Source: a virus. Taken from it: a stretch of 64,000 bases of DNA. The stretch spans positions 1 through 64,000 of the IMG/VR virus record IMGVR_UViG_3300050506_000187. One strand, given 5' to 3'. The notes under the pieces were generated by a model. It had not been told where the DNA came from and searched no databases. It was given only the letters and a program-made list of their open reading frames with translations. The position numbers and the translations under genes were made by a program. This document shows, piece by piece, positions 1 through 64,000 of this stretch. How positions within the stretch are numbered: position 1 is the first letter of the stretch; each line of letters starts with the position of its first letter.

Positions 1-170
1 TCAATACCGGTATAAAATTGATGCTCCGTCGCAGTGTTATTATACCACGCTTGACGGTCGGATTTTACTTTCCGAATTTGCGCCGGTATTGGGGTGGAAA
101 TCACGAATTCCCATGGGACGCAAGGCGCGAAACTTTGCGACACCAGATTTTTGCAGGCGAAGAAGGTCAT
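1..170 (-). CDS. hypothetical protein, 3' end outside window
   Basis: Not in the ORF track because no stop lies in the window. ATG at 170-168 overlaps the TGA of the upstream ORF (ATGA). The frame stays open to position 1 (MTFFACKNLVSQSFAPCVPWEF...). Confidence 0.4.
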   Translation of the reverse strand, partial: MTFFACKNLVSQSFAPCVPWEFVISTPIPAQIRKVKSDRQAWYNNTATEHQFYTGI

Positions 171-355
171 TCGAATTTACAATTTCCGATATGGTTTTTC
201 TCTCCGACTCCGCCGCATTTTGGGCATACCGGAATATCGCCACATGCAATACATGAATATCCGACTACATATTCGTGATTTTGTTCTGTGATCGGATCGG
301 CTATCATCACAGAATTAATCATCAAATATGGTGCGTCGCAAATTGGGCAGTTCAT
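167..355 (-). CDS. small Cys-rich zinc-ribbon protein
   Basis: MNCPICD...CIACGDIPVCPKCGG. The internal ATG at 355 forms an ATGA overlap with the polymerase stop. Confidence 0.5.
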   Translation of the reverse strand: MNCPICDAPYLMINSVMIADPITEQNHEYVVGYSCIACGDIPVCPKCGGVGEKNHIGNCKFE

Positions 356-2349
356 TTGGTATAATGGGCAACTTCTTTGGCATCGGCGGCGATGGGACAT
401 CCTTCAATCCAATCCGGACACCGGCCCATAATCGAAGCCACGTCTTCAGCCTTCACATCAAGTTTACATTCGCAAATTGCTTCATCATGTGAGGTAAACA
501 AAACCCAATGCCCTGCGTCGACGAGATCGACGATATGATGTCCGAAAATGTCGCGCGCCGTTGCTTGAACAAGGTTCTCCGTCAACTTTCCGCCGTAAAA
601 TTGAACCCGGCGACCGTCGGACTCCGCCGTATAGATATGCTCTTTCTTCGGCTTCCCGGTCTTTTTGTCGACAGAAATTCGGGTCGAAGACCGAACGTTT
701 CTGTATGTCATGTATCGCCCGGAGGGAAGCATCATTCGAAAATCACTGCCAATCGAACGCTTGAACGCCTCATCGAGTTTTTCCCATAGCGCCACAGTTC
801 CCGGCGATTTCTCCCGGAATTCTTTGACGATTTCTTTGCTTCGTTTTCCGTAGCCGGGCACGGCGATTAGCTCATCCGTAAACGGGTCAATTGTCGTAAT
901 CGTTTCCGGGTCATCGGCAGTGACGTCAAGCCCTCCGGTTTTGGCGATGGTAATAAATTTTTCCCACCCGGCCTGATACCCGAGACCAAGCACCATAATC
1001 TTGACAAGTTTATAATAATCGCTGTCCTTGTCCATCTTTCCCGACTTGTCATATCCGAGATTCGCGCGCGCAAATGCTTCGTATACCGACATGCCCTCGG
1101 CAATCATTTGCATCAATTTGCGATTGCCGGTCAACCACGCTAACACTCGCGGCTCAATCTGACTCAGATCAGAGCAAATCATTTTATACCCGGGACGTGG
1201 TATCAGCAGCGCTCGAAAATCAATCGCATATCTCACCCAGTCCGGGTAAGACCCAGTGACTTTCTTTTGCTTCATCGCCTGTTCAACGAGCCCGCCTGCG
1301 GATTCGTCGGTTTCCATGAGCCCGTCCTGACGGGCAAAGACTGGCTTCTTGCGAGGATTCTGCAAATTGATTTTCTCCGAACCCGACCAGCGTCCCGTAT
1401 GCGCGCCGAAATATTTGAGACCAAATGGTATCGTCCCGTCGTCTCGGAGACGGGACTTAACGAGCAGCATCGTTTTATAAAGCTTGTTGATCGAGCGCCA
1501 CGAAGACAACGCCGCAATCCAAGGATGTTTCGGACCGTATACTGCTTCCCACTCTTCGAACGCATCCGCGCCATCATGCGCCTTAACCGGAGGACATGGA
1601 ATCCCGGCCTTGCGACATTGTTCCGCGATGCATTTCGTGCTTGTCGGTTTGATATTGTCGGAAAAATCATCCCACTCCGGATCATCGGCACCCGCAATCC
1701 ATGGCAGCGCTTTTTCCGTCATCGTCTTCATTTCATGCGCTTGAACGATGTATTGCCCGAGTAGCTCCGTATCGATTTGGATACCGCGCATACCCTGCTC
1801 GATTGTGATATTGCTGAGCCGTTGTTCAATCTCCGGCCATTGCGCAGAGTAATCAGTCCAGATTTTTTGGCACCAATATGCGTCGAGCGGCGCATACTTC
1901 AGCATCGCGGCCTGCTCTGCTTCAGAAAAATCCTTCGGCCATCGCTTGCCGTCCGCGTTTGCACGCGCCGATTTGTCTACCTTGACCTTATACAGAAACT
2001 CAACGGCATCATCGAGAGCCCGGCGGTTGCAGATAAACGAAGTAAGGTTCGCAGTGCAATGCCATCCCGCTAATTCAATTTTCGGAATCCAGCCCCGGCG
2101 AACGGTTTCATCATATACCGTTTTGTCGAAATATTTATTGTGGCTAACGAGGACCCTTCTATCGATTGCGTTCCAGTTAAATTCCCGAGGATGCCCGGCC
2201 CATGATTCAGAGCCGTCACAAACGGCCAACATGTAAGGATCGAATAACTCATGCCGGACATACGTCTCGGCAATCATTTGTTTCAATCCATATTTGAGTT
2301 TGCTGCTGTAAAATGTCTCATAGTCAAAACCGATGGCGGGACGAGTCAT
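352..2349 (-). CDS. family A DNA polymerase with 3'-5' exonuclease domain
   Basis: 665-aa ORF. Exonuclease motifs FDYET, HNKYFD, YAPLDAY. Polymerase motifs DLSQIEPRVLAW (A), KIMVLGLGYQAG (B), TSHDEA (C). Confidence 0.9.
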   Translation of the reverse strand: MTRPAIGFDYETFYSSKLKYGLKQMIAETYVRHELFDPYMLAVCDGSESWAGHPREFNWNAIDRRVLVSHNKYFDKTVYDETVRRGWIPKIELAGWHCTANLTSFICNRRALDDAVEFLYKVKVDKSARANADGKRWPKDFSEAEQAAMLKYAPLDAYWCQKIWTDYSAQWPEIEQRLSNITIEQGMRGIQIDTELLGQYIVQAHEMKTMTEKALPWIAGADDPEWDDFSDNIKPTSTKCIAEQCRKAGIPCPPVKAHDGADAFEEWEAVYGPKHPWIAALSSWRSINKLYKTMLLVKSRLRDDGTIPFGLKYFGAHTGRWSGSEKINLQNPRKKPVFARQDGLMETDESAGGLVEQAMKQKKVTGSYPDWVRYAIDFRALLIPRPGYKMICSDLSQIEPRVLAWLTGNRKLMQMIAEGMSVYEAFARANLGYDKSGKMDKDSDYYKLVKIMVLGLGYQAGWEKFITIAKTGGLDVTADDPETITTIDPFTDELIAVPGYGKRSKEIVKEFREKSPGTVALWEKLDEAFKRSIGSDFRMMLPSGRYMTYRNVRSSTRISVDKKTGKPKKEHIYTAESDGRRVQFYGGKLTENLVQATARDIFGHHIVDLVDAGHWVLFTSHDEAICECKLDVKAEDVASIMGRCPDWIEGCPIAADAKEVAHYTK

Positions 2350-2356
2350 CTTGATT

Positions 2357-2394
2357 ACAATAACAGATCGCGGGTTGTAATGCTAACGAAAAAA
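2357..2394 (-). promoter_or_regulatory. early promoter-like element (TTTTTCGTTAGCA-N18-TATTGT)
   Basis: Read on the minus strand: TTTTTTCGTTAGCA, 18-nt spacer ending TGT, TATTGT, then 7 nt to the polymerase ATG. Confidence 0.45.
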
Positions 2395-2519
2395 CAGCTT
2401 TACTCTGAAAGCCGCTAAGTCACGCCTTTATCGATGGCGTTCTCGTCGTAGTCAAGCAATCCTCGGCCAACTTCAGACCAGCACCGAGGGATGAGTCTGT
2501 TTCACCGCAGCTACGAAAA

Positions 2520-2831
2520 TCAGCGTGTTCGGCCAAGCGTGCAACCGACGGTAGGTTGACGTTGCACCTTATTTTGAATCAGGCGCGCAATGGCCTTGTC
2601 AATCTCGTTCTGAATTTTTTCCATGAGCGGACCCTTTGTGAACGCCGGGACTTCGCCGTCTTCTTGAGCAAGCGCCGGGTGCACGGTATTCGAATACTTA
2701 TTTCGAATCTCGCGTATCAGGCACTCAACGTCCGTGAGCACTTCGTCTTTGAAGTCGGAGCCGACCCGGGTAAATTTCCCGGCGCGATAAACTTTTGAGC
2801 ATCGTAGCGCATGATCGCAAATCGCAGCCAT
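2520..2831 (-). CDS. hypothetical protein
   Basis: ORF 2520..2981 trimmed to the internal ATG at 2831 to avoid overlapping the SprT-like gene. Confidence 0.45.
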   Translation of the reverse strand: MAAICDHALRCSKVYRAGKFTRVGSDFKDEVLTDVECLIREIRNKYSNTVHPALAQEDGEVPAFTKGPLMEKIQNEIDKAIARLIQNKVQRQPTVGCTLGRTR

Positions 2832-2872
2832 GTTGAGAGCCGGACGGTCGGAGGCTACTTGAATGTCGTCGC

Positions 2873-3490
2873 TCACGACTGCACCCCCATTTCTCCATGC
2901 TCCGGGCAATGCGGCGCGCCGACTTCGTCGAGCCAAGTCCGAGTGGTCCGGCACACGTATCCGCATTCCAGACATTCGCACTTAATCATACGCGAACCGA
3001 CTTTCGATTTTTTCTTGAACGTCCCGCGATGAGCATCGAAAACGGACCGATCGAATTTGATCTTCGACAGAAACTCCGTTGCACCGGCAGCGAGGTCAGT
3101 GTATCCGTATCCGACCGATTTGTCCCGGGGTTTCACTTCGAGCCCAAGTTTTTCTGCCATGGACTTAAAATGCTTATTGTGCGCGCGACCGGAGCAGTCC
3201 TTGATACCGAGAACGCGATTTTCGGCGTGCGCCAACTCGTGTATCAGCGTTTCGCCCATGTTGTGCTCTTGCAAATACTCCGCGCTGAGATTGATTTCGT
3301 GCATCGCAGAATCAACCTTGTCTTTCGTCCAGTGCTCCGGACCGAACCAGCCTAGGGCCTGCTTGCGGCCCTTGCTTTGAATGGTGAGACAGATTTGCTC
3401 CGGTTTGACCGTGAGACCGAAATGACGGATTGCTTCGCGCAACACTCGTTCCGATTCAGTAATGATAGGAATGATGGATGCGGATTTCAT
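2873..3490 (-). CDS. SprT-like zinc metalloprotease with C-terminal zinc ribbon
   Basis: HELAH (HExxH) in the context WFGPEHW...LIHELAHAEN. C-terminal CECLECG...HCPEH. Confidence 0.75.
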   Translation of the reverse strand: MKSASIIPIITESERVLREAIRHFGLTVKPEQICLTIQSKGRKQALGWFGPEHWTKDKVDSAMHEINLSAEYLQEHNMGETLIHELAHAENRVLGIKDCSGRAHNKHFKSMAEKLGLEVKPRDKSVGYGYTDLAAGATEFLSKIKFDRSVFDAHRGTFKKKSKVGSRMIKCECLECGYVCRTTRTWLDEVGAPHCPEHGEMGVQS

Positions 3491-3723
3491 CGGTGACAGA
3501 TTCCTTGTTGAATGAGGTTATCGGCAGTGCGGCCAAATGACCCTTGTAACTGCCAGACGATTCCGCTGTCAATGAGACATTGCCAAGCGGCGATTTGCGT
3601 ATCTTCATCTGCGGGCTCGACGCCTTCGCAGATCATACTTGCGGTAAACTGATCCATACGCAAACAATATAACACTTGCCGTTTAAATGTCAAGTGCCCC
3701 GGATTATATTTTCTCCGGGGCAC
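3487..3723 (-). CDS. hypothetical protein
   Basis: 78-aa ORF with a 4-nt overlap to the downstream gene. Confidence 0.55.
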   Translation of the reverse strand: MPRRKYNPGHLTFKRQVLYCLRMDQFTASMICEGVEPADEDTQIAAWQCLIDSGIVWQLQGSFGRTADNLIQQGICHR

Positions 3724-3740
3724 TTGCGCATTTCAGCAGA

Positions 3741-4640
3741 TTACTCCGCCGCAGTCTCCTCAGGAGCGCTGGCCGGGGTAATATCCCCGGTCTTAATCTG
3801 ATTCACGAACGCGAGCACTTCCGGCGTATTCTTGGCCGCAGGGACCGCGACCGGCACCCACGTTGAATTGCCAGTCTGCTTATACACCTGATTGCGGGTG
3901 CTCAGGCTGAAACTCATCGTCGGGTATCCCTTCAGAAGGCAACCCATCCGGCGTTGAGTGAAGAAAACCGCTTTAGCAACGCCAGTATAGGCAGTGCCCT
4001 TCAGCGCCAGCATGGCGATGGTGTATTTCTTGCCGCCAATTTCATAAACGAAAACGGTGTCATCGTCGGCGATGTGTTCCGGGCGCTCAATAAGGACGCC
4101 GAAATCCGCCAATTCTTCGAACCGTTTCATTCCGACGGTCTTTTTCAGTTTCCATTCATTGTAATCGAGAGTGCCGCCAGCGGCTCTGACTTCGTCTTCC
4201 GAATTGACGATGAGGTTTCGGACTCCCGGCGCGTAAACTTCCGGCTTCTCGACGTAACGAGTCGGACGGACTCCGAGGATCGTGATATTGACCGGCTTTG
4301 TCGCGGCGCGCCGAATCGTTCCGGACGCGGCATCGATGTCCGGCGGAATAAAAAGCGGCGTGGTGCGTCCAAGCACGATGGAGCCGGGAATAAAAGTATC
4401 CTTCAACTGTCCAGTATTGTGAACGAGGTTCACGCGAGGGAGGATAATGTCTTCGAAACCCGGGAGATCGTCATCACTCAGAAATTTGCGCGGAGACGAG
4501 ACGGGTTGAGGCGGGACGACGGCAACAGCGGTCCCGGGAACAGCCGCAGGCTTTGCGGCATCCGCTGCCGCAGCCTCGACCGGAGTCGCGACAATGGTCG
4601 TGACCGGAGTTTGATTTTTACCGAATTTAACTTCGCCCAT
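3741..4640 (-). CDS. hypothetical protein (possible ssDNA-binding/recombination partner, by position only)
   Basis: 299-aa ORF with an Ala/Pro-rich N-terminus. It sits between the Cas4-like exonuclease and the polymerase module. No motif recognised. Confidence 0.6.
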   Translation of the reverse strand: MGEVKFGKNQTPVTTIVATPVEAAAADAAKPAAVPGTAVAVVPPQPVSSPRKFLSDDDLPGFEDIILPRVNLVHNTGQLKDTFIPGSIVLGRTTPLFIPPDIDAASGTIRRAATKPVNITILGVRPTRYVEKPEVYAPGVRNLIVNSEDEVRAAGGTLDYNEWKLKKTVGMKRFEELADFGVLIERPEHIADDDTVFVYEIGGKKYTIAMLALKGTAYTGVAKAVFFTQRRMGCLLKGYPTMSFSLSTRNQVYKQTGNSTWVPVAVPAAKNTPEVLAFVNQIKTGDITPASAPEETAAE

Positions 4641-4649
4641 ATAGGTATT

Positions 4650-5828
4650 TTAGTTTGTGGTTGATGTTTGGTTTGTTTCCTTTTTAGCAACTGCTTTGAG
4701 GAAAGTGTATGGCTGACTTTCATCTGTCGCGCCCGCAGACGCGAGATGCTCTGCGAATTTTTCGACAGAGGCTTTTTTGTGCCCTCGTTCGGCCTTGAGC
4801 ATAATTGCTTTTTCGACTGCGCCGAACAAAATCTTTTTGGTATCGTTGTATTCGTCTTGCGTAAGATATTGCAAGGCGACTTTCTCAAACGCAACATCAT
4901 CGATGATTGCCCGGCGGGTTTGCGATACCAACATAAACCCTTCCGGAATCGGAACCGTGCCTTCGACAATTCGATTTGTTGCGAGTCGACGGTATCCATC
5001 GGCCCAAACCTTGACAACTTGTGCGAGCCGGAGCCCGAGGGTTGTATCTGCGGCAGAATGGATTTTGGTCGGCGTAATGTCTTCCGGAATTTCAATCGGA
5101 AAATATTTAGAGCCGACCTTGCAAACAAGGTCTGTAACCTTGGTGCAGGCTCCGATATTGCTGCAAAAATTGCAGGCCGGAATCATTGGCCGCGCCATAC
5201 TGAAATCGCCTTTGGCGACCTGCGCAGCAGCAATTTTAGCTTTTTCAACCGTAGCCCGGACCCGGGCATAGAGCCTCGGAATATCGGACCGAGTCCAAAT
5301 CACGTCTGTGATCAATTCAAGAGCCGGTTGTTTAAAGAAAAATCGAATCTGTTGCAGCGTCGGATACGTATGAAATAGCCCGAGAGCATACGCAATACCT
5401 TGCAAATTGTTCGGCGCAGGTTCGACCGGCCATCGACCGAATTTCCAGTCAATCAGTTCGGCATACGTTTGAGTCGGGTTCATCAATACGTGATCCACAT
5501 AGCCCGCTGTAGTATCCAGATCATCGACGGGAAGATAAACTTCTTTTATCTCAGTGCCCCCATCGAAAAACAAATTCTTCCGTTGCTGAACAAAATCAAG
5601 ACATTCAGCAACCATCGCCGCATGACCATCACTCAAGCGCGAATCATCCTTGCCCGATTCAACTGCCGAATGTGCAATCGTTCCTTCGATTGCCGCTTCG
5701 TTTGCTTCGCCGGAGGATTCGTAACAAGGGCACGCTTCGCGATTTTGCAGTGTGCTGGGGCTGAATCGATGATGTTTGCGTTCTGCAATCCACTCCCCGT
5801 AATCCTGATGTCGGCGGGACTCACTCAT
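4650..5828 (-). CDS. PD-(D/E)XK Cas4/RecB-like exonuclease
   Basis: N-terminal SPSTLQNREACPCYE, core D...ELIDWKFG (D-ExK), and a C-terminal CNFCSNIGAC cysteine cluster. Confidence 0.75.
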   Translation of the reverse strand: MSESRRHQDYGEWIAERKHHRFSPSTLQNREACPCYESSGEANEAAIEGTIAHSAVESGKDDSRLSDGHAAMVAECLDFVQQRKNLFFDGGTEIKEVYLPVDDLDTTAGYVDHVLMNPTQTYAELIDWKFGRWPVEPAPNNLQGIAYALGLFHTYPTLQQIRFFFKQPALELITDVIWTRSDIPRLYARVRATVEKAKIAAAQVAKGDFSMARPMIPACNFCSNIGACTKVTDLVCKVGSKYFPIEIPEDITPTKIHSAADTTLGLRLAQVVKVWADGYRRLATNRIVEGTVPIPEGFMLVSQTRRAIIDDVAFEKVALQYLTQDEYNDTKKILFGAVEKAIMLKAERGHKKASVEKFAEHLASAGATDESQPYTFLKAVAKKETNQTSTTN

Positions 5829-5901
5829 AGCAATTTATCATGGTCTTGATAATACCAATACAATACCACAAACACGACAAGAAAGATAACGATTTGTGCA
5901 A

Positions 5902-6132
5902 TCACATTACGACAATGACCGGAATCCGTTTTCCGTATTCTGCCTCCGGCGTAACGTCTTCGCCGTAGTCTTCCGTAAAACCCTTACCATCGAAAAGCGC
6001 GGTGGATTCCTCGATGTGAGCCTCCCGATACGAATGATCGGAGGACGGCACGACGATGAGCGCATTATCCGGCATCTTCGACACTTCCGCAAGGAATTGA
6101 AGTTTCGTCAAATGTTTGTGGATTCGGCTCAT
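5902..6132 (-). CDS. hypothetical protein
   Basis: 76-aa ORF with a 4-nt overlap to the upstream gene. Confidence 0.5.
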   Translation of the reverse strand: MSRIHKHLTKLQFLAEVSKMPDNALIVVPSSDHSYREAHIEESTALFDGKGFTEDYGEDVTPEAEYGKRIPVIVVM

Positions 6133-6428
6133 ATCAGCCCCGCAGAACGTGCCGCGCGCATGGCTTTGGCCAATTTCGCCAGTGCCTTGTATTCGATGTG
6201 ATGAACCATGGCGCGAGAGATACCTAATTCATCGGCGACGGACTGCGCAGTCCGGAGCGGTATCAACTGCTTTGCAATTGAAGCCCCGAGGGCCAAGTCC
6301 GCCTTCGCTGCGTGCGAACGAGGAGCGTATTTCGTTTTCACGACCGCGCCTTTCCCATGCTGAAGGCCGAAAACGCGGCTTGCGCGCACTTCGAGCGATG
6401 CGTCCCGCGATACCAGCGACGTTCCCAT
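6129..6428 (-). CDS. small HTH protein resembling sigma-70 region 4
   Basis: C-terminal TAQSVADELGISRAMVHHIEYKALAKL resembles a region 4.2 helix-turn-helix. Confidence 0.55.
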   Translation of the reverse strand: MGTSLVSRDASLEVRASRVFGLQHGKGAVVKTKYAPRSHAAKADLALGASIAKQLIPLRTAQSVADELGISRAMVHHIEYKALAKLAKAMRAARSAGLI

Positions 6429-6557
6429 ACGGAGAGTATCGGCGATGAGCCGTTGGGTTCGATGACAGGTCTTGTTCCTAGACCAAGACTCCTTGAGGAT
6501 TCATCCGATTCTGCGCGAGTAATATTTCTTCCGTTCATTTAGTTATTTCGATTGTTA

Positions 6558-6594
6558 ATATTAACGTATTGAGGTTGAAAATGCTAACGAAAAA
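6558..6594 (-). promoter_or_regulatory. early promoter-like element (TTTTTCGTTAGCA-N18-TAATAT)
   Basis: Minus-strand reading. Lies 19 nt upstream of the ATG at 6538. Confidence 0.45.
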
Positions 6595-6665
6595 TTAAAA
6601 GGAGATGCCGCTTTGCAAAAATAAAGCGGCCCAATCTACAGGGGCCATTTCGTCGAGATACCGGA

Positions 6666-6857
6666 TTACTTTCCGATAATGCGTTTTCGCAGGGCGTCCC
6701 GAGCCGGTGCGCCGGTCGGCTTCCATCCGTGCTCGACCGCGTTTAGCAAATGTTCTTGCCGTTTGGCCTTGGCCGGAGTCGTGGACTTGGCCTTGACCCC
6801 GTGCGGCGTGGAAACCCGGACGCGTCCTTTTCCGATTGATTGGATTTTTACGGGCAT
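6666..6857 (-). CDS. small basic hypothetical protein
   Basis: 63-aa Lys/Arg-rich ORF. Preferred over the overlapping 89-aa frame on composition only. Confidence 0.4.
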   Translation of the reverse strand: MPVKIQSIGKGRVRVSTPHGVKAKSTTPAKAKRQEHLLNAVEHGWKPTGAPARDALRKRIIGK

Positions 6858-6875
6858 AGGTCATAAACAGTCAGG

Positions 6876-8594
6876 TTATTTACTCATTTCAACGAAGGTC
6901 AATTCCGACTTGCTCCGGGTAATCGCCACATAAAAAAGATTTTCCTCTTCCAGTTCGGAGCGCTTCAGGTATGTTTCACGCAGAACGAAAACCCTATTCC
7001 ACTCAAGACCCTTGGCTTTGTGAGTGGACGACAGCACCACGGCGGGCTTCGGATTATTGTCGGAATCACTGAACAGGGTCACGCAACGAAGCTTGATTTC
7101 TTCGACATCTCTGGCGTCTTCCGCCAAAGCAATGAGAGTCTCGGTCTGGTCATCGATTGCCGCCAATTTCGATTCTGCATTCTTCAGTTTCGCAGCGCGG
7201 ACTTTGCACCGATCCCCGTAAGCGATAGCACGAGAAATAAATTCCGGGACGGACTTGGCCTTGAGACGTTCGATAATGCCAAGCAGCATCTTGCCAACAT
7301 CCCGGCCTTCGATTCTCGCTGAGACTCCCTTACGAATGAGCCCGAGGCAAATCGACATAAGCGGCGCGTTGATCCGGCTGAGAATCGCGTCCCCGACTTT
7401 GGCCGCAGAATAAATATTGTCGAGCGAAATATTATTGATGACGCCTTCCGGAGCATCGTCCGCAGCTTTGTAATCGGCGACATATCCAGCGGCGAGCGCA
7501 ACGACCGCCTTCGGGCATCGGCGGGTAATGGTCAGAGTGAGTGTCGCGGCGTTTAATTCGGATTTCATCAGTGCAAGCCCATTTTGAACCGCGCCACGAA
7601 AACCATAGATCGCTTGTCGGTCATCGCCGACAACGCAGACCCGGCCACGAGATGCTCCACGAGCCATCTGCAACTGCGGCGCGTTCATATCTTGCGCTTC
7701 GTCAATCGTCACGAGATCGAACCATGCGCGCACCCAGTTCATAGCGACGGGCAACCAAACCATGTCGTTAAAACTGATGCGGTTCTGCTTGTCGGCAACT
7801 TTGGACGCCTCAAGCACTTTGATAGCCGATTTCGCGAGCCGGTCGGCGTCCCACACTTCTGAGAATTGCCCGGCGTCGATGTCACGCTGTTCGCACAGGT
7901 CAACCATTTGGCCGTGAGTCGGAATTCCGCAAAAAACGTTTTTCGCAAAGCCAACAAGCTTGAGAACCGCGTTGCGGATTTCGCTGTCAACATCGCCGCC
8001 GATGATGGACTCTACCCGGTCGAATTCTACGGAGTCATCGGGACGCGCAGCCGACCAGACTCGCTTGATGAAGCGATAACCAAGCGCGTGCAAAGTCAGC
8101 ACGGTCACACGCTTGTCAGTGATCTTCGCCGCCGCTTCGCGCTGATTTTTCTTATTGAAAACCGCATAAAGCTGAGTCGATTCCGGTGCGTTCGCGAAAC
8201 CGAGGATGGTGGTGAAAGTTTTGCCGGAGCCAGCACGGGCAACGATGACGAGGTTGCCGGACCCGTTCCGATACCAGTCGATGATTGCGTTTTGCTCATC
8301 GCTGAGAACTACGCCTTCCGGAAGCACAGGCGGAACGAAAACGGGTTGCTCAACCGGCGCAATGACTTCGGGCTCCGGTTGAGATTGCGCGACGAAAGGG
8401 ACCGGGCGGGTCCAGCTAACAGTCCAGCTACGGTCCGCGCCGGGAGTCACGCGGATTCCAATGTCACGAAGCGCGGCTTTATCAGCGCGCCAGAGATTCC
8501 AGAATTCAGAATTCGGCGAGGCGAGATAAACGAAACCGTCGGGAGATTCGACCGGCGGTTCCCACTGAAGAAGAAATTCAAGTTTTTCAATCAT
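6876..8594 (-). CDS. UvrD/PcrA-like superfamily 1 DNA helicase
   Basis: AGSGKT (Walker A), DEAQD, VGDDRQAIYGFRGA, THKAKGLEW. Confidence 0.88.
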   Translation of the reverse strand: MIEKLEFLLQWEPPVESPDGFVYLASPNSEFWNLWRADKAALRDIGIRVTPGADRSWTVSWTRPVPFVAQSQPEPEVIAPVEQPVFVPPVLPEGVVLSDEQNAIIDWYRNGSGNLVIVARAGSGKTFTTILGFANAPESTQLYAVFNKKNQREAAAKITDKRVTVLTLHALGYRFIKRVWSAARPDDSVEFDRVESIIGGDVDSEIRNAVLKLVGFAKNVFCGIPTHGQMVDLCEQRDIDAGQFSEVWDADRLAKSAIKVLEASKVADKQNRISFNDMVWLPVAMNWVRAWFDLVTIDEAQDMNAPQLQMARGASRGRVCVVGDDRQAIYGFRGAVQNGLALMKSELNAATLTLTITRRCPKAVVALAAGYVADYKAADDAPEGVINNISLDNIYSAAKVGDAILSRINAPLMSICLGLIRKGVSARIEGRDVGKMLLGIIERLKAKSVPEFISRAIAYGDRCKVRAAKLKNAESKLAAIDDQTETLIALAEDARDVEEIKLRCVTLFSDSDNNPKPAVVLSSTHKAKGLEWNRVFVLRETYLKRSELEEENLFYVAITRSKSELTFVEMSK

Positions 8595-8633
8595 GGAAAT
8601 ACATTAACACGCGGTCGGCGCGCTGTCAAGGGA

Positions 8634-8954
8634 TTACTTCGCGATTTTCGCAATTTCTGGCTCCGCGCCAAAAGGCCGGGCAAAATATGCCTTGAGACTG
8701 TCCGAATTCCATCCGGTGAAAATGAATCGTTTATTCTCATAAATAAGAACCCGGGTATGGATTGACTTCACGTCGTCCCAGCCGTTCGGCACATCGATCT
8801 CAAGAAACTCCCGGCCTACGTCGGCGCGGGCGCTGTAGCGCACCGCAATCTCATCCTTGGCAATTCGTGCCCGGAACGGAGAGTCAACGTGCTGTAGCTC
8901 ATCAGCGCGAAAATGGCCGTATGAATTTTTGTCAATCTTTAAGTTATTTTTCAT
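8634..8954 (-). CDS. hypothetical protein
   Basis: 106-aa ORF directly downstream of a sigma70-like promoter. Confidence 0.6.
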   Translation of the reverse strand: MKNNLKIDKNSYGHFRADELQHVDSPFRARIAKDEIAVRYSARADVGREFLEIDVPNGWDDVKSIHTRVLIYENKRFIFTGWNSDSLKAYFARPFGAEPEIAKIAK

Positions 8955-8960
8955 GCGGAC

Positions 8961-8989
8961 AAGATAGCACGTCTCCGTTTAAACGTCAA
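8961..8989 (-). promoter_or_regulatory. sigma70-like promoter (TTGACG-N17-TATCTT)
   Basis: Minus-strand reading. Only 6 nt separate the -10 box from the ATG at 8954, giving a leaderless-type geometry. Confidence 0.4.
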
Positions 8990-9045
8990 ATAGTTTCAGC
9001 GATTATTTATCCAATTCCAACTCATAAATTCAATATGGCACAAGA

Positions 9046-9249
9046 TTAAATCCTCTCAAGTCGATTGCGTGCTATCGGACTAAGCCAACGTATATCCGAG
9101 TTTGCAATCTGTTTCAAGGTATCATTCTGCAATCGGTTCAAAAACTGGATCAATTTTTCATACGCCGGACCGCATGGATCAATCGACTGAATTTTGGCGT
9201 AATTTTCTCGGAGGATTTCGATTTGCTTCGCAGTGAATTCGATTTTCAT
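9046..9249 (-). CDS. hypothetical protein
   Basis: 67-aa ORF, tightly packed. Confidence 0.5.
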   Translation of the reverse strand: MKIEFTAKQIEILRENYAKIQSIDPCGPAYEKLIQFLNRLQNDTLKQIANSDIRWLSPIARNRLERI

Positions 9250-9254
9250 TATTC

Positions 9255-10715
9255 CTAATCTAGCACAAGATTGAGCCCTGTCAAATCGGCGTCCGTCAGC
9301 GAATCCAGATTATCGAGTTTCGCAGAGATAAGGCTATGCCGCCGCCGTTCGACCTGAGAGCCCTCGGCAAAGATGACTTGGTAAAAACTATCCGATTTAC
9401 CACCATGACGCGGAAGACGCCCGGTTAGCTGGCGAAAAAGCACCGCGCTGAACGGCGGGAAGACTAGACCCGCCCGGGGATGGCCCCCCGCAGCATCATC
9501 GAGGGAAATCGAGGCATTTCCGGCGGCATTGCTCAGGATGATGTCGGACTTCTCATTATTGCGAAATAATCGGACCGCCTCGTCTCGATCTCGAACGCCT
9601 TCCGGGCTTCCATCAATAAGCGCGGCATCGGGTATCCGTTCGCGTAACGCGGCAATCGTGCGCTGATAGTTTACGAACATCGCGACAGAAATCCCTCGGG
9701 CACGGTAATCTGCACGTAGCTCAAGCATCAGCGGCACTTTGAGCAGTTCAATTTCCTCCGAGGCGCGCAACATGCGCGTAAGCGGATGGTCCGGAGATTT
9801 GTCGGTTCGGTCGGCGCGAGAGCGAAGGTCGGCTAGATGAGTCGCCATTTCGGCATAAAGCGCATCCAATTTCTCGCCGGAACCGAGGTCGAAAAGTTCG
9901 GCCCTAATTTCGCACTTGGGAAAGTCGGGGATGTCGGACTTCCGGACGCGGATTCCTTTGGCCGGGAAAATCTGGGAATTGATTCCCGCCATGATGGCGC
10001 GCTGTTGCGCCTTGGATTTCATCCAGACGAGACCGCCGCCGGGAATCTTGCGATAGCCAAGGCGACTCAACCAAGGATAGAAATCCCCCAGTTTATGAAG
10101 TCCGAGGACATATCCGAGTGCCCGCAGGTCTGCGGGTTCAATCGCTGGTGTTGCTGACAAACCGATAACGCGGTGCCCTCCTCGCTTTGCGGCGATGAGC
10201 ATTTCGGCATTGAGGCTATCAGTTCCATTACATCGATGAACCTCGTCGAAGATGAGTAATGCCACTTCCGGGGAAAAATAAAATTTTCCAAGTCGTCGCG
10301 GAGACTTTCGCGTCTCAAAACAATGTATTCCATCTGGTCGTGTATAACAAGGATCGGCGGCAATTCCAGCCCCTTTATCCGGTTCAAAACGCCTTTGACA
10401 GTTAGTGCATACAAAATACTTCTTCGCGGGTTCAGGGGTATGCTCCCAACATCCGAAAGGCGTATTACCAGTTCGGAGGGCCTCGTATCCAATGACGGAA
10501 ATCTTATCGTCGAAAGCGGCGGCGGCGCGGTGCCAAGCTGAAATAGAAATTTTTGGAACGACTGCCAATGTAGGCAAACCCAGTTGCTTAGCCACGTAGG
10601 CCGCAATATAAGTTTTCCCAATTCCCATATCCGAGCCATCAAGAGCACTGGAAGACCGATGCAAAATATCGAGCAGATGCCCGGCGGGCGCGATTTGGTG
10701 CGGGCGTAGAGACAT
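9255..10715 (-). CDS. SF2 (DEAD/DEAH, SNF2-like) helicase
   Basis: GIGKTY (motif I), DEVH (II), SAT (III), QLTGRLPRHG (VI), and a CTNCQRRF insert. ATG at 10715 chosen; the ORF could extend to 10739 or 10790. Confidence 0.8.
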   Translation of the reverse strand: MSLRPHQIAPAGHLLDILHRSSSALDGSDMGIGKTYIAAYVAKQLGLPTLAVVPKISISAWHRAAAAFDDKISVIGYEALRTGNTPFGCWEHTPEPAKKYFVCTNCQRRFEPDKGAGIAADPCYTRPDGIHCFETRKSPRRLGKFYFSPEVALLIFDEVHRCNGTDSLNAEMLIAAKRGGHRVIGLSATPAIEPADLRALGYVLGLHKLGDFYPWLSRLGYRKIPGGGLVWMKSKAQQRAIMAGINSQIFPAKGIRVRKSDIPDFPKCEIRAELFDLGSGEKLDALYAEMATHLADLRSRADRTDKSPDHPLTRMLRASEEIELLKVPLMLELRADYRARGISVAMFVNYQRTIAALRERIPDAALIDGSPEGVRDRDEAVRLFRNNEKSDIILSNAAGNASISLDDAAGGHPRAGLVFPPFSAVLFRQLTGRLPRHGGKSDSFYQVIFAEGSQVERRRHSLISAKLDNLDSLTDADLTGLNLVLD

Positions 10716-10719
10716 GGAT

Positions 10720-10920
10720 TCATGCGATAATTTGAGCATTCGATTCTGCAAACATGCCCCAATCAAATAAATCCTTATGGGAACCGTCACGTAAAGTAAT
10801 TACCGGTCCGCGTTCTTCAATACTCTGCACAACCCAGACTGTCGGATACCCATCGAATTTCAGACGGGTCCCGATTTTCAAAAGTGATTTAGCTTCGTTA
10901 GCGTTTTTTATGAGTGTCAT
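10720..10920 (-). CDS. hypothetical protein
   Basis: 66-aa ORF. Confidence 0.5.
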   Translation of the reverse strand: MTLIKNANEAKSLLKIGTRLKFDGYPTVWVVQSIEERGPVITLRDGSHKDLFDWGMFAESNAQIIA

Positions 10921-11026
10921 ATTTTATTTTCGCGTCTTTCCAAATCAGAACACTGCACCATACCCAAACGATGAGCCAAACGAATATCCCGAACAGGACT
11001 ACGGTCCCTGTGATGAAATCGATCAT
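10898..11026 (-). CDS. 42-aa single-pass membrane peptide (MIDFI twin 2)
   Basis: MIDFITGTVVLFGIFVWLIVWVWCSVLIW... The internal ATG forms an ATGA overlap with twin 1. Confidence 0.4.
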   Translation of the reverse strand: MIDFITGTVVLFGIFVWLIVWVWCSVLIWKDAKIKYDTHKKR

Positions 11027-11136
11027 CGAAGAAAAAGATAGCCCACGATGAGACCGAGAAGCCCGGCGAGAATCGCAATAACGATGATAAATCGGATGAG
11101 ATACCGGCAAACCGCTTCGATAATAAAATCAATCAT
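11023..11136 (-). CDS. 37-aa single-pass membrane peptide (MIDFI twin 1)
   Basis: MIDFIIEAVCRYLIRFIIVIAILAGLLGLIVGYLFLR. ATGA overlap with the upstream nuclease-like gene. Confidence 0.4.
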   Translation of the reverse strand: MIDFIIEAVCRYLIRFIIVIAILAGLLGLIVGYLFLR

Positions 11137-11627
11137 ATCGGGTGAAAATGTTTTGCCGGAATCCGGATCATAATTTCGACGTCTGCGGGGTCGTTGCGGT
11201 CCCACCGGCCTCCCTCGGCTCGCTCGAACGGCGGAATACCGGGGCGCGTGACTCGATTCGGATCACATACAAAGGCGGCATCGTCCCACGAAAAGCAAAT
11301 AAAGAATTTGCACTTGCGGCGCGCGGCTTCCATTTGGCATCGTTCGTATTTTTCATTACTGAAGTGCCAATCGTCGGTTCGCGGCGGACCGGTGCGTCCC
11401 TTGACTTCGGCGATGGCGAATAGTTTTCCGTCACAGAAAATTTCGGCGTCGAACGGGTCCATTTTGCCCGCCGGACGCGAAGTATACTTCTGGCCGGTGT
11501 TGAATTTATTCAGACCGGCAACGAGTTTCGCGATGACTTTGGCCTCGTTATCGCGGTCCGCAGGACGACAATAGACCGGTCGTCGTCCGCTATTTCGCCC
11601 GGTTACTCGATAATCATCGGGTCTCAT
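11133..11627 (-). CDS. PD-(D/E)XK nuclease-like protein
   Basis: PFDAEIF...FAIAEVKG fits a D-x(n)-E-x-K core. Confidence 0.5.
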   Translation of the reverse strand: MRPDDYRVTGRNSGRRPVYCRPADRDNEAKVIAKLVAGLNKFNTGQKYTSRPAGKMDPFDAEIFCDGKLFAIAEVKGRTGPPRTDDWHFSNEKYERCQMEAARRKCKFFICFSWDDAAFVCDPNRVTRPGIPPFERAEGGRWDRNDPADVEIMIRIPAKHFHPI

Positions 11628-11806
11628 ATCGCTTCAATCATCCATTTTTTAGATCGAAGTTCGCGATACACTAAACTCCGATGAGATTTAATTAAGGAAT
11701 GCGCCATGACATACCCGTGCAACGAATCGGGAACCGGATACCAATCTCGTTGAATAAGGTATCTTATCGCCTCTCGACGAGTGCGGAATTCTGTTCGAAT
11801 TTTCAT
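11624..11806 (-). CDS. hypothetical protein
   Basis: 60-aa ORF with a 4-nt overlap. Confidence 0.45.
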   Translation of the reverse strand: MKIRTEFRTRREAIRYLIQRDWYPVPDSLHGYVMAHSLIKSHRSLVYRELRSKKWMIEAI

Positions 11807-11837
11807 CGCTCAGAATATAGCACATTATCAACCGATG

Positions 11838-12347
11838 TCAATCCCAGTAGGAATCCAAATCCGGGTTATAGTCCTGCCGTAGCCGCAGCGAATAGGTAAT
11901 TTTCTCCGGACTAACCTTATAATACGGGATTCGAAAAAGTAGCGGGCATCCGGCGAACTCGAAGGCCGCAGCGATAACGTCGGAGCAAAACCAATGATTT
12001 TGGTGTATCATTGAATCGAGCGGATCGTGCTTGATGAAGGGAATCACGAATCGGAATACGCCGCGCCAGTCATAAGGTTTGCCGATTTGAAGCCTCAAAA
12101 ATCTAATAATATCGGCATGTTGCCTCGCGTCGATGGCCGGACTCAGCGCAAGGCACCCGCCACGTTTAGCGCAAAAATCCGCAATTCCCTCCGCCGGTAT
12201 TTTCAACTGCCGGACTCCGATGCCGGGTTCCGATTCGATAATCGTTCCGTCCTCAAGAAACACGGCGACGTGACTGTATTTGGACCATGTTTGCCAACGG
12301 ATGAGCGCCGACGCAATTCCCCGGCCTCGAAAAAGCAATATCTTCAT
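11838..12347 (-). CDS. permuted papain/NlpC-P60-like amidase (YiiX-like)
   Basis: A His block (SHVAVF...IESEPG) precedes a Cys block (KPYDW...HWFCSDVI). ATGA overlap at 12347. Confidence 0.5.
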   Translation of the reverse strand: MKILLFRGRGIASALIRWQTWSKYSHVAVFLEDGTIIESEPGIGVRQLKIPAEGIADFCAKRGGCLALSPAIDARQHADIIRFLRLQIGKPYDWRGVFRFVIPFIKHDPLDSMIHQNHWFCSDVIAAAFEFAGCPLLFRIPYYKVSPEKITYSLRLRQDYNPDLDSYWD

Positions 12348-12949
12348 TGATTCACCTTTCGCAAAATTTGACGACACCAATCTTGCGGTGAATCAACTTG
12401 TGCTTTCCATGGACTACCATTTCTCCCATCGGGCCGCAACATGAGATAAACCTCCCCTTTTATCGGAGCCCGAATTTCTCCGGGAATCGCTTCGTATTCA
12501 TCTCCGTCAAAAACATAAACGAAAGCTTTTGGCGATTTGATTCGATCTTCTGGTGCATCGCAATCCGGACACGGAATCTCTTCGGCATCACTCAAATCCG
12601 GATATTTCCGCAGCGCGGTTTCCCGCACGTCGAGGTTAAATATCACTGCGGCAGCATGGTCCTCATGGCGAATACCGGCGAGATAATCTTCAGTATGGCG
12701 CAGTAATGACCGCCCGGCGCGTTGAAAAGCAGCAAGCGCGGATTCTCGCGTTGCGAAAAACTTCAGCCAATTGCGGGCAGCATACTTGCGCGCGCCGCGC
12801 GTGAGATGCTCCGCATAACGTCGATACATCACGCCGTCGCGCACGAGGGTATAATCGACTTTGTTTTCTTCAGTATCCCGGACACCGCCGCCGATGTTGA
12901 CGCGGGCTCCGGAGTCCTTGATCGTAAATTCGTTATTTGAATTCGACAT
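12344..12949 (-). CDS. dATP/dGTP diphosphohydrolase-like (MazG-related) domain protein
   Basis: KDSGARVNIGGGVRD...GARKYAARNW...HEDHAAAVIFNLD. Start set at the internal ATG 12949. Confidence 0.45.
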   Translation of the reverse strand: MSNSNNEFTIKDSGARVNIGGGVRDTEENKVDYTLVRDGVMYRRYAEHLTRGARKYAARNWLKFFATRESALAAFQRAGRSLLRHTEDYLAGIRHEDHAAAVIFNLDVRETALRKYPDLSDAEEIPCPDCDAPEDRIKSPKAFVYVFDGDEYEAIPGEIRAPIKGEVYLMLRPDGRNGSPWKAQVDSPQDWCRQILRKVNQ

Positions 12950-13292
12950 AGCTAATCGGAAGTTTGAGTTTTCTAGCAATCTTGATTTCGGCTTGGACGC
13001 CAACAGATTCGCGCCACCCGGGAATCATTAGCACCACAAGTCTGCGGGAAATCCGCAGATATTGAGTATCGACACGTTTCCAAAATTTCCAATTACCGGC
13101 CATACCCGCGATGTCGTGAAGTGGATGACTGTGCGTAATCGGAGAAAAGACGTTTGCGCGCGGATGCATTCGCATATACTGCGCTGCCGCGAGGGTGCAA
13201 AGTTTAAACCGTTGTTCCCGCGTCTCCGGGTTCGGGTGTGAATACGGACACGCAAGATACGTCAGCGGTCGATAGTTCTTTTTCATTTGCAT
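12933..13292 (-). CDS. DUF1937 / nucleoside 2-deoxyribosyltransferase-like protein
   Basis: YLACPYSHPNPETREQRF...VFSPITHSH...LMIPGWRESVGVQAEI. The ATG at 13292 or 13286 is possible; the latter is an ATGA overlap. Confidence 0.5.
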   Translation of the reverse strand: MQMKKNYRPLTYLACPYSHPNPETREQRFKLCTLAAAQYMRMHPRANVFSPITHSHPLHDIAGMAGNWKFWKRVDTQYLRISRRLVVLMIPGWRESVGVQAEIKIARKLKLPISYVEFK

Positions 13293-13714
13293 ATCCTCGT
13301 CATTTTGTGCGGGTCGAACGGATCGAAAATCAGCCGGGCCTCGACCTTTTGTTCGTAGCCGTTCCGATAATATGCCCGCCAAATATCTCCGCTCTCTTCG
13401 CCTTCGCCAGAGAGAATAAACAGCACATCAGGAAACTTAAGGCTCAGCTTTGCGATGTCGTCGGAAAATTTATACCACGTGCAAGCGTCGGTAGATTCTC
13501 CTTTATGGTCGATGCCGAAACAAAACTCTTCGTTGGTAGTCTTTTCAAGCGCAATATACATCGAGATTGCATCATCGATAGGAAGCGGCGCAGACGATTG
13601 ACCACATTCCGGACAAAACTTATGACCGGTCTTCGCCGGGTGTTTGCACCTTGGGACGGATTTCATGTGGTCCGGGGCCTCCCATTTCAACCTATAAATT
13701 GATTCGTATCCCAT
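13283..13714 (-). CDS. hypothetical protein with zinc-ribbon motif
   Basis: 143-aa ORF containing CKHPAKTGHKFCPECG. Confidence 0.55.
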   Translation of the reverse strand: MGYESIYRLKWEAPDHMKSVPRCKHPAKTGHKFCPECGQSSAPLPIDDAISMYIALEKTTNEEFCFGIDHKGESTDACTWYKFSDDIAKLSLKFPDVLFILSGEGEESGDIWRAYYRNGYEQKVEARLIFDPFDPHKMTRICK

Positions 13715-13750
13715 AACTTCGAGTTATAAATTGATTCCGCATCCCGTGCG

Positions 13751-13909
13751 CTACCTCACAAGCGGAATCTCGGTCTCGCCGTCCGGCGGTTCTTTGATTA
13801 CGCCGGGTTGCAAGGTATGATCGCCGGGCCAAGCTGGATTATGACCGTCCGCCTCATTCGGCGCTCGAATCGGAGTTTTTTCTTCGCTGTTGTTTTCTTT
13901 GTCGCTCAT
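13751..13909 (-). CDS. small acidic hypothetical protein
   Basis: Internal ATG at 13909 (MSDKENNSEEK...). Confidence 0.35.
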   Translation of the reverse strand: MSDKENNSEEKTPIRAPNEADGHNPAWPGDHTLQPGVIKEPPDGETEIPLVR

Positions 13910-13913
13910 AAAA

Positions 13914-14861
13914 TTATTCAAAAGAAATATCAAGATTGGTTTCGGACAACGCCGACGGAATGGAGCCGCCGCACGCAGTCACAAACTCTGACAACAGCCA
14001 GAGCCGATTGCTGATTGGGTTCGTGGTATCGTTCCAAATAACCCGAAGTTTTTTGCCCTCGCGCTGCTGGCTGATTTTCTTCGTAACGTCATTGTCGAGG
14101 GTTGTGTTCAATTTGTCTGCCGCCGGACCGCCGGAGCCGGATTTAATGCCGGTCCGTGCCGTAACGTGCCAGTGCTGGAATCCATTTGCGACGAAAAATT
14201 TGTATTCGTATTCAGAAGCAATGCCGGTAATCACGCTGCGGGCGGACCCATTCGCAACGGCTTGCGCAAGCGCGGAATCAATCCAGAACCCTTCGTCGAA
14301 TCCAAATCGATCCCAGTTGATGACATCCGACATCGGTAACAGTTTTTGCCGACCGAGTGTCCGGACCATAACCACGAAGGTTGCCCGTGCCGGAGATGCC
14401 GGGTAGTTCGCGGAAAACTCCGCAGAGCCGAATGCTTTGATCGTGCTGAGAAAATTCTCCGCACCGGCGGTCTTACCGTCGAGATTCGGAAAGAAATGCC
14501 GCGCAAGCGCGATAATTGGCGCGCTGATTGCAAATTCTTGCGCACCAATAGCTTTGGCCACTTCACTGAGTCCTCGACCGGTCAGCAGCAACCGTTGCGA
14601 CGGCGCGACGGTCGGCGGCACCGGGGTTGCCGCAGGGGATACAGCAACCGCCGGTGTCGCCGGGGGTGGGGGCTCTGGTTTTGTCGGGGTTTGCGCTGAG
14701 GGAAAAGATTTAACCGACTCTTTCAAATCTTCCGGTATTTCTGCGCCGGTAATAGCAGGGTTATTCAGCACCCCGAGCAGGTTTCGTAGTGTCGCATTGT
14801 CGTTGCTCAGGTTCGATTTATCGAGCGGTCGGCTCAGTTTGGTATCGTTCAATTCATTCAT
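13914..14861 (-). CDS. hypothetical protein (weak dNMP-kinase-like resemblance)
   Basis: 315-aa ORF with a Pro-rich linker and a degenerate P-loop-like TGRGLSEVAK. Function not established. Confidence 0.6.
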   Translation of the reverse strand: MNELNDTKLSRPLDKSNLSNDNATLRNLLGVLNNPAITGAEIPEDLKESVKSFPSAQTPTKPEPPPPATPAVAVSPAATPVPPTVAPSQRLLLTGRGLSEVAKAIGAQEFAISAPIIALARHFFPNLDGKTAGAENFLSTIKAFGSAEFSANYPASPARATFVVMVRTLGRQKLLPMSDVINWDRFGFDEGFWIDSALAQAVANGSARSVITGIASEYEYKFFVANGFQHWHVTARTGIKSGSGGPAADKLNTTLDNDVTKKISQQREGKKLRVIWNDTTNPISNRLWLLSEFVTACGGSIPSALSETNLDISFE

Positions 14862-14919
14862 AAATTAAAGGTGGGGAAGGCGGGTTCTGGATCGCCCCCG
14901 CATCGCAGGCTTGAAGGGC

Positions 14920-15510
14920 CTATGTCTTAGGATTAGACGACTTCCCCATACGGTTATGCAATTCGGACTGTAAAAGAGTCTTGGTTATTTCGACATTTAC
15001 CAAGCGCAAATTGATCGCGCTGAGAGCATTAGTGCGCATGGTTTCGTTGCTCAGCGTCTCCGCGCGTTTCGCGGCTTTGCGTAACTTCATGTTCAAATGC
15101 AGCGCCCGGCGCAACCACTTGCCTAACTGGCTAAGCTTCGCCGATTCAAACCGGGACGCTAATTTGGTTGTGCCGGGCGTCGATTCCGGAAATCGGGCGA
15201 TGTATCGCGTTTCGCGCGCCGCCATAAATGTCTTGCGCTGCCGGGCGGTGAGTCGGGCGCGGTTATCGCAAAGCATCTCAGTTGCTACCTCTATCGGAGG
15301 CGCATCGAAATCGATTGACAGAGGCGTGCGCTCCATCAGCCAATCATGGGCCGATTCGGCAATACGGACTTGTTCTTCGACATGTGGACGAAGCTGTCGA
15401 GCCATCTCGTTATCCGGGGCCTCGTTCAGATATTGCAAAGATCGATGGGCAACCCGGAGCCGGTCTTCCGCACGCAAAATTCTTTTGGTAATTAACGGAG
15501 CGTTATTCAT
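14920..15510 (-). CDS. hypothetical protein
   Basis: 196-aa helical ORF preceded by a promoter-like element. Confidence 0.6.
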   Translation of the reverse strand: MNNAPLITKRILRAEDRLRVAHRSLQYLNEAPDNEMARQLRPHVEEQVRIAESAHDWLMERTPLSIDFDAPPIEVATEMLCDNRARLTARQRKTFMAARETRYIARFPESTPGTTKLASRFESAKLSQLGKWLRRALHLNMKLRKAAKRAETLSNETMRTNALSAINLRLVNVEITKTLLQSELHNRMGKSSNPKT

Positions 15511-15994
15511 TAGATTCAGTATCGCATACAGCGGCTCGATTTGCTAACGGAGAAATAACATAATTTCCAATGGCGATTTCGCCCGGCTTGAGAGCCCACT
15601 CCTTCGCCGGAAAATAAATTGCACCGGATTTCATATCGGCGATTGCAGCGCCCAAAGTGCGTTGTAACTCTTCGAGTTGTTGAATCTGAGAAGCACAATC
15701 AATATTCGGCGCATCAGTATTGAGCGGGTGCGGCATACCGTCCGATAAAGCTTTCGTCGGCGCGGGCGAGATGTCGAAGACCGGCGCGAACCGGGAGTGA
15801 GTAACATTTTTTGCGCTAAGCGGATGATGTTCGCGCCAAAGCCCATGCAAACACGCAAGCCGCAAGTCGTGCCGCAATTCCAAAATGTAATTCGCAGAAT
15901 GCCGCAGTCGAGATTCCAGCACGGCGCGAGAGCTATCAGGATACGCACTGCGCAATATCACTCGCCGGAACCAGCGCATAAATCGACGTTTCAT
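15503..15994 (-). CDS. hypothetical protein
   Basis: 163-aa ORF. Confidence 0.55.
   Translation of the reverse strand: MKRRFMRWFRRVILRSAYPDSSRAVLESRLRHSANYILELRHDLRLACLHGLWREHHPLSAKNVTHSRFAPVFDISPAPTKALSDGMPHPLNTDAPNIDCASQIQQLEELQRTLGAAIADMKSGAIYFPAKEWALKPGEIAIGNYVISPLANRAAVCDTESNE
15518..15550 (-). promoter_or_regulatory. early promoter-like element (CCGTTAGCA-N18-GATACT)
   Basis: Minus-strand reading. 7 nt separate the -10 box from the ATG at 15510. The element lies inside the 3' end of the upstream ORF. Confidence 0.4.
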
Positions 15995-16471
15995 TTATGG
16001 TATATTTTCCAATCGCGATTTGAAAATATCCTCGCTGGTCAACGATTGCAACACGCGATGAATGTCCGAGCGAGTTGCGCTTAATTTGGCCATCTGTTCA
16101 CTCAGCGTAGCATATCTCGCCGCGCTCAGATTAGTCGAGTCATTACACGGATAACAATACCGGAGCGAAACTTTTTCTCGTTTTCCGCTTGGTTTGCGAA
16201 TCCAAACAGCGGTCCCGCGAAGCCCATTTCCGTCCGCAATCGACGTAATCGTCACTTTTACTGGCCCGGAATATTCCGGCCAATACCACGCAGATAGCGC
16301 GACCCGTTTTCGTTTTTCTGTCGATTCTGCGTTGATAGCCACGCGGGCTTTCGATAACGATTCAAACTTTCGCTCGCGCCCGTCGATTTCGCAAACCCAT
16401 TTGTTTTCCGCCTCGTCGAGCGTTATCTCAATTTCGGAATGAGTTACTTTAACTGGTTGATCAGAGTCCAT
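15995..16471 (-). CDS. hypothetical protein
   Basis: 158-aa ORF. Confidence 0.6.
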   Translation of the reverse strand: MDSDQPVKVTHSEIEITLDEAENKWVCEIDGRERKFESLSKARVAINAESTEKRKRVALSAWYWPEYSGPVKVTITSIADGNGLRGTAVWIRKPSGKREKVSLRYCYPCNDSTNLSAARYATLSEQMAKLSATRSDIHRVLQSLTSEDIFKSRLENIP

Positions 16472-16474
16472 AAA

Positions 16475-16777
16475 TTAGATATTGGCTTTACGCACGAGTG
16501 CAATAACGTCGGCGTGGTCGTGACTATCGTTGAAAGAAGACAGAGACCCCTTGTAAACTGCACCCAATTTTTGCAACGCGATAGACCGGCGTTCCGGATC
16601 GGGGTATATTTTCTGACATGCACCAATCAGACAAAACTTTGCCGCGCTTGAAGATTGAACCGAGACCCGAAATCCATTGTAATCGGAGGCCAAGTGATAC
16701 CGACACCAGCGTTTCGGCGATGCAAGCAAACCACGAACCGACTTAAACTCCCGAACTTTTGTAGAGGGATTTTTCAT
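16475..16777 (-). CDS. small paralog family protein, copy 1
   Basis: Shares the pattern F/K-x-V-x-x-LL..P.RW(T/C)xG...A.(F)CL.GA...(V)Y...FND...H.DV..LVRKA.I with 16774, 17905, 18159 and 18449. Confidence 0.65.
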   Translation of the reverse strand: MKNPSTKVREFKSVRGLLASPKRWCRYHLASDYNGFRVSVQSSSAAKFCLIGACQKIYPDPERRSIALQKLGAVYKGSLSSFNDSHDHADVIALVRKANI

Positions 16778-17112
16778 ACATTTGCTTCTCGGATAACGTC
16801 TTGGATCATCTCAAAAGTTACGTCGGGATGATCATTAAACCCGGCGATAGAAATACGCCCATTTGCGATGGTGCCCTGTTTCGGATACAATTTGCGTATC
16901 GCTTCTCGAATCGCAATCTCTTGACGGACGCGACGGACGCGACGGACGCGACGGACGCGACGTGCACCGTCATTAAGTCGCTGCATGCCCCCCAGTAGAC
17001 AAAATGAAACCGCATTGCAACTGGTCGGACTTAGCGATACGCCTTTCGAATCGCGAGCCGAACAACCTTTGGTCCACTTGTCCGGCGAAGTAAATAGATC
17101 AGTTAGTTTCAT
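16774..17112 (-). CDS. small paralog family protein, copy 2 (carries the RRV repeat)
   Basis: DKWTKGCSARD...VSFCLLGGMQ...GFNDHPDVTFEMIQDVIREANV. Contains the 9-bp tandem repeat. Confidence 0.65.
   Translation of the reverse strand: MKLTDLFTSPDKWTKGCSARDSKGVSLSPTSCNAVSFCLLGGMQRLNDGARRVRRVRRVRRVRQEIAIREAIRKLYPKQGTIANGRISIAGFNDHPDVTFEMIQDVIREANV
16923..16962. repeat. 9-bp tandem repeat GACGGACGC x4.4
   Basis: In frame inside copy 2, where it encodes (RRV)n on the minus strand. Confidence 0.9.
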
Positions 17113-17308
17113 ATTTGGTTACTGGTATTTTTCCATATACTTTGCGAAAACGAAAAGAACCCGGCACTTTTGCGCCATGCGTCGCGCCCCAATCGATCTC
17201 GTCATAGTGCTCCCGCCAGCCCGGAGACCGGTCGGCGCTGCCCTTGCCATTCTGGCCGGGGTGAGACTCAAACATGTCTCGTTTGGTGTGTCCAGAATTG
17301 CGCGGCAT
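17099..17308 (-). CDS. hypothetical protein
   Basis: 69-aa ORF with a 14-nt overlap. Confidence 0.4.
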   Translation of the reverse strand: MPRNSGHTKRDMFESHPGQNGKGSADRSPGWREHYDEIDWGATHGAKVPGSFRFRKVYGKIPVTKYETN

Positions 17309-17313
17309 AAAAC

Positions 17314-17529
17314 TTATTTTATCAAACGATCGAGTATGCGATGAAGCTCGTTACAGTTATCCTCATTGGGGAAGGTCCCCAGAATCTCGGAGGGGTTCAA
17401 ATCTCCGAGTCCGATTGCCTTAGATATGGAGATGTGGTTTAGGATCGCATAAATTGCGTCAACTTCGGCTTGAGACTCAAGCACGAGTGTTACCGGCTTG
17501 AAGGATGAGTCATCGAGTCTAGCTTTCAT
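17314..17529 (-). CDS. hypothetical protein
   Basis: Internal ATG at 17529 (MKARLDDSSFKPVTLVLESQ...). Confidence 0.45.
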   Translation of the reverse strand: MKARLDDSSFKPVTLVLESQAEVDAIYAILNHISISKAIGLGDLNPSEILGTFPNEDNCNELHRILDRLIK

Positions 17530-17908
17530 CGGGAGAAGTAGATTGGGATTCAAGAATGCGGGCGTTCGTCGCGGCGATGATATTGGATACCCGGACTCCA
17601 ATAGTGCCGATAGCGCTGAGCAGCGGTTGATACTCGTTCCGCAACGTAAACCAAGCACCGAGAAATTCCTCAGCGTGGTTCAGCAAAGTGTTCGCGAGAT
17701 ACTCGTGCGTTCCGCGAATCTCGGCTTCGTGCGCCGCAGTCTTGACTTCAAGCGACGACAATTGCCGGAGCCGTTGCAGCGCGCCGCCAAGTTGAATTGC
17801 TTCTTCGCGACTGAGTTGAACAAGTTTTACTTGCGCGCCTCCGCTTTCACTCTTGTTATCCGACTCAGATGATACCGGTCGGCCATTCAGATTAACGATA
17901 TTGCTCAT
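17519..17908 (-). CDS. hypothetical protein
   Basis: 129-aa ORF. Confidence 0.55.
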   Translation of the reverse strand: MSNIVNLNGRPVSSESDNKSESGGAQVKLVQLSREEAIQLGGALQRLRQLSSLEVKTAAHEAEIRGTHEYLANTLLNHAEEFLGAWFTLRNEYQPLLSAIGTIGVRVSNIIAATNARILESQSTSPDES

Positions 17909-18162
17909 AATGATATACTAACAGTTTTGTTTGAGTGCGCGCAGCAGGTTGGTATACGATTTAACCGCAGCACGCAATCGGGTTTTTCAACCGTCGATGT
18001 TCGGCAACCATAAACTCGACTGATTGCTCCATACAAACAAAAACATTTTGCGTCCGAAGAACGTGGATTGGTCGATATACCCTCTTTATTGCGAGCCATT
18101 GCACCGCGAGTCCAGCGACTCGGATCGCGCAACAATGCCCGAACTGATTTGAATGTTTTCAT
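17905..18162 (-). CDS. small paralog family protein, copy 3 (divergent C-terminus)
   Basis: The N-terminal two thirds match the family (SRWTRGAMARN...CFCLYGAISRVYG). The FND...RKA.I tail is missing. Confidence 0.5.
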   Translation of the reverse strand: MKTFKSVRALLRDPSRWTRGAMARNKEGISTNPRSSDAKCFCLYGAISRVYGCRTSTVEKPDCVLRLNRIPTCCAHSNKTVSISL

Positions 18163-18452
18163 ATCTTGGCCTTTCGGACGAGACGCATCACATCAGCGTG
18201 ACTCGTGGACGCGGCATCGTTGAAATTAATAATACCGCAGGAATTGTTAAGAAGATGATGCTTCCGAAGAGTTTCCATGATCGAATTCGAACGAGGACCA
18301 TATACTTTTCGGATTGCGCCAACGAGGCAGAACCGAACTGCCTTCGGAGAGTCCCATCCGACGACAAGCCCGTCCGCTGTTTCGCCGGTGGTGCCTTTCG
18401 TCCAGCGACGTTTGTCGCGAAGCAGCGCGGCGACTGTTTTGAATGTTCTCAT
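18159..18452 (-). CDS. small paralog family protein, copy 4
   Basis: RRWTKGTTGE...VRFCLVGAIRKVYG...INFNDAASTSHADVMRLVRKAKI. Confidence 0.65.
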   Translation of the reverse strand: MRTFKTVAALLRDKRRWTKGTTGETADGLVVGWDSPKAVRFCLVGAIRKVYGPRSNSIMETLRKHHLLNNSCGIINFNDAASTSHADVMRLVRKAKI

Positions 18453-18739
18453 ATATTGGCCTTTCGAACAACGTCAAGAATTTCAGCGTGCGTCCGTTTT
18501 GGGTTATCGTTGAACGCAGATATAGCCCCGATACCGACAACGGGCGCGAGTTTCGTATAGGCATCGGACCGCGATGCGTAATCCGGATAGACGTGCTGAA
18601 CAGCGCCAATGAGGCAAAAAGATACAGCGTCCGGATGATTAGGATCGCACGGGTCTCCGAGAATAGTCCGGGCTGAGGCTCGCTGAGTCCATCGATTCGG
18701 TGACTCAATCAATTCTGCAACAGTTTTGAAGTTATTCAT
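18449..18739 (-). CDS. small paralog family protein, copy 5
   Basis: NRWTQRASART...VSFCLIGAVQHVY...SAFNDNPKRTHAEILDVVRKANI. ATG at 18739. Confidence 0.65.
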   Translation of the reverse strand: MNNFKTVAELIESPNRWTQRASARTILGDPCDPNHPDAVSFCLIGAVQHVYPDYASRSDAYTKLAPVVGIGAISAFNDNPKRTHAEILDVVRKANI

Positions 18740-18749
18740 ACGCGCAAAC

Positions 18750-18786
18750 AATATAACACATCGCAAAATATATGCTAACAAAAAAA
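18750..18786 (-). promoter_or_regulatory. early promoter-like element (TTTTTTTGTTAGCA-N17-TATATT)
   Basis: Minus-strand reading. TGT precedes the -10 box. 10 nt to the ATG at 18739. Confidence 0.45.
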
Positions 18787-18790
18787 TGCA

Positions 18791-19456
18791 TCAACTGAAG
18801 ATTGGCGATGCCGGAGGATCGCCGATCCACGAAGTTCCCGGCAATGGCGTTTGTGGTGGTGGTGTTTCTGTTGCCGGTTGAACGATGCTGACCGGGTTTC
18901 GCAACGTAAGCGCATCGAGTTTGGACTCGATACGAAGCAACGTTCGTTCAATGTCGGTAATGCGATTGAGCATTGATTCGAATTGATCGCGCGCAGTGCG
19001 CACTTTATTGACGACGACTCGCGGCTTGCGCGGCGCGGGCTCCGGAAGCGATGCAACCATTTGAATAATGATGGAGAGAATTTCCGGCTCAGATTCCAAG
19101 TCGCGCTCGACTTGCGCGGCGCTGAGATTGAAGTCATCATCGGAGAGAAATGACTTGGCTTTGCGAACCCTCTTGCCGTTAAGATATTTCGTGATCATGT
19201 CGGCAATCCGAAACGCTTCTTCGAATCCGAAAAGGTCTCGCGCGGCCCAACAATGTTGCACCCCACGGAAAAAAATCCGGACATACCATCGATCTCCCAT
19301 TTTATAGCAGTTCTTGGGCCGGAATGCCGGGTTTGCAGACTCGGCTAACCCTCCGGCATGTGTCTGAAGCTGGGCGCTGAGTGGGCAGTTGAACTTCACG
19401 ACGTCTAGGCGTTTCGCCATTTTGTAAAACTCAGGAAACTTTTCAGCGGTTGTCAT
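18791..19456 (-). CDS. putative DNA-binding protein with AP2-like domain
   Basis: WYVRIFFRGVQHCWAARDLFGFEEAFRIAD. This is the first gene of the leftward arm. ATG at 19456; the ORF extends to 19504. Confidence 0.5.
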   Translation of the reverse strand: MTTAEKFPEFYKMAKRLDVVKFNCPLSAQLQTHAGGLAESANPAFRPKNCYKMGDRWYVRIFFRGVQHCWAARDLFGFEEAFRIADMITKYLNGKRVRKAKSFLSDDDFNLSAAQVERDLESEPEILSIIIQMVASLPEPAPRKPRVVVNKVRTARDQFESMLNRITDIERTLLRIESKLDALTLRNPVSIVQPATETPPPQTPLPGTSWIGDPPASPIFS

Positions 19457-19636
19457 ACGGATTTGATACGGATAAGGTAAACTGTTTTGCCGGATGCCTC
19501 GCAAAATGATTTGATTCTGCGGGACTTGTGCAAACGAGATAACGTTTTCCCGCAGCTTGGGCAGTGGTATTGATTACGCACGCCACTCGGGCGTGTCGGC
19601 GATTCGATGGATCGACGTTTCGTCATCTCGGTGGAA

Positions 19637-19673
19637 AGACTACCACGAAAAGAACGATTTTGCTAACGAAATC
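19637..19673 (-). promoter_or_regulatory. early promoter-like element (TTTCGTTAGCA-N18-TAGTCT)
   Basis: Minus-strand reading. Lies at the head of the leftward arm. Confidence 0.35.
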
Positions 19674-19696
19674 GCGTTTATTTTATTCAGAGAATA

Positions 19697-19867
19697 CTAT
19701 CAAAGCTATCAATGTTATATGGGGCGTTTTCAAGTCGTCAGGAAAAATTGATACACTACGATTACTTGTATTCTTAATTATACTTCAGGCGTATAAGTAA
19801 AATAATAGTATATCAAATTTTCCCAACGACTTGAAAAGGGCTCATATAACATTGATAGCTTTGATAG
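19697..19867. repeat. 42-bp imperfect inverted repeat (39/42) flanking an 87-bp AT-rich spacer
   Basis: The left arm 19697-19738 (CTATCAAAGCTATCAATGTTATATGGGGCGTTTTCAAGTCGT) is the reverse complement of 19826-19867 apart from 3 central mismatches. Confidence 0.9.
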
Positions 19868-19918
19868 AATTCATTGAATATTATCTAAAGGATTTTTTGA
19901 TCTTTTTTCGTGATCTTT

Positions 19919-19931
19919 CCTGACTATTAGG
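19919..19931 (+). promoter_or_regulatory. rightward start-proximal motif, instance 1 (CCTGACTATTAGG)
   Basis: Followed by a GTG at 19933. Confidence 0.45.
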
Positions 19932-19932
19932 C

Positions 19933-20082
19933 GTGAAGAAGTCAACACACGAGGACAAGCTTTTCGAAAGGGCACCGGTTTCGGTGCGAAAACTGCACAA
20001 ATTGGCCCGGCAGGAGCGCCGCGAGCGCCGCCGCAAGGAATGGGCGGAAAAGGTCTCCGGTATAGAAAGGACCGGACCTTGA
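19933..20082 (+). CDS. 49-aa highly basic small ORF
   Basis: Below the ORF-track size cutoff. GTG lies 1 nt after the motif. Sequence VKKSTHEDKLFERAP...[11 protein letters not shown]... Confidence 0.3.
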   Translation: MKKSTHEDKLFERAPVSVRKLHKLARQERRERRRKEWAEKVSGIERTGP

Positions 20083-20510
20083 AACCTACGGTATTTCCGG
20101 ACAAGGTCTGCAAAGCTTGCGGGCGACCATTCAATCGCCGAACCACCAAAACAGGAAGATTGGAATCCTTTGAGGATTGTTCCGTTCGTAAATTTTGTTC
20201 TCGAATATGCTGGAAAAAGTTTACTCGTGGAGAGAACCACCCGCTCTTTGTTCCGGGAGGAACTCCAAGAGCCGACGGATATTTTCGAACAACGGCTAAT
20301 GGCAAGAGAGAATATGTTCATCGGTTAGTAGCCGCAGAAATCTTAGGAAGGCCCCTTCAATCTTCAGAGCATGTCCATCACATCGATGAGAGTCCGGGGC
20401 TTAACGTAAAAGAAAATCTTCAAATCTCGACCAATTCAGAACATCGAAAGATTCATGCCGCCCGAGACCCCCGTTCCGAAATCGGAAGATTCGTATGCAA
20501 AGAGCGTTAA
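20040..20510 (+). CDS. HNH endonuclease
   Basis: [48 protein letters not shown], plus an N-terminal CKACG...CSRIC zinc motif. Confidence 0.75.
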
Positions 20511-21493
20511 TATTTGGGCTGACAGGCCAAGACGGGAGTTATCTCGCAGAGTTGCTTCTCTCTAAGGGATACGAAGTTCACGGCACGGTCCGCCGGTCCT
20601 CCACAAACAATCTCAGCCGGATCGAACACTTGCCCGCACTCAATTTGCACTACGCAGATTTGAGCGATTCGAACTCGCTCGACCGAGTCGTCGGCCAAAC
20701 AGCACCGCATGAAATTTACAATTTGGCGGCTCAGAGTCATGTTGCGGTTTCATTCGCGAATCCCGAATACACAGCCAATTGCGATGCGACTGGCACCATT
20801 CGAATACTTGAGTCGGTCCGAGCCCATGCGCCGCAAGCGCGATTTTACCAAGCCTCGTCAAGCGAGATGTTTGGCCTCGTTCAAGAAATACCGCAGCGTG
20901 AAACAACGCCGTTCCATCCTCGAAGCCCATATGGTTGCTCAAAAGTCTTTTCGTATTGGGCCGTTCGAAATTATCGGGAGAGTTATGGTTTACACGCCAG
21001 CAACGGAATATTATTCAATCACGAATCGCCTCGACGTGGACTCAACTTCGTTACTCGCAAGATCACTCGCGCTGTGGCTCGCATTAAGTTCGGCTTGCAA
21101 GACAAAGTTAAACTCGGCAATCTCGATGCGCAGCGTGATTGGGGCTTCGCCGGTGATTATGTCGATGCCATGTGGCGAATGTTGCAACAGCCGTCGCCGG
21201 ACGATTACGTCATCGCGACCGGCCAGACGTGGACCGTTCGTGATTTCGCCCGCACAGCTTTCGCATACGTTGGGCTCGACTGGAACGAGTATGTGGAAAC
21301 TGATGCCGCGTTATTGCGCCCTGCCGAAGTTGATTTACTTATCGGCGATGCGACCAAAGCTAAGACCAAGCTTGGATGGAGTCCGCGAGTTGGCTTTGAC
21401 GGACTTGTTCGAATGATGGTTGACGCCGACATCGACGACATCAAAAGTTTTTGCACGAATTGCGGCCAGACCGCTTTCAAACTCTCAACATGA
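20495..21493 (+). CDS. gmd: GDP-mannose 4,6-dehydratase
   Basis: [28 protein letters not shown] (YxxxK), [28 protein letters not shown]. Confidence 0.92.
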
Positions 21494-22086
21494 ACGATTT
21501 AGTTCAATCAGATACTCTCGCGAAAGCACAAAGCCTCGAACTCGACATTGAGAACATTTTCCTGTTGTATGCGACATTCTGCGGCGATGTTGAACGCACC
21601 GCACACGCATGCAATCGCACACCTTCAGAAATCATTTCGTTAGCTTCGGTCCATGGATGGAATGAAAAGCTTCGTGGCATTATTGAATTAAAACGATCCG
21701 GTAAGCCCGGTGACGTCGAACGCGCCATCAATCGCGCTCTCAATTTTGTTCAAGCGCATAAGTTTCGCCTTTTTCTTGAGCGGGTCCTCCGCGATATTTA
21801 TGCGCTTGATTCAGCGTATTTGATGGAATTGCTTGTTGTTGGCTCCGTGGACAAGGACGGTAACAAATCACACAAACTCAGCACGCGCGCTTTCGCAGAC
21901 CTTGCCGCAGCGTTAGAGAAATGCCAAGCGATGACTTATCTTGCGCTTGGTGATAGCGCAGGCGAGCGCAAGGGACGCGAAGAAGCCGCCGACAGTGAAG
22001 CCAGCGGCGTGTCGTTGCATTCGAAGCTTGCGGCACTCATGGCGAATAACAGTCCGAGTGCTGCGCTGGCGGATTCGCAGAAATGA
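21490..22086 (+). CDS. hypothetical protein (HTH-like N-terminus)
   Basis: ATG at 21490 forms an ATGA overlap with the gmd stop. [20 protein letters not shown] is vaguely similar to small-terminase/DNA-binding proteins. Confidence 0.55.
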
Positions 22087-22435
22087 GAAACAAGTGTGTC
22101 ATATTAGCACACACTGTGTCACAATGGCACAAAGCGAAAATCTGGCGAGAGATCGCGGGTTCGTTTGGATATACTCCCCGGCGCGTATAGGCACATCGTA
22201 TCTATATCGTGTATGGAGCGCAATACAACGAACCGTAAAGCCCAACGCCGGAATGGCTTGACGCCGTTCCGCCGAGCGGGCCATACGTCGCCCGGACCGG
22301 CCCCCGGGTCACCCTCGGTTTTCGCAAATTTGAGAAATGGGCTGGGGGTTTTGCGGTTTTGAATCCTTCGCTTAGGCACGATTTCGAGATGAAAAAATTT
22401 GGATCGAAGGCTTGACATGTGTGCTACATTAAGCC

Positions 22436-22717
22436 ATGAATAAATTTTTTCGCAAGCGTCCCGTCATCGTTCAGGCGGAACAGTTCATTTTCGATGATGG
22501 GGAATGGCCCGAAGGCGTTCGAATGAAGCCCGCCTTGGTTGGATTTGAGATGGACACCCCGCAGGGAATTCGAGAAGTGCATGACGGCGATTGGATCATC
22601 ACATCCCGCGAAGGTTGCCGGTATCCATGCAACGAAGCTATTTTCAAGATGTATTACGAGCCAGTCAGTGACGCAGAATCACAACGATTGAGCGCAAAGC
22701 CCAATGAAACTATCTGA
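22436..22717 (+). CDS. hypothetical protein
   Basis: 93-aa ORF. Confidence 0.6.
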   Translation: MNKFFRKRPVIVQAEQFIFDDGEWPEGVRMKPALVGFEMDTPQGIREVHDGDWIITSREGCRYPCNEAIFKMYYEPVSDAESQRLSAKPNETI

Positions 22718-22931
22718 AGCGCTGAGTCCCGCAGAATGCGCCGAGTTGCAAAATATTATGCTGCACGAGCCCGTGTTGCCCGGCCATACCATCAGTCACG
22801 CCGCCGCAACCTCGCTTGCGATTCGCGGACTTATTAAGCGCGACCCGTCCGGACGACGTTGGGTCGTGTGCTGGGACGCTGTCAAGGCGGGCGCAACTCA
22901 ATCAGTGCTCAGTCCTTTTGTCAAACCATAG
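22704..22931 (+). CDS. hypothetical protein
   Basis: 75-aa ORF. Confidence 0.5.
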   Translation: MKLSEALSPAECAELQNIMLHEPVLPGHTISHAAATSLAIRGLIKRDPSGRRWVVCWDAVKAGATQSVLSPFVKP

Positions 22932-22933
22932 TA

Positions 22934-22970
22934 TTTTTCGTTAGCACGGCATCCGCAGGTGTGATACAGT
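22934..22970 (+). promoter_or_regulatory. early-type promoter on the plus strand (TTTTTCGTTAGCA-N18-TACAGT)
   Basis: Same architecture as the minus-strand copies. TGTGA precedes the -10 box. An ATG lies 7 nt downstream at 22977. Confidence 0.45.
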
Positions 22971-22976
22971 TTGCAC

Positions 22977-23120
22977 ATGATTACATTCGTTTTTACAAAA
23001 CTCTTTGGAAAAGATTGGCATCAGAATCAGATCGCAGCTAATTCGATTCAGCAATTGTCCCTCTCGGCGTTATACCTCGCCGCCGCCGCAACCCTTCTTC
23101 GACTCGCGTTTAAACTATGA
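22977..23120 (+). CDS. 47-aa small hydrophobic ORF
   Basis: Below the ORF-track cutoff. It starts at the predicted transcription start and ends in an ATGA overlap with the HAD gene. Confidence 0.35.
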   Translation: MITFVFTKLFGKDWHQNQIAANSIQQLSLSALYLAAAATLLRLAFKL

Positions 23121-23461
23121 GTATCGCAGTTGACCTCGACGGAACGCTTGCGTATTACGACCATTGGCGCGGGCCGGAACATATCGGCGAGCCGATTCAG
23201 CCGATGATGGAGCGCGTCCGAGACTGGCTTGAGCAAGGACATGAGGTAGTAATCTTCACGGCCCGAATCACTCCGCATCCGGATTTTCCTACGGAAGATA
23301 CAGCGAGACTCCGCGACGGAGTCCGGATTATTCAGGACTGGCTTGAACAACATGGGCTACCTCGACTTCGGGTGACCAATATCAAAGACCCCGGGATGGA
23401 GGCTATTTGGGATGATCGCGCCGTGCGCGTTCGGGTTAATACAGGACTTATTGACCGATGA
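23117..23461 (+). CDS. HAD-superfamily phosphatase-like protein
   Basis: VDLDGTL (DxDxT) and VVIFTAR motifs. Confidence 0.6.
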   Translation: MSIAVDLDGTLAYYDHWRGPEHIGEPIQPMMERVRDWLEQGHEVVIFTARITPHPDFPTEDTARLRDGVRIIQDWLEQHGLPRLRVTNIKDPGMEAIWDDRAVRVRVNTGLIDR

Positions 23462-23676
23462 AAACCAAAAAATCTCCATTTCAATTTCGAATGGTCAACG
23501 TGTTCGGAAAACAATATCCCGCCATCGTCTTCGGGTTCCAGTATGCGCCGTTTATCTTTCGGGAATCGGCGAAAGCGGTCCTCGCCGATTTGAGCCGGAT
23601 GACTGCGGTGCAATCGCGGAAATCTTGGAAAGAATGGGGCCGGGCCTCACTTCGAACCCACAAACGAATTAAATGA
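23458..23676 (+). CDS. hypothetical protein
   Basis: 72-aa ORF with 4-nt overlaps on both sides. Confidence 0.5.
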   Translation: MKTKKSPFQFRMVNVFGKQYPAIVFGFQYAPFIFRESAKAVLADLSRMTAVQSRKSWKEWGRASLRTHKRIK

Positions 23677-24623
23677 GTATCTCATCTTATTCCTCGATTT
23701 TCAATCTCGGCCATCGGGCCATCGCCAATCTATTTTCGCGCCCGATCATCATCGAAGAAAAAATCGACGGGTCTCAATTTTCCTTCGGCGTCGATGAGTC
23801 CGGGACTCTGCACTGCCGCTCGAAAGGCAGCGAGATCAATCTGAGCGCCCCGGAGAAAATGTTTGCCGCCGGGGTGGAGTATGTTCAGTCGATTGCCGCT
23901 CGTCTGACTCCGGGTGATACATACCGTGGCGAATATTTGAAATCGCCGCATCATAATGCGCTTACGTATTCCCGCATTCCGCGCAACCACATTATTATTT
24001 TCGACATTGAAGCACCCGGTCAGAATTTTTATTCTCCTGCGGGAAAAGCCGCCGAGGCCGCACGTATCGGCCTCGAATGCGTTCCATGTTTCGCAAACTC
24101 CGCCGTTATTTCCGATCCGAACGAGTTACGCGCCTACCTCGACCGGGAATCGATACTCGGGGGTTGCAAGATCGAAGGCGTCGTAATCAAGCCCGCAGGT
24201 TACGATATGTTCAACATCGACAAAAAGGTGCTGCTTGCGAAATTTGTTTCCGAAGAATTCAAGGAAATTCACAACAAGACTTGGGACCGAGAGCACAAAA
24301 CGCCCGGCAGTAATGATGTCCTGACCTTGCTCAAGGCGAAGTATTCGACCGTCCCGCGCTGGCAGAAGGCCGTCCAGCACTTGACTGAGTCCGGCATTAT
24401 TACCGGCAACCTGACCGACATTCAGCACCTCATCAAGGAAATTCCCGCCGACGTCGAGCGGGAATGCAAAGCGCAGATAATGGAGGACCTATATGCATGG
24501 GCTTGGCCGCAACTGCGGCGAGGTCTCACCGCCGGTTTCCCGGAGTGGTATAAAGATCAACTCGTTCGTAAACAATTCAATGAAACCGAAAAAGAATCTG
24601 ACACAGTTAATGTCAGTCGTTAG
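23673..24623 (+). CDS. ATP-dependent RNA ligase-like nucleotidyltransferase
   Basis: EEKIDGSQFSF (KxDG), IIIFDIE, IEGVVIK, LLAKFVSEEFKE. Confidence 0.7.
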   Translation: MSISSYSSIFNLGHRAIANLFSRPIIIEEKIDGSQFSFGVDESGTLHCRSKGSEINLSAPEKMFAAGVEYVQSIAARLTPGDTYRGEYLKSPHHNALTYSRIPRNHIIIFDIEAPGQNFYSPAGKAAEAARIGLECVPCFANSAVISDPNELRAYLDRESILGGCKIEGVVIKPAGYDMFNIDKKVLLAKFVSEEFKEIHNKTWDREHKTPGSNDVLTLLKAKYSTVPRWQKAVQHLTESGIITGNLTDIQHLIKEIPADVERECKAQIMEDLYAWAWPQLRRGLTAGFPEWYKDQLVRKQFNETEKESDTVNVSR

Positions 24624-24771
24624 CCCGCTCGAAGGCCCCGGTTCTCCGAAGCCGGTTACTCTCGTCGGCCCCGGGGTATGCGTTCACATGCCGGGGTATC
24701 GAATCATCGCCACGCAGTTATCGCACCCAAAATTAAAATCCATTACGCTGAGTGTTTTTGGCCTGAACTGA

Positions 24772-25020
24772 ATGCAATACTTACTAACCGAAGAAGAGTT
24801 TAAGTCGCGAACCCCGGACCGCGCTGCCATCGAAAAAGAAATCCGGGAGAAGTATGACCGGGAGATGGCGAAGTGTCTTGCGATATTTGCCGCAAACGTT
24901 CTGCGCAATCCGCAATACTTTAACGAGTGGTCTACAGAAAAAACTCGTTGGAGCGCGTTGAAGCGCTTTGCGGCTGAGGCTCGATTTCCGGAAGTCACGC
25001 TCGGTGCCTTGCCGACGTAA
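24772..25020 (+). CDS. hypothetical protein
   Basis: 82-aa ORF. Confidence 0.5.
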   Translation: MQYLLTEEEFKSRTPDRAAIEKEIREKYDREMAKCLAIFAANVLRNPQYFNEWSTEKTRWSALKRFAAEARFPEVTLGALPT

Positions 25021-25049
25021 AATAAAGTGGGGAGCGTCTCCGTCTCCGG

Positions 25050-25061
25050 TGACTATTTTGT
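25050..25061 (+). promoter_or_regulatory. rightward start-proximal motif, instance 2 (TGACTATTTTGT)
   Basis: Followed by a GTG at 25062. Confidence 0.4.
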
Positions 25062-25400
25062 GTGAGTAGTCCGACATCGCCGACCCAAGTAGTCCGCGCG
25101 CAACCTGCGCCCGGAGATACCGACAATAATTTGCTTCGCAAAGTTGCGGCTCTGCTGGCAACCGGCGCGGGGCTTGCAGGTCTCGATGTTATTACCGACA
25201 ACGCAAAGCACTCCGGCAACTGGGGGATTTTTCACGCGCTGCAAGATTCCGTAGTTTCCGCAATCGAGTTTCAACCATACGCGAACGCAACCGGTTCCCT
25301 CGACGGCCAAACAATCAAAGCCGGGGACCGGGTCTATGGCTTTTTCAAATCGATTACGCTTGTGTCCGGTTCCGTCATTGCGTATCGAGTCGCATTATAA
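25062..25400 (+). CDS. hypothetical protein
   Basis: 112-aa ORF. Confidence 0.55.
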   Translation: MSSPTSPTQVVRAQPAPGDTDNNLLRKVAALLATGAGLAGLDVITDNAKHSGNWGIFHALQDSVVSAIEFQPYANATGSLDGQTIKAGDRVYGFFKSITLVSGSVIAYRVAL

Positions 25401-25415
25401 TTGCAAGTTAATATT

Positions 25416-25556
25416 ATGCTTGCAATACAAAATCAAAATCAGATTTTCGGCCCAATACTTGAAATCGGGGTCCCGATTCCGATTGGGGAAGACCGCATTA
25501 CGGAAGATGCAGAGCAGCGCATTACGGAATCCGGCGAAGATCGCATCATCGAATAA
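25416..25556 (+). CDS. 46-aa small ORF with RITE repeats
   Basis: Below the ORF-track cutoff. MLAIQNQNQIFGPILEIGVPIPIGEDRITEDAEQRITESGEDRIIE. Its stop lies 3 nt before the fibre-like gene. Confidence 0.4.
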   Translation: MLAIQNQNQIFGPILEIGVPIPIGEDRITEDAEQRITESGEDRIIE

Positions 25557-25559
25557 TTT

Positions 25560-26117
25560 ATGTCGAAGAAAATTTCACAGTTACCCGCCGTCGTTACCCC
25601 CGGAACCGCAGACCAGCACGAAGTAAACCAAGGCGGCGTCAGCAAGCGGTTGACGAGCGCTCAACTTCTCGATCTCGTCAGCACGGGCGCGTATAATTTT
25701 TCCAGTGTTGGCGTAGGCCCCGGTCCGGGCTCGACACTGCTCGGTGACGGTAGCGCGGTCCTCGCAGGCGGAGGACTCGTCATCGGCGCGGATGGCTCGA
25801 TCTCGAATGTCGCCGGTGCTTTTCAATTCAATGCCGATGGCTCCGGCTCGCTTACGTCCGGCCTGATTACGTGGAATACGAATGGAGACATCGCGGCTAA
25901 ATCACTGTCGATTAACGCCGGAGTTATCACCCTTGGCGCAGACGGCGTTATCTCGTCCAACGATACCGTCGTCGCCGACGTCCTCGTTAAATCGAATGGC
26001 CGGGTTGCCGCCGCAGATCATTTTGAATGCAATGCTCAAGCTGGTGTTACCGCCGACATCGTTGTCGGCGCGCAAACGTTGCATTTCGAAGGCGGTATTC
26101 TGACAAGCGTTGTATGA
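25560..26117 (+). CDS. tail-fibre-like protein
   Basis: N-terminal KISQLP...NQGGVSKRLTSAQL and a Gly/Ser/Ala-rich repetitive body. Confidence 0.55.
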   Translation: MSKKISQLPAVVTPGTADQHEVNQGGVSKRLTSAQLLDLVSTGAYNFSSVGVGPGPGSTLLGDGSAVLAGGGLVIGADGSISNVAGAFQFNADGSGSLTSGLITWNTNGDIAAKSLSINAGVITLGADGVISSNDTVVADVLVKSNGRVAAADHFECNAQAGVTADIVVGAQTLHFEGGILTSVV

Positions 26118-27046
26118 AAAAATTAGCTGGTGTTACTCTCGGATTTTTGTTGCTATTCGGACCGTCTCTCCTCGTCGGCGCGTTGCGATTGCGCGAATCG
26201 ATTCCCGATACAAAACCCAAAGAAAATATTATCACCCGGGCACAGGAATCAACGGTCCGGGTCCAAGCACCGGATGGAACCGGCTCCGGGTTCGTGATTG
26301 CGCGTAAAGACGTTCGCACTCATCAGTCGCGATATTTTGTTTGGACGGCGCGCCACGTAACTCAGCCGAACTTTCCTGACCTGAAGGTTGAGAAAATTAT
26401 CCGGTGGAATCAGACTAACCGGGTTACGTATACCTATGCGGCGCATACTCTCGTCCGGCTCGCTGATACGGATGCCGCGCTGCTCGCCGTCGACGCGCCG
26501 CCCGGCGCATTTGCGGGAGTTGACGTTTATACGTCAGAAATTTCTGTCGGGGATTCGATCTTCGTTATCGGAAGTCCACTCGGGGATTTCGACGGTTCCG
26601 TCTCGGTCGGGATTCTGTCTCAACGGGATTCTCATCCGACGCACGTCGAAGGATGGCCGTGGGCTCTCGTCGATCAAACGGACGCGCGAGTACTGCCGGG
26701 CAGTTCCGGCGGTCCGGTTTTTGAACGGTCAGGAAAAGTGGTCGGAATCATCGTCGGCGGTCCGAACCAAGGTATGCTGGGCATTTCGCATTTCGTTCCG
26801 CTGCGCGCAATTCGTTCGGACTCGGTGTATTCCGGTATTCAATGGGCGTTATATGGAAATCTTTGTCCAGACGATGCGGCGATTTCCGCCGCAATTATTG
26901 CCGTCGCGAAGATGGATGCGCTGCTTGAGGCTTCAGCCAAAAAGGCCGCAGAGGATAATCAACCAAAGGCCGAACCGGTGAAGCCGGGAACGGGTTCTGT
27001 GGTCAACCCACCGAGACCGGCGCACTGGTGGAATCGATCTCATTAA
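26114..27046 (+). CDS. secreted trypsin-like (S1) serine protease
   Basis: ATGA overlap with the fibre gene. Signal peptide MKKLAGVTLGFLLLFGPSLLVGA. Catalytic triad contexts TARHV, DTDAALLAV, PGSSGGPVF. Confidence 0.75.
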   Translation: MKKLAGVTLGFLLLFGPSLLVGALRLRESIPDTKPKENIITRAQESTVRVQAPDGTGSGFVIARKDVRTHQSRYFVWTARHVTQPNFPDLKVEKIIRWNQTNRVTYTYAAHTLVRLADTDAALLAVDAPPGAFAGVDVYTSEISVGDSIFVIGSPLGDFDGSVSVGILSQRDSHPTHVEGWPWALVDQTDARVLPGSSGGPVFERSGKVVGIIVGGPNQGMLGISHFVPLRAIRSDSVYSGIQWALYGNLCPDDAAISAAIIAVAKMDALLEASAKKAAEDNQPKAEPVKPGTGSVVNPPRPAHWWNRSH

Positions 27047-27237
27047 AATTTCCGGTTGTTGCGCCAGAGCAGGTAAGCTTTTTTCTTCCAGCAGTTGCAT
27101 TCCGACTCATCTACTGGGGGAGTATATTTCGGATGTCGATTCGGCAAACACGATTTTGATTTTTGAAATTTGCAATCCGGATGGTGAGAACCAAATCGGA
27201 TTGCATCGCTTAGAACGAAATTCAGTTCAGCATTCAT
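27043..27237 (-). CDS. hypothetical Cys/His-rich small protein
   Basis: 64-aa ORF, convergent with the protease gene. Confidence 0.45.
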   Translation of the reverse strand: MNAELNFVLSDAIRFGSHHPDCKFQKSKSCLPNRHPKYTPPVDESECNCWKKKAYLLWRNNRKF

Positions 27238-27545
27238 GGGATTCTCAACGATTGTAACGCCGCGATGTGCGTATCGATGGCGAGATTGAGCGTAGTCTTG
27301 GCTTCGACTTCAGTTCGGAATACGCGCTCCGGGGGCCACGACATCGAAAATTCGTATTCGGCTTTGCGGCACGTAATAAAAGTTTCTCCATTCTTCATCG
27401 ATACTCCTTCGAATATACGTTGCTGAACGCTCGCGCTCGGGGTTCGATCCGTGCTCTTTCCATTCGGATTGAAAAAATAAATCCAAACCTTCGTCCCGAT
27501 TTTCGGAAGTTTTTTAATGTCAATCATGGACTCAATATAGCACAT
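27234..27545 (-). CDS. hypothetical protein
   Basis: ATG at 27545; the ORF extends to a TTG at 27554. Confidence 0.5.
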   Translation of the reverse strand: MCYIESMIDIKKLPKIGTKVWIYFFNPNGKSTDRTPSASVQQRIFEGVSMKNGETFITCRKAEYEFSMSWPPERVFRTEVEAKTTLNLAIDTHIAALQSLRIP

Positions 27546-27564
27546 CGGTTCCAACTGTCAAGTG

Positions 27565-27580
27565 CCTGACTTTAAAATGT
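27565..27580 (+). promoter_or_regulatory. rightward start-proximal motif, variant instance 3 (CCTGACTTTAAAATGT)
   Basis: Followed by an ATG at 27581. Confidence 0.35.
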
Positions 27581-27802
27581 ATGGCTACATTATCAGCAGC
27601 GAATAGCAAAGAGATTCAGGCAGTCATTGACTACATCGTGAAGTCGAACGCCCCGCAGCTTCCTTTCGACGCAACCGCAATCGAGCGACTCGCGCGGGTT
27701 GCCGCGTCGGTCGGTTTTGAGGGCGCAGGCAACTTCAAAGAGGATGCCAAAAATAGTCCAATCACGACCCTGCTTGCTCTTGCGAAGTTTTTGGGGACTT
27801 AA
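27581..27802 (+). CDS. hypothetical protein
   Basis: 73-aa ORF. Confidence 0.5.
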   Translation: MATLSAANSKEIQAVIDYIVKSNAPQLPFDATAIERLARVAASVGFEGAGNFKEDAKNSPITTLLALAKFLGT

Positions 27803-27836
27803 TAGTCTTCATTAGGACAACTTAAATAGTTTTCGT

Positions 27837-27865
27837 CCGCCGGAAAGTGTTAGACTTTTCGGCGG
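27837..27865 (+). terminator. strong hairpin (11-bp stem, 7-nt loop), terminator-like
   Basis: CCGCCGGAAAG-tgttaga-CTTTTCGGCGG followed by ATTGTGTT. The U-tract is imperfect. Confidence 0.45.
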
Positions 27866-27884
27866 ATTGTGTTATGGTGATAGC

Positions 27885-28014
27885 GGTCGGGTGCCGGAAT
27901 CGGAAAAGACGGAGAATTCATCGGTCGCCGAATGCTGAACGTTTATGCGCCGGTTGTGCAATGCCGTAAAGGCTGATGAAGGATGTGGTGGTTCGAACCC
28001 ACCCCCGACCACCA
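27885..28014 (+). ncRNA. tRNA-like element A (130 nt, oversized core, encoded CCA)
   Basis: Perfect 7-bp acceptor stem GGTCGGG/CCCGACC. Type-II-like D arm TGCCGGAATCGGAAAAGACGG. Canonical T arm GGTGG-TTCGAAC-CCACC, then A-CCA. There are 74 nt between the D and T arms, and I could not draw an anticodon arm. Confidence 0.3.
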
Positions 28015-28019
28015 ATTTT

Positions 28020-28559
28020 ATGAAGAAATTATTCACAATCCTCGGAATGTTTTTGTTGATGGCCAGCGCTTTGCGCGCCGCGCCCGCGTGCATCACTAAC
28101 GTAACGCTGTCTTTCTCCGGCGTAAAATTCGGAGTGCCCGCAGGCGACAACGGCGGATTCGTCACCAACGGTAATTCTCTCGTCGGCGTCGGGCTGTTAT
28201 CGCTCTGCACCCCTAGCGGATGCGACGGTCCGGAAATCATCATCGTCCCGAAGGAGCCCCGCTCTCCGAACGATCCGGATATTCAGTGCGCGAATCATTC
28301 AACGCAAATCGGTGTGCTGACGTGGAAATGTGATCCTTCGTGTGACCCATCCGGCGACACGCACGTTGCCAGCATTATTTTTCCGCCCAACGCCCTCAGT
28401 CTCTCTTTTCATATCTGCATTAATCCGGACAGCAATTGCGGGCTGTATCTCGGATGCTTTACCGCCGTCGCGTGCTCCGCGCCTCCGCCGGAATCATGTC
28501 GAATTGAAGAACGATTTCGTATCGAGAGTTACCCGCGCAATCTTATCGCTGCACGATAA
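28020..28559 (+). CDS. secreted Cys-rich protein
   Basis: ATG at 28020. Signal peptide MKKLFTILGMFLLMASALRAAPA. Many cysteines. Confidence 0.6.
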   Translation: MKKLFTILGMFLLMASALRAAPACITNVTLSFSGVKFGVPAGDNGGFVTNGNSLVGVGLLSLCTPSGCDGPEIIIVPKEPRSPNDPDIQCANHSTQIGVLTWKCDPSCDPSGDTHVASIIFPPNALSLSFHICINPDSNCGLYLGCFTAVACSAPPPESCRIEERFRIESYPRNLIAAR

Positions 28560-28560
28560 C

Positions 28561-28917
28561 ATGCAAAAACTTTGTATACTCATCGCGCTCATGGCCATAC
28601 TCTCCTCAAATGCCGACCAGCCGATTACGGAGGAAGAAGCGATTCCGGTTCTCGCGAATTTATTTTCGTATGCAGACCTTGAGTGGGACCCATCTCCGGA
28701 CGAGTCCGTAATCGGATATAAAATTTATTTCGGGCATGAATCCGGGCGGTATACCTCCGTCGTCGATGTTGGCAACGTTAAGCAAGCGCGAATCGATCTC
28801 GGAGAACTATCGAATAATCGCACTTGGTTCATCGCTGCGACATCATACGATGATGCGGGCCTTGAGTCCGACTTCAGCAACGAAGTCAAGGTTGAAGAAG
28901 CGCGAGGCCCGCAATGA
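28561..28917 (+). CDS. secreted fibronectin type III-like domain protein
   Basis: Signal peptide MQKLCILIALMAILSS. LEWDPSPDESVIGYKIYFG...WFIAATSYDDAGLESDFSNEV. Confidence 0.65.
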   Translation: MQKLCILIALMAILSSNADQPITEEEAIPVLANLFSYADLEWDPSPDESVIGYKIYFGHESGRYTSVVDVGNVKQARIDLGELSNNRTWFIAATSYDDAGLESDFSNEVKVEEARGPQ

Positions 28918-29072
28918 AAGAATTTTTCGGCGCACTCGGTTTGATCTTCATACTACTGGCGCAAGTCCTGCTCGGATTGCTGGCGACTTATTTTTTCGCG
29001 GTGTTCGCAATCCTCGTTGGCGGCGCAATTCGGGATTTGCTGAGCCATAAAAAACATGACTCTGATTGTTGA
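28914..29072 (+). CDS. 52-aa membrane peptide
   Basis: Below the ORF-track cutoff. ATGA overlap. MKEFFGALGLIFILLAQVLLGLLATYFFAVFAILVGG... Confidence 0.4.
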   Translation: MKEFFGALGLIFILLAQVLLGLLATYFFAVFAILVGGAIRDLLSHKKHDSDC

Positions 29073-29103
29073 CAAATTAACGCCGATGTGTTAGGATTCT
29101 GGT

Positions 29104-29319
29104 ATGAAGAAAAAATTGAAACTTTACGTATGGACGGAGTTCAAAGTTGATTATACGCCCGGCCTTGCGTTTGCCATCGCCGATTCGGAAGACGAAGCGA
29201 AGAAAATGCTTGAGAAAAAAGGTGTCCGTGTTTTTGGGGGTAACTACAGTTGTTGGGGTGATCTTACGGTGCATCCACTCACTAAAAAAATCGCTGAGTT
29301 TGTTTACGGAGGCGGGTAG
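29104..29319 (+). CDS. hypothetical protein
   Basis: 71-aa ORF. Confidence 0.5.
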   Translation: MKKKLKLYVWTEFKVDYTPGLAFAIADSEDEAKKMLEKKGVRVFGGNYSCWGDLTVHPLTKKIAEFVYGGG

Positions 29320-29322
29320 CCC

Positions 29323-30180
29323 ATGAATGTGTTTTCGTATCTCCGAGTTTCCGGTCTTGGCCAAGTGGACAAGGACGGTCCAGTTCGTCAACGGTTGAGT
29401 ATCAAAGCTTTCGCAGACCGATTTAATTTGATCATCCTGCAAGAGTTTTTTGATGAGGGAGTATCCGGAACGGTCGAGTGTATGGAGAGACCCGGGTTCG
29501 CTGATATGATTACGAAGGTAATCATTTCCCAGAATACTCCGTTCCCGGTTGAGGCAATCGTCGTCGAATGCATGGACCGGCTCGCGCGCGATTTGATGAT
29601 TTCCGAAATGCTGCTGAAGACGTGTCGCGATAATCAAGTTAAAGTATTCTGTTCGGTCGACAGTGGGCTCGTGGATGTGGCCTCGGAAGCAGATCAAAAC
29701 CGAACCATGCTCAGACAAATTTTGGCAATCGTCGCGCAGTGGGACAAAACGAATACCGTGAAAAAATTACTAAGTGCGCGTTTGCGGGCGCGCGCCGAAG
29801 GTCGTCGTTGCGAAGGCAGCAAACCGTATGGACATTTTCCCTCTGAGCAAATAGTGTTGGCGCGGATGAAAACGTTGCATCGCGAGATGTCGCTCTCAGA
29901 GTTAGCGTTTACACTCAACACGGAAGGATTTAGAAATCGGGCTGGTCGTCAGTGGACGAAAGCGTCAGTGTATTCAATATTAACCGGTCAGTCATTGGCT
30001 GCAACCAGAAAAGAAAGAAAAAACAATGCGAGGCGCATACATGCAATATCTCAGGGCGAAGGGCTCACCCCCGGCGCTGAAATCTGCGGACCCGGTGGAA
30101 CAAGCGCATGCGTTGCGCAAGGAGCAAGCGGAATTGCGCAGAGCGCGAATCCTCAATCGGGCAGAGCCGTCAATGCGTAA
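29323..30180 (+). CDS. serine recombinase (resolvase/invertase catalytic domain plus recombinase-domain segment)
   Basis: FSYLRVSGLGQ, MDRLARD, LNTEGFRNRAGRQWTKASVYSIL. Confidence 0.8.
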   Translation: MNVFSYLRVSGLGQVDKDGPVRQRLSIKAFADRFNLIILQEFFDEGVSGTVECMERPGFADMITKVIISQNTPFPVEAIVVECMDRLARDLMISEMLLKTCRDNQVKVFCSVDSGLVDVASEADQNRTMLRQILAIVAQWDKTNTVKKLLSARLRARAEGRRCEGSKPYGHFPSEQIVLARMKTLHREMSLSELAFTLNTEGFRNRAGRQWTKASVYSILTGQSLAATRKERKNNARRIHAISQGEGLTPGAEICGPGGTSACVAQGASGIAQSANPQSGRAVNA

Positions 30181-30198
30181 CGGAAAATAATTTTTTTA

Positions 30199-30289
30199 GT
30201 CGGGTTAGCTCAAAGGTAGAGCCCCGCGCCGTAGTAGGCTTTTCACCGAAACGGGGCGGAGGTTGATGGTTCGAGTCCTTCACCCGACT
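30199..30289 (+). ncRNA. tRNA-like element 1 (91 nt, no drawable anticodon arm)
   Basis: Acceptor stem GTCGGGT/ACCCGAC (perfect). D arm GCTC-AAAGGTA-GAGC. T arm GATGG-TTCGAGT-CCTTC. The 42-nt central segment has no 5-bp/7-nt stem-loop. Confidence 0.35.
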
Positions 30290-30298
30290 TCTTCTATT

Positions 30299-30373
30299 TG
30301 CAGGGTGGCGCAGTGGCAGCGCGGCGCGCTCATAACGCGCAAGTCGTCGGTTCGATTCCGGCCCCTGCACCCA
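30299..30373 (+). tRNA. tRNA with CAT anticodon (Met or Ile2), CCA encoded
   Basis: Hand-folded cloverleaf: TGCAGGG/CCCTGCA acceptor stem; GCGC-AGTGGCA-GCGC D arm; GCGCG-CTCATAA-CGCGC anticodon arm; AAGTC variable loop; GTCGG-TTCGATT-CCGGC T arm; then C-CCA. Confidence 0.85.
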
Positions 30374-30377
30374 ATTT

Positions 30378-30491
30378 GGCCGGTTAGCTCAATATATTCA
30401 GAGCACCGCCCTTAAGCGGGGTGTGAGATGTATACGATTTCACACTTGCGCAAGGGAGGGGACGGGGGTGAAAATCCTTCACTGACCGCCA
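30378..30491 (+). ncRNA. tRNA-like element 3 (114 nt, degenerate)
   Basis: Acceptor stem GGCCGGT/ACTGACC (1 mismatch, 1 GU) followed by G-CCA. D arm GCTC...GAGC. Possible arm CGCCC-TTAAGCG-GGGTG. A 7-bp hairpin insert GTGTGAG...TTCACAC. Non-canonical T loop TGAAAAT. Confidence 0.25.
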
Positions 30492-30517
30492 ATTTTCTAG
30501 TCCGGTTCTCTTTTTTC

Positions 30518-30533
30518 CCTGACTATTAGGGGA
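30518..30533 (+). promoter_or_regulatory. rightward start-proximal motif, instance 4 (CCTGACTATTAGGGGA)
   Basis: Followed immediately by a TTG at 30534. Confidence 0.45.
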
Positions 30534-30857
30534 TTGAAGATACTCACGACTTTTGTCCCGGAATCCGCCCCGATTCTCAAAACATGGGCTGCAAGCTGGC
30601 GGGGTCATGGCTGGACCCCCGGATTGCTGGCCCCCAAGGAGATTCAAAAACATCGCAAATTACGGGCTGCCGTCGCCGCCCGGCGCGGTCGTCTTTTTTG
30701 CAGTGCTTACCTAATCAATTTTGGTCTTCGCCGGGCTCCGCGTTCGCTCCGGACCTTCATTCGAAAATTCGGGTCCCCGGGGTGGGATACCGCAAAACTA
30801 GTCCTTTTTCCCGCCGGGACTACTTCAGAGCAGATCGAAAACTGTGGACATCGCTGA
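30534..30857 (+). CDS. hypothetical protein (small terminase candidate by position only)
   Basis: 107-aa ORF immediately upstream of, and overlapping, the large terminase gene. Confidence 0.45.
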   Translation: MKILTTFVPESAPILKTWAASWRGHGWTPGLLAPKEIQKHRKLRAAVAARRGRLFCSAYLINFGLRRAPRSLRTFIRKFGSPGWDTAKLVLFPAGTTSEQIENCGHR

Positions 30858-32784
30858 ACGAACAAAACTTTCGGCCATCGTCGCAAAGCACGTCCAATCC
30901 GCTGAACCGTGGATTGCCGCGCAAGCGATTTCTGACTTTGCGCAAATCAATGTCCGGTATACCCGCGATTCGCGGCCAGAAAAACTGAACGAGATTTTGC
31001 AGAGTTACTTACATGGACTATTGAATAATAACGGCATGTCGGAAGCCGCGAGTATACTTTGGACTCCGACGCAATTCACCGCTGGGCCCAATTCGGTTAA
31101 ATCGGTATGGGAACTTTTCGAGTCCTCATCTGCGGGTTTGATTATGGGAGCCGCTGCTCTCGGAAAATCTTTTTCGATGGGAGTCCGGCTTATGCTGGAA
31201 TGGATCAGAGACCCGGAGTATACGGGCATTCGCGTCATCGGCCCAAGCGAAGACCATCTTGAGCAAAATCTTTTTTCGCATCTCGTAAGTTTGCACGCAC
31301 AAGCGAGCCTACCCATGCCCGGAGAAGTCGGAGATTTATTCATCGGCACCAATCGTCGAAATCAAACGGCGGCGATTCGCGGCATCGTTGTTCCGAAGGG
31401 CAATAACAAAAAGGCAGGACGCCTGCAAGGCGGACACCGAAAGCCTCGCCCGAAACCCCATCCGATTTTCGGACCGCTGACGCGGATGTTTATTTTCATC
31501 GACGAAATCGAAAACGTTCCGGCAGGTATTTGGCACGATGTCGGCAACGTGCTCAGCGAAGTCGGTCCTGACGGAGGATTCAAAATTTTCGGCGCGTATA
31601 ACCCGACGAATCTAGGAGATGAAGTCGCAAAACAGGCGGAACCTCCTTTCGGATGGCCGAATGTTGACGTCAATATTCATTATAAATGGAAGTCTACTCG
31701 CGGATGGGATGTAATCCGTCTCGACGCCGAAAAATGTGAAAACGTAATCGCCGGAAAAGTGATATATCCCGGGCTGCAAACGCGCGAAGGGCTTGCGAAG
31801 ATTGCTCTGTCGTCCGGTGGAACGCAATCTGCGGGATATTACACCATGGGTCGGGGAATGTATCCGCAGCAGGGCATGCAAGCGACATTGATACCCTCCG
31901 GCATGCTGGAAAAAAGTCGCGCGAAATTTATTTGGTATGATGACAAGCAAGTTCGCGTAGGCGGATGCGATTTAGCGCTTGAAGGCGGGGACGATGCGGT
32001 ATATGCGTTAGGAAAATGGGGGCTCGCAACCGGTATTCAGTATCCGCCGACGCTTGAAAAACCGGATGGATTCAAGATCATGTTCAAAGATGAAAAGGGA
32101 CGAGTTCGGGCGCGGCACGGATTGCAAATCGAGAGCCTGATGATTATTCCGAAGGGCGATACCGTCGCAATCAAAGACCGTATCATCAAATTTAACAAGA
32201 ACGCAGGTGTCCGCCCAGAGTTTTTTGCGTGTGATCGAACCGGTGTAGGGGCCGGTGCTGCCGATTTGATACGCCATGAGTGGTCTCCTTCGATTCACGA
32301 CATAAATTATTCCTCCGGGGCCTCCGATTCTCGAATTATGTCGGAGCACAGCAAGACATGCGCCGACGAATATGATCGGCTTGCAACCGAAATTTGGTTC
32401 CGGCTCCGGTTCTGGCTTGAATTTGGGTTCGCGCTTTTCGATCCGGGCATGGATATGAGCAAGGTCGGACAGCAATTAACGCAACGACGGCAGCTTAGCT
32501 CCGGTTCGAAGGCCAAAATTGAGTCCAAACGGGATTACGAATCGCGCGGATTCGCGTCTCCGAATGAAGCGGACGCGATTACGCTGCTCGTTCACGCGGC
32601 ACATCGCGGTTCCGGCGTGACCCCAAGCATGGACGGCGGGTCTCAAATACCGGAAAACCCGTGGGAAGATGATTGGCCGCACTCGGGCATGCAGGGCGGA
32701 GTAAAAATTGATTTATCAAACCGTTCTGACTGGCTGGACGACCGCCCCGAATCAGCGGAGCCGGGAGAATTTGCGATTTTATGA
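30844..32784 (+). CDS. terL: terminase large subunit
   Basis: Walker A-like GAAALGKS, Walker B MFIFIDEIE, and a C-terminal nuclease-type GCDLALEGGDDAVYALG. Confidence 0.85.
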   Translation: MDIAERTKLSAIVAKHVQSAEPWIAAQAISDFAQINVRYTRDSRPEKLNEILQSYLHGLLNNNGMSEAASILWTPTQFTAGPNSVKSVWELFESSSAGLIMGAAALGKSFSMGVRLMLEWIRDPEYTGIRVIGPSEDHLEQNLFSHLVSLHAQASLPMPGEVGDLFIGTNRRNQTAAIRGIVVPKGNNKKAGRLQGGHRKPRPKPHPIFGPLTRMFIFIDEIENVPAGIWHDVGNVLSEVGPDGGFKIFGAYNPTNLGDEVAKQAEPPFGWPNVDVNIHYKWKSTRGWDVIRLDAEKCENVIAGKVIYPGLQTREGLAKIALSSGGTQSAGYYTMGRGMYPQQGMQATLIPSGMLEKSRAKFIWYDDKQVRVGGCDLALEGGDDAVYALGKWGLATGIQYPPTLEKPDGFKIMFKDEKGRVRARHGLQIESLMIIPKGDTVAIKDRIIKFNKNAGVRPEFFACDRTGVGAGAADLIRHEWSPSIHDINYSSGASDSRIMSEHSKTCADEYDRLATEIWFRLRFWLEFGFALFDPGMDMSKVGQQLTQRRQLSSGSKAKIESKRDYESRGFASPNEADAITLLVHAAHRGSGVTPSMDGGSQIPENPWEDDWPHSGMQGGVKIDLSNRSDWLDDRPESAEPGEFAIL

Positions 32785-33353
32785 AATCGATTAACCCAAA
32801 TTTGTATCCGCACGACGGAAGATTTTTCATCGATTCCGACGGCGCACGAATTTCCGGCGATACGTGGGCCGGAGTGATTCGCAGAGTTGAAGGATACCGC
32901 CGCCGACAGGGCCGACCGGTTGGCGACGTCGCCGCCGAAGTCACGGCTCAAGCGTGCCAGCGTAATCCGGTTATCTGCACCGAAGATAACGCAGCGTATA
33001 AACAGGAATTGCGAAAATCGTCGCTCAAATCTCGGGTGCTCGCGTGGTTTTCCGCGTTTATACACCAAGTGCAGAGTAGCCCGCCGACTTTTTCGTCGGA
33101 GAATGACGCACGCAACCGCGCAAACGTGTGCGCCGGGTGTCCACTCAATACCGCGCTGCCGGATGGATGCTCGTCATGCAAGGCGGCACTAAACGAAATG
33201 CGAAAATCGGTCATAGGAGGCCGTTTTCAAGACCAGAGAATCCATGCGTGCAACGCGCTTAGCGAAGATTTGAATACGGTCGTCTGGATTGAACAAACTA
33301 CGGTCGAAAATCCGGCACTTCCCGGACATTGTTGGCGAAAACGAACGGTATGA
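32781..33353 (+). CDS. hypothetical Cys-rich protein
   Basis: 190-aa ORF with an ATGA overlap to terL. Confidence 0.6.
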   Translation: MKSINPNLYPHDGRFFIDSDGARISGDTWAGVIRRVEGYRRRQGRPVGDVAAEVTAQACQRNPVICTEDNAAYKQELRKSSLKSRVLAWFSAFIHQVQSSPPTFSSENDARNRANVCAGCPLNTALPDGCSSCKAALNEMRKSVIGGRFQDQRIHACNALSEDLNTVVWIEQTTVENPALPGHCWRKRTV

Positions 33354-33589
33354 GCTTATTTTTTCGGATTTTTGTTTCGTGGTTCGTGTTACGGTGGGCA
33401 AAACTACGGGGATACCGAGTTTTGGCGAATTGTAACGAACAACTTGACCGTTTAGCATCGTGCGGGGTGTGCCCATTTTATAAAAATGGACTATGCGAGA
33501 TTTGTGGGTGTCTTGTCATAGCTAAAATCACTCTAACTACCGAAAAATGCCCTAAAAAAAGGTGGGGCCGGATATTCGAAAAGCGCTGA
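33350..33589 (+). CDS. small membrane-anchored Cys-rich protein
   Basis: ATGA overlap. CGVCPFYKNGLCEICGCLVIAKITLTTEKCPKKRW. Confidence 0.5.
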   Translation: MSLFFRIFVSWFVLRWAKLRGYRVLANCNEQLDRLASCGVCPFYKNGLCEICGCLVIAKITLTTEKCPKKRWGRIFEKR

Positions 33590-33600
33590 CTATTAGGGGA
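33586..33600 (+). promoter_or_regulatory. rightward start-proximal motif, instance 5 (CTGACTATTAGGGGA)
   Basis: 8 nt upstream of the portal ATG at 33609. Confidence 0.45.
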
Positions 33601-33608
33601 CCTAAAAA

Positions 33609-35750
33609 ATGGCATCACGCGATTCATCTACCGTCTCCGCCGACACAAATTCGACTGGCTATCCGACGAACGCCCTCGGTTCGATTATTCAGAGCCCGGA
33701 AATTAACAAATCCGGGACTCCGACGCAAAAATCCATCAAGGATGCCCGCATGGCTGCGGATGTGGTCAAGACAGTCATCATGGCCGGGAGAAATCGGTCG
33801 ATTGTTAATTCCCGAATCCTTGCGAAGTATAACGCGGAGCGGCCATACGATGCGACGAAGCTTGAAGCGGAGGGACTCGGATGGCGTTCGAACTTTACCA
33901 GCAAGCCGCTGCCGTCGATGATTGAAAAAGTTGCCCCGCGCTTTACTGAAGCGGTAAACAACTTGAAATATTTCACGAACGCTCAACTTTCGGACAAGTG
34001 GCAGAACCGCACGGAAAAAACTGAAGTATTCCGGCGAACCATTACTGATACGATTCGGAATCGAAAAGGCTGGACGACCTTGCTCGAAGACATTGCGTTC
34101 AACAACGCAATTTTCGGGTATGACATCGTTGCTTGGCTAGATGAGTTTAGCTGGTTCCCGAAAAATTTTCAACAGGATGAATCGTTCGCCGCCGATGGAA
34201 CCAAGTCCGATCCCCGTTGGGCGCAAATTCTTGTGCTCAAAGAGGTATTCTATCCTCACGAGTTGTTCAAAATGATCGAGGACAAAGAATCGGCCAAAGA
34301 GGCCGGATGGAATATCGAGAACACTCGCGAAGCGATTAACAAAGCTTCGCCGGTTCAAATCAGGGATCGTCTGAATGTCGGTGGAACGCTGGAGACGTGG
34401 TATCAAAATGCATTACGAGAACTTACCATCGGCGCGAGTTACATGGCGGGTGCGTCGGTTATCGTGGTCTACTCTTTACTGGCGCGAGAAGTCACAGGAA
34501 AGGTCTCTCATTATCGCCTTGCCGGTCCTGAGATGTCTGACATTTTTTCTCGGGATGACCGTTTTCCATCCTTTGAAGATTGCGTTTCATTTTTCACATT
34601 CCAGAAAGGAAATGGAACTTTGCACGGAAGCAAAGGAGTCGGTCGAGATATTTATGAGATGGCCGGGATGGTGGACCGCACTCGTAACGAAGTGGTTGAC
34701 CGTCTTATCATGTCGGGCAAAACGATTGTTCAAGGAGACGTAAGAAAAATTCATACGTTCAAAATGCACGTCATCGGCAGCACGGTGATCTTCCCTCGGG
34801 ACTGGGAAGTGCTTGAACGAAAGATCGATGGCAATGTTGAGCCGTTTCTCAAACTCGATGCGTATTTTCAACAGCTAACTGATCAACTCATCGGTGCCGT
34901 TTCTCCGCCGCAGGTCGAGGGTGAAGCTTTTCGTTCGCCTGCGGCATGGAGTTTGATGGCTCAACGTCAGGAAGAAGGCCGTGACGTTAGAATATCTCGT
35001 TTTCTTGCGCAGTTTATCGATCTCGTCGGCACGATGCAGAAACGAATCTGTGACCCGGATACTTCCGAGGATGACGCCAAGGAGGCTCAAAAGGCTCTGT
35101 TGAAAATAATGACTCGTGAAGAGATCGACGAGTTGGCCAAACAGCCGGTTGCAAGCGCAGTCAAGGATTTGACTCCGTTTGAGCGGCAGGCTATCGCGAT
35201 GATTGCTTCGAGCAAAAAAGGAAATCCGCTTTACAATCAGCGTCAGCTTGAGGTTGAGGAATTGAGCGCAGGTCCCGGCGCGGAGTTTGCAGATCGTGTG
35301 TTGCTGCCGGACCAAGACCCTACGGTTCAAGCGGAGCAGACACGGCAGCAGAATTTGGAAATGATTTTGCTTTCTGGTGGTCAGCCGGTTCCTGTTTCGC
35401 CGCGTGATAATCACCTCATTCATCTTGGGGTATTGATGCCTCAAGCGCAGCAAATGGCGCAGCATATCATGGAAGGGAAATTCCATTCGGATGCGATGGA
35501 AGCAATCGGCGCTCACGTCTCCGAACATTTTAATTTCGCCGAACAGCAGGGCGCGCCGAAACAACAGCTTGCGCAAATTAAAGAATTTTTGAACAAACTC
35601 GGACCTGCGTTGGCTCAGCTAAAGCAGGTAGAGTCCCAAGCGGCGCAAGTCGCGTCCGCTTCCTCGCAATTGGAGGGCGGCGGTCCTCCGCCTGCGCCGC
35701 CCGGTCCGGCTCCGCTGGGGCCGCCGGGCTCCGCTCCTCCGGTCCCGTAA
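33609..35750 (+). CDS. portal protein (positional call)
   Basis: 713-aa ORF following the terminase genes. Pro-rich C-terminus. No motif recognised. Confidence 0.6.
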   Translation: MASRDSSTVSADTNSTGYPTNALGSIIQSPEINKSGTPTQKSIKDARMAADVVKTVIMAGRNRSIVNSRILAKYNAERPYDATKLEAEGLGWRSNFTSKPLPSMIEKVAPRFTEAVNNLKYFTNAQLSDKWQNRTEKTEVFRRTITDTIRNRKGWTTLLEDIAFNNAIFGYDIVAWLDEFSWFPKNFQQDESFAADGTKSDPRWAQILVLKEVFYPHELFKMIEDKESAKEAGWNIENTREAINKASPVQIRDRLNVGGTLETWYQNALRELTIGASYMAGASVIVVYSLLAREVTGKVSHYRLAGPEMSDIFSRDDRFPSFEDCVSFFTFQKGNGTLHGSKGVGRDIYEMAGMVDRTRNEVVDRLIMSGKTIVQGDVRKIHTFKMHVIGSTVIFPRDWEVLERKIDGNVEPFLKLDAYFQQLTDQLIGAVSPPQVEGEAFRSPAAWSLMAQRQEEGRDVRISRFLAQFIDLVGTMQKRICDPDTSEDDAKEAQKALLKIMTREEIDELAKQPVASAVKDLTPFERQAIAMIASSKKGNPLYNQRQLEVEELSAGPGAEFADRVLLPDQDPTVQAEQTRQQNLEMILLSGGQPVPVSPRDNHLIHLGVLMPQAQQMAQHIMEGKFHSDAMEAIGAHVSEHFNFAEQQGAPKQQLAQIKEFLNKLGPALAQLKQVESQAAQVASASSQLEGGGPPPAPPGPAPLGPPGSAPPVP

Positions 35751-35762
35751 GATATAACCCCT

Positions 35763-36026
35763 ATGAGACCCCCCACAGAAAAGATAATGTTTTTATACCA
35801 GTATCCTCTGGATAATAATCTCAACAAATGGGGAGACTTTGATCTCCTCGTTTGCACTCGCGAGCGAGAAAAATTTTCTGGACCAGTTTCAGGACCAGAG
35901 TCGGTTCGATATTTTCTAGAATCGTCGATTTCAGACAAGAAAGCATATCTTAACCGAGAAGAGTTTGTTAATTGTTGCGAAAATCTTTTTTTACTGGAGC
36001 TACCTCGATTAAATTATGATAACTAA
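35763..36026 (+). CDS. hypothetical protein
   Basis: 87-aa ORF. Confidence 0.45.
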   Translation: MRPPTEKIMFLYQYPLDNNLNKWGDFDLLVCTREREKFSGPVSGPESVRYFLESSISDKKAYLNREEFVNCCENLFLLELPRLNYDN

Positions 36027-36327
36027 TGACGCCCTTCCGTGGTTTACTGAAGACGAGCAAAATTGGAATGCTTTTTTGCAAACGACAACCGGTCAACGAC
36101 TGCTTCCCAAGCTGGCGCAGACGGCTCCTGTGCTGCTTCGGCGCGGACATGTCAACGCAATCTTGATCCGGTCCGGAGAAGTGCTCGGAGTCCAAACGGT
36201 GTTGCAAGCGATGCTTGACCTGACGCATTCTCCGCCCAAACTCAATGATTCGATTTCCACGCAGTATCCTAATTTGGAAGATGACGCCGCGTGGCCTGAC
36301 GGAGAAAAACTAACCCCCAAGCAATGA
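36016..36327 (+). CDS. hypothetical protein
   Basis: 103-aa ORF. Confidence 0.5.
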   Translation: MITNDALPWFTEDEQNWNAFLQTTTGQRLLPKLAQTAPVLLRRGHVNAILIRSGEVLGVQTVLQAMLDLTHSPPKLNDSISTQYPNLEDDAAWPDGEKLTPKQ

Positions 36328-36330
36328 TTT

Positions 36331-37707
36331 ATGCCTGAGAATAATGCTAACAATCAGGGATTCGCTGATCCCGAGAAAAATAACGCCGACGTTGCCAAAA
36401 AACTTTTGGAGCAAAACGCCGAAACTCTCGATGTCGATGTAGGACCGGCTTCGGACGCACTCGACAAACTGGCGCAAGAAGCGCAAAAGAAGGCGGATGC
36501 CGCCGCTGCTGCGACCCCGCCGGTCGTCGAACCGAAAGAAGACAAGGACGAGTCTCCGGATGTTCAACCGTTGCCGGACAAAGATAAAGACAAAGGTAAG
36601 TCCGGGACTGCGCCTCCGGAGCCGACGGAAGCAGAAAAAGCTACGGCCAAGGAAAAGGCCGATGCCGAAGCGAAACAGCGCGAGGAAGCGGATAAAATTT
36701 TCAAAGACAGTCCGAGTCTTCCGGCGAATGCCAGTCCTAAATCTTCGGAGGCATTCAACGCAATCAAGATCAAAGCCGCGCAGGTAATCAGCGCTCGCGA
36801 GGCCGAATTGGAAAAGCTTCGCAAAGAAAAATCGGAGCTAGAACAGAAACTCAAAAATCCGATTCCGGAAGATGTTGCAAAGGAATTGGAGGATCATCGG
36901 AATTGGAGAGCCAAACTCGACATCGACGCCGATCCCAAGTTCAAAGAATTCGACAAATCTATTGCGTCGACGCAGGAGTTTATTTACGCGCAGCTTCGCA
37001 AGAGCCCGAAGATTACGAATGAGGTAATCGAAAAAATCAAGGCCCACGGCGGTCCGGAGAATGTCAAACTCGACGCTGTTTTCGAAGCGATTGGAGACCC
37101 GGTCACTCAGCGCCTCGTGGAATCCAAAATCGCGGATATTGAGATGGCCAAGTATAATAAAGAAATGGCCATTCGCGCCGCGAAAGAAAATGTTGGCCAG
37201 TATCGCGAAGCGCGGAGCAAGGCGATGATCGAGAGCCAGTCGGCTCATACGAACGCGACGAAAGAAAGCTTGGGGCGTTATCTCGGAGCGCTCGAATGGG
37301 CCAAAGAAAAAACTGCCGATGAGAAAGCCGACGAGAACACCAAGAAATCGGTTGCGGAGTATAATAAATTCCTCGACGAAACTCGGGCGCAAATCGAGAA
37401 CGCCGTCAAAGATGACTCTGCGGAAATGAGGGCTATCCTCATTACCGGCATGGCTCAACTTTTCTATGAACGTCGAGAAACTGCCGGTCTCAAGGCCGAA
37501 CTGGAAGCGACGAAGAAAAATCTCGCGGACGTCACGGCGAAATGGGAAAAGATCAAGCAATCGTCCGGACGGCTTAGCACCACGGCCCCGGCCACTGCGA
37601 CGACTGTGGCCAAGCCGACGCATGACGTTACCGTCCCTGCGGGCGATGCGCTCGATGCCATTGCGAAACAGGTCATGGAGAAACGCGCCGCCGAAGCCAA
37701 TAAATGA
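36331..37707 (+). CDS. scaffolding protein (positional/compositional call)
   Basis: 458 aa, K/E/A-rich and predicted helical. Lies between the portal and capsid genes. Confidence 0.6.
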   Translation: MPENNANNQGFADPEKNNADVAKKLLEQNAETLDVDVGPASDALDKLAQEAQKKADAAAAATPPVVEPKEDKDESPDVQPLPDKDKDKGKSGTAPPEPTEAEKATAKEKADAEAKQREEADKIFKDSPSLPANASPKSSEAFNAIKIKAAQVISAREAELEKLRKEKSELEQKLKNPIPEDVAKELEDHRNWRAKLDIDADPKFKEFDKSIASTQEFIYAQLRKSPKITNEVIEKIKAHGGPENVKLDAVFEAIGDPVTQRLVESKIADIEMAKYNKEMAIRAAKENVGQYREARSKAMIESQSAHTNATKESLGRYLGALEWAKEKTADEKADENTKKSVAEYNKFLDETRAQIENAVKDDSAEMRAILITGMAQLFYERRETAGLKAELEATKKNLADVTAKWEKIKQSSGRLSTTAPATATTVAKPTHDVTVPAGDALDAIAKQVMEKRAAEANK

Positions 37708-38621
37708 TCGAGCTATTTTCATCCGACAAAGCCGAAGGACTGGAACCACTTCCGGTCCTTCCGGCTACTACGGTGGTGACTTACGGGAAAAAAATTCTCG
37801 TTTGTATGCCGTGGCAAAAACACGTCTCGCCCATTACCTCGATGTGTGTGACGAATCTTGTTGATAGAAAACGGACCGCTACTATGATGAATTTCGGGGA
37901 TGCCTTTGTCGCGCATTCTCGAAATCATTGTGCCGATTTTTTTCTCAAGGGAGATTTTGAATGGATGCTAACCGTTGACGATGACATGGTTATTCCGTTC
38001 GGAAATGCGATGTGGTATAATGCGTATACCGGGTTCAATTTTTCGGAAAAGTTCGCCGGATGGAACGCGCTGGATCGATTGATGTCGCATAAAAAATCAC
38101 TTGTTGGTGCGCTTTATTTTGGTCGACATCAGTATGGTCCGCCGGTGTATAATGAGGGAACCGCAAATCCTCAGGAGGCTACGTATGCCCGAGGAGGTCC
38201 CTACGATTTAATTAGGCCGACGAAGTGGGTCGGGACCGGATGCATGTTGATACACCGCTCCGTATTTGAGGACATCGAGAAAAAATTTCCGACGATTGCC
38301 CGGGGACCCGATAAGTCGGGGGGTCAATGGTTTACATCGACGGAAGTAACCTTCATGGAGGACGTGATTCGGGCGCGCGCCGCGCTGGATGGTGAATTAA
38401 ACGGAGAACGGGCGTATAAGGCTTTGACTTTGTTAGATGCCGCCATCGCAAAGGCGAGGGTGGATAACTGCCTCGGCTGCGGCGAAGACGTTTCTTTCTG
38501 TCGTCGAGCGATGGCCGCAGGGCATCAGCCGTATGTGGATATGGGTTTGATATGCGGTCATATTGGGCACAAAGTTTACGGTCCGGACAGCACCAAAAAC
38601 AAACCTGTGCTTTCGCGGTGA
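37704..38621 (+). CDS. GT-A fold glycosyltransferase
   Basis: ATGA overlap with the scaffold gene. TVDDDMV (DxD), GTGCMLIHRSVFEDI, GEDVSFCRRA. Confidence 0.7.
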   Translation: MIELFSSDKAEGLEPLPVLPATTVVTYGKKILVCMPWQKHVSPITSMCVTNLVDRKRTATMMNFGDAFVAHSRNHCADFFLKGDFEWMLTVDDDMVIPFGNAMWYNAYTGFNFSEKFAGWNALDRLMSHKKSLVGALYFGRHQYGPPVYNEGTANPQEATYARGGPYDLIRPTKWVGTGCMLIHRSVFEDIEKKFPTIARGPDKSGGQWFTSTEVTFMEDVIRARAALDGELNGERAYKALTLLDAAIAKARVDNCLGCGEDVSFCRRAMAAGHQPYVDMGLICGHIGHKVYGPDSTKNKPVLSR

Positions 38622-39361
38622 AAAATCCGGTCCCCACAGATCGAATGCTGATTTGTCTCCTGTTCTGGGAGGGAGACAAAAAACAATGTTTCGCGCTTGC
38701 AAAACTCATCGCCGATCTCGAAGATTCACACTCTTCGAAGGCCGATTTGCTTTTTGTTTCTCGATTTGATTGCAAGCATGATATGGATGCAATTCGGGCT
38801 ATCTCAAGGAAATTTAATGTTTACACGCACACTTCAAAAAGACGCGGGACGGGCTGGCCGATGGGATGCAATTCTCTTTTCTTCGGAACGTTGGAATGGG
38901 TTTATTACAAGATGGCCGGTGCGCAGATTCCGCATTATCGGAGCGTGCTGATTCTTGGCGCGGATACCGTCCCGCTGAATAAAAATTGGATCGACATTAT
39001 GCGCAATGCGTTCGAAGAGAACGGACGCCCTTGTATTTCCGGAGCGCTGATTAAGGACCCGGTCGGAGGTCACGATCATATTAATGGGGATTGCGCGTTG
39101 CTTACCGGTGATTTGAATTTTTTGAAATGGCTGACATTGGAAATCGGAGACATTTCCGTTCAAGCGGGGTGGGACTGGGTTTTGTCGAAAGAATTCGAGC
39201 GTCGGGGATGGTGCAATTTTCCGTTCGTAACTAGTTACTGGAATCGACCGGTTCCATTCACTCAGGAAGATTGGGAACGCGAGCAAGCCTCCGGAACGGT
39301 AATGTTTCACGGTCAAAAAGGATTTTCTCTTCTTAACATTGCCCGTAAAAATCTCCTATGA
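38618..39361 (+). CDS. hypothetical protein, possible glycosyltransferase
   Basis: GTGA overlap start (alternative ATG at 38645). GTGWPMGCN and HINGDCALL motifs. Function inferred from context only. Confidence 0.5.
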   Translation: MKNPVPTDRMLICLLFWEGDKKQCFALAKLIADLEDSHSSKADLLFVSRFDCKHDMDAIRAISRKFNVYTHTSKRRGTGWPMGCNSLFFGTLEWVYYKMAGAQIPHYRSVLILGADTVPLNKNWIDIMRNAFEENGRPCISGALIKDPVGGHDHINGDCALLTGDLNFLKWLTLEIGDISVQAGWDWVLSKEFERRGWCNFPFVTSYWNRPVPFTQEDWEREQASGTVMFHGQKGFSLLNIARKNLL

Positions 39362-40311
39362 ATGAATTAGCTGTAGTCTGTGGTGCTGGCGGATACGTCG
39401 GCGGTCGTCTTGTTCAATTTCTCAAGAAAAAAGGATTTCGAGTCCGGGCGGTCTATTCCCCGAGAGTGGTTGCAGTTCACGACTGTGTAGATGAACGAAT
39501 CAAGGCCGATTTAACAATCCCGTATCAGGCCGAAAAATCCGTTGAAGGAGGAACGTGGATTTTTAATCTCGCGGCCAATGTCGGCGGTATCGGTTACATC
39601 AGCAAAAATCGGGCACAATGTATGTCAATTGCCTCGATAAATCTTAACTTGCTTCAGGCGTGTGCAAAACATCCAGTCGCCGGATATTTTTTTGCTTCGT
39701 CTTCGTGTGTATATCCAAGTCATTACGAAGGGCAAGTGTGCAAAGAACATAACGGGTCTTTTGCGTGTTCGACCGCCGGATACGGGCAGGAGAAATATTT
39801 TAGCGAGCAGGCGTGCAAATGGTTTGAAACCGAACACAAGGTCCCGGTTAAAATCGCTCGATACCACACCATTTATGGGCCGGGTGATGATCGAGGTGCA
39901 GACCGGGATCATTTTCCCTCGGCCATGGCATCAAAAGTTGCGCGCGCAAAGGTCTCTGGATCGAATGAGATAACCATTTGGGGCGACGGAACGCAAACGA
40001 GAAGCCTTATTCACGTTGACGATTGCGTCGAAGGAACCTTTAGGCTTATGTTCTCCAATATCGAAGGGCCGATAAATCTGGCACACCCCGAAGTCGTATC
40101 GGTGAATTCTTTAGTCGACGAATTGGAGACAATCTCTGGAACAAAACCGGTTCGGTTTTATTCTCCGGAAGCGACTGTCGGAGCCAAGAATAAAGTCGCC
40201 TGCTTGAATCGATTGCGGACTCGACTCGGCTGGGTTCCCGAAATCAGCATGGCGGAAGGATTGCCCAGTCTATATCGGTATTTTTACGACCGGTATCTTT
40301 TCGCAAAGTGA
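39358..40311 (+). CDS. extended-SDR sugar-nucleotide epimerase/reductase (GDP-mannose 3,5-epimerase / GDP-L-fucose synthase-like)
   Basis: GAGGYVGG Rossmann motif, YGQEK (YxxxK), FNLAANVGGIGYI, FFASSSCVYP, RYHTIYGP, IWGDGTQTRSLIHVDDCVEG. Confidence 0.78.
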   Translation: MNELAVVCGAGGYVGGRLVQFLKKKGFRVRAVYSPRVVAVHDCVDERIKADLTIPYQAEKSVEGGTWIFNLAANVGGIGYISKNRAQCMSIASINLNLLQACAKHPVAGYFFASSSCVYPSHYEGQVCKEHNGSFACSTAGYGQEKYFSEQACKWFETEHKVPVKIARYHTIYGPGDDRGADRDHFPSAMASKVARAKVSGSNEITIWGDGTQTRSLIHVDDCVEGTFRLMFSNIEGPINLAHPEVVSVNSLVDELETISGTKPVRFYSPEATVGAKNKVACLNRLRTRLGWVPEISMAEGLPSLYRYFYDRYLFAK

Positions 40312-41006
40312 ACGAAGATACGCTCATCGCCGTTTGTGCATACGCCGGGGATGCGCATCAAGTAATTAATGCTCTCCCGCTGTATTTGCACCATGAATGC
40401 CCGGTTGTCGTGTTTTCCCCGACGAATTCTCCCGCTGATGTCCGATACCCGGGAGTTGAGCGTGAATTTATCGGAGCCGCCGCGTATATCGGAGAGTTAT
40501 CGTTGATGCGTCAGATTTGGAATTTGCAAGCACTTTTGCGGCATCCACAAAACTATTTTTTACTTCACGATTCCGATTCATTTTGTTTGAGCCCGGCGAT
40601 TCCGTGGGAGTTGTATACGTTGTCGGAAAAAACTATTTGGTCCAATGAAATTACCGAACCTCGCCCGCATGCGAGCCCGTATCCAAAACTGGCTTTCCAG
40701 CCTCCTTATTTTCTCAGTCGTCGGGTCATCGAGCAAATGTTATCCGTGGCGGATAATTTCACAAATCATCCGATTACTCCTTACATAGATTGGGCGATGA
40801 ATTGTTGGTCTGCGGAGGCAGGGTTGAGCCACCGGTCATTTTCTGCGCTGGAACACACTCCGTATACAGAAAATCCGTGCGTCTCGGATGACCCATGGGA
40901 AACATTGCGGTATCGAATTCGATATATGGGCGCGACGATGATGCATCCAATCAAAACACCGGAGCAGATAAAACTTTGCACTGAAGCCTATGCTAAAAAA
41001 TCCTGA
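40308..41006 (+). CDS. DxD-motif protein, glycosyltransferase candidate (paralog a)
   Basis: GTGA overlap. AYAGDAHQV...LLHDSDSFCLSP...IWSNE...LAFQPPYFLSR. Paralogous to 40990..41730. Confidence 0.55.
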   Translation: MNEDTLIAVCAYAGDAHQVINALPLYLHHECPVVVFSPTNSPADVRYPGVEREFIGAAAYIGELSLMRQIWNLQALLRHPQNYFLLHDSDSFCLSPAIPWELYTLSEKTIWSNEITEPRPHASPYPKLAFQPPYFLSRRVIEQMLSVADNFTNHPITPYIDWAMNCWSAEAGLSHRSFSALEHTPYTENPCVSDDPWETLRYRIRYMGATMMHPIKTPEQIKLCTEAYAKKS

Positions 41007-41730
41007 CACTCTCGTTTCGGTCCATGCTTACGCCGGTGACTTACATCAAGTCGAGAACAACATGTCATTATACGCGCACCATGGTTGTCAGGTTTGCGTG
41101 CTGTCGCCGACCGATGCGCCAATTGAACGGGTTGAACATCCCGGAGTTGTGTGCCATCAATTAGGTCTCAAGGGGTGGATCGGTCCCCAAACGCTCGAAC
41201 GTCAGCGACTTCATCTCGAATTTTTATTGCGGTTCCCGCAAAAGTTTTTTCTTTGCAACGACGCCGATTCGTTTTGTCTCAGTGCAAAACTTCCAAACTA
41301 TCTGTATGCAAATCCGGATGTGATTTGGTCGAACGAAGTCGCCGATTTGAATCCTGCGCCATCGCTGCTTCCGAAATTGGCGTTGCAACCTCCGTATTTT
41401 CTTTCTCGAAAAACTATCGAAGGAATGCTTCGGACATGGGATCATCTGCCAACATCATATTACGCGGGCGCAGACCCGGCCAATGGATGCCCGGTCCCGA
41501 CATCGTGTATCGATCATGTCATGTTGCAGGCCGCAGAGGGTAGCGGGTATCCGCACCACAGTTTTCGGGACGGTGCAAGTTTTGAGACGGAAAGCGCCGT
41601 AGGTCTGAGCACCATGGTTGATCTCGTTCAAAACCATGGCAGGATTTTTATTCACTCCGTCAAAACCCGACCGGTTATGGAGCGTCTCGTCTCTGCGCGG
41701 GCGCAATGGGCGCGCGAAAATCGAGGTTGA
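40990..41730 (+). CDS. DxD-motif protein, glycosyltransferase candidate (paralog b)
   Basis: AYAGDLHQV...LCNDADSFCLSA...IWSNE...LALQPPYFLSR. Confidence 0.55.
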   Translation: MLKNPDTLVSVHAYAGDLHQVENNMSLYAHHGCQVCVLSPTDAPIERVEHPGVVCHQLGLKGWIGPQTLERQRLHLEFLLRFPQKFFLCNDADSFCLSAKLPNYLYANPDVIWSNEVADLNPAPSLLPKLALQPPYFLSRKTIEGMLRTWDHLPTSYYAGADPANGCPVPTSCIDHVMLQAAEGSGYPHHSFRDGASFETESAVGLSTMVDLVQNHGRIFIHSVKTRPVMERLVSARAQWARENRG

Positions 41731-41908
41731 TGATTTCGGTCGGACGAGTGACCACTTTATGAGCCCTACGCCCGGCTGGCTCCCCGGGAAGTGCCTAAGC
41801 GCTGTTTGGCCACAGCGAGAGAAAATCAAAGTCTTTGAAGCGGACAGGTTGCTTCACCGAATTTGAGACCCGGACAACGGTCTCTCGTTAGTTAAACGCC
41901 CAAACATT

Positions 41909-43207
41909 ATGGCTTTTTTCTGTGATGATCCCAGTGCGATTTCCGACATCGCCAGTAAGGATACAAATCGTATCGTCGGCACCATCGCGAAGGCTCTCGC
42001 GGCTAATTCCGTATACATGAACGTCATTGGCGGCGGGGTTTTCCCTTCCGGCGTGTCTGATGCTATCCGGTCGGTTGTCCAAATGCAGGCGGCTCCCGGC
42101 GATTCGCTTGCCATTCCGACCTTTGTTTGTGATACCGAAATCTGCGGTCAGACCGGCATTCAGGACTTGACGGATACCGTCGAGTTTACCCTCCGGCTGG
42201 AAAGCTTCCGTGGTCGGGGTCCCAATATTTGCGTGAAGAAAGGTTACGCGGCTTTCAAGGGGTCCTACGTCATGGCGGAGGATTCGCTCAAGAAACTCGT
42301 GACCCAGTATATTAACTCCGACATTCGCGCTCAGTTGTATCTGCGCTCGGCGTCGAAGTTTACTGCGAACGCGAATTACGATTTCGATTCGCTGTTCACC
42401 GGTGGTCTCGAAACCGATCTCGGCGTGAAGTTCGCTCCGCTGTTGCCGACCGGTCCGATGACCTTCAAGGCGCTGCATTACATCGCCCGTTACCTCAAAG
42501 AAGTTCTGTTCGGCGAATGGTATTCGCAGGATAAGGGCATGCCTCATTTTCGCTTCATCGGCGGAGCCGATCAGGTCGAATATTTTCGTTCCGAAGTCGG
42601 GGTTCAAAACATCATGATTGCGTTGACGACCGGCGGATACAAACTTGGTGAGCAATCACTGACTGCGTATTCGTTCGAACAGTCTCCGGCCTACCGTGGT
42701 ATCGCTTTTGGTGTCGATCAACGGCCTTTGCGTGCGACAGGCTTCAAGGCCGACGGCACCCTTAATCTCGTCGACCCCGTCACCATCGTTAGCAACCCGG
42801 CGCGCAACACCGCGTTTGCCAAACCTAATCCGGCTTGGTTGAATGCCGATTACGAAGTCGGCGTGCTTATCGCGGACGGCAGCTTTGAACGCCTCGTGCC
42901 GGAAAAGTATGTCGGCGAAGGTTCGTTCAAATTCGCGCCTCAGCTTCACATGGGAGAGTTGGAATGGCATTACATTCTCGACAATGAATGTAATCAGTGG
43001 GGAGATTTCGGCTGGCATAAGTATCAGATTACTCGTGCTTACCGGCCTCTGCGTCCTCAGCACATTATTCCGATTCTGTATAAGCGCTGCAAAGCTGACC
43101 TCGGCCTCATCGCTTGTGCGGATTCTAGCTCGTCCAGCTTCTCCGGCTCGGATAGCTTCACGAACATCGGGGTTTGCGGCGACGATGAGCATCCCGTGAT
43201 TCACTAA
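41909..43207 (+). CDS. major capsid protein (positional call) with Ser-rich C-terminal tail
   Basis: 432-aa ORF after the scaffold gene, followed by a strong terminator. C-terminus ...ADSSSSSFSGSDSFTNIGVCGDDEHPVIH. Confidence 0.65.
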   Translation: MAFFCDDPSAISDIASKDTNRIVGTIAKALAANSVYMNVIGGGVFPSGVSDAIRSVVQMQAAPGDSLAIPTFVCDTEICGQTGIQDLTDTVEFTLRLESFRGRGPNICVKKGYAAFKGSYVMAEDSLKKLVTQYINSDIRAQLYLRSASKFTANANYDFDSLFTGGLETDLGVKFAPLLPTGPMTFKALHYIARYLKEVLFGEWYSQDKGMPHFRFIGGADQVEYFRSEVGVQNIMIALTTGGYKLGEQSLTAYSFEQSPAYRGIAFGVDQRPLRATGFKADGTLNLVDPVTIVSNPARNTAFAKPNPAWLNADYEVGVLIADGSFERLVPEKYVGEGSFKFAPQLHMGELEWHYILDNECNQWGDFGWHKYQITRAYRPLRPQHIIPILYKRCKADLGLIACADSSSSSFSGSDSFTNIGVCGDDEHPVIH

Positions 43208-43247
43208 CCGTCCAAACTCTTAACATAGGGGGAGAGTTTGACACAAA

Positions 43248-43279
43248 GGGCGGGTTGGGAAACCAGCCCGCCCTTTTTT
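43248..43279 (+). terminator. rho-independent terminator
   Basis: GGGCGGGTTGG-gaaa-CCAGCCCGCCC followed by TTTTTT. Confidence 0.75.
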
Positions 43280-43303
43280 GTTACAAAAATAAATTTTTGA
43301 GTT

Positions 43304-44350
43304 ATGGCCGATGATCCCAATACAGATTTCAAAACGGGCGACAACGAGTATAATATTTTTCGGAAGATACTCGCGCGTCTTAACCTCGGCATCACTACAT
43401 CCGGAGGCGGAGGCGGTGGGGGAGGCGGCGGAGCCGTCACCGTTGCCGATGGCGCAGACGTAACTCAAGGCGCGAAAGCGGACGCCGCCGCAACGGATTC
43501 AACTTCCGCGTGGTCGGTCGTCTCTGTTCTGAAGGGAATTTTTGCCAAGCTTGCAGGAACGTTGACGGCTACACTCACGGGCGCACTTCCGGCAGGCACG
43601 AATGTTATCGGACACGTTATCGCCGATTCTGGTTCGACCACGGCGGTAACTGGGAACGTCGCGGTTACAAACGCGGGTTTGACTAATCTCGATGTTGCAC
43701 TTTCGACCCGGCTTAAGCCTGCGGATACTCTCGCCGCTGTTACGGCGGTGACTTCGATCACGAATCCGGTTGCGGTAACGAACGCCGGGCTCACTAATAT
43801 CGACGTAGCGCTTTCGACTCGACTCAAACCGGCGGATACTTTGGCGGCTGTTACTACGGTCGGAACGGTGTCGGCTCTGACAACCGGCAACGTCGGCGGA
43901 TTTACTACGGTCATCAAAGACGCGACTGTCGTATCCACTTCTCCGGCATATTCTGCGGGTGACGCGGTCGGCGCAAAACGAACATTGGCGAACGCCGTCC
44001 GTTCTGCGGGAACTGGTATTCTGCAAACAGTCGCGATTCTCGACAGATCGAACCAAAAAGCGGCTATGACCGTTTTTATTTTCGACGCCGACCCGACTAA
44101 TGCCACAATAACCGACAACGCGGCTTTTGTTTTCAGCACCGACGATCTCAAGGTCATTGCGCAAGTAAACATCGCGGCTTCTGATTACGTGACTACGAAC
44201 AGTAAGGCGTATGCGATTATCTCCGGGTTATCAATTCCGGTCAGGGCCGCAAGTGGAACTAGTTTGTATTGCGCAGTAGTTACGACCGGCACGCCGACGT
44301 TTGCGGCAACAACTGACGTTCAGATTGAAGTCGGAATTCTGCAAGACTAA
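43304..44350 (+). CDS. repeat-containing fibre/decoration-like structural protein
   Basis: 348 aa with a run of 11 Gly and two 37-aa tandem repeats (VAVTNAGLTN(L/I)DVALSTRLKPADTLAAVT...). Confidence 0.6.
   Translation: MADDPNTDFKTGDNEYNIFRKILARLNLGITTSGGGGGGGGGGAVTVADGADVTQGAKADAAATDSTSAWSVVSVLKGIFAKLAGTLTATLTGALPAGTNVIGHVIADSGSTTAVTGNVAVTNAGLTNLDVALSTRLKPADTLAAVTAVTSITNPVAVTNAGLTNIDVALSTRLKPADTLAAVTTVGTVSALTTGNVGGFTTVIKDATVVSTSPAYSAGDAVGAKRTLANAVRSAGTGILQTVAILDRSNQKAAMTVFIFDADPTNATITDNAAFVFSTDDLKVIAQVNIAASDYVTTNSKAYAIISGLSIPVRAASGTSLYCAVVTTGTPTFAATTDVQIEVGILQD
43658..43879. repeat. 111-bp tandem duplication (2 diverged copies) inside CDS 43304..44350
   Basis: Copies begin at 43658 and 43769. 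Confidence 0.8.
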
Positions 44351-45981
44351 TGCCGAATGCCAGTATTAATCGCCGGATTGTAAAGAAGAAATCGATTTCT
44401 TCTGTGGTCCAAAGTTGGCTGGCTCGCATCGTAATTAATGGCGGGACTACACCGTCATCTCAAACGATAACGGCGGTAAATACTTTTTACAACACGATTG
44501 CCGGTCTCGGCATCGCGTCAAAAATATCGGCACTCTGCATTTTCGTTCCGGACAGCCTAACGGCGGGGATTACTCCGCTCATCAAAACAAACGGCAACGA
44601 TCCGTGGACGAATCACAATTTCGTTGCCGCAGATTTGAATGCCTACGGATTGAAAGGCAACGGTTCGAATAAATATTTGCAAACCGGAGTGATACCCAGT
44701 AGCAGCATTTTGTCTGCGACATCTTGCGGTATTACTATCTACGGCGCTACTCCAAGCGGAAAAGCCGATACCGATTTTGGTTCGAGTGACGGCTCCGGAA
44801 ATGCGTTGCAGTTGAGTATTTCAAACTCTGATACGACAATCGGCGATTGTCTCAATACAGGATCACAACGGATTTCCGTCTCCAATCCATATTGGACCGG
44901 ATACTCGTTGCTGACTCGAATCGCAAATAACGATTCCCGGATTTTTCAAGCGAATCCCGTCACCGCGCATGCGCAGCTTGGAAGCACGAATACGGCGACT
45001 GGCGGAAGTTTGCCGACCACGGAGGCATACGCTTTTGCGACGAATGGAAATGGGACTCCGCTTGCCTATTCTCATAAAAGAATTCGGCTACTTGCGATTC
45101 ATCAAGGGCTGTCCTCGACAGAGTCGGCGGCGTTTTACTCCGCGATTGCGACTCTGGATTCGGCTCTGATGGCATCGGCTGCAAATCATGTGCTCGTGAC
45201 GTCTTGGATTTCGCGAGTTATCGCAAACGGCGGGGCGACTCCGTCGAGCACGACTGTAACCGCGTTGAATACATTTTGTAATACGCTTGATTCAAAATAT
45301 ATCTCGCCATTCATTTGTGCGCTCAATCCAATTGTTCCGGATAATCTCATCGCCGCGACGACACCGTTATTTTTTATTCCGTCGAATGGAAATGATCCGT
45401 GGACGAATTCGAATTTCGTATCCGGAGATTTGACTGTCAATGGATTGCTCGGAAACGGAACGACAAAAAAACTTGCGACTGGATTCGTTCCAAGCACAAC
45501 GTTTACCCCGTCTAGCGGGGGAATGAGTATCTACAATGTGACTGCTTCCGGCGGGGGAACGGAACAGGACATGGGAGAAAACAACGATGCAAATAACTGT
45601 ATTCAGTTACACATCGATGTCGCCGGAAATGCAATTTGCGATTGTTATAACGATTCGGGAGCCCGCATTTCCGCCGCGAATAGCGGATGGAAGGGTTACT
45701 TGAACATGAGCAAGACCGCGTCTAACGTGTTCAAGCTTTACAAGGCCAATTCTACTACCGCGCACGCTCAGCTAGGTTCAACCAATACTAATTCCTCCGG
45801 CGCTCCCGGCACAATTGAAATATATTGTTTCGCGCGAAACAACGGTTCCGGCGGAACTTCATTTTCGACCAAACGATTGTCCTTTTCGGCCATTCATTTC
45901 GGCCTGACGAGCCAGCAATCTAGTGATTTTTTCAACGCCGTCCAACAGTTGCGGACTGATTTGGGCGGAGGAAATATATGA
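44350..45981 (+). CDS. fibre/receptor-binding-like protein with internal tandem domain duplication
   Basis: 543 aa comprising two modules of about 270 aa. Each starts SW(L/I)(A/S)R(I/V)..NGG.TPSS.T.TA.NTF and ends ...TAHAQLGSTNT... Confidence 0.6.
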   Translation: MPNASINRRIVKKKSISSVVQSWLARIVINGGTTPSSQTITAVNTFYNTIAGLGIASKISALCIFVPDSLTAGITPLIKTNGNDPWTNHNFVAADLNAYGLKGNGSNKYLQTGVIPSSSILSATSCGITIYGATPSGKADTDFGSSDGSGNALQLSISNSDTTIGDCLNTGSQRISVSNPYWTGYSLLTRIANNDSRIFQANPVTAHAQLGSTNTATGGSLPTTEAYAFATNGNGTPLAYSHKRIRLLAIHQGLSSTESAAFYSAIATLDSALMASAANHVLVTSWISRVIANGGATPSSTTVTALNTFCNTLDSKYISPFICALNPIVPDNLIAATTPLFFIPSNGNDPWTNSNFVSGDLTVNGLLGNGTTKKLATGFVPSTTFTPSSGGMSIYNVTASGGGTEQDMGENNDANNCIQLHIDVAGNAICDCYNDSGARISAANSGWKGYLNMSKTASNVFKLYKANSTTAHAQLGSTNTNSSGAPGTIEIYCFARNNGSGGTSFSTKRLSFSAIHFGLTSQQSSDFFNAVQQLRTDLGGGNI

Positions 45982-46172
45982 TTACGTTAATAACCAACAA
46001 GCCCTTTGTGGGGTATATCGGAGCGACCGTGGGATTTTTCTCCGGTTTGCTGACTATTTTAAAAGTATTAACCCCTATTCTCGGTTTTGCGGGTGCTCTC
46101 TTCGGCGCGGCTGCTGGATTGATTACCATGTTACTGAAATTTCGAGAGTGGAAAGAAAAGAACAGACAATGA
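45978..46172 (+). CDS. 64-aa two-helix membrane protein (holin-like)
   Basis: ATGA overlaps on both sides. Hydrophobic GYIGATVGFFSGLLTIL and ILGFAGALFGAAAGLITMLL, with a charged C-terminus. Confidence 0.45.
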   Translation: MITLITNKPFVGYIGATVGFFSGLLTILKVLTPILGFAGALFGAAAGLITMLLKFREWKEKNRQ

Positions 46173-46738
46173 AAAAATTATTCGCCCTTGTTTCCCTGAT
46201 TGCGCTGACTGGTTGCGCGTATTTTCCGCTTCGGCCCGGTATCGGAACGATTACCGCAAATGGGGCCTATGTCCGGCAATCTCAAAATCCTCAGCAAGCC
46301 AGCACTCAAGAATTTGAAAAAACCACGGAATTTATTCCGACGAATGGCGTCGGTGTTGTTCGGACGCACGAACACGGCAAGACTTATATAGGCGCGGCTC
46401 AGAAGGATACCGCCCGAGAAGTCGGAGCGAAACTCGCTTCTCTGTCGATTGTGGTCTGGGTCGGACTCGCGCTTGCGATTTTCGGCGCGGCCAGTTTTGT
46501 GTATCCTCCGATCAAAATTCTCGTCGGCGGGAGCGTGACTACCAGTGCTGTTTTGACTGCGTCGGGAGTCGCGCTGATTGCGTTGCCGTCACTACTCGTC
46601 GGCCATGAGTTACTAATTCTTTCTGTTGGGCTAGGCGCTGCCGGTCTTTACTGGTTCGCGCACCGGCACGGCGGGCTTGCCGGAGCGTTGGCGGCGGCGA
46701 AAGCGGACCTTGAGAAACTCAATCCTCCGAAGCAATAA
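46169..46738 (+). CDS. lipoprotein with C-terminal transmembrane segments
   Basis: Lipobox MKKLFALVSLIALTGC. Three hydrophobic segments in the C-terminal half. Confidence 0.6.
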   Translation: MKKLFALVSLIALTGCAYFPLRPGIGTITANGAYVRQSQNPQQASTQEFEKTTEFIPTNGVGVVRTHEHGKTYIGAAQKDTAREVGAKLASLSIVVWVGLALAIFGAASFVYPPIKILVGGSVTTSAVLTASGVALIALPSLLVGHELLILSVGLGAAGLYWFAHRHGGLAGALAAAKADLEKLNPPKQ

Positions 46739-46743
46739 TTTTT

Positions 46744-47829
46744 ATGCCCTGCGCCAATTGCGGACACGATCACGATCACAGGAATCCTCTCGATTCCTGT
46801 AGTCGAAGTTTTGACGCTTGTCAAAATCCCTGCGGCGTTGGGCCGAAGAATACGGCCAAGTGTGAATCGCTTCCGTCCCAAATTCAGAATTTCACACTTC
46901 AGTTTTTTGGAACCGTAGTCAAGACGGAAGTCGACGGACTCGTTACGTGGTCGTTGCCCTGTGGGCTAGATGTCGGATTGCCGAACAATCCTCGCGGAAT
47001 CGATGAAGGACTCGCGTGCTATTTTCTCCGGTTATTTCACGATGGAATCGTGGGATTAACCGGACCGCAAGGCGCGCCGGGCGCGAATGGTGCCAACGGA
47101 AATAATGCGTTCACGGTGACTTTGCGCGGGTTTACTCAGCCTACGATTGCTTCGCCTATCGTTCAAGTAGTTACTCAGTTCAACCCCGCGATTATCGCCG
47201 GGATTTATGTGTATATCACGAATTCCGGATGGTATCAAATTTTGGAGACGGATGGAAACGGAACTCTGCTTCTCGCGTTGGTAAAGTCTGCGGATTCTCC
47301 GGCGAATTTTATCGTAGCCGGAAAGCTTGTCGTGCCGTCGGGGTTCCCCGGCGCGAGTATTCAGGGCGGTCCCGGTCCGCAAGGTCCGCAGGGTCCACAG
47401 GGCGGTCCCGGTGAAGACTTCACCAAAACGAACGGTCAATTTTTTACGCAAGTCGGAGTTGATTTTTCACTTCCGATTACCTACACGCAAATCGATTATG
47501 CGAATGCGGCCCCGGCAGTAACGCTGCCCGCCGCCGGAACGTATCTCGTGACGGTTAATGTAGGATTCGCGGGTTCTGGTTCAGTTGCAGTGACGGATGA
47601 AGCCTCATTCAAACTTTTTAATCTTAATCTGAGCGCCGATATTCCGGGATCGGAACAATCTATGACCGGTTTAAGTGCCGCCGGTCAGAAACGAACTATT
47701 GCAATCTCGGTTCAGGTTCAGACCGATGCTCCGAATCAGACGGTTGCTCTTTTTGGCAAGGGTTCCAATGCCAGTGTGTTTACGGCGACGGCTTTGAGAA
47801 CCACGATTACGTATACTCGAATCTCGTGA
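46744..47829 (+). CDS. collagen-like repeat tail fibre protein
   Basis: GLTGPQGAPGANGANGNN and GGPGPQGPQGPQGGPGED G-x-y tracts. Cys/His-rich N-terminus. Confidence 0.65.
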   Translation: MPCANCGHDHDHRNPLDSCSRSFDACQNPCGVGPKNTAKCESLPSQIQNFTLQFFGTVVKTEVDGLVTWSLPCGLDVGLPNNPRGIDEGLACYFLRLFHDGIVGLTGPQGAPGANGANGNNAFTVTLRGFTQPTIASPIVQVVTQFNPAIIAGIYVYITNSGWYQILETDGNGTLLLALVKSADSPANFIVAGKLVVPSGFPGASIQGGPGPQGPQGPQGGPGEDFTKTNGQFFTQVGVDFSLPITYTQIDYANAAPAVTLPAAGTYLVTVNVGFAGSGSVAVTDEASFKLFNLNLSADIPGSEQSMTGLSAAGQKRTIAISVQVQTDAPNQTVALFGKGSNASVFTATALRTTITYTRIS

Positions 47830-48008
47830 GTTGTTCTTCGAACACTGGAAAGGATAATTGCGCGCTCCCGGTAATTCGGGATGAAGCGCATGTTGTCGTC
47901 CACGATTGTAAGACCGAAAAGGGAGGAACAAAAACGGTCGGGGCTCCGGAATATGTATTAGTAGTCCGGAATCCGGAGAATGGGACTGATTTTTTGCCGG
48001 GAAGTTGA
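47826..48008 (+). CDS. hypothetical protein
   Basis: 60-aa ORF with a GTGA overlap to the collagen-like gene. Confidence 0.4.
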   Translation: MSCSSNTGKDNCALPVIRDEAHVVVHDCKTEKGGTKTVGAPEYVLVVRNPENGTDFLPGS

Positions 48009-48014
48009 GAAATG

Positions 48015-48029
48015 CCTGACTATTATAAG
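48015..48029 (+). promoter_or_regulatory. rightward start-proximal motif, instance 6 (CCTGACTATTATAAG)
   Basis: ATG at 48031. Confidence 0.45.
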
Positions 48030-48030
48030 T

Positions 48031-48396
48031 ATGAAAGAACTCGATCTTGAGATAACGGATAAGTATGGACCAATCGGCACGGTTCCAGCTTCGGATTCCG
48101 GCAGTGCAAAATATTATCCTACGCTTCACTTGGAAGGTTCAGAGTTAGACTTTCCGGAGGATGGGACGGTCACTTTCGAGTTTAGCGTTAAGCGCCGGAC
48201 GGAATCAAAAAATTCGGATGGCTCGGAGCGATGCGAATACGATCTTGAGATTCGAAAACTGAAATCGGTTAAAGCTGCCCCCGGCGAGAAAGACGAGCAA
48301 CCGTATAAGCGTGACACCAGCGCAGAGGATGCGCTTGACCGGTTGATGAAGGAAAGAGAAGCCGAAGGTTCTGACGATGAGGGAGATGAATATTGA
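48031..48396 (+). CDS. acidic structural-module protein
   Basis: ATG at 48031 chosen because of the motif; the ORF track starts at 47980. Confidence 0.55.
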   Translation: MKELDLEITDKYGPIGTVPASDSGSAKYYPTLHLEGSELDFPEDGTVTFEFSVKRRTESKNSDGSERCEYDLEIRKLKSVKAAPGEKDEQPYKRDTSAEDALDRLMKEREAEGSDDEGDEY

Positions 48397-48399
48397 TTT

Positions 48400-49401
48400 A
48401 TGTTCAGAGTTGATGACGTATACGATGAGGCGAAAAAAATCATCGGGGTTTGTGATGACGCCAAATTATTCCGATGGCTCGGGGATTCTGTTACGCTCAT
48501 CTCGAATAAGTGCGATTTGGAGGGGTGGAAAGGGTATCTCGATATTTGTTCTCAAGGATGTTCTTGCGCAGACCACACTACTTGCAATAATCCTGCTGGT
48601 TGCGGTCGGCGTTGCATCGCTCTCCCGAGGGAAGTTGAAACGGTCATCGGCGTCAACATTGGAGGGCAACCCGTTCTCGGTCGAGACCAGCTTTTTTCCT
48701 TCCATCTGAACGGCCCCGGCGATTGTCGGACCGCTTGCGAATGGGCATGGAATGATAAGGGAAATTTTCACTGCACCTATCGGGATTTGATTCATCCCGC
48801 AAAACTCGTCGCGTATTTGCAAAACCCCGGAGATTCCGGAAAGGAATTAACCATTCTCGGCTATGACAAAGCCGGAAATGTGTTACGGAGATTTGAAAAT
48901 GGCGTGTGGAAAAACGGATACCGAGTGCCGACAATTTACGGATACGCAATACCCGATGAGGGCGCGCCGGAGATTGCTCGAATTACTGGATTGTATAAAG
49001 AACCGACTATCGGAAGCGTTCGGCTCTCAACAATTGACGATTCCGGATCGACGGGAACGTTGCTATCGATTTTGGAGCCCGACGAAATTTTGCCTCAGTA
49101 TCGTCGGATTCAAGTCAATCGAAGTTGTAACTGGGTCCGAATCGCATATCGGAAAAGTGACCCGACTTTTCATTCTCGGTTTGACCACGTTCCGTTGAAA
49201 TCCCGCGTAGCCTTTTTGTTAGCAGTTCAGGCGCGTAAATCATATAGTGAACTTCAAATGGAAGTGGCGCACGGGTATGAAGCCGACGCGGCTCGACTTG
49301 AGATCGAGGCACAAGAAATTCGGGAGGCTCCGGTCTACATGCCCGTTCAAGTTATCGATCTTTCTAATCCACGTAACAAGTTCGATTACGATATAAGATA
49401 A
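48400..49401 (+). CDS. structural protein (tail/adaptor candidate by position)
   Basis: 333-aa ORF. Confidence 0.6.
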   Translation: MFRVDDVYDEAKKIIGVCDDAKLFRWLGDSVTLISNKCDLEGWKGYLDICSQGCSCADHTTCNNPAGCGRRCIALPREVETVIGVNIGGQPVLGRDQLFSFHLNGPGDCRTACEWAWNDKGNFHCTYRDLIHPAKLVAYLQNPGDSGKELTILGYDKAGNVLRRFENGVWKNGYRVPTIYGYAIPDEGAPEIARITGLYKEPTIGSVRLSTIDDSGSTGTLLSILEPDEILPQYRRIQVNRSCNWVRIAYRKSDPTFHSRFDHVPLKSRVAFLLAVQARKSYSELQMEVAHGYEADAARLEIEAQEIREAPVYMPVQVIDLSNPRNKFDYDIR

Positions 49402-50007
49402 ATGCCTTACGCTGATTCTAAAAAAAGAAAAGCGTATCAGGCCGCATATCGAATACGCAACAAAGAAAAGCTTAGAACCAAAAAGAAAATTTGGGTTAAA
49501 AAGAATTGGAAGACTTTATACGCTAAGATGCGGGAGTATCGCCGATATAACATCGATAAAATTCGATGCATTTCCAGACAGTGGGCAGCGCGTCAGCCGA
49601 AGGAGGTAATGGCTCGAAAGATGAGAATATGGAGAGCCGATAATCTAGAACATGTCCGAAATACTCGAAGAATATGGGAACGTAGAGCATACAAAACTCG
49701 ATTAGAATTTCGGTTAGGAAAAAATTTGCGAGGTAGAATAAAAGATGCTCTAAAACGTAAATATAATAAATTCGGAACCTTGTATGAATTAATCGGATGT
49801 TCAATTCCCGAATTTAAAGAACATATTTCGAAAAAATTTCTTCCGGGCATGACGTGGAAAAATCACGGTCTGTGGCATCTGGATCATATCCTACCGTGCG
49901 CTTTTTTCGACCTGAGCCAGCCGGACCAACAAAGGAAATGTTTTCATTTCTCTAATCAACAGCCGTTGTGGAAACTTGATAACCTTGAGAAGGGGGCAAA
50001 GGTTTAA
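49402..50007 (+). CDS. HNH endonuclease
   Basis: Basic N-terminus. GLWHLDHILPCAFF...NQQPLWKLDNLEKG. Confidence 0.7.
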   Translation: MPYADSKKRKAYQAAYRIRNKEKLRTKKKIWVKKNWKTLYAKMREYRRYNIDKIRCISRQWAARQPKEVMARKMRIWRADNLEHVRNTRRIWERRAYKTRLEFRLGKNLRGRIKDALKRKYNKFGTLYELIGCSIPEFKEHISKKFLPGMTWKNHGLWHLDHILPCAFFDLSQPDQQRKCFHFSNQQPLWKLDNLEKGAKV

Positions 50008-50009
50008 TC

Positions 50010-52019
50010 ATGCCCGGCGCACAACGTTTAATTGATTACGACGGAACGTTCTTTAGGGGGATGAAGTCGGACTCCGACCCCGGTCAACTTCCTCTTGGGT
50101 ATTACTACTCCGGAATAAACACGATCAACCTCGGAGGAACGATTTCTTGCCGACCGGGGTATCGATGCCTCGTCTCTTTCCCTAAAGGCAATCTTCAGGG
50201 TTGCGCAATCTTTCGTCCCCAAGTCGGCCTTGAGCAGGCCATGGTTGCTATCGACGGTGTAATCTACGTTGCGGAATGGCCATTTCTCGAATTCCGAATT
50301 TTGCCGAACGTGCAATTTTCTCCGTATGCGAGGCAAATCTACTGGCAACTCGCGACCCAATCCGCCCGACGAATTACGGACGACTTCGCCTCCGCTATCG
50401 AAGTCATTCCGCCACGCACCGTCATGTTCATGCAGGATGGGGGGTCGACCGCGCCCGCGTGGTATGATGGTTCGCAGTCGGACCACATCCGAGGAAAAGA
50501 ATTTGAAACACCAGTCGGAGGACCGATGCAATGGGTCGGAGATCGCCTCTGGATCGGAGTCGGAAACCAAGTCTTTGCCTCCGACATAGCCAATCCGTTT
50601 AGTTTTCGAGAGCAGAATTATCTCGGTGGTAACACGTCATTTTATTTCTCGGACGATGTGACGGCGATGATAAAGACTCCGAGTATTGAGTCCCCGCAGT
50701 TAATGGTCTGCACAGAATCAAATGCCTCGATATTGCAAGCGAATATCCGAGACCGTGCCGCGTGGACGAATACAGATGGATTTCAAACGGAAATCTTGCA
50801 AATCGGATGCCCATCCAATCGAGGCATCATTTCTCATTACGGGAGAGTAGTGTGGTTTTCTCCGCAAGGGTTAGTATTTTTCGATCCCGCGACGTCTGGA
50901 AAACTGACCACGAGAATGCCGGTCCGGGATAATGAAATGTTGATCAGCAAGGTAAAACTTAGCGAGGACCTGACGGGCGTTGCCCTCGGGGCCTTCGGTC
51001 AATTTCTGCTATCCAGCGTTCCGGCGGAAGACAGCTTTAACAAACATACGTGGGTCCTCAATCACGCCAGTTTGCAAACTCTCGAAGATGATTCCGGTCC
51101 ATCGTGGGCCTCATGGTGGTTAGGCACTCGTCCGGTTGAATGGATGTTCGGCGAAATCGCCGGAACGGAGAGAATTTTTCACGTCAGCGCTGATGAAGAC
51201 GGAATTAATCGTCTTTGGGAAGCTTTCATTCCGAATCGCCTCGACAACGGTTGCCCGATTACATGGGCGGTCGAGACGCGCGGATACTTCGGTCAAACCA
51301 ATCAAGCGAACAAGCCGCCCGGCGCGCGTGTCCGGCTCGCGTGGACTGACATTGCGATGTCAGGCATCGAAGAAAATCTCAATCTCGGAATATTTTATGC
51401 GCCCGGGGCTCGTGGTTCTTATATCCCGATTTTCAACAAATTGATCTCGGTCGAAAAAGGAAGTCTTGCGTTCGATGTTCCGATTGAAGCAACGACTAGT
51501 TTGTTTGCGTTTAAACCACAATCTCGACTTGCGCGAACGGAAGACGCCAATCAGCAAAGCACCGATACTCAGACTGGGTCTTGCGGAATTGAGAGCGCCG
51601 ATAACGATGGAATTGATGAGAGTTTTCAGCTTCTCATCGTTGGTCACGGCCCGGCAACTATTCGATGGATTCGTCCGTTCGCCTTCACTGTGCCGGAAAA
51701 TAATTCAGGTGACGCAGAAGCATGTCAAAATGAAGACCCTTTCAATACAATTCGATTCGACGGGGTTGGCGTTCGAGATACCGATTTACCTGCGGCCACA
51801 ATTGAACTTGCGACCAAGTCCCTTGCGTATTACACCGCGAATAAAACGGCGGTTGTCGAACAAGGAGGGCTATCCGCCGTCGGAGTCGGATTCGCGCAAA
51901 GCGTCGTGTCGCAAGAAGCCGCCGACCGGGTAGCCGGTATCATCGCCGTAAAGCAAGCGGAATCGGAACTTCGCCGGGATTTACCGCCGATTATTTCTGC
52001 CGGTGAGGTGATAGAGTGA
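50010..52019 (+). CDS. large tail structural protein (positional)
   Basis: 669-aa ORF. Confidence 0.6.
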   Translation: MPGAQRLIDYDGTFFRGMKSDSDPGQLPLGYYYSGINTINLGGTISCRPGYRCLVSFPKGNLQGCAIFRPQVGLEQAMVAIDGVIYVAEWPFLEFRILPNVQFSPYARQIYWQLATQSARRITDDFASAIEVIPPRTVMFMQDGGSTAPAWYDGSQSDHIRGKEFETPVGGPMQWVGDRLWIGVGNQVFASDIANPFSFREQNYLGGNTSFYFSDDVTAMIKTPSIESPQLMVCTESNASILQANIRDRAAWTNTDGFQTEILQIGCPSNRGIISHYGRVVWFSPQGLVFFDPATSGKLTTRMPVRDNEMLISKVKLSEDLTGVALGAFGQFLLSSVPAEDSFNKHTWVLNHASLQTLEDDSGPSWASWWLGTRPVEWMFGEIAGTERIFHVSADEDGINRLWEAFIPNRLDNGCPITWAVETRGYFGQTNQANKPPGARVRLAWTDIAMSGIEENLNLGIFYAPGARGSYIPIFNKLISVEKGSLAFDVPIEATTSLFAFKPQSRLARTEDANQQSTDTQTGSCGIESADNDGIDESFQLLIVGHGPATIRWIRPFAFTVPENNSGDAEACQNEDPFNTIRFDGVGVRDTDLPAATIELATKSLAYYTANKTAVVEQGGLSAVGVGFAQSVVSQEAADRVAGIIAVKQAESELRRDLPPIISAGEVIE

Positions 52020-53722
52020 ACACGGTAATCGATACACTTTTTCTACGTCGACCGAAGATTGATTATTTGTCTCCTCCGGTGTGCGAGGCGATCTTTTCAA
52101 ATTCTGGGTCTCCGGTCATCATTCTACCGGATATTGCGCATACTCCCGGACCGACCGGACTCGTCATCGGCGGACGTGGAAAATTCACCTTGCGATGGAA
52201 TGCGTATCCGGGCGCGTTGTGTTATAACGTATATTCTCAAATCAATTTTGATTTTAGTCTGGCATGCTCGGACCAACATGTCATTGCCGCAGGCGCGCAA
52301 TACGCGATTCTCGCAGAATGCCAACAGGGCACGTCCATCGACTTGCCGCAACCCGGATGTTATCGCATCACGGCGATTACCCCGGACGGCGAATCCGAAT
52401 TAAGCGCCGCAGTTTGCACTTGTGATTGTCCGAATTGTGTGTGTCCCGATGGAACGACTTTTTATCCGGACTTTAACGAGTGCCTTTGCTCACCTCAATC
52501 ATGCCCCTCCGGACAAGTGTGGGACCCGATTATTTGTGAATGTGTCGGTTGTGGGTCTCAACATTGCCCGCCAAGCTTTTTTCCGGACCCATTGAATCCG
52601 TGCAACTGTGTTACGGGCGGAGGTGGTCCGGTTCAGGTTTGTAACCAAGAGCAGACGGCGACGTGTCCCGAGGGTGAGACCGGCGATCCGGTTACAATTC
52701 CGGCGGGAACTTTTTGCACGATGGCCCCCAATCGATTACCGGATACGATTGCAGCGGCTCAGGCCGCGATGAATGCCGAAGCGTTAGCTGCTGCGCAAGA
52801 TGAGTTAGTTTGCACTCCGAATTCCGGGTATAAAATTTGTCAGTGGCCGGAAAAACGAGATCAAATCACGTTTTCTTTGTGTGACCCATCGGTTGCGCCG
52901 GAATGGAACGGGGTATTCGATAAGCAATCAACGTGGATGCAGGGACCCCTTTGGTATTTTACCGGACAATCGATTCTCGGTAACAGCGTTGCGGCGGACG
53001 AAGCCCCGGATTATCCCGGAGGCGATTGGCAGGATAACGATTGCTTTGCGCAACTTTTCTTCAATGCAGCGTCGCATAATTGGCATCTATGGATAGTTTG
53101 CACGAACTGCCCGGCTCCCGGATATGCGTGGGAAGGTGTGTTGGCGCAAGATGATCCGAACAATGCTGCCGGGGTATACACTAATGTTGCGCCCGGAACC
53201 GGTCCGGATACGATGACAGTCGTTCCGATTTCTGGAACGTGTTGCGCGGATTGGAATACGCTCTCGTGGACTGCTCCGTCTTATTCACTCGGAACCGGCT
53301 CGACTGCGTCGGCCACAGTCGCAAACAATGGCGGGCACATGCAGGCATTTGACCCGCCGGGATTCTCCGGTGCCGCAATTCGTGACGCGGTCGGTAGCAT
53401 GCATTATACCGGTCCGGGATGCGATTGTAATTTGCACGTAACGATAAATCAATGGGATGGAAATGGTCTATCGTTTATGAATATCGCAATCCTCATCCGT
53501 CAAGACGGTGTGGATATGCTGTCGTTTATCAAAAACCAAGTTGATATTCCGCCGGGGACCCCGGGTCCGATTGTGTTCGATACTCCGTTTACTATTAACG
53601 GCGGAACGAATTCCCTCATTGAAGTGCTCGGTGCAGGCGCGCTCGGAACATGGCTGAATGCGACCGCCGGAGCCGGGGCCAATGTTACGATTAACTTCGA
53701 CTTCAGTATAGCACCGCAATGA
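52016..53722 (+). CDS. structural protein with Cys-rich repeat segment
   Basis: 568 aa containing CTCDCPNCVCPDG...CLCSPQSCPSG...CECVGCGSQHCPP...CNCV. Confidence 0.6.
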   Translation: MNTVIDTLFLRRPKIDYLSPPVCEAIFSNSGSPVIILPDIAHTPGPTGLVIGGRGKFTLRWNAYPGALCYNVYSQINFDFSLACSDQHVIAAGAQYAILAECQQGTSIDLPQPGCYRITAITPDGESELSAAVCTCDCPNCVCPDGTTFYPDFNECLCSPQSCPSGQVWDPIICECVGCGSQHCPPSFFPDPLNPCNCVTGGGGPVQVCNQEQTATCPEGETGDPVTIPAGTFCTMAPNRLPDTIAAAQAAMNAEALAAAQDELVCTPNSGYKICQWPEKRDQITFSLCDPSVAPEWNGVFDKQSTWMQGPLWYFTGQSILGNSVAADEAPDYPGGDWQDNDCFAQLFFNAASHNWHLWIVCTNCPAPGYAWEGVLAQDDPNNAAGVYTNVAPGTGPDTMTVVPISGTCCADWNTLSWTAPSYSLGTGSTASATVANNGGHMQAFDPPGFSGAAIRDAVGSMHYTGPGCDCNLHVTINQWDGNGLSFMNIAILIRQDGVDMLSFIKNQVDIPPGTPGPIVFDTPFTINGGTNSLIEVLGAGALGTWLNATAGAGANVTINFDFSIAPQ

Positions 53723-53730
53723 TTTTTGGA

Positions 53731-53743
53731 TGACTATTTAGAG
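53731..53743 (+). promoter_or_regulatory. rightward start-proximal motif, instance 7 (TGACTATTTAGAG)
   Basis: ATG at 53751. Confidence 0.4.
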
Positions 53744-53750
53744 TAATTCT

Positions 53751-54575
53751 ATGAGCCTGAAAGCCACAAATTTATATATCTCGATGTCGCAAATCCCGGC
53801 GACGTTCAAAGGAACGCCGCAGGATTTCGCCGCCGCGATGGTGTCGCGCATGAAGATTCTGTCTCCGAACGGGGCCAATTTTATCTTCATCGGTGACGTT
53901 GAACCGACGAGCAATGTAGGCCCATGGTTGCGCGGAGGGACGAAATGGTATGTCTGGGATGATACCATCAAACGATACGTTCCCCTCGATATATCCGACT
54001 CAGAAACGAAATGGTTTTGGATTGGAAGTTCAACTCCGACCAGCACTCCTCCGCAAGTCTGGTTGCGGACGACCAAAGACGCGACGGACCAAGACCCGAG
54101 TCATGGAGACCCGGTGGGGTGGTATGTATTCGATGGAACTAACTGGGTTGCGTTCAACAGCGTCGTCATGTCTGGTCCGACCGCGAGCCGACCGGTTAAT
54201 CCGGTTGAGTTTCAGCAATTCTACGATTCCGACATCGGCGTGCTAATTTGGTTCGAGCGAGGCGAATGGCGAACAGTCGCCGGAGTGCCGGGAGACGTCA
54301 AGTTTGTTGCCTACGAACAATTGAGCGATGCGTTGAGATTCAATCCCGGATGGGAAGTTTTCGGAAGCACGAATCAGTCGTGGCGCGGTCGGCTCATCGT
54401 TCAAGCGGCCAAAGATGCCGGGGCATCACCGGTTACGGTTTTGAGCGTTGGTCCGGGAATCACACCTCGCGGTGCATTCGAGACCTTCGGCGAGGATTCC
54501 GGCATCAAAGTAGATAATACGTCTACGTTGAAATACCCCGGAACTATCGGTCTTTGGACTCTCGTTAAGAACTAA
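53751..54575 (+). CDS. tail fibre-like protein (collar-domain-like segment)
   Basis: 274 aa. VAGVPGDVKFVAYEQL...NPGWEVFG resembles tail-collar motifs. Confidence 0.5.
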   Translation: MSLKATNLYISMSQIPATFKGTPQDFAAAMVSRMKILSPNGANFIFIGDVEPTSNVGPWLRGGTKWYVWDDTIKRYVPLDISDSETKWFWIGSSTPTSTPPQVWLRTTKDATDQDPSHGDPVGWYVFDGTNWVAFNSVVMSGPTASRPVNPVEFQQFYDSDIGVLIWFERGEWRTVAGVPGDVKFVAYEQLSDALRFNPGWEVFGSTNQSWRGRLIVQAAKDAGASPVTVLSVGPGITPRGAFETFGEDSGIKVDNTSTLKYPGTIGLWTLVKN

Positions 54576-54582
54576 AAACGGG

Positions 54583-54595
54583 TGACTATTAACGG
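54583..54595 (+). promoter_or_regulatory. rightward start-proximal motif, instance 8 (TGACTATTAACGG)
   Basis: ATG at 54596. Confidence 0.4.
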
Positions 54596-55045
54596 ATGGG
54601 ATACTCAGTTCGACGATTGCGAATGAAAGAATTTGGCCCGGTCATGGCAGAGATTTGGAAGACTTGGGGAGACACAGTGTCATACCCCGGCGGTCCGATT
54701 TCGCCTTTATTTCTGATTGAGTCTTTTCAGAAACTCATCGACAACGGGACTGGCCGGGCATACGGACTTTTTTCGCAGGATTATCCTGCCGGAATATTGC
54801 TGGGAATGTTGGTTCCGGACATGATGACGGGACGGTTGCAGGGCGTGGAATATCTTTGGGCGGTTGATCCGGCTCATCGCGGAATTCCATCGTTGCAGCT
54901 ACTCAGACGGTTCGAGCAGGATTGCGCGGACTCTCATTGCGAGGGCATCGTTGCCGGGTTCCGGGACAGATCGAATGACCTTGAAAAGATTTACGACCGT
55001 CGGGGATATGTTCCTTACGGAAAATCTTTTTTCAAGGCGCTATAA
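54596..55045 (+). CDS. GNAT-family acetyltransferase-like protein
   Basis: VEYLWAVDPAHRGIPSLQLLRRFEQDCADSHCEGIV and YDRRGYVPYG. Confidence 0.6.
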   Translation: MGYSVRRLRMKEFGPVMAEIWKTWGDTVSYPGGPISPLFLIESFQKLIDNGTGRAYGLFSQDYPAGILLGMLVPDMMTGRLQGVEYLWAVDPAHRGIPSLQLLRRFEQDCADSHCEGIVAGFRDRSNDLEKIYDRRGYVPYGKSFFKAL

Positions 55046-55048
55046 TTT

Positions 55049-56041
55049 ATGGGTGAGATTTTTTCAGCCGCCGGTCAAGTAGGAGCCGCCGAAATTTCGG
55101 CTGAAGCCAGTCGCGAAGCTACGCAAATGCAGCTTGATGCCCTCGCGCGTCAGAGGCAGTTTGTTTATCAGAATCTCGATCCTAGCCTTATCGGCCCTAT
55201 GGCTTCTGCCGCCGACGCGACCAATGCCGCAAACCGGCTCGCGTTACAAGGCCAGCTTGATCCCGCTTTACTGGCTCAACGATACGCCGCAGAAAACGCA
55301 ATCGGAAATGCCTCCGGTCAAATTGGCGTTGATTCCGGGAAGATTTCTCAGCAGGCGATAAACGAAGCTACGGCATCCGGCCCGGCGATGACGGCGGCTA
55401 AGAACCGTTTGATTGACGCCGCAAATCAGCAACTCAACCTCGGGGCGTCGCTGCCTCCGGACGTGCAAGCGGAATTGGTCAAAGCCGGTTTGGAAAAAAC
55501 CGGCATGGTGACTCAGCGCGCCGGTGGTCAAGGTGTCGGCGGAAATGTGTTGAGAACCATTCTCGGGACCGCCGGAATTCAGTTACAGCAACAGCGACAG
55601 CAGCAGGCTTCTGGCTTGCTCACCGCTGCGCAGAATCTTGATACTCAGCGACAGAATATTTTGCAGAGCCTTTTTCCAAGTCTCGCGAATACGCAACTTA
55701 AAAATCTCGCCGGTCAGCAAGGGGTATTGCAGCAATCAAATAGTATGTTGCCCGGAGGTGGGCTCAGCGGAACCGATGTTGCTAATCTCTGGCTTGCGCG
55801 CGTCGGTGCGACTAATCAACTCGCGTCGAATGCCGCGAACGTCGCCGCTCAGGGAACGATGGCACAAGGAAACGCTTTTGCGAACGCCCTCGGAGCAATT
55901 GGCGGAGGTCTGGGCGGCGCATATAACAACGGGACTCTCGGTAGTGTAGGCCGGACGGTGTCCGGATGGTTTTCGTCTCCGTCCTCGTCCTATGGCAATT
56001 CCCCCGATTACAACGGACTCGGAGATTACGCAGGAGAATAA
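55049..56041 (+). CDS. Gln/Ala/Gly-rich internal virion protein candidate
   Basis: 330-aa low-complexity ORF. Confidence 0.55.
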   Translation: MGEIFSAAGQVGAAEISAEASREATQMQLDALARQRQFVYQNLDPSLIGPMASAADATNAANRLALQGQLDPALLAQRYAAENAIGNASGQIGVDSGKISQQAINEATASGPAMTAAKNRLIDAANQQLNLGASLPPDVQAELVKAGLEKTGMVTQRAGGQGVGGNVLRTILGTAGIQLQQQRQQQASGLLTAAQNLDTQRQNILQSLFPSLANTQLKNLAGQQGVLQQSNSMLPGGGLSGTDVANLWLARVGATNQLASNAANVAAQGTMAQGNAFANALGAIGGGLGGAYNNGTLGSVGRTVSGWFSSPSSSYGNSPDYNGLGDYAGE

Positions 56042-56044
56042 AAT

Positions 56045-56683
56045 ATGCCGGTCAATACAATTAATGGATGGACGAGCATGGGGCTGAGCCCTTCATATTC
56101 AGTTCTAGCGTCGATTTTGCATAGTGCTGGCGGGACACCGACGCAAGCCGCAACTCCGGCCCCGGCCTCGACGAGCACATCGGCTCCGAAAAATATTCTG
56201 CCCGGGGTAACGCCGATGCCCAAAAATCCCTATGGCGGCGGATTTGCCGGAGGCGCGACGTATGGCACAGGTTCACTTATTCCGAATGGCCGGTCTCCAA
56301 TTAATTCTGCGTTGAACCCGCAGGAAGCTTATTCCCAGTATTTGCAAAACCGTGCAATTTTGGAAGGTTCGACACCGCAACAGAGCGCGTATAATATCGC
56401 GGTGTATCAACATCAGCTTTTGAATGACGCGGACCCCAGCGGAATTTGGAGAAATCCGGACGCGGGTCAGATTGGTCGGCCTCAAGATGCTTTTTTGCAG
56501 CAGCAGCAATTTCAATCTGATCTTGCAACGCGCATGTTTAATACTGCGTCACCTTATTCTTATGCTCAAGGTGTCGCTCCGGCGAACGCTCCGGCTCCTC
56601 CGCCTCGTAGCACCGGATATTCATCCGGGTGGACTCCCGCAGGTGGTGGGTTCGGATTTGGCGGCGGTGGATTCGGTTACTAA
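56045..56683 (+). CDS. Gly/Pro/Gln-rich virion protein candidate
   Basis: 212-aa ORF. Confidence 0.55.
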   Translation: MPVNTINGWTSMGLSPSYSVLASILHSAGGTPTQAATPAPASTSTSAPKNILPGVTPMPKNPYGGGFAGGATYGTGSLIPNGRSPINSALNPQEAYSQYLQNRAILEGSTPQQSAYNIAVYQHQLLNDADPSGIWRNPDAGQIGRPQDAFLQQQQFQSDLATRMFNTASPYSYAQGVAPANAPAPPPRSTGYSSGWTPAGGGFGFGGGGFGY

Positions 56684-56691
56684 GGAAATTT

Positions 56692-56964
56692 ATGGCATAC
56701 GGCGAAACAATCGGCGCTCTCGATCACATCGCGAATCATCTCAATGCGGCTCCGCCTAATCCGGCGCTTGCGCGGATAACGGACCACATGAACCGGACTC
56801 AAATCGCGATGGATAAAAACCATCAATCGATTATCGGAGCATTGCAGCATCCGAATTATAACGAGGACCATGTCAACGAATTGCTTGAGGCGCAACAGCG
56901 GCACAAGCACAACATGGAATACCTGAAAAAACTTCACGGTCATCTCAGCGGCGGAAAAGCGTAA
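56692..56964 (+). CDS. hypothetical His-rich protein
   Basis: Internal ATG at 56692 (MAYGETIGALDHIANHL...). Confidence 0.5.
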   Translation: MAYGETIGALDHIANHLNAAPPNPALARITDHMNRTQIAMDKNHQSIIGALQHPNYNEDHVNELLEAQQRHKHNMEYLKKLHGHLSGGKA

Positions 56965-56972
56965 AAAATTTT

Positions 56973-58367
56973 ATGCCCGGATTTGGTTCTGAATCTCAAA
57001 CTCCTTTGTCGGCGGGGCTATCGGCTCAGCCTCTTGTTACTCCAATCACACCGGCAGCGACGCCGGACGCGGTTGCTAAGCTAACAGAAGCTTTTCGTTC
57101 CGGTCTGATTACGTCTCAAGACATTATCGACCGAATCGGACCGCTCGGCGCAAGCAAACGAAAAGCAGAAATTCAACTCGCGAACGAAGTAACTCAACCG
57201 GCATCGGTTGATGCACGATTACAGGCGTATAAAGCGGCCTCGGAACAAGCGCGATTGCAGCAGTTGCAGGGAGCCGCCGGAATCGGACTCGTCGAACCGG
57301 AATCCAATCTCAAGGCGTCTCAAATCGCCGCAGCGCAATCGCTGGTTGAGCCTCAGCGGGAGCTAACGGCACAACAATTGTCCCTTGCGGCGAAGTATAT
57401 GTATCCGCAAGCGGTGCTGGGTCTCGTTCAGCAACGACTCAAGCCGGTCAAGACCGTTGAGCGTATCAATCCGGACGGAACAAAATTTTCTCAGGATTAC
57501 AACGACATCGGCGAAGATATTACCCCGGGGTCTCCGGCGCACAAGTTTTTGACGGATACGGCGAAGAATGTTTTCAACATGTCGCCCGGGACGGCGGCGC
57601 TCGTTCCTCCGGCTTCGGCGGCTACTCCGGATGTCACCCCGGGAGTCACCCCGGATGTGACCCCGAAAAATGAGGTGGTGCCTGCGACTGCGCCGACTAT
57701 TCCCGTAGACAATACTGGATACACTCCGGGTATGGGAATTCAAACCGGGTTGTCAAAGGATTACCAAACTCCTGCCGAAATCGGCTCAGACTTGCGAAAA
57801 CAGGATGCTTACTCTCTTTGGGACAAACAGCAGGCCCCCGCAAACAGTTTCAAAACGAGCGCGCAGGAAATCCTCAACATTCCAGAGAAAGACCAGCTTT
57901 CCGGAAAGGCCAAAATGAACGCGCTTGATTTGAGTCTCGCGGAAAACATTATCAAAATGTATGATCCCGGCGCAGCGATTCGAGAATTCAAATGGGATAA
58001 ACTTGCCGAAGGTCAGCCGTATACAGAAAAACTTCGTAACTTCAAAGCGGAAGTTCAGCGGACCGGAACGTTGACTCCGGAAAGCCGGAAACGCCTGATT
58101 GCGCTTGGGTATGATACCCTAGCGGCGTCCGATGCTGCGGCGTTGCCCCACATTCAACTTGCGGCAACCCGGGCTCAGGCTACCGGTAAACCCTTGGAAT
58201 CGGTCCTCAATCCTCGGGAATTGAGTTTGCTGCGCAATGGACCGGTAAAACCTCCTGCCGGAGTCGCTTCCGGCGCAGCGCAACTACCGCCGGGCGGGAA
58301 ACTCGTCAATATCCCCGGTCGAGGGACTGGGATGCTGTATCCCGGCGGAATTTTCATACCCCAATAA
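56973..58367 (+). CDS. internal virion protein candidate
   Basis: 464-aa ORF containing a (TPxV)n micro-repeat. Confidence 0.6.
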   Translation: MPGFGSESQTPLSAGLSAQPLVTPITPAATPDAVAKLTEAFRSGLITSQDIIDRIGPLGASKRKAEIQLANEVTQPASVDARLQAYKAASEQARLQQLQGAAGIGLVEPESNLKASQIAAAQSLVEPQRELTAQQLSLAAKYMYPQAVLGLVQQRLKPVKTVERINPDGTKFSQDYNDIGEDITPGSPAHKFLTDTAKNVFNMSPGTAALVPPASAATPDVTPGVTPDVTPKNEVVPATAPTIPVDNTGYTPGMGIQTGLSKDYQTPAEIGSDLRKQDAYSLWDKQQAPANSFKTSAQEILNIPEKDQLSGKAKMNALDLSLAENIIKMYDPGAAIREFKWDKLAEGQPYTEKLRNFKAEVQRTGTLTPESRKRLIALGYDTLAASDAAALPHIQLAATRAQATGKPLESVLNPRELSLLRNGPVKPPAGVASGAAQLPPGGKLVNIPGRGTGMLYPGGIFIPQ

Positions 58368-58376
58368 CTCGGTTTC

Positions 58377-58391
58377 CCTGACTATTAGGGG
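58377..58391 (+). promoter_or_regulatory. rightward start-proximal motif, instance 9 (CCTGACTATTAGGGG)
   Basis: Abuts the ATG at 58392. Confidence 0.45.
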
Positions 58392-61300
58392 ATGCCCGAC
58401 GCTATTCAATTAACCCCTGCGGAAGTCGCCGCCGCGCAACCGGTAGAACCTCCGGCGGGCACAGTTCAATTAACCCCAGAAGAGGTTGCGAGCGCTCAAC
58501 CCGCAGCGCTAGATGTCTTCAAAGAGTTGAGCCCGGAACAGCTTGTCGAATTGCAAAAACAGTCTCCGGAAGATTTCAATATCGTCAATCAATTTATTTC
58601 GCGTCCGGACTTACATTCCGATGCCAGCATCAAACAAAAAGTAGCCGATGCTTTCGATCTCGCGTCTCAAACTCCGCTGTTAGATACGCTAGCCCCCGGA
58701 AATACGGTCGGAGAGCGCGCCGTCTCCGCACTCAAAACCGGTGGTAAAGGTGTGCTCGGAATCGTGAAAGGCGCGGGCAAAACGGCTTTCAATCTCGCGC
58801 AAGCCGGAGCCACGATGACTCTCGCGCCGCTCGCGCCGCTCGTCGGAACAACGGTCAAAGATGTTCAAGACCAAGCATTGCGGAACCTCGCGGAACAGGG
58901 CATCGCGATTGAAAAAGGAGCCCAAGAAAATATAGGACTCGCAAACGCGGTTGCCAAAACTGCGGCCAGAAAAGTCTTTCCCGGAACAACTCCGGAATCC
59001 CGAGTTTCTGCGCTCGATGAAGAAATCGCAAAACGTCAACAGATGGCGGAAACCCTCGCAGGCCGGGGGCCGATTGAGCAATCTCTGCATACGTTAGCGC
59101 CGCAAGTATTTCCTGCTCCTACGGGCGAAATTGCGCCCGGCGTGTCTGTTCGTCCGGAAAATGTCGAGGGACTTCTCGATCCTGCCTCCTTCGCGCTGCA
59201 AACTACCGCGTTCGGCCTTCCGGGTAAAGTCATTCCCGGCGCTGCGAAAGCTGCGATTGCCGAAGGCGCTGCACGCGTAGGTCAGGCAGCGGCGGCGGGC
59301 GTGGGGCGAGCAATTACCGGAGCCGGGGTGCTGTCTGAACTGGGCGGAAAAGCTTTGAAAGTTGCCTCACCGATTGTCAAACCGATTGCCGCAACTGTCG
59401 GCGCGGTGAAAGGATTAGAGCACGGCGGACCGGTCGGAGCTATTGCCGGTCTTGCACTCGGAGAACGGGCAGGCGCGGCCTCACAAGCTGCGGCGGAAAC
59501 AATTCAAAAGGCCGGACAATCGGTTGCCGATCTCGGTCGTCAGATTTCCGGCGTCAAAACGATTACGTCTCCATACGCTCAACTAGCACGAGACGTGATA
59601 CAATCGACGCCGAACGCTGCCGTCCATACTGCCGCCGGTGCGGCGTATGATCTAGGACTGGCCGCAGCGACATCCGGAGAAGCACCAGAAAATCGAGCCT
59701 CACTCGGTATCGGAACTTTTCTCGGAGCCGCAGGCGGTGCACTTGGTGTTGGCACTCGTGCGTTGAGTGGTCAACTTATTGGACCAAGAGAATATGGAGT
59801 CGGAACTAGGATTCCTTCTTCTGGCAATTTTCCTGCGCTCGACGCGATGCACAACGACGCGATGAAAACTGCTGCGCCCGGAATCGTTGCCCGGCTCAAT
59901 GCGATTCGATCATTCGCGAATGGAGCGGCCCCGGATACCGATGTTTTTCTCGGAACGCAAGATAGCACGGCGAACGCGTTGAAGTCGATGGGGGTCAATG
60001 AAAATACCGCCGCGAAATTCGCGGAGCAAAAGGGATTTTTCACAACCGATCTCATTGGCAAGGATGGCAAACCACACCGCGTCGTCGTGGTCCGTGACGT
60101 GGATAGCGCGCCACACGAGGCATTGCATGCGGTTCAAGATGTTCTCGGCGAATCGGCGAATCAGCGTATCGACCAAATTGTTGCCGAAAATTATACTCCG
60201 GAGGAACGAGCGGCAATCGGTCAACAGTATGCTCGACGAATCTCCGGACCCGGAGACACCCGTCCTTGGCAAGACATCGTTCTGGACGAGACTGGCCGGG
60301 GCAAGGATGCAGAAGCCGAAAAAGGTTCACCATTGACACCCGCAGAGCGAGCCGCCGAAGCCGACAAATATATCTTGCGCGAAATTGCGGCAGAGAATTT
60401 TGACTCAGTGTTTAAACACGCACAAACCGGGAAACCGGCAGTGATTGAGAAACTCGCGAATATTGTCGGTAATGTCGTTACATTACTTGGCGGAAATCCA
60501 CTTGAGGGCCGCACTAGCGCAACTCAACGAATCCCACTTAAACCAGAAGTAATCGAGGCTGTCAATGAAGCTACAAAAAAAGGACCCAAACCCATTATCA
60601 CCCCTTCGGGAAATGGTCCGGAGGGCGCGGCGTCAACTAAGGCAGGCGCGATTCCGTCAACGGATGCTGAACGAACTGCCGCCGCTGCCGACGCTGCGAG
60701 AATTGCATCAGAGGCACCCGGAGCACCCACGGTTGCCGGAACTGCGTCGCCGCGAGAATTACTAGGCGCGATAGCGGAAGCGATTGCACAACGTTCTGGC
60801 GTCAAGATTAACTACTCATCGGCCCCGGAAGAACCGGCAGCGGCAACCACGAGTAATCGGCCAGTCCGGCGCGCGATGATCGAGGCTTTTCGTCAAATGC
60901 CCGAGTCTGCTCGCCGTCTTTGGGAGAAGAATTTCTTTCCGGAAAAGGTCCTTAAAACGAAATCCGGGTATCAAGTCCAAGGATGGGCTCCGGAAATTTT
61001 TGCGTCGAATGCGCATAAAGTCGGACAGTTTATCGTCGACGTGAATCGAGTCCAGCCCGGGACGATTGATTCTCCGTATGAAATTGATCCAAAGACCCGA
61101 AGTTTGAGTCCGGCGGCATGGCAGCAGTTATACACCGACGTTCAAAACTTTGTCTCAAATCAAAAAGCGGGAAAGACCGGAGCCGGTGAATCGCTGGTAA
61201 TCCCGAAACATTTGATCGAGCAAGGGTTTACGCAACCAGAAAAAGCCGGGACCGGCGGCGCGGCGCTTGAGCAACGAAAAGCCGATTTCATTAATGCTCT

Positions 61301-64000
61301 TTTCAATCTCAAACTTCCGGAAACGCCGCGAATTACCGGAAACCGATTTCCCGGCGCAGTCGTCGGCGCGGACATCAGCGCAGCGACGAAACCCGGTCGA
61401 GTTGAGTTACCGGTTCGGCCTCGGGGGGAATTTACCGGCAAAAAAGCGGAGGCTCTCGGTATCGAAGGTAGGCCAATCGAAGAAGTAAATCCATTTAGAA
61501 ATGAGTTAGAGCGCGCCGGAGCCGCGACCGGAGTCGGACTTCCGTCGATGATTGAGGCGATTCAGAAATTAGACTTGAATCATATCAAAGAGGTTCAAGT
61601 TGCGCCTGAATTGCCGGATTTTAGAGCAAATTCGCTTACTTTACGTGCCGGATTCCAGCCGGATTTTAACCCGGATGAAAAGCCGGAGGCGATTAAGTCG
61701 GCAGCGATTCGAGACGAGAATGGAAAAATTTACGCCGCCGATAACCATATCCAAGCGGCATTCGATGCGTTGCAAGAGCGTAATCCGAACGCCAAGGCGC
61801 GCAATTTGCTCGACGCTTGGAATTCTCATCATGGATGGGAAGAAGGTTTCGTTACCAATAACGGAGAATTTCTTAATCGAGCCGCGTCTCTCAAACGGGC
61901 GACCGATCTCGGACAGTTTAAACCGGCCCCCGGACAGACCAGTCTTGAATCAACTAGGTTTAACGAACAACGAGAACAACGTTTGTCAGGTCAATTTTCT
62001 CCTGCGGAAAATATTCAGTCTTTGACGACAATGCCGGATGAGGAGTGGCGGAAACTGAAAGATTATTCTGGGAAATTAGGCGGCGGAGTTTCCGGGTGGG
62101 CATTCGATCAAGGAGCAGCAGCGAAAACCCCCGAAGATTTGGCGGCATTTCGATCCGCGTATGAAACTCTGGGCTCCATGGGCCGCGAGGCGATGAAGAA
62201 TAAAGATTTCAATGCCGCCTCTAATCTTTTTACTAAGTCCCAGCTTGCTCGCGAGGCATACGAAGTTGCGACCGGAGAGCGTATTGACGGCGGTGAAGGA
62301 GAACCGGGAAGCCCACGGCTATTGCGTCAAGAAAATCCAGATTTTGTTCCTCCGTTGGCAAAAGAGTCTGTTACCGGACGATTTCAACCGAAAGGCAATA
62401 AAGAAGAATGGACGCTCCGCCCCGCTTCTTCCGGATTCAGTAAGGCATGGATTCTGCCGAACGGAAAACCGGTTCAACTCGGAGGCCAATGGCATCACGA
62501 ATGGTTAGCGGAAAATCCTGACATCCGGAAAGAATACGGAATCAAAAAAGCCAGCCCCACGGAGGACAATTCCCGGGTCGACGCTCTGAAAAAAGGATTC
62601 GCACGAATTAATTATGACGCTCGAACCGGCGCGTTGACAGTCGAAGCCCGGCAGCAAGACCTCGACGACTTGCGCCCGAGTATTGCGAAATTTATCGAAT
62701 CGAATCTTGGCAAGGTTGACAAAGTTCAGTTTTACCTGTTCAATAAGGATGTGAATTTTGTTGAAGATTCTGGAAGCGCAACTTTGTTTGACAAGCCCAA
62801 ATCGGAGCGAATGGGAGCCATTCCCTTTATTTCCGCGCCGGGGGAGATTACCGAAGTTAGCCCACAGGCAACCGCCGGGGCGCTCAGTGAGCAAGCCGCG
62901 CCGGGTGCCGTGCCGAAACGCGGAAAAATTTCGGGCCAATTTCAGCCATATACTCCCCAAACCCAATCCGGGAAAGATTTGGAGAAACGAGGATTCGAAT
63001 TGAGCCGGAAAGATTATACTACAGAGCTTCGGAATGGAGAGATTCGGACTGACGAAATTCATTTTCAGGTCTACAAAGGAAACGAAAAGATTGCCGCGAT
63101 TGACTTTTCCATTGGGCCGACTTCGGCCAACGTCGAGCGGGTCCACGTCATTCCCCAATACCAAAAAAAGGGAATCGCGGAAACCCTATATCGAGAGATG
63201 GCGACTGAACTACAAGGTCTCGGAATTAAATCAGTCACGGGCTCAACGGTCCACGCGGCACCGGAGAAGATCAGAAATAAACTCTTCGGAACAGAAATCC
63301 CGTTTCGCGAATCAGACGACACGACCCCGGAGGGAGAACATTTTTTTCCGATGTCAGTGGATTCGAAAATCTCTCCGTCGGCAAAGTTTCAGCCGTTTGA
63401 ATCAAAGGATTTCGAATCCGAGTTGTCCAAAATTCGTTCCGGTAAATCCGGCGGTCAGACCTTTGCGCCGGACGGCACCGTCTGGGTTCCCGCAGACACC
63501 AAATCCGACATCGTAAGCCTCGCGTCCGTCAATGTGCCGCAGGGCGACTTAACGCCGGAGAATTTCCGCACCGCGATTGCGCCATATGAAGATTTACTCT
63601 CCGAGCCCGGCATCGTTGCCGGTGCGTATTCGTTTTCGAAAGACGGAAAACCGACAGTGTCAATTGATATTAACGCCGTCGTGCCGCAAAAGTATCGGGA
63701 CAATACTTTGAAGTTTGCCAAGGATAATGACCAGCGCGCAATCTTCGATATGGATAAGCTTTCCGATGTTGCTTCCGGAGGCTCTGGAAACACGAAACTC
63801 AATTCGGCTGGGGAAATACTCGACGCTCTCGACAATCTTCGGCGCGGAAAACCGGTCGACGTCGACGACATTATTACACAGCATCGTCCTCCGGAGGAAT
63901 CGCCGACTGAGCAGGCATTACCCGGGTTCGGCAAACTCCCTCTCGGAACTAAACAGTTATCAGAGATGACAAAGGCCGAAGTTGCCAAGCATTATCCGGA
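58392..64000 (+). CDS. giant multidomain virion (polyvalent-type) protein, 3' end outside window
   Basis: Absent from the ORF track. I translated the frame by hand from the ATG at 58392 (in-frame TAG at 58386) and found no stop through 64000 (1,869 codons). HEALH motif at 60114-60128. GNAT-like VHVIPQYQKKGIAETLYREMATELQGLGI near 63150. Confidence 0.8.
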   Translation, partial: MPDAIQLTPAEVAAAQPVEPPAGTVQLTPEEVASAQPAALDVFKELSPEQLVELQKQSPEDFNIVNQFISRPDLHSDASIKQKVADAFDLASQTPLLDTLAPGNTVGERAVSALKTGGKGVLGIVKGAGKTAFNLAQAGATMTLAPLAPLVGTTVKDVQDQALRNLAEQGIAIEKGAQENIGLANAVAKTAARKVFPGTTPESRVSALDEEIAKRQQMAETLAGRGPIEQSLHTLAPQVFPAPTGEIAPGVSVRPENVEGLLDPASFALQTTAFGLPGKVIPGAAKAAIAEGAARVGQAAAAGVGRAITGAGVLSELGGKALKVASPIVKPIAATVGAVKGLEHGGPVGAIAGLALGERAGAASQAAAETIQKAGQSVADLGRQISGVKTITSPYAQLARDVIQSTPNAAVHTAAGAAYDLGLAAATSGEAPENRASLGIGTFLGAAGGALGVGTRALSGQLIGPREYGVGTRIPSSGNFPALDAMHNDAMKTAAPGIVARLNAIRSFANGAAPDTDVFLGTQDSTANALKSMGVNENTAAKFAEQKGFFTTDLIGKDGKPHRVVVVRDVDSAPHEALHAVQDVLGESANQRIDQIVAENYTPEERAAIGQQYARRISGPGDTRPWQDIVLDETGRGKDAEAEKGSPLTPAERAAEADKYILREIAAENFDSVFKHAQTGKPAVIEKLANIVGNVVTLLGGNPLEGRTSATQRIPLKPEVIEAVNEATKKGPKPIITPSGNGPEGAASTKAGAIPSTDAERTAAAADAARIASEAPGAPTVAGTASPRELLGAIAEAIAQRSGVKINYSSAPEEPAAATTSNRPVRRAMIEAFRQMPESARRLWEKNFFPEKVLKTKSGYQVQGWAPEIFASNAHKVGQFIVDVNRVQPGTIDSPYEIDPKTRSLSPAAWQQLYTDVQNFVSNQKAGKTGAGESLVIPKHLIEQGFTQPEKAGTGGAALEQRKADFINALFNLKLPETPRITGNRFPGAVVGADISAATKPGRVELPVRPRGEFTGKKAEALGIEGRPIEEVNPFRNELERAGAATGVGLPSMIEAIQKLDLNHIKEVQVAPELPDFRANSLTLRAGFQPDFNPDEKPEAIKSAAIRDENGKIYAADNHIQAAFDALQERNPNAKARNLLDAWNSHHGWEEGFVTNNGEFLNRAASLKRATDLGQFKPAPGQTSLESTRFNEQREQRLSGQFSPAENIQSLTTMPDEEWRKLKDYSGKLGGGVSGWAFDQGAAAKTPEDLAAFRSAYETLGSMGREAMKNKDFNAASNLFTKSQLAREAYEVATGERIDGGEGEPGSPRLLRQENPDFVPPLAKESVTGRFQPKGNKEEWTLRPASSGFSKAWILPNGKPVQLGGQWHHEWLAENPDIRKEYGIKKASPTEDNSRVDALKKGFARINYDARTGALTVEARQQDLDDLRPSIAKFIESNLGKVDKVQFYLFNKDVNFVEDSGSATLFDKPKSERMGAIPFISAPGEITEVSPQATAGALSEQAAPGAVPKRGKISGQFQPYTPQTQSGKDLEKRGFELSRKDYTTELRNGEIRTDEIHFQVYKGNEKIAAIDFSIGPTSANVERVHVIPQYQKKGIAETLYREMATELQGLGIKSVTGSTVHAAPEKIRNKLFGTEIPFRESDDTTPEGEHFFPMSVDSKISPSAKFQPFESKDFESELSKIRSGKSGGQTFAPDGTVWVPADTKSDIVSLASVNVPQGDLTPENFRTAIAPYEDLLSEPGIVAGAYSFSKDGKPTVSIDINAVVPQKYRDNTLKFAKDNDQRAIFDMDKLSDVASGGSGNTKLNSAGEILDALDNLRRGKPVDVDDIITQHRPPEESPTEQALPGFGKLPLGTKQLSEMTKAEVAKHYP

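Follow-up and report, generated by a model that had tools for sequence, protein, structure and literature searches.

A repeated -10-like motif at right-arm gene starts of a 71.6-kb phage genome: candidate promoters without a -35 box, with a phage sigma factor as their likely reader

The window analysed here comprises 64,000 nucleotides of an uncultured phage (IMG/VR record IMGVR_UViG_3300050506_000187, positions 1 to 64,000), for which a complete genome of 71.6 kb was recovered. A short motif, TGACTATT, recurs in front of genes of its right arm. The features discussed below are the following, where index positions are counted from the first T of the motif (index 0).

352..2386, minus strand: DNA polymerase A gene (polA), with its own leaderless host-type promoter, TTAGCA-N18-TATTGT-aatcaag-ATG
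6129..6428, minus strand: 99-aa protein with a sigma region-4-like helix-turn-helix
6864..6875, minus strand: weak variant CCTGACTGTTTA, 6 nt 5′ of the ATG of 6666-6857 (first T to ATG, 16 nt)
19919..19934, plus strand: CCTGACTATTAGGCGT, heading the right arm; the GTG of a 49-aa basic ORF (19933-20082) begins with the index-12 G, and an HNH-like ORF and gmd come next
25048..25063, plus strand: GGTGACTATTTTGTGT; the GTG start codon of 25062-25400 begins with the index-12 G
27565..27580, plus strand: variant site CCTGACTTTAAAATGT, 2 nt 5′ of the ATG of p73 (27581-27802)
30518..30533, plus strand: CCTGACTATTAGGGGA, adjoining the TTG start of p107 (30534-30857)
33585..33600, plus strand: GCTGACTATTAGGGGA, 22 nt 5′ of the ATG of a 713-aa portal-like gene
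41749..41759, plus strand: tentative divergent site TGACCACTTTA, about 150 nt 5′ of a 432-aa capsid-like gene
43245..43276, plus strand: strong intrinsic terminator, 3′ of the capsid-like gene
46049..46064, plus strand: exact TGACTATT copy within ORFs 45978-46172 and 45923-46738; index 12 is A, not G
48015..48030, plus strand: CCTGACTATTATAAGT, 2 nt 5′ of the ATG of p121 (48031-48396)
53729..53744, plus strand: GATGACTATTTAGAGT; index-12 G 8 nt 5′ of the ATG of 53751-54575
54581..54596, plus strand: GGTGACTATTAACGGA; index-12 G 1 nt 5′ of the ATG at 54596
58377..58392, plus strand: CCTGACTATTAGGGGA; index-12 G 1 nt 5′ of the ATG of a 2206-aa giant protein, whose gene runs from 58392 past the window end
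Genome position 65157, beyond the window: eleventh site, 5′ of the last plus-strand gene

The motif is a real repeated element. Nine exact copies occur in the window (19921, 25050, 30520, 33587, 46051, 48017, 53731, 54583 and 58379), against 0.86 ± 1.0 expected, and none of 100 shuffles contained nine or more; the variant TGACTTTA lies at 27567. The complete genome holds 10 exact copies, and eight of them are noncoding throughout, compared with 5.6% of the right arm (binomial P ~4e-9). The first-pass annotation had listed nine sites as plus-strand and intergenic. Each of these carries the motif or a variant, and all nine exact copies in the window are on the plus strand; however, the copy at 46051, which lies within ORFs, had been overlooked. 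In the 33587 copy, the TGA terminates a small conserved ORF (33329-33589). The 46051 copy is probably the one chance copy expected, although it is possibly an internal promoter for 46148-46738. Four copies had also been credited with a shared 16-mer, but an exact CCTGACTATTAGGGGA occurs at just two of them, 30518 and 58377, with one mismatch at 33585 and two at 19919, which reads AGGCGT.

The full consensus is (C/G)(C/G)TGACTATTWnnnGW, and conservation is confined to these ~16 nt. The G located 12 nt past the first T is invariant (10 of 10 sites), independently of the distance to the start codon, and only 3 of the 11 sites contain a G-run. The start codon lies 12-22 nt past the first T, a slightly wider range than the 12-21 nt first given, and the distance is 12-14 nt in seven of the nine originally listed sites, as reported; the end of GACTAT is 5-7 nt from the start codon at seven motif sites. 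GACTAT matches TATAAT at three of six positions. As had been noted before, no -35 box accompanies the motif: the summed TTGACA match over 11 sites was 30, compared with 26.2 ± 3.0 for positions taken at random. The 11 sites of this genome also lack a TGn extension at the proper place.

The left-arm genes, in turn, are preceded by TTGACA-N16-18-TGnTAnnnT promoters (typically N17) that end 5-8 nt 5′ of the ATG. Only 11 of 78 genes carry a Shine-Dalgarno-like 4-mer (6 expected), and, together with the proximity of these promoters to the ATG, this suggests that leaderless expression is the rule in this genome. The motif sites share the geometry of the ordinary left-arm promoters relative to start codons, and the earlier proposal of leaderless or nearly leaderless mRNAs stands, as the motif geometry implies a start at or next to the G preceding the start codon. 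The two promoter classes occupy different arms. In the late region, host-type promoters were no more frequent than expected (21 against 18.3 ± 3.3, none with TG); the only motif-like site of the early arm, at 6864..6875, scored 9.2 bits with the PWM, compared with 14.5-20.3 for the other sites. Additionally, the variant site at 27565..27580 shares bases with the -35 box of a sigma-70-type promoter (27561 to 27534) that runs divergently on the minus strand.

The proposal that the motif heads transcription units of the right arm is borne out, in that it behaves as a promoter-like element; the 30518 site, for instance, heads the packaging module (646-aa protein, 30844-32784). The terminator placed near 43248 was confirmed at 43245-43276, and the right arm has just one further strong terminator, at 27835-27867. 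The motif sites have no terminators ahead of them, and would thus act as internal reinforcing promoters.

Relatives of this phage carry a drifted motif, nACTrTT, at orthologous genes. In one of them (L023), six copies of GGTAACTATCT were found, all on the plus strand, and among 393 genes of the phage family there were 18 cases of ACT[AG]TT ending 4-15 nt 5′ of a start codon, where ~1.9 would be expected. The portal-like gene, p107, p73 and p121 have orthologues that are preceded by the motif: most relatives have ACTrTT at the position matching the 33585 site, nACTrTT lies 5-6 nt 5′ of the conserved GTG start of p107 in L013, L014 and L020, and the p121 orthologue of L003 carries GGTAACTATTaaatgacATG. 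In the p73 orthologues, the place of the 27565 site is taken by TTGACn-N17-nACTnyT; similarly, TTGACG-N17-nACTnCT is located ~180 nt 5′ of the counterpart of the 432-aa capsid-like gene. TTGACn-N16-18-nACTnyT was counted 29 times in relatives (4.4 expected), 26 of them on the gene strand and 22 with a 17-nt spacer, and 26 times (5.6 expected) in polA-anchored loci, which come partly from the same contigs as the set of 29. The nACTnT hexamer often lies exactly 17 bp 3′ of the TTGACn -35 box, early arms included, which points to a sigma-70-family holoenzyme. Furthermore, of 38 non-redundant sites taken from relatives, 32 have a pyrimidine at index 11 and 29 have a purine at index 12. This pyrimidine-purine step at a fixed distance 3′ of the hexamer has as its purine, at the window sites, the invariant G.

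A search of the complete genome recovered a sigma-70-family protein outside the window and, among the scanned ORFs of at least 230 aa, no detectable single-subunit RNA polymerase. The polA gene is the first of an operon that continues beyond the window with a zinc-ribbon ORF, primase, a 240-aa sigma and a RuvC-like gene. The sigma gene lies 5-6 kb past the window end on the minus strand, translationally coupled and 3′ of polA and primase. Its product scores 57 bits with TIGR02937 (cut-off 42.9), 35.8 bits with Pfam region 4 and 23.2 bits with region 2; the AlphaFold model contains sigma-2 and sigma-4 helical domains, and the top PDB fold matches are all sigma factors. The same operon position is occupied by a sigma in every family genome with the region available and in 43 of 80 polA-anchored loci. 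At the residue matching E. coli R584 this sigma has G, which would suit promoters lacking a -35 box; yet the L023 sigma retains R at this residue, although L023 is without -35 boxes too.

Taken together, we favour, with a probability of about 0.6, the reading that the motif is the core of phage-specific promoters without a -35 box, and that host RNA polymerase with the phage 240-aa sigma is their likeliest reader. These promoters would serve the rightward accessory, packaging, head, tail and giant-protein genes. GACTAT would occupy the -10 position, with its A and T as the equivalents of -11 and -7, and we infer that transcription starts most likely at the invariant G or, 1-2 nt further on, at the start codon; leaders would then measure 0-2 nt at seven sites and 8-10 nt at three. 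The enzyme would be the host multisubunit RNA polymerase and its specificity factor most likely the phage's own sigma, a product of the early polA-primase operon, which would be driven by promoters of the ordinary host type, in an early-to-late cascade that may resemble those of phiEco32 gp36, T4 gp55 or SPO1 gp28/gp34. The motif sites are best read as middle or late promoters of the phiEco32 or T4 late type, with a presumed timing. The link between sigma and motif is circumstantial, and the three-of-six match of GACTAT to TATAAT and the missing terminators 5′ of the motif sites also weigh against this reading. Three readers had been suggested at first pass, namely the protein at 6129-6428, a polymerase outside the window and the unseen part of the giant ORF; none fits as worded, the likeliest being the full two-domain sigma beyond the window. 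The 99-aa protein, which has a homologue at the same position in a relative, is not a complete sigma and may be an accessory regulator.

Host sigma A holoenzyme could instead read the motif, unaided or together with an activator or appropriator of the phage, for example the 99-aa protein; the 240-aa sigma would then have some other target. The hexamer retains both key -10 positions, A-11 and T-7, and the TTGACn pairing of relatives, early arms too, means that sigma A could read at least those hybrid promoters; in addition, a sigma-70-like TRERIRQI recognition helix in some distant family sigmas suggests that host and phage -35 specificities may overlap. We consider this unlikely for the sites of this genome, however: with neither -35 box nor placed TGn at any of 11, they would be very poor substrates, yet they head structural genes. 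The C, the T and the following T are also far more strictly conserved than their counterparts in the sigma A-type -10 boxes of this genome, the two classes are separated by arm, and inspection by eye alone revealed no other conserved motif 5′ of genes for the conserved phage sigma. The phage sigma is accordingly inferred as reader in preference to sigma A.

It is improbable that the motif acts in RNA, either as a Shine-Dalgarno-independent translation signal or as a processing site that makes leaderless mRNAs from long late transcripts. Its strand specificity and intergenic position just 5′ of start codons at non-overlapping gene junctions would suit such a role, as would the lack of Shine-Dalgarno sequences at most genes. 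AGGGG could pair with the anti-Shine-Dalgarno sequence, but it occurs only at 30518, 33585 and 58377 (19919 has AGGCG), and two of these adjoin the start codon with a spacing of 0-1 nt. A CCCT/AGGG stem forms at only two sites, so no structure is conserved; the invariant G and pyrimidine-purine step are fixed relative to the motif, not the start codon, and the 17-bp TTGACn pairing is a DNA-level promoter feature.

The likeness to T7-group promoters (T7, T3 and SP6) seen at first pass is present in the letters: the core ACTAT(T)AGGG resembles ACTATAGGGAGA, and both are strand-specific and repeated before gene blocks. In an ungapped alignment, 11 of 16 positions agree with the consensus of T7 and T3, a level that 0.25% of random 16-mers attain. 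A variant particular to each relative is what promoter-polymerase co-evolution would produce, and a single-subunit or non-canonical polymerase might be hidden among the many ORFs without detectable homologues, for example in the giant protein. However, the lack of a visible RNA polymerase gene reported for the window was also seen in the complete genome as far as it was scanned: Pfam and PDB searches detected no such domain in any scanned ORF of at least 230 aa, a scope that leaves aside 49402-50007 (201 aa), 56045-56683 (212 aa), L036:18090-18767 (225 aa) and other ORFs below ~200 aa. The giant protein profile had no PDB sequence match at E ≤ 1, although structures of both the N4 virion polymerase and the crAss-like phage polymerase are available in that database; a virion polymerase, as known from N4 and crAss-like phages, would moreover be expected to act on early and not on late genes. 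A T7-type promoter is therefore disfavoured and very improbable, with no detectable polymerase, a ~16-nt conserved span (23 in T7-group promoters) that lacks a specificity region at -17 to -5 and has nothing at the equivalents of -17 to -9, an invariant G 3 nt (4 positions) 3′ of the T7-register +1, and a hexamer paired with TTGACn in relatives.

The preferred reading, a phage sigma on host core polymerase, has its closest parallel in phiEco32 gp36 and the Salmonella phage 7-11 sigma, which recognise a single ~9-12-bp motif (TAATGTATA in phiEco32) without a -35 box (PMC4331800). In both cases, a small sigma-70-family factor is encoded in a unit under host-type promoters, and the proposed redirection of host core polymerase to one short -10 motif, located 5′ of middle and late genes on one strand and drifted in relatives, would be shared. 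In contrast, our sigma showed no detectable sequence relationship (tblastn against 50,697 GenBank phages gave no matches), its consensus is TGACTATTWnnnG, the promoter adjoins the start codon with leaderless mRNAs implied, relatives also join the hexamer to a TTGACn box, and we identified no anti-sigma gene.

T4 late promoters (TATAAATA) are likewise 8-bp -10 elements without a -35 box. They recur ahead of many late genes, where host core polymerase recognises them together with gp55, gp33 and gp45. The -10-only element 5′ of late genes and the proposed phage sigma-like reader are common to both systems. Unlike the protein here, gp55 corresponds to the sigma-2-like part only and needs the sliding clamp, and T4 late mRNAs possess leaders and Shine-Dalgarno sites.

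For the GMD protein, the best matches (66-67%) come from Verrucomicrobiota, Planctomycetota, Gemmatimonadota and Acidobacteriota, and point to no single host phylum. A leaderless promoter-to-start-codon architecture is described for Actinobacteria, Deinococcus-Thermus and their phages (e.g. mycobacteria, PMC4633059). The present genome resembles them in its -10 hexamer ~6-8 nt 5′ of ATG or GTG, the lack of Shine-Dalgarno sequences and the translationally coupled downstream genes, and differs in that a second, phage-specific -10 class shares this geometry.

The repeated element that precedes rightward genes in this phage is a real, non-random and conserved regulatory element. In the 64-kb window, TGACTATT occurs nine times, always on the plus strand, against 0.86 copies expected from shuffles, and none of 100 shuffles reached nine. 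The complete genome contains ten exact copies, 10/10 on the plus strand, and eight of them are fully noncoding in a right arm of which 5.6% is noncoding (P about 4e-9); the strand bias reported in the first-pass annotation extends to the whole genome. Gene calling by codon usage separated a minus-strand left arm from a plus-strand right arm, and all 11 sites lie on the plus strand of the right arm, with one weak variant only in the early arm.

Motif sites and associated genes (L035 and L036 are pieces of the phage's own genome that reach past the window)
1-19456, minus strand, left arm with the early genes
6129-6428, minus strand, 99-aa sigma region-4-like protein
19919, plus strand, motif site with two mismatches to the 16-mer CCTGACTATTAGGGGA
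27567, plus strand, motif variant TGACTTTA
27581-27802, plus strand, p73, a 73-aa conserved protein
30518, plus strand, motif site, exact 16-mer
30534-30857, plus strand, p107, head of the packaging module
33585, plus strand, motif site with one mismatch to the 16-mer
46051, plus strand, motif copy inside ORFs
48031-48396, plus strand, p121
58377, plus strand, motif site, exact 16-mer
58392-64000 and beyond (L035:11420-18040), plus strand, giant protein
65157, outside the window, plus strand, eleventh site CTGACTATTAAaggagattttATG, before the last plus-strand gene
L036:14363-15085, early minus-strand operon, 240-aa sigma-70-family protein

Nine intergenic plus-strand sites before gene starts had been described previously. 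These do lie in short gaps upstream of plus-strand genes, with the first T of the motif (T0, index 0) 12-14 nt from the start codon at seven of them and 20-22 nt at the remaining ones, but the copy at 46051 had been missed. This copy is probably the approximately one expected by chance. A scan of IMG/VR with the exact 16-mer returned a single match, L001, which is unrelated and attributed to chance.

Conservation was analyzed in 33 IMG/VR loci retrieved with a 458-aa protein (36331-37707; 38-58% identity), in which the 713-aa portal-like protein is 57-79% identical. The exact TGACTATT is not conserved as such in these relatives, which led us to analyze drifted forms, and each relative was found to have its own version of the motif. 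L023 carries six copies of GGTAACTATCT, all on the plus strand and with an ATG 5-15 nt downstream in 4/6, while GGAGACT(A/G/T)TT was observed in L009 and L014, GGCACT(A/G)TT in L010 and L016, and GTAACT(G/A)TT in L003, L013 and L020. Among 393 genes of 26 relatives, ACT[AG]TT ends 4-15 nt before the called start in 18 cases (about 1.9 expected), and the counts drop to background beyond 16 nt. The motif precedes orthologues of the portal-like gene, p107 (with a conserved GTG/TTG start), p73 and p121. Directly before the portal-like gene, the small ORF 33329-33589 ends in PKKRWGRIFEKR and a stop codon, and its C-terminus is conserved in relatives (KKKWxPIWxRKR...). In the window, the TGA of the motif doubles as this stop codon, which means that coding confounds some of the conservation seen there.

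The logo of ten sites reads (C/G)(C/G) T0 G1 A2 C3 T4 A5 T6 T7 W8 n n n G12 W13, with high information content only at index -2 to +8 and 12-13, and less than 0.8 bit further upstream. G12 is invariant in the window whether the start codon lies 0, 1, 2, 8 or 10 nt downstream, and therefore belongs to the motif and not to the start codon. With the hexamer taken as G1-T6 (GACTAT), the equivalents of A at -11 and T at -7 are both kept, as in -10 promoters of the sigma-70 family, and three of six positions match TATAAT. At seven sites, the hexamer ends 5-7 nt short of the start codon, a geometry shared by the ordinary promoters of this phage. The window sites lack a -35 box: their TTGACA matches add up to 30, and random positions give 26.2 +/- 3.0. 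No terminators were found upstream of the sites, and the right arm has two strong ones only (27835-27867 and 43245-43276). The motif as a -35 element was ruled out because conserved N-termini (M-A/P-D in the portal-like protein, ATGGCnACA in p73, GTG/TTG-AAR in p107) place the start codons 5-15 nt downstream.

The relatives fix the register of the hexamer. TTGACn-N16-18-nACTnyT occurs 29 times in them against 4.4 expected, with 26 on the gene strand and 22 with a spacer of exactly 17 nt; many of these pairs lie 5-9 nt before an ATG, and some are located in early arms. The pairing recurs in sigma-positive loci anchored on the DNA polymerase A gene (polA), some of them from the same contigs (26 versus 5.6 expected). 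A -35/-10 spacing of 17 +/- 1 bp is the signature of a sigma-70-family holoenzyme, which sets the hexamer register and disfavors a single-subunit polymerase. Of 38 non-redundant sites in the relatives, 32 have a pyrimidine at index 11 and 29 have a purine at index 12. Pyrimidine-purine at -1/+1 is the usual preference of bacterial RNA polymerase.

The capsid-like gene (432 aa) has a long upstream region of about 150-180 nt, where L020, L027, L031, L013, L018 and L033 show a conserved TTGACG-N17-nACTnCT, located some 180 nt ahead of the gene, and a small conserved hairpin near the ATG; in the window (41731-41908), a divergent TGACCACTTTA is found at 41749. Judging from these sequences, the region may be a 5' UTR subject to regulation or processing.

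Textbook promoters of the type TTGACA/TTAGCA-N16-18-TGnTAnnnT were identified upstream of many left-arm genes and at a few accessory genes of the right arm (22436, 22977, 29104 and, on the minus strand, 27527), with the -10 hexamer ending 5-8 nt before the ATG. Shine-Dalgarno-like 4-mers at -18 to -5 precede 11 of 78 genes (6 expected), and most other genes abut or overlap their upstream neighbor. Promoters ending so near the ATG, the scarcity of Shine-Dalgarno 4-mers and the abutting genes together suggest that leaderless mRNAs serve for the expression of first genes, with translational coupling for those further along. Matches to host-type promoters within 39.4-59.4 kb, the late region, number 21, no excess over shuffles (18.3 +/- 3.3), and none of them has TG. 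Host-type promoters cluster in the early arm; the two classes show segregation by arm. One accessory locus (27234-27867 and 29323-30180) has a divergent arrangement: a minus-strand TTGACA-16-TATATT of a leaderless gene of about 97 aa (27234-27527) faces the plus-strand motif variant of p73, downstream of which lies the arm's strongest terminator, and a serine recombinase with a Resolvase domain is encoded nearby. From its layout, this region could be a regulatory or lysogeny switch.

The complete genome was recovered by exact-protein look-ups in a Logan assembly and JGI 3300006914, and the pieces were joined into a 71,594-nt circle. Beyond the window, DNA polymerase A is followed in the early minus-strand operon by a zinc-ribbon ORF of 61 aa, a primase/helicase-like protein of 728 aa (Walker A motif GIGKT) and the 240-aa sigma, and after these come genes for a RuvC-like protein, a phosphoesterase and a NUDIX protein. 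The sigma gene is translationally coupled into this polA operon, whose promoter is host-type. Its product matches TIGR02937 (NCBIfam) along the full sequence at 57 bits, above the cut-off of 42.9, and, in Pfam, Sigma70_r4 (35.8 bits), with Sigma70_r2 just below cut-off (23.2 bits). The AlphaFold model comprises a four-helix sigma-2 domain (13-114), a disordered linker and a sigma-4 domain (171-235), and all top matches in a PDB fold search were sigma factors. The gene follows the primase in every family genome with the region available (L121, L123, L124 to L133 and the P0005 contig, a relative), and it is present in 43 of 80 polA-anchored IMG/VR loci. Roughly 150 genomes of the family were located by way of polA. 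By tblastn, no homologue was found among 50,697 GenBank phage records at E <= 0.01.

Within the polA relatives (L134-L213), those with at least 44% polA identity carry the sigma and TTGACA-type promoters, and the group at 32-39% has neither; the hosts of the latter probably follow another promoter grammar. A comparison of sigma presence with motif enrichment was discarded as confounded, since the sigma-less relatives also have no TTGACA-type promoters.

Based on sequence features, the likeliest explanation of the motif is a phage-specific class of -35-less, -10-type promoters that serve right-arm genes and are fused to start codons, so that the mRNAs would be leaderless or nearly so. The most likely reader of the motif is the host core polymerase carrying the sigma that the phage encodes. 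This assignment is inferred from the segregation by arm, the poor fit to sigma A, the fact that no other conserved promoter-like motif the sigma could serve was seen on inspection by eye, and the precedent of phiEco32 and 7-11, in which a phage sigma reads one motif of about 9-12 bp without a -35 box (TAATGTATA in phiEco32; PMC4331800). A -35-less, TGn-less hexamer with half of the TATAAT positions would be a poor sigma A substrate. In the proposed sequence of events, the early arm would be transcribed from host-type leaderless promoters, the phage sigma would be made, and late genes would then be expressed from the -35-less motif, with transcription probably starting at the invariant G12. A start of the sigma-70 type would be expected at a purine after a pyrimidine, 6-8 nt past the hexamer. 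With the phiEco32 gp36, T4 gp55 and SPO1 gp28/34 type of system, this phage shares a phage-encoded sigma-70-family protein and a single -10 motif without a -35 box, located before late genes and absent from the host-type early unit. The tblastn search of the GenBank phages gave no sequence match to gp36, gp55 or gp28, so the kinship is functional and not that of a protein subfamily.

The hybrid TTGACn promoters of the relatives, some of them in early arms, leave room for reading by host sigma A at those sites. One -10 element could also be shared in succession, first by host sigma A through the -35 box of the relatives' hybrids and then by the phage sigma; in this phage, loss of the -35 box would then have gone hand in hand with the replacement of R by G in the recognition helix of sigma-4. 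At the equivalent of E. coli R584, the sigma of this phage has G and nearly all relatives have R, and some distant family sigmas contain the canonical TRERIRQI helix. The G as an explanation of the -35 loss fits this phage, but L023 is a counter-example, keeping R yet having no -35 boxes. In sigma region 2.4, KPYIRGE accompanies CACT and K(V/A/K)xLRG accompanies GACT, a suggestive correspondence with the base at index 1 that covers two clades only, which leaves the covariation tests underpowered. The 99-aa protein consists of little beyond a sigma region-4-like helix-turn-helix and has a 109-aa counterpart at the same position in the P0005 contig. Speculatively, it might act as a -35-binding repressor or beta-flap competitor aiding the switch from -35-dependent promoters.

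A further alternative is that the motif is the promoter of an unrecognized phage polymerase, hidden in the giant virion protein or in ORFans and initiating as T7 does, with the sigma serving another purpose; we regard this as very improbable. The likeness to T7-group promoters pointed out in the first-pass annotation is real, with 11/16 positions in agreement with the consensus of T7 and T3 (0.25% of random 16-mers do this well), but the T7 polymerase reading drawn from it is unsupported. The alignment places T7 +1 at index 8, which puts the invariant G12 a further 3 nt (4 positions) downstream. Only three of the 11 sites (30518, 33585 and 58377) have a G-run after TATTA, and nothing is conserved in the -17 to -5 specificity region of a T7-type promoter of about 23 bp. 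No RNA polymerase domain, including RNA_pol (PF00940), was detected by Pfam scans or precomputed hits in the scanned ORFs of at least 230 aa of the complete genome, a scope that leaves out 49402-50007 (201 aa), 56045-56683 (212 aa), L036:18090-18767 (225 aa) and other ORFs under about 200 aa. A polymerase beyond the window, suggested as the reader of the motif, was not detected within this scope, and the rest of the genome yielded the sigma gene. A polymerase in the then unseen part of the giant ORF likewise found no sequence-level support: the recognizable parts of this 2206-aa protein are a GNAT domain (around residues 1540-1615) and a well-conserved C-terminal DUF7178 region only, and the protein, alone or as a five-sequence profile, gave no match in sequence searches of the PDB. 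Homologues of the giant protein in relatives are 2056-2094 aa when full-length, with two further partial ones. The T7 resemblance is treated as coincidental, and the T7-like look of a short motif is no evidence of a T7-like polymerase.

An RNA-level role is likewise improbable; the fixed G12 and the -35 pairing, both DNA-level features, argue against it. As a Shine-Dalgarno site, the motif fails on spacing: AGGGG is present at three sites only (30518, 33585 and 58377; AGGCG at 19919) and abuts the start codon at two, and a position 5-10 nt upstream of the start, as required, is found only at 33587 and 65157. An RNA hairpin was rejected because the CCCT/AGGG stem forms in two sites only. Just upstream of the packaging-module motif, a gap of 340 nt contains two tRNA genes (30198-30373), the first of 94 nt with no anticodon assigned (Rfam tRNA, 46 bits) and the second a tRNA-Met (CAT). 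The latter was rejected as a leaderless-specific initiator owing to elongator-like features, namely a G1:C72 pair and no GGG/CCC anticodon stem.

Searches for known relatives returned nothing among 50,697 GenBank phage records by megablast of 24 kb or tblastn of the portal-like protein, and a portal profile found no prophage relative in 185,579 prokaryote species genomes. The large right-arm proteins had almost no matches in Pfam and PHROG. The analysis provides a testable transcription map for an uncharacterized family of soil and rhizosphere phages of about 70 kb; the interest of the finding lies in this family and in the compact fusion of promoter and start codon. If confirmed, this would be a new sigma-promoter pair with a compact specificity of 13-16 bp, possibly useful as an orthogonal expression part, in which one short element sets both transcription start and translation start.

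Other genes in the window were also annotated. At 12344-12949, the N-terminal domain of the dATP/dGTP diphosphohydrolase family (MazZ-like, PF18909) may point to a role in altering the nucleotide pool or modifying DNA bases; PurZ-like genes were not detected among the proteins scanned with general domain searches. Between the first motif site and the GDP-mannose 4,6-dehydratase gene (gmd), a 156-aa ORF (20040-20510) with the HNH-like motif HVHHID...N...HRKIH overlaps both neighboring ORFs. The dehydratase (20495-21493; Pfam E = 2e-124) was discarded as a host marker, its best matches (66-67%) being scattered over several phyla. A second NAD-dependent epimerase/dehydratase is encoded within the head-gene block (39358-40311), and the domain content of these two sugar-nucleotide enzymes suggests metabolism for virion or host-surface modification.

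Follow-up and report, generated by a model that had tools for sequence, protein, structure and literature searches.

What is encoded by genes that have the ends and the elbow of a tRNA around a middle that is not that of a tRNA? Three such tRNA-shaped RNA genes without an anticodon arm, Elements A, 1 and 3, lie near one normal tRNA gene in a soil phage, of which we analyzed a 64,000-nt stretch (positions 1-64,000 of IMG/VR record IMGVR_UViG_3300050506_000187; hereafter the window). The answer that we favor, with about even confidence, is that all three are genuine genes, each for an RNA that derives from a tRNA and does not decode. On re-reading, the coordinates, the sequences of the arms and the sizes of the cores (74, 42 and 59 nt for Elements A, 1 and 3) agreed with the original prediction, and its account of their anatomy stands.

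Anatomy and setting of the tRNA-like genes

As observed directly, all three elements have a 7-bp acceptor stem, a D arm and a T arm in cloverleaf order, with acceptor pairing at 7/7, 7/7 and 6/7 positions and T-stem pairing at 5/5, 4/5 and 5/5 positions in Elements A, 1 and 3, respectively, and none has a 5-bp anticodon stem with a 7-nt loop containing U33 and a purine at position 37. Covariance models (Infernal/Rfam) did not treat them as ordinary tRNAs. Against the Rfam tRNA family (RF00005; gathering score 29 bits), Element 1 scored 46 bits with 28 nt in place of the expected 9-nt anticodon loop, Element 3 scored 28.6 bits with a 40-nt insertion, and Element A gave no match at E<=10; Elements 1 and 3 fitted only when 24-40 nt were skipped in the anticodon loop. 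The mismatch between model and sequence was limited to the anticodon region, and the tRNA frames were found by independent models. Elements A and 1 do have the acceptor core GTCGGG/CCCGAC in common, as predicted, and the 5' ends of Elements 1 and 3 are identical at 15/18 nt. A lineage model found no further tRNA-like element in the 64 kb except one weak match (11.1 bits, E 0.6), and no antisense matches of the elements above chance were present within the window.

Element A (27885..28014, plus strand), read directly from the sequence, is 130 nt long and framed as a tRNA-Leu, with A73, an encoded CCA and a multi-hairpin, non-tRNA core of 74 nt. Its acceptor stem is GGTCGGG/CCCGACC, its D arm (CCGG/ACGG) is type-II-like, its T arm is GGTGG-TTCGAAC-CCACC, and it ends in ACCA. 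The first 19 nt at its 5' end match both canonical and aberrant tRNA-Leu genes in other viral contigs. The lineage model matched its 3' half alone (15.9 bits, E 0.022), and ARAGORN called it in intron mode only, as a tRNA-Thr(UGU) with a 34-nt intron.

Upstream of Element A, a 14-bp hairpin from a scan for terminator-like structures (27835..27867, plus strand) follows a conserved 73-aa gene, and its loop and 3' arm overlap the -35-like hexamer of a promoter-like site (27850..27878, plus strand) made up of TTAGAC, 17 nt and TATGGT. This site scores under the threshold of a consensus promoter scan and is suggested by synteny: at the same place relatives have TTGnnn/TTGAC, TATnGT, 5-7 nt and an ATG, an arrangement of leaderless-type starts, and equivalent hairpins sit before the promoter. 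Here TATGGT is followed by 6 nt and then by the first G of Element A, the putative transcription start, and the element begins at the exact position where relatives begin a leaderless gene. At its other end, the trailer (28015..28022, plus strand) consists of ATTTT and at once the ATG of the first accessory ORF (28020-28559, plus strand; a signal-peptide protein), just 5 nt separating the CCA from the start codon.

That ORF opens an accessory block (28020..29319, plus strand) of four small ORFs for a secreted Cys-rich protein, an FN3-like protein, a membrane peptide and a 71-aa protein, which is followed on the same strand by a gene for a small serine recombinase of the resolvase/invertase type (29323..30180; PF00239, 1.1e-17; phrog_95, phrog_125). 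The tRNA-like elements had been taken to bracket a serine-recombinase cassette, which is contradicted by the position of the resolvase gene upstream of the terminase gene in the six relatives that show this region (L031, L032, L033/L034, L035, L037 and L040), where it is core and syntenic. The sole variable block is formed by the small ORFs between the conserved promoter and the resolvase start, as seen in L033 and L034, which have identical TerL sequences and different accessory intervals; this block contains or borders on tRNA-like elements both in the window and in L034. No repeats beyond chance length connect the flanks of the proposed cassette.

Element 1 (30199..30289, plus strand) has the acceptor stem GTCGGGT/ACCCGAC, the D arm GCTC-AAAGGTA-GAGC, the T arm GATGG-TTCGAGT-CCTTC with one U.U mismatch in the stem, U73 and no encoded CCA. 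Within its 42-nt core the anticodon stem is extended into a rod, which in a constrained fold has 9 bp (30224-30259), one G.G mismatch and an 18-nt loop as its cap. The lineage model R1 scored it at 42.9 bits, and ARAGORN reported a 'tRNA-???' with a 2-nt 'anticodon'. Between Elements 1 and 3 lies the gene for tRNA(CAU) (30299..30373, plus strand), the conserved member of the cluster, which is as textbook a tRNA as had been described (Rfam tRNA, 62.2 bits; tRNA-Met by ARAGORN), canonical and of the elongator type (U1-A72 pair), with an encoded CCA.

Element 3 (30378..30491, plus strand) has G73, an encoded CCA (GCCA) and one C.A mismatch in the acceptor stem. Its 59-nt core folds into one irregular rod of ~21 bp (30406-30459) with a near-perfect hairpin (30421-30445) and a stretch consisting of an AA bulge, 3 bp and a G bulge; when CCGCC-CTTAAGC-GGGGT is drawn as an anticodon arm, just 3/5 positions pair. 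A lineage-specific model that was not trained on Element 3 matched it at 34.5 bits (E 5.8e-8), and ARAGORN, in intron mode at a relaxed threshold, called a tRNA-Ala(CGC) with a 35-nt intron. The elbow is a variant one, the D loop lacking GG and the T loop reading TGAAAAT. This T loop was originally called degenerate, a description that we replace: loss of GG in the D loop tracks a non-TTC T loop (37/4/2/12; Fisher p 3e-7), and the coordinated D-loop/T-loop variant to which Element 3 belongs is also seen in genuine tRNA(CAU) genes. A conserved 107-aa gene and the large terminase gene (30534..32784) follow immediately 3' of the cluster on the same strand, and neither a terminator nor a promoter is predicted within the cluster of Element 1, tRNA(CAU) and Element 3.

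Recurrence in related phages

Elements of this kind recur across the lineage. Among ~110 related loci, all tRNA-model matches at E<=0.05 (73/73) lie on the terminase strand. They comprise 58 distinct sequences, ~33 of them with a CAU-type anticodon loop (32 with CTCATAA/CCCATAA plus the TTCATAA pair of L080/L109, near-identical and entered as one). The other ~24 are mostly aberrant, showing loops of 6 or 8 nt, rods or the loss of a D arm, and in the lineage as a whole canonical non-Met tRNAs are fewer than aberrant forms. The aberrant elements co-vary: 21 different acceptor 5' strands occur among 22 of them, and each pairs with its own 3' strand at 93% of positions versus 45% when cross-paired, the first figure being somewhat inflated by the optimization of the frames within a few nucleotides. 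What is conserved across the lineage is the frame and not the core.

The sequence after the CCA is also shared. An (A/T)TTT trailer follows 39/46 CCA-ending elements of the relatives, and ATTT directly follows the CCA of Element A, tRNA(CAU) and Element 3; (A/T)TTT is found after just 16/668 CCA triplets of the window, a rarity which argues that the pattern is more than chance. The window elements thus have the features of the lineage set, namely a position on the terminase strand upstream of the terminase, a frame detected by R1 and the trailer after an encoded CCA. The last of these does not apply to Element 1, in which, as in its homologues, an encoded CCA is absent.

Copy number varies widely. 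Some relatives have arrays of up to seven or more elements in succession with no ORF between them, and some of the closest (L038-L041) have tRNA(CAU) alone, from which it follows that the elements are dispensable; L037, searched in part, gave zero ARAGORN tRNA calls.

Homologues of Element 1 were found in three phages (L035 5564-5644, L028 2501-2596 and L043 314-423) with TerL identities of just 53-66%. The variable loop and T arm, AGGTTGATGGTTCGAGTCCTTC, are identical in Element 1 and L035, with 22/22 identical nucleotides in the T region at a TerL identity of merely 64%. Acceptor differences among the homologues are compensated, and a rod is present in every one, with unrelated sequence and loops of 3-7, 15 and 18 nt. 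The insert of the L043 homologue is a perfect palindrome whose core, GTATTATATATAATAC, also forms a terminator hairpin in L038/L039. Elements A and 3 had no sequence-level homologues in any fetched locus. Element 3 has a positional homologue (L043 717-827), the order in L043 being an Element 1-like gene, tRNA(CAU) and a large tRNA-like gene (G73, rod core of 61 nt), after which the orf107 homologue follows directly. Selection on Elements A and 3 is suggested solely by their intact stems, their flanks and this one positional homologue.

Maturation, function and competing explanations

If the elements are genes for non-decoding RNAs, as we propose, the acceptor stem, D arm and T arm would supply the upper half and elbow of a tRNA, with the anticodon arm swapped out for a long irregular hairpin in Elements 1 and 3 and for the multi-hairpin core in Element A. 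Their expression is predicted from sequence features. Transcription would run along the terminase strand, that of Element A from the start site of the conserved promoter and that of Elements 1 and 3 jointly with their neighbor tRNA(CAU), in the interval from the resolvase gene to the terminase gene. The host tRNA-processing pathway would recognize the preserved tRNA frame and release the RNAs, probably by an RNase P cut at the 5' ends, a cut of the RNase E type within the (A/U)UUU trailer and subsequent trimming at the 3' ends of the CCA-encoding Elements A and 3, and RNase Z and CCA addition at the 3' end of Element 1. This would yield stable RNAs, 90-130 nt long and unable to read codons, and excision would split the transcript, leaving downstream of Element A an mRNA that begins 5 nt before its AUG.

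The function that we consider likeliest for such RNAs, though only tentatively, is that of mimics (decoys) of the tRNA body or of scaffolds, and a mimic role agrees with all that was observed. A mimic would occupy a tRNA-recognizing factor, e.g. a defense or toxin enzyme of the host whose target is the acceptor end or elbow, or one involved in processing, while a scaffold would display the inserted hairpin on a nuclease-resistant tRNA body. The analysis turned up no partner protein or target of the elements. Decoys aimed specifically at anticodon nucleases, as originally suggested, are unlikely because the anticodon loop is the very part that is missing.

An alternative is that the hairpin is an intron-like insert that a nuclease cuts from the precursor, decoding tRNAs arising when the two halves are sealed, for which the phage RNA ligase is a possible enzyme. 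We consider this unlikely. ARAGORN does build the Thr and Ala tRNAs mentioned above from Elements A and (at the relaxed threshold) 3, and enumeration of excisions compatible with U33 and R37 gave several solutions for Element 3 (UAA, GCA, UCA and CGC) and one for Element A; those of Element 3 are, however, mutually inconsistent and require a G.A mismatch in the stem, and that of Element A leaves an odd 22-nt variable region. For these two elements such maturation is ambiguous, though formally possible. Element 1, in which the lack of an anticodon arm was correctly noted, is a different case: no single excision gives it a 5-bp stem and a 7-nt loop with U33 and R37, and the same holds for L043b and for two of the three homologues of the element (L035 and L028). 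Oversized tRNAs of unrelated viral contigs do permit restoration of a canonical loop (L135, Leu(UAA)-like with a 30-nt hairpin; L129, Tyr(GUA) with ~80 nt after position 37), and 'enigmatic introns' have been reported in Lak megaphage tRNAs (PMC6784885). Against an intron stand the lack of insert conservation among homologues, the absence from 27600-30800 of Rfam matches to intron or ribozyme families (group I incl. Intron_gpI) at E<=10, and insert sizes of ~20-40 nt, far under those of group I introns. Nor did inspection of the folds, with their continuous or irregular rods, show a bulge-helix-bulge of 3-4-3 geometry, and scans of ~40 window ORFs against Pfam or PHROGs turned up no splicing endonuclease.

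The genes that might serve in resealing lie ~3 kb upstream of Element A (23117..24623). The RNA ligase that had been predicted is confirmed (23673-24623, plus strand; PF09414, 4.2e-10; phrog_548, 2.9e-21), while the accompanying phosphatase claim fares less well, the 114-aa HAD/PNKP-like ORF (23117-23461, plus strand) having weak PHROGs support (phrog_415, 1e-9; phrog_1238, 1.9e-11) and Pfam HAD matches below threshold. Specifically enzymatic maturation, in which a host or phage nuclease excises the rod and the Rnl-type ligase and PNKP-like phosphatase reseal the ends, seems improbable to us. If true, it would constitute enzymatic tRNA splicing outside archaea and eukaryotes, in a bacterial virus, and possibly a switch by which decoding tRNAs are made during infection only.

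It is also unlikely that the elements are decaying, i.e. phage tRNA paralogues disabled, e.g. by palindrome insertions, and still excised by the tRNA machinery without a function of their own. Such an origin would fit the patchy distribution, with tRNA(CAU) only in some of the closest relatives and no ARAGORN tRNA call in L037, the unconserved cores, the absence of sequence homologues of Elements A and 3 from the fetched loci, and the palindromic L043 insert, whose sharing of GTATTATATATAATAC with the L038/L039 terminator suggests recent insertion or recombination. The acceptor and T stems are nonetheless intact, changes in the acceptor are offset by compensating ones, conservation extends to the processing trailer, the T regions of Element 1 and L035 are identical despite the divergence of TerL, and aberrant forms are the commoner ones among the non-Met genes of the lineage. 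The co-variation of these intact stems, together with the conservation of the flanks and of the Element 1 homologues, disfavors the decayed tRNAs of the original prediction.

Slightly less likely is that the elements serve chiefly as cis-acting processing signals that recruit RNase P, RNase Z or RNase E to a polycistronic transcript, the RNA being a by-product. The cuts would part the recombinase mRNA from the terminase mRNA and leave a near-leaderless mRNA after Element A. The placement of Element A is suggestive, exactly between the putative transcription start and the start codon (ATG) of a gene whose counterparts in relatives are leaderless-type, with ATTTT alone between the CCA of the element and that ATG, and the cluster of Element 1, tRNA(CAU) and Element 3, inside which neither a terminator nor a promoter is predicted, separates the two halves of an operon. 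A single tRNA(CAU) would suffice for such a role, however, and neither the ORF-free arrays of seven or more consecutive elements nor the replacement of the anticodon arm by rods of conserved size would be accounted for.

Very improbable, finally, are DNA-level sites, whether attP or recombination remnants of a cassette that entered a tRNA gene, or targets of the serine recombinase or the terminase. These genes do adjoin, GTCGGG/CCCGAC occurs in both Elements A and 1, and the variable block of the window and of L034 has tRNA-like elements in it or at its margin, but the recombinase is a syntenic core gene, the shared motif of 6-7 nt is of chance length and lacks longer flanking repeats, matches are confined to one strand, and full tRNA frames that have both strands of the acceptor, G18G19/T-loop pairs and compensatory changes including G.U would be meaningless at the DNA level. 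An attP site of the tRNA-fragment type, in which an incomplete tRNA copy (usually the 3' end) adjoins an integrase carried by the mobile unit, was likewise rejected, the frames being full length and the recombinase of the small resolvase/invertase type and syntenic in six relatives.

Relation to known systems

The closest precedent for the proposed non-decoding RNAs is provided by the tRNA genes of Lak megaphages and their 'enigmatic introns' (Devoto et al. 2019, PMC6784885), which their authors presented as introns in tRNAs that are decodable apart from the insert, whose sequence is the same from cohort to cohort. Both sets are oversized phage tRNA genes that cannot be classified with bacterial settings and can be drawn as tRNA if an insertion in the anticodon region is ignored, and one Lak case is a Thr(TGT) call, as is Element A in intron mode. 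In contrast, no anticodon loop can be recovered here from Element 1 or from two of its three homologues, the insert sequences are fully divergent, and the present phages are ~70-kb soil phages with the standard code.

Phage T4 encodes within its tRNA cluster the stable RNA species 1 and 2 (rnaC and rnaD), which are ~120-140 nt long, are co-processed with tRNAs and have tRNA-like termini with CCA. They are likened to our elements by description and not by sequence, as small stable RNAs among phage tRNA genes; to our knowledge they are without known function and have not been described as keeping complete D and T arms around a rod. In YrlA RNAs, which are bacterial and Y-RNA-like, a tRNA-like elbow of acceptor, D and T arms is fused to a long helix in the place of the anticodon arm, and their genes, which also occur in phages, are often near those of RNA repair ligases. 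YrlA differs, however, in being permuted, with a loop-closed acceptor and with its termini in the long, Ro-binding stem, and identity with YrlA/Y RNA was rejected: RF02553 matched at 17.5 bits versus a gathering score of 69, and the match spans two neighboring genes, from the T arm of tRNA(CAU) to the D arm of Element 3. No Ro60/TROVE protein was found among the scanned ORFs.

True tRNA introns also place extra sequence in or near the anticodon loop and extend the anticodon helix. Group I introns have a self-splicing core (P3-P9) and are usually >200 nt, and the bulge-helix-bulge introns of archaea and eukaryotes have two 3-nt bulges with a 4-bp helix between them at the exon-intron borders; the inserts described here differ in size, in the lack of an Rfam intron match and in geometry. 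Closer in design are two systems in which a tRNA body carries a hairpin that replaces or follows the anticodon arm, with non-decoding products: the engineered, artificial 'tRNA scaffold' RNAs, where the tRNA body gives processing and stability to the hairpin, and the tRNA-like TMERs of the gammaherpesvirus MHV68, a eukaryotic virus that relies on Pol III and tRNase Z for them. We know of no natural example of a tRNA-scaffold RNA from a bacterial virus.

A tRNA-like acceptor and T arm, an encoded CCA and the absence of an anticodon arm are also features of tmRNA, which has the G3.U70 alanine identity and a tag-peptide frame and lacks D and anticodon arms. The window elements have D arms and no tag reading frame, and identity with tmRNA was rejected on position 3-70, which is U-A in Element A, C-G in Element 1 and C.A in Element 3. 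ARAGORN at its default threshold called no tmRNA in the window. Some elements of the relatives have tmRNA-like ends of the form GGGGC...GCTCCACCA.

Complete tRNA frames with replaced anticodon domains

Direct reading of the sequence agreed with the original prediction of three elements with tRNA ends and non-tRNA middles beside one normal tRNA. The tRNA(CAU) at 30299-30373 was canonical, scoring 62.2 bits with the Rfam tRNA model and called as tRNA-Met by ARAGORN. Element 1 (30199-30289) scored 46 bits, with 28 nt skipped where a 9 nt anticodon loop was expected, and was labelled "tRNA-???" by ARAGORN with an anticodon of two bases. Element 3 (30378-30491) fell just short of the gathering score of 29, at 28.6 bits with 40 nt skipped, and Element A (27885-28014) gave no Rfam tRNA match at E≤10; ARAGORN called the latter only in intron mode, as a Thr(TGT) that has a long variable arm and is interrupted by a 34-nt intron. 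Recounting the cores between the D and T arms gave the predicted 74, 42, and 59 nt for Elements A, 1, and 3, respectively; a normal tRNA has 22-23 nt there. When the cloverleaf frame was imposed in constrained folds, the cores of Elements 1 and 3 formed single long irregular hairpins extending the anticodon stem, with a 9-bp rod, one G.G mismatch, and an 18-nt loop in Element 1, and about 21 bp, including a near-perfect hairpin at 30421-30445, in Element 3.

A lineage covariance model (R1) was trained on 35 tRNA and tRNA-like sequences from related phages plus the window tRNA(CAU), with Elements A, 1, and 3 all withheld. Applied to the 64-kb window, it scored the tRNA(CAU) at 87.7 bits; Element 1 followed with 42.9 bits (E 1.7e-10) and Element 3 with 34.5 bits (E 5.8e-8), and of Element A the 3' half alone was matched, with 15.9 bits (E 0.022). 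Its only other match in the window was a weak one (E 0.6), so the original observation was both complete and correct. The elements failed the defining features of tRNA proper, group I introns, bulge-helix-bulge introns, tmRNA, and YrlA. Elements A, 1, and 3 are complete tRNA frames whose anticodon domains have been replaced.

No intron, ribozyme, or other RNA family matched the element region at E≤10, aside from two matches far below threshold: one to YrlA (17.5 bits), an artefact of the neighbouring tRNA modules, and one to snoU82P (13.5 bits), which we took as chance together with the C/D-box/k-turn reading that it would suggest. A hammerhead reading of CTGATGA in Element A was rejected for want of GAAA, stem geometry, and an Rfam ribozyme match, and the CsrA-like AAGGATGT of the same element, with four GGA motifs per 130 nt, was not beyond chance. 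Antisense targets of the cores within the window did not go beyond 10-11-mers, no more than about twofold over the expectation from shuffling.

The window comes from a phage contig of ~71.6 kb whose large terminase (TerL) has hundreds of relatives, mostly on ~70-kb environmental contigs, the closest 64-68% identical. No cultured phage resembled it, and blastn of positions 27000-33000 against 50,697 phage records returned only generic tRNA-Met. The one contig returned by a genome-collection scan, 4 kb long and binned to a Chlamydiales MAG, is insufficient for a host assignment. Across about 110 related loci (0.94 Mb), R1 gave 73 matches at E≤0.05, all on the terminase strand. A CAU-type anticodon loop was present in about 33 of 58 distinct sequences (32 with CTCATAA or CCCATAA, and the near-identical L080/L109 TTCATAA pair counted once); the remainder comprised a handful of other canonical tRNAs and aberrant forms with 6- or 8-nt anticodon loops, rods, oversized cores, or a missing D arm. 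The 22 aberrant elements, Elements A, 1, and 3 included, had 21 different acceptor 5' strands, which paired at 93% with their own 3' strands versus 45% when cross-paired, the own-pairing figure being somewhat favoured by optimisation of the frames within a few bases. The encoded CCA was followed by (A/T)TTT in 39/46 elements, among them Element A, the tRNA(CAU), and Element 3, against a tetramer background of 1.7%. That aberrant elements and genuine tRNA share flanking signals argues for the same machinery handling both. Elements A, 1, and 3 belong to a family that recurs alongside a conserved tRNA(CAU), keeps to one strand, and co-varies.

Some tRNA(CAU) genes of the lineage were themselves altered, having lost the D arm or exchanged it for a short hairpin while keeping the (C/T)TCATAA loop, T arm, and CCA (L027 1791-1862, L071 2858-2929, L100 3897-3967, L117 3896-3967, L080 4732-4804, and L109 4499-4571), and may be likened to mitochondrial armless tRNAs. 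Many aberrant anticodon-region loops carried TTAA inside a DNA palindrome (CTTAAG, GTTAAC, ATTAAT, or TTTAAG), as at 30410-30416 in the window and in L098 (about 2805-2818), L025 (about 5458-5466), L044 (about 4086-4094), L035 (about 5594-5602), and L043 (about 378-384).

Homologues, elbow variants, and possible excision

Homologues of Element 1 were found in three related contigs, L035 (5564-5644, same sequence in L036 and L047; TerL 64% identical), L043 (314-423; 66%), and L028 (2501-2596; 53%). The D loop and a 22-nt block of variable loop and T arm were identical or nearly so, and the acceptor strands differed with compensated changes. The anticodon stem ran on as a rod in every case, the rods being unrelated in sequence: eight pairs with the same G.G mismatch in L035, where the 7-nt loop would shrink to 3 nt should two further pairs form; 10 bp with a 15-nt loop in L028; and a 12-bp perfect palindrome in L043. 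We worked through all single excisions for those restoring a stem of 5 bp (4 or more of them paired) and a 7-nt loop with U33 and a purine at 37, and the full enumeration returned no solution for Element 1, L035, L028, or the L043 element listed separately as L043b. By established tRNA geometry, an anticodon arm lengthened by three or more bp would be unable to bridge the decoding and peptidyl-transferase centres. For Element 1 at least, the frame is under purifying selection and no simple excision makes a decoder. Searching IMG/VR with its T-arm pattern returned only contigs already in our set plus one tRNA(CAU).

The palindrome core of the L043 rod, GTATTATATATAATAC (355-370), recurs in L038 (157-172) and L039 (750-765) as a terminator-like hairpin just 3' of the tRNA(CAU), which suggests transfer between sites. 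Within the window, the Element 1 loop at 30236-30247 (AGGCTTTTCACC) and the Element 3 T stem and loop at 30467-30478 (GGTGAAAATCCT), both predicted to be exposed, are complementary at 11/12 positions, within chance for the region.

For Element 3, nhmmer against all loci found no sequence homologue, nor did searches of IMG/VR with 3'-end patterns, exact or degenerate, for Elements A and 3. The gene order of the window is repeated in L043, with an Element 1-like element, a tRNA(CAU), and a 111-nt tRNA-like element directly before the homologue of orf107, the conserved 107-aa gene preceding TerL. This 111-nt element, with G73, a 61-nt rod-forming core, and the acceptor GGTCGGG/CCTGACC (GGCCGGT/ACTGACC in Element 3), was treated as a positional homologue of Element 3; the two cores gave no sequence alignment. 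Maturation by removal of intron-like insertions would apply mainly to Elements 3 and A, and we consider it unlikely. Element 3 contains CTTAAGC, readable as an anticodon loop (UAA), and the enumeration gave it several excision solutions, mutually inconsistent ones, so that an intron-like reading is conceivable for it. The RNA ligase predicted alongside these elements was confirmed at 23673-24623 (PF09414, phrog_548); for the accompanying phosphatase, a 114-aa ORF does lie just upstream of the ligase, but its similarity to HAD/PNKP phosphatases is weak. The window ORFs scanned included no splicing endonuclease, no CCA-adding enzyme, and no Ro60 homologue.

That the elements are functionless, decaying paralogues seems equally doubtful. 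The T loop of Element 3, originally described as degenerate, does not reflect decay and belongs to an association across 55 elements in which a GG-less D loop goes with a non-TTC T loop (37/4/2/12, Fisher p 3e-7). TGAAAAT or TTAAAAT T loops with GG-less D loops also occur in genuine tRNA(CAU) genes (L016/L006 and L024/L010), and the combination in Element 3 looks like an alternative elbow.

Genomic setting and predicted transcription of Element A

In relatives (L031, L032, L034, L035, and L040; alignment A3), the conserved 73-aa gene found upstream of Element A in the window is followed 3' by a hairpin, a TTGnnn/TTGAC hexamer, about 17 nt, TATnGT, 5-7 nt, and an ATG, an arrangement that is, as read from the alignment, a leaderless-type start. 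The window has TTAGAC (27850-27855) and TATGGT (27873-27878) with 17 nt between them, and after a further 6 nt Element A starts with its first G. ATTTT and then the ATG of the first accessory ORF come directly after the element's CCA (28012-28014). As this promoter-like site scores below the consensus-scan threshold, the promoter call rests on synteny. Element A would then be transcribed as the 5' end of the accessory-ORF operon, and its 3' processing would leave behind a near-leaderless mRNA. That such elements are pure punctuation signals is slightly less probable than intron-like maturation or decay. Judging from window positions 27850-27884 and alignment A3, a promoter with its -10 element 5-7 nt ahead of the ATG appears to drive the accessory-gene block of the lineage, which implies leaderless mRNAs.

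No Element A homologue was found in the lineage by nhmmer against all loci. The opening 19 nt of Element A (GGTCGGGTGCCGGAATCGG) are similar to a tRNA-Leu frame. In unrelated viral contigs, a degenerate pattern of this frame found canonical tRNA-Leu(CAA) and tRNA-Leu(TAG) (L129/L140 and L135), along with five different aberrant elements that combine this Leu-type acceptor and D arm with alien cores reaching about 75 nt (L133 5276-5375, same as L141; L138 11329-11456; L143 about 9700-9790; L144 1078-1178; L145 2770-2879). All these contigs are large, with big tRNA arrays holding further oversized tRNA matches. Two of the latter are readable as tRNAs interrupted by 30-80-nt hairpins, Leu(UAA) at L135 12670-12783, for which excision enumeration gave Leu(UAA)-type solutions among others, and Tyr(GUA) at L129 5416-5571. 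Such genes in unrelated contigs indicate that the phenomenon is wider than this lineage; neither the Leu-framed elements nor the oversized tRNAs matched an annotated phage record. Given the A73 and Leu-type D arm of Element A, and the fact that the anticodon is not read by E. coli LeuRS, its charging with leucine is conceivable.

The serine recombinase (29323-30180, PF00239) had been taken as part of a cassette bracketed by the elements. Among the relatives analysed with their flanks, a resolvase-family gene stands upstream of the terminase gene in L031, L032, L033/L034, L035, L037, and L040, making the recombinase a core syntenic gene rather than cargo, and we corrected the cassette reading accordingly. 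L033 and L034, with an identical terminase protein, are collinear save for an interval just upstream of the resolvase start, where identity picks up again; this variable interval is the counterpart of window 28020-29319. No direct or inverted repeats beyond chance length join the cassette flanks, which, with the recombinase a core gene, leaves the proposed recombination remnants unsupported, and DNA-level sites in general are highly improbable. In another relative, a terminase homologue (P0097, 977 aa) has about 330 additional aa and precomputed Pfam assignments to PF05204 and PF05203, intein/homing-endonuclease domains, suggesting an intein in its large terminase.

Readings of the elements and units in distant relatives

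We infer that Elements A, 1, and 3 are expressed, cut out by the tRNA-processing pathway, and act through the tRNA body. The reading we favour, tentatively, is a role as mimic or scaffold: a mimic would titrate a factor reading the acceptor end or elbow, and in a scaffold the tRNA body would display a hairpin stably. The usual explanations for phage tRNA genes are codon supply and escape from anticodon nucleases. T4 species 1 and 2 RNAs and YrlA offer functional analogies. A decoy for anticodon nucleases, one of the original suggestions, is unlikely because the anticodon loop is the part that has been lost. Literature searches on phage tRNA-like decoys or anti-defence RNAs gave nothing specific. 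The nearest published parallel is the "enigmatic introns" of Lak megaphage tRNAs, which were reported to be the first introns known from tRNAs of phages (PMC6784885).

This lineage of ~70-kb environmental phages keeps one decoding tRNA(CAU) amid a fast-evolving RNA set that retains only the tRNA parts read by processing and acceptor-end enzymes and drops the codon-reading part. If expressed, the elements would be natural "tRNA scaffolds" or tRNA-body mimics, could reveal the host factor engaged, be it a defence toxin, processing enzyme, or synthetase, and would provide a compact, tractable counterpart to oversized megaphage tRNAs and T4 species 1 and 2 RNAs, both unexplained. Standard annotation misses or mislabels such elements (ARAGORN gives "tRNA-???", Ile(AAT), Phe(AAA), or Thr with an intron), which biases censuses of phage tRNAs.

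Upstream of the terminase genes of distant relatives stand tandem arrays of RNA-like units spaced by ATTT(A/T) (L008/L019 1180-1665, L025 5608-6360, L022 4140-4600, and L013 5445-5810). Many units start with GGGGC, end with GCTCCACCA, and have 11-15-bp terminal helices and a G3.U70 pair, a feature of tmRNA and tRNA-Ala. One unit (L022, about 4397-4490) has a 3' end presumably nearly identical to that of E. coli tmRNA; ARAGORN made no tmRNA call there. A conserved noncoding block of about 200-250 nt containing TTCGCGCGAATGAAACGTTGT lies between the tRNA(CAU) and the arrays (L008 about 1215-1400, L013 about 5495-5690, and L025 about 5790-5970); it is absent from the window, and the L008 copy had no Rfam match at E≤5. 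Another conserved noncoding block, GACTGCATGAAGCTGCCGCGAAAGTTGGCA.GGTCTAAACAGTC..., likewise with no Rfam match at E≤5, follows the tRNA(CAU) in L002 (3110-3290), L006 (2766-3370), and L010 (2530-2760), and its L006 copy sits inside a 304-nt unit, GTCGGGCG...CGCCCGGCTCCA-ATTTT, with acceptor-like ends.
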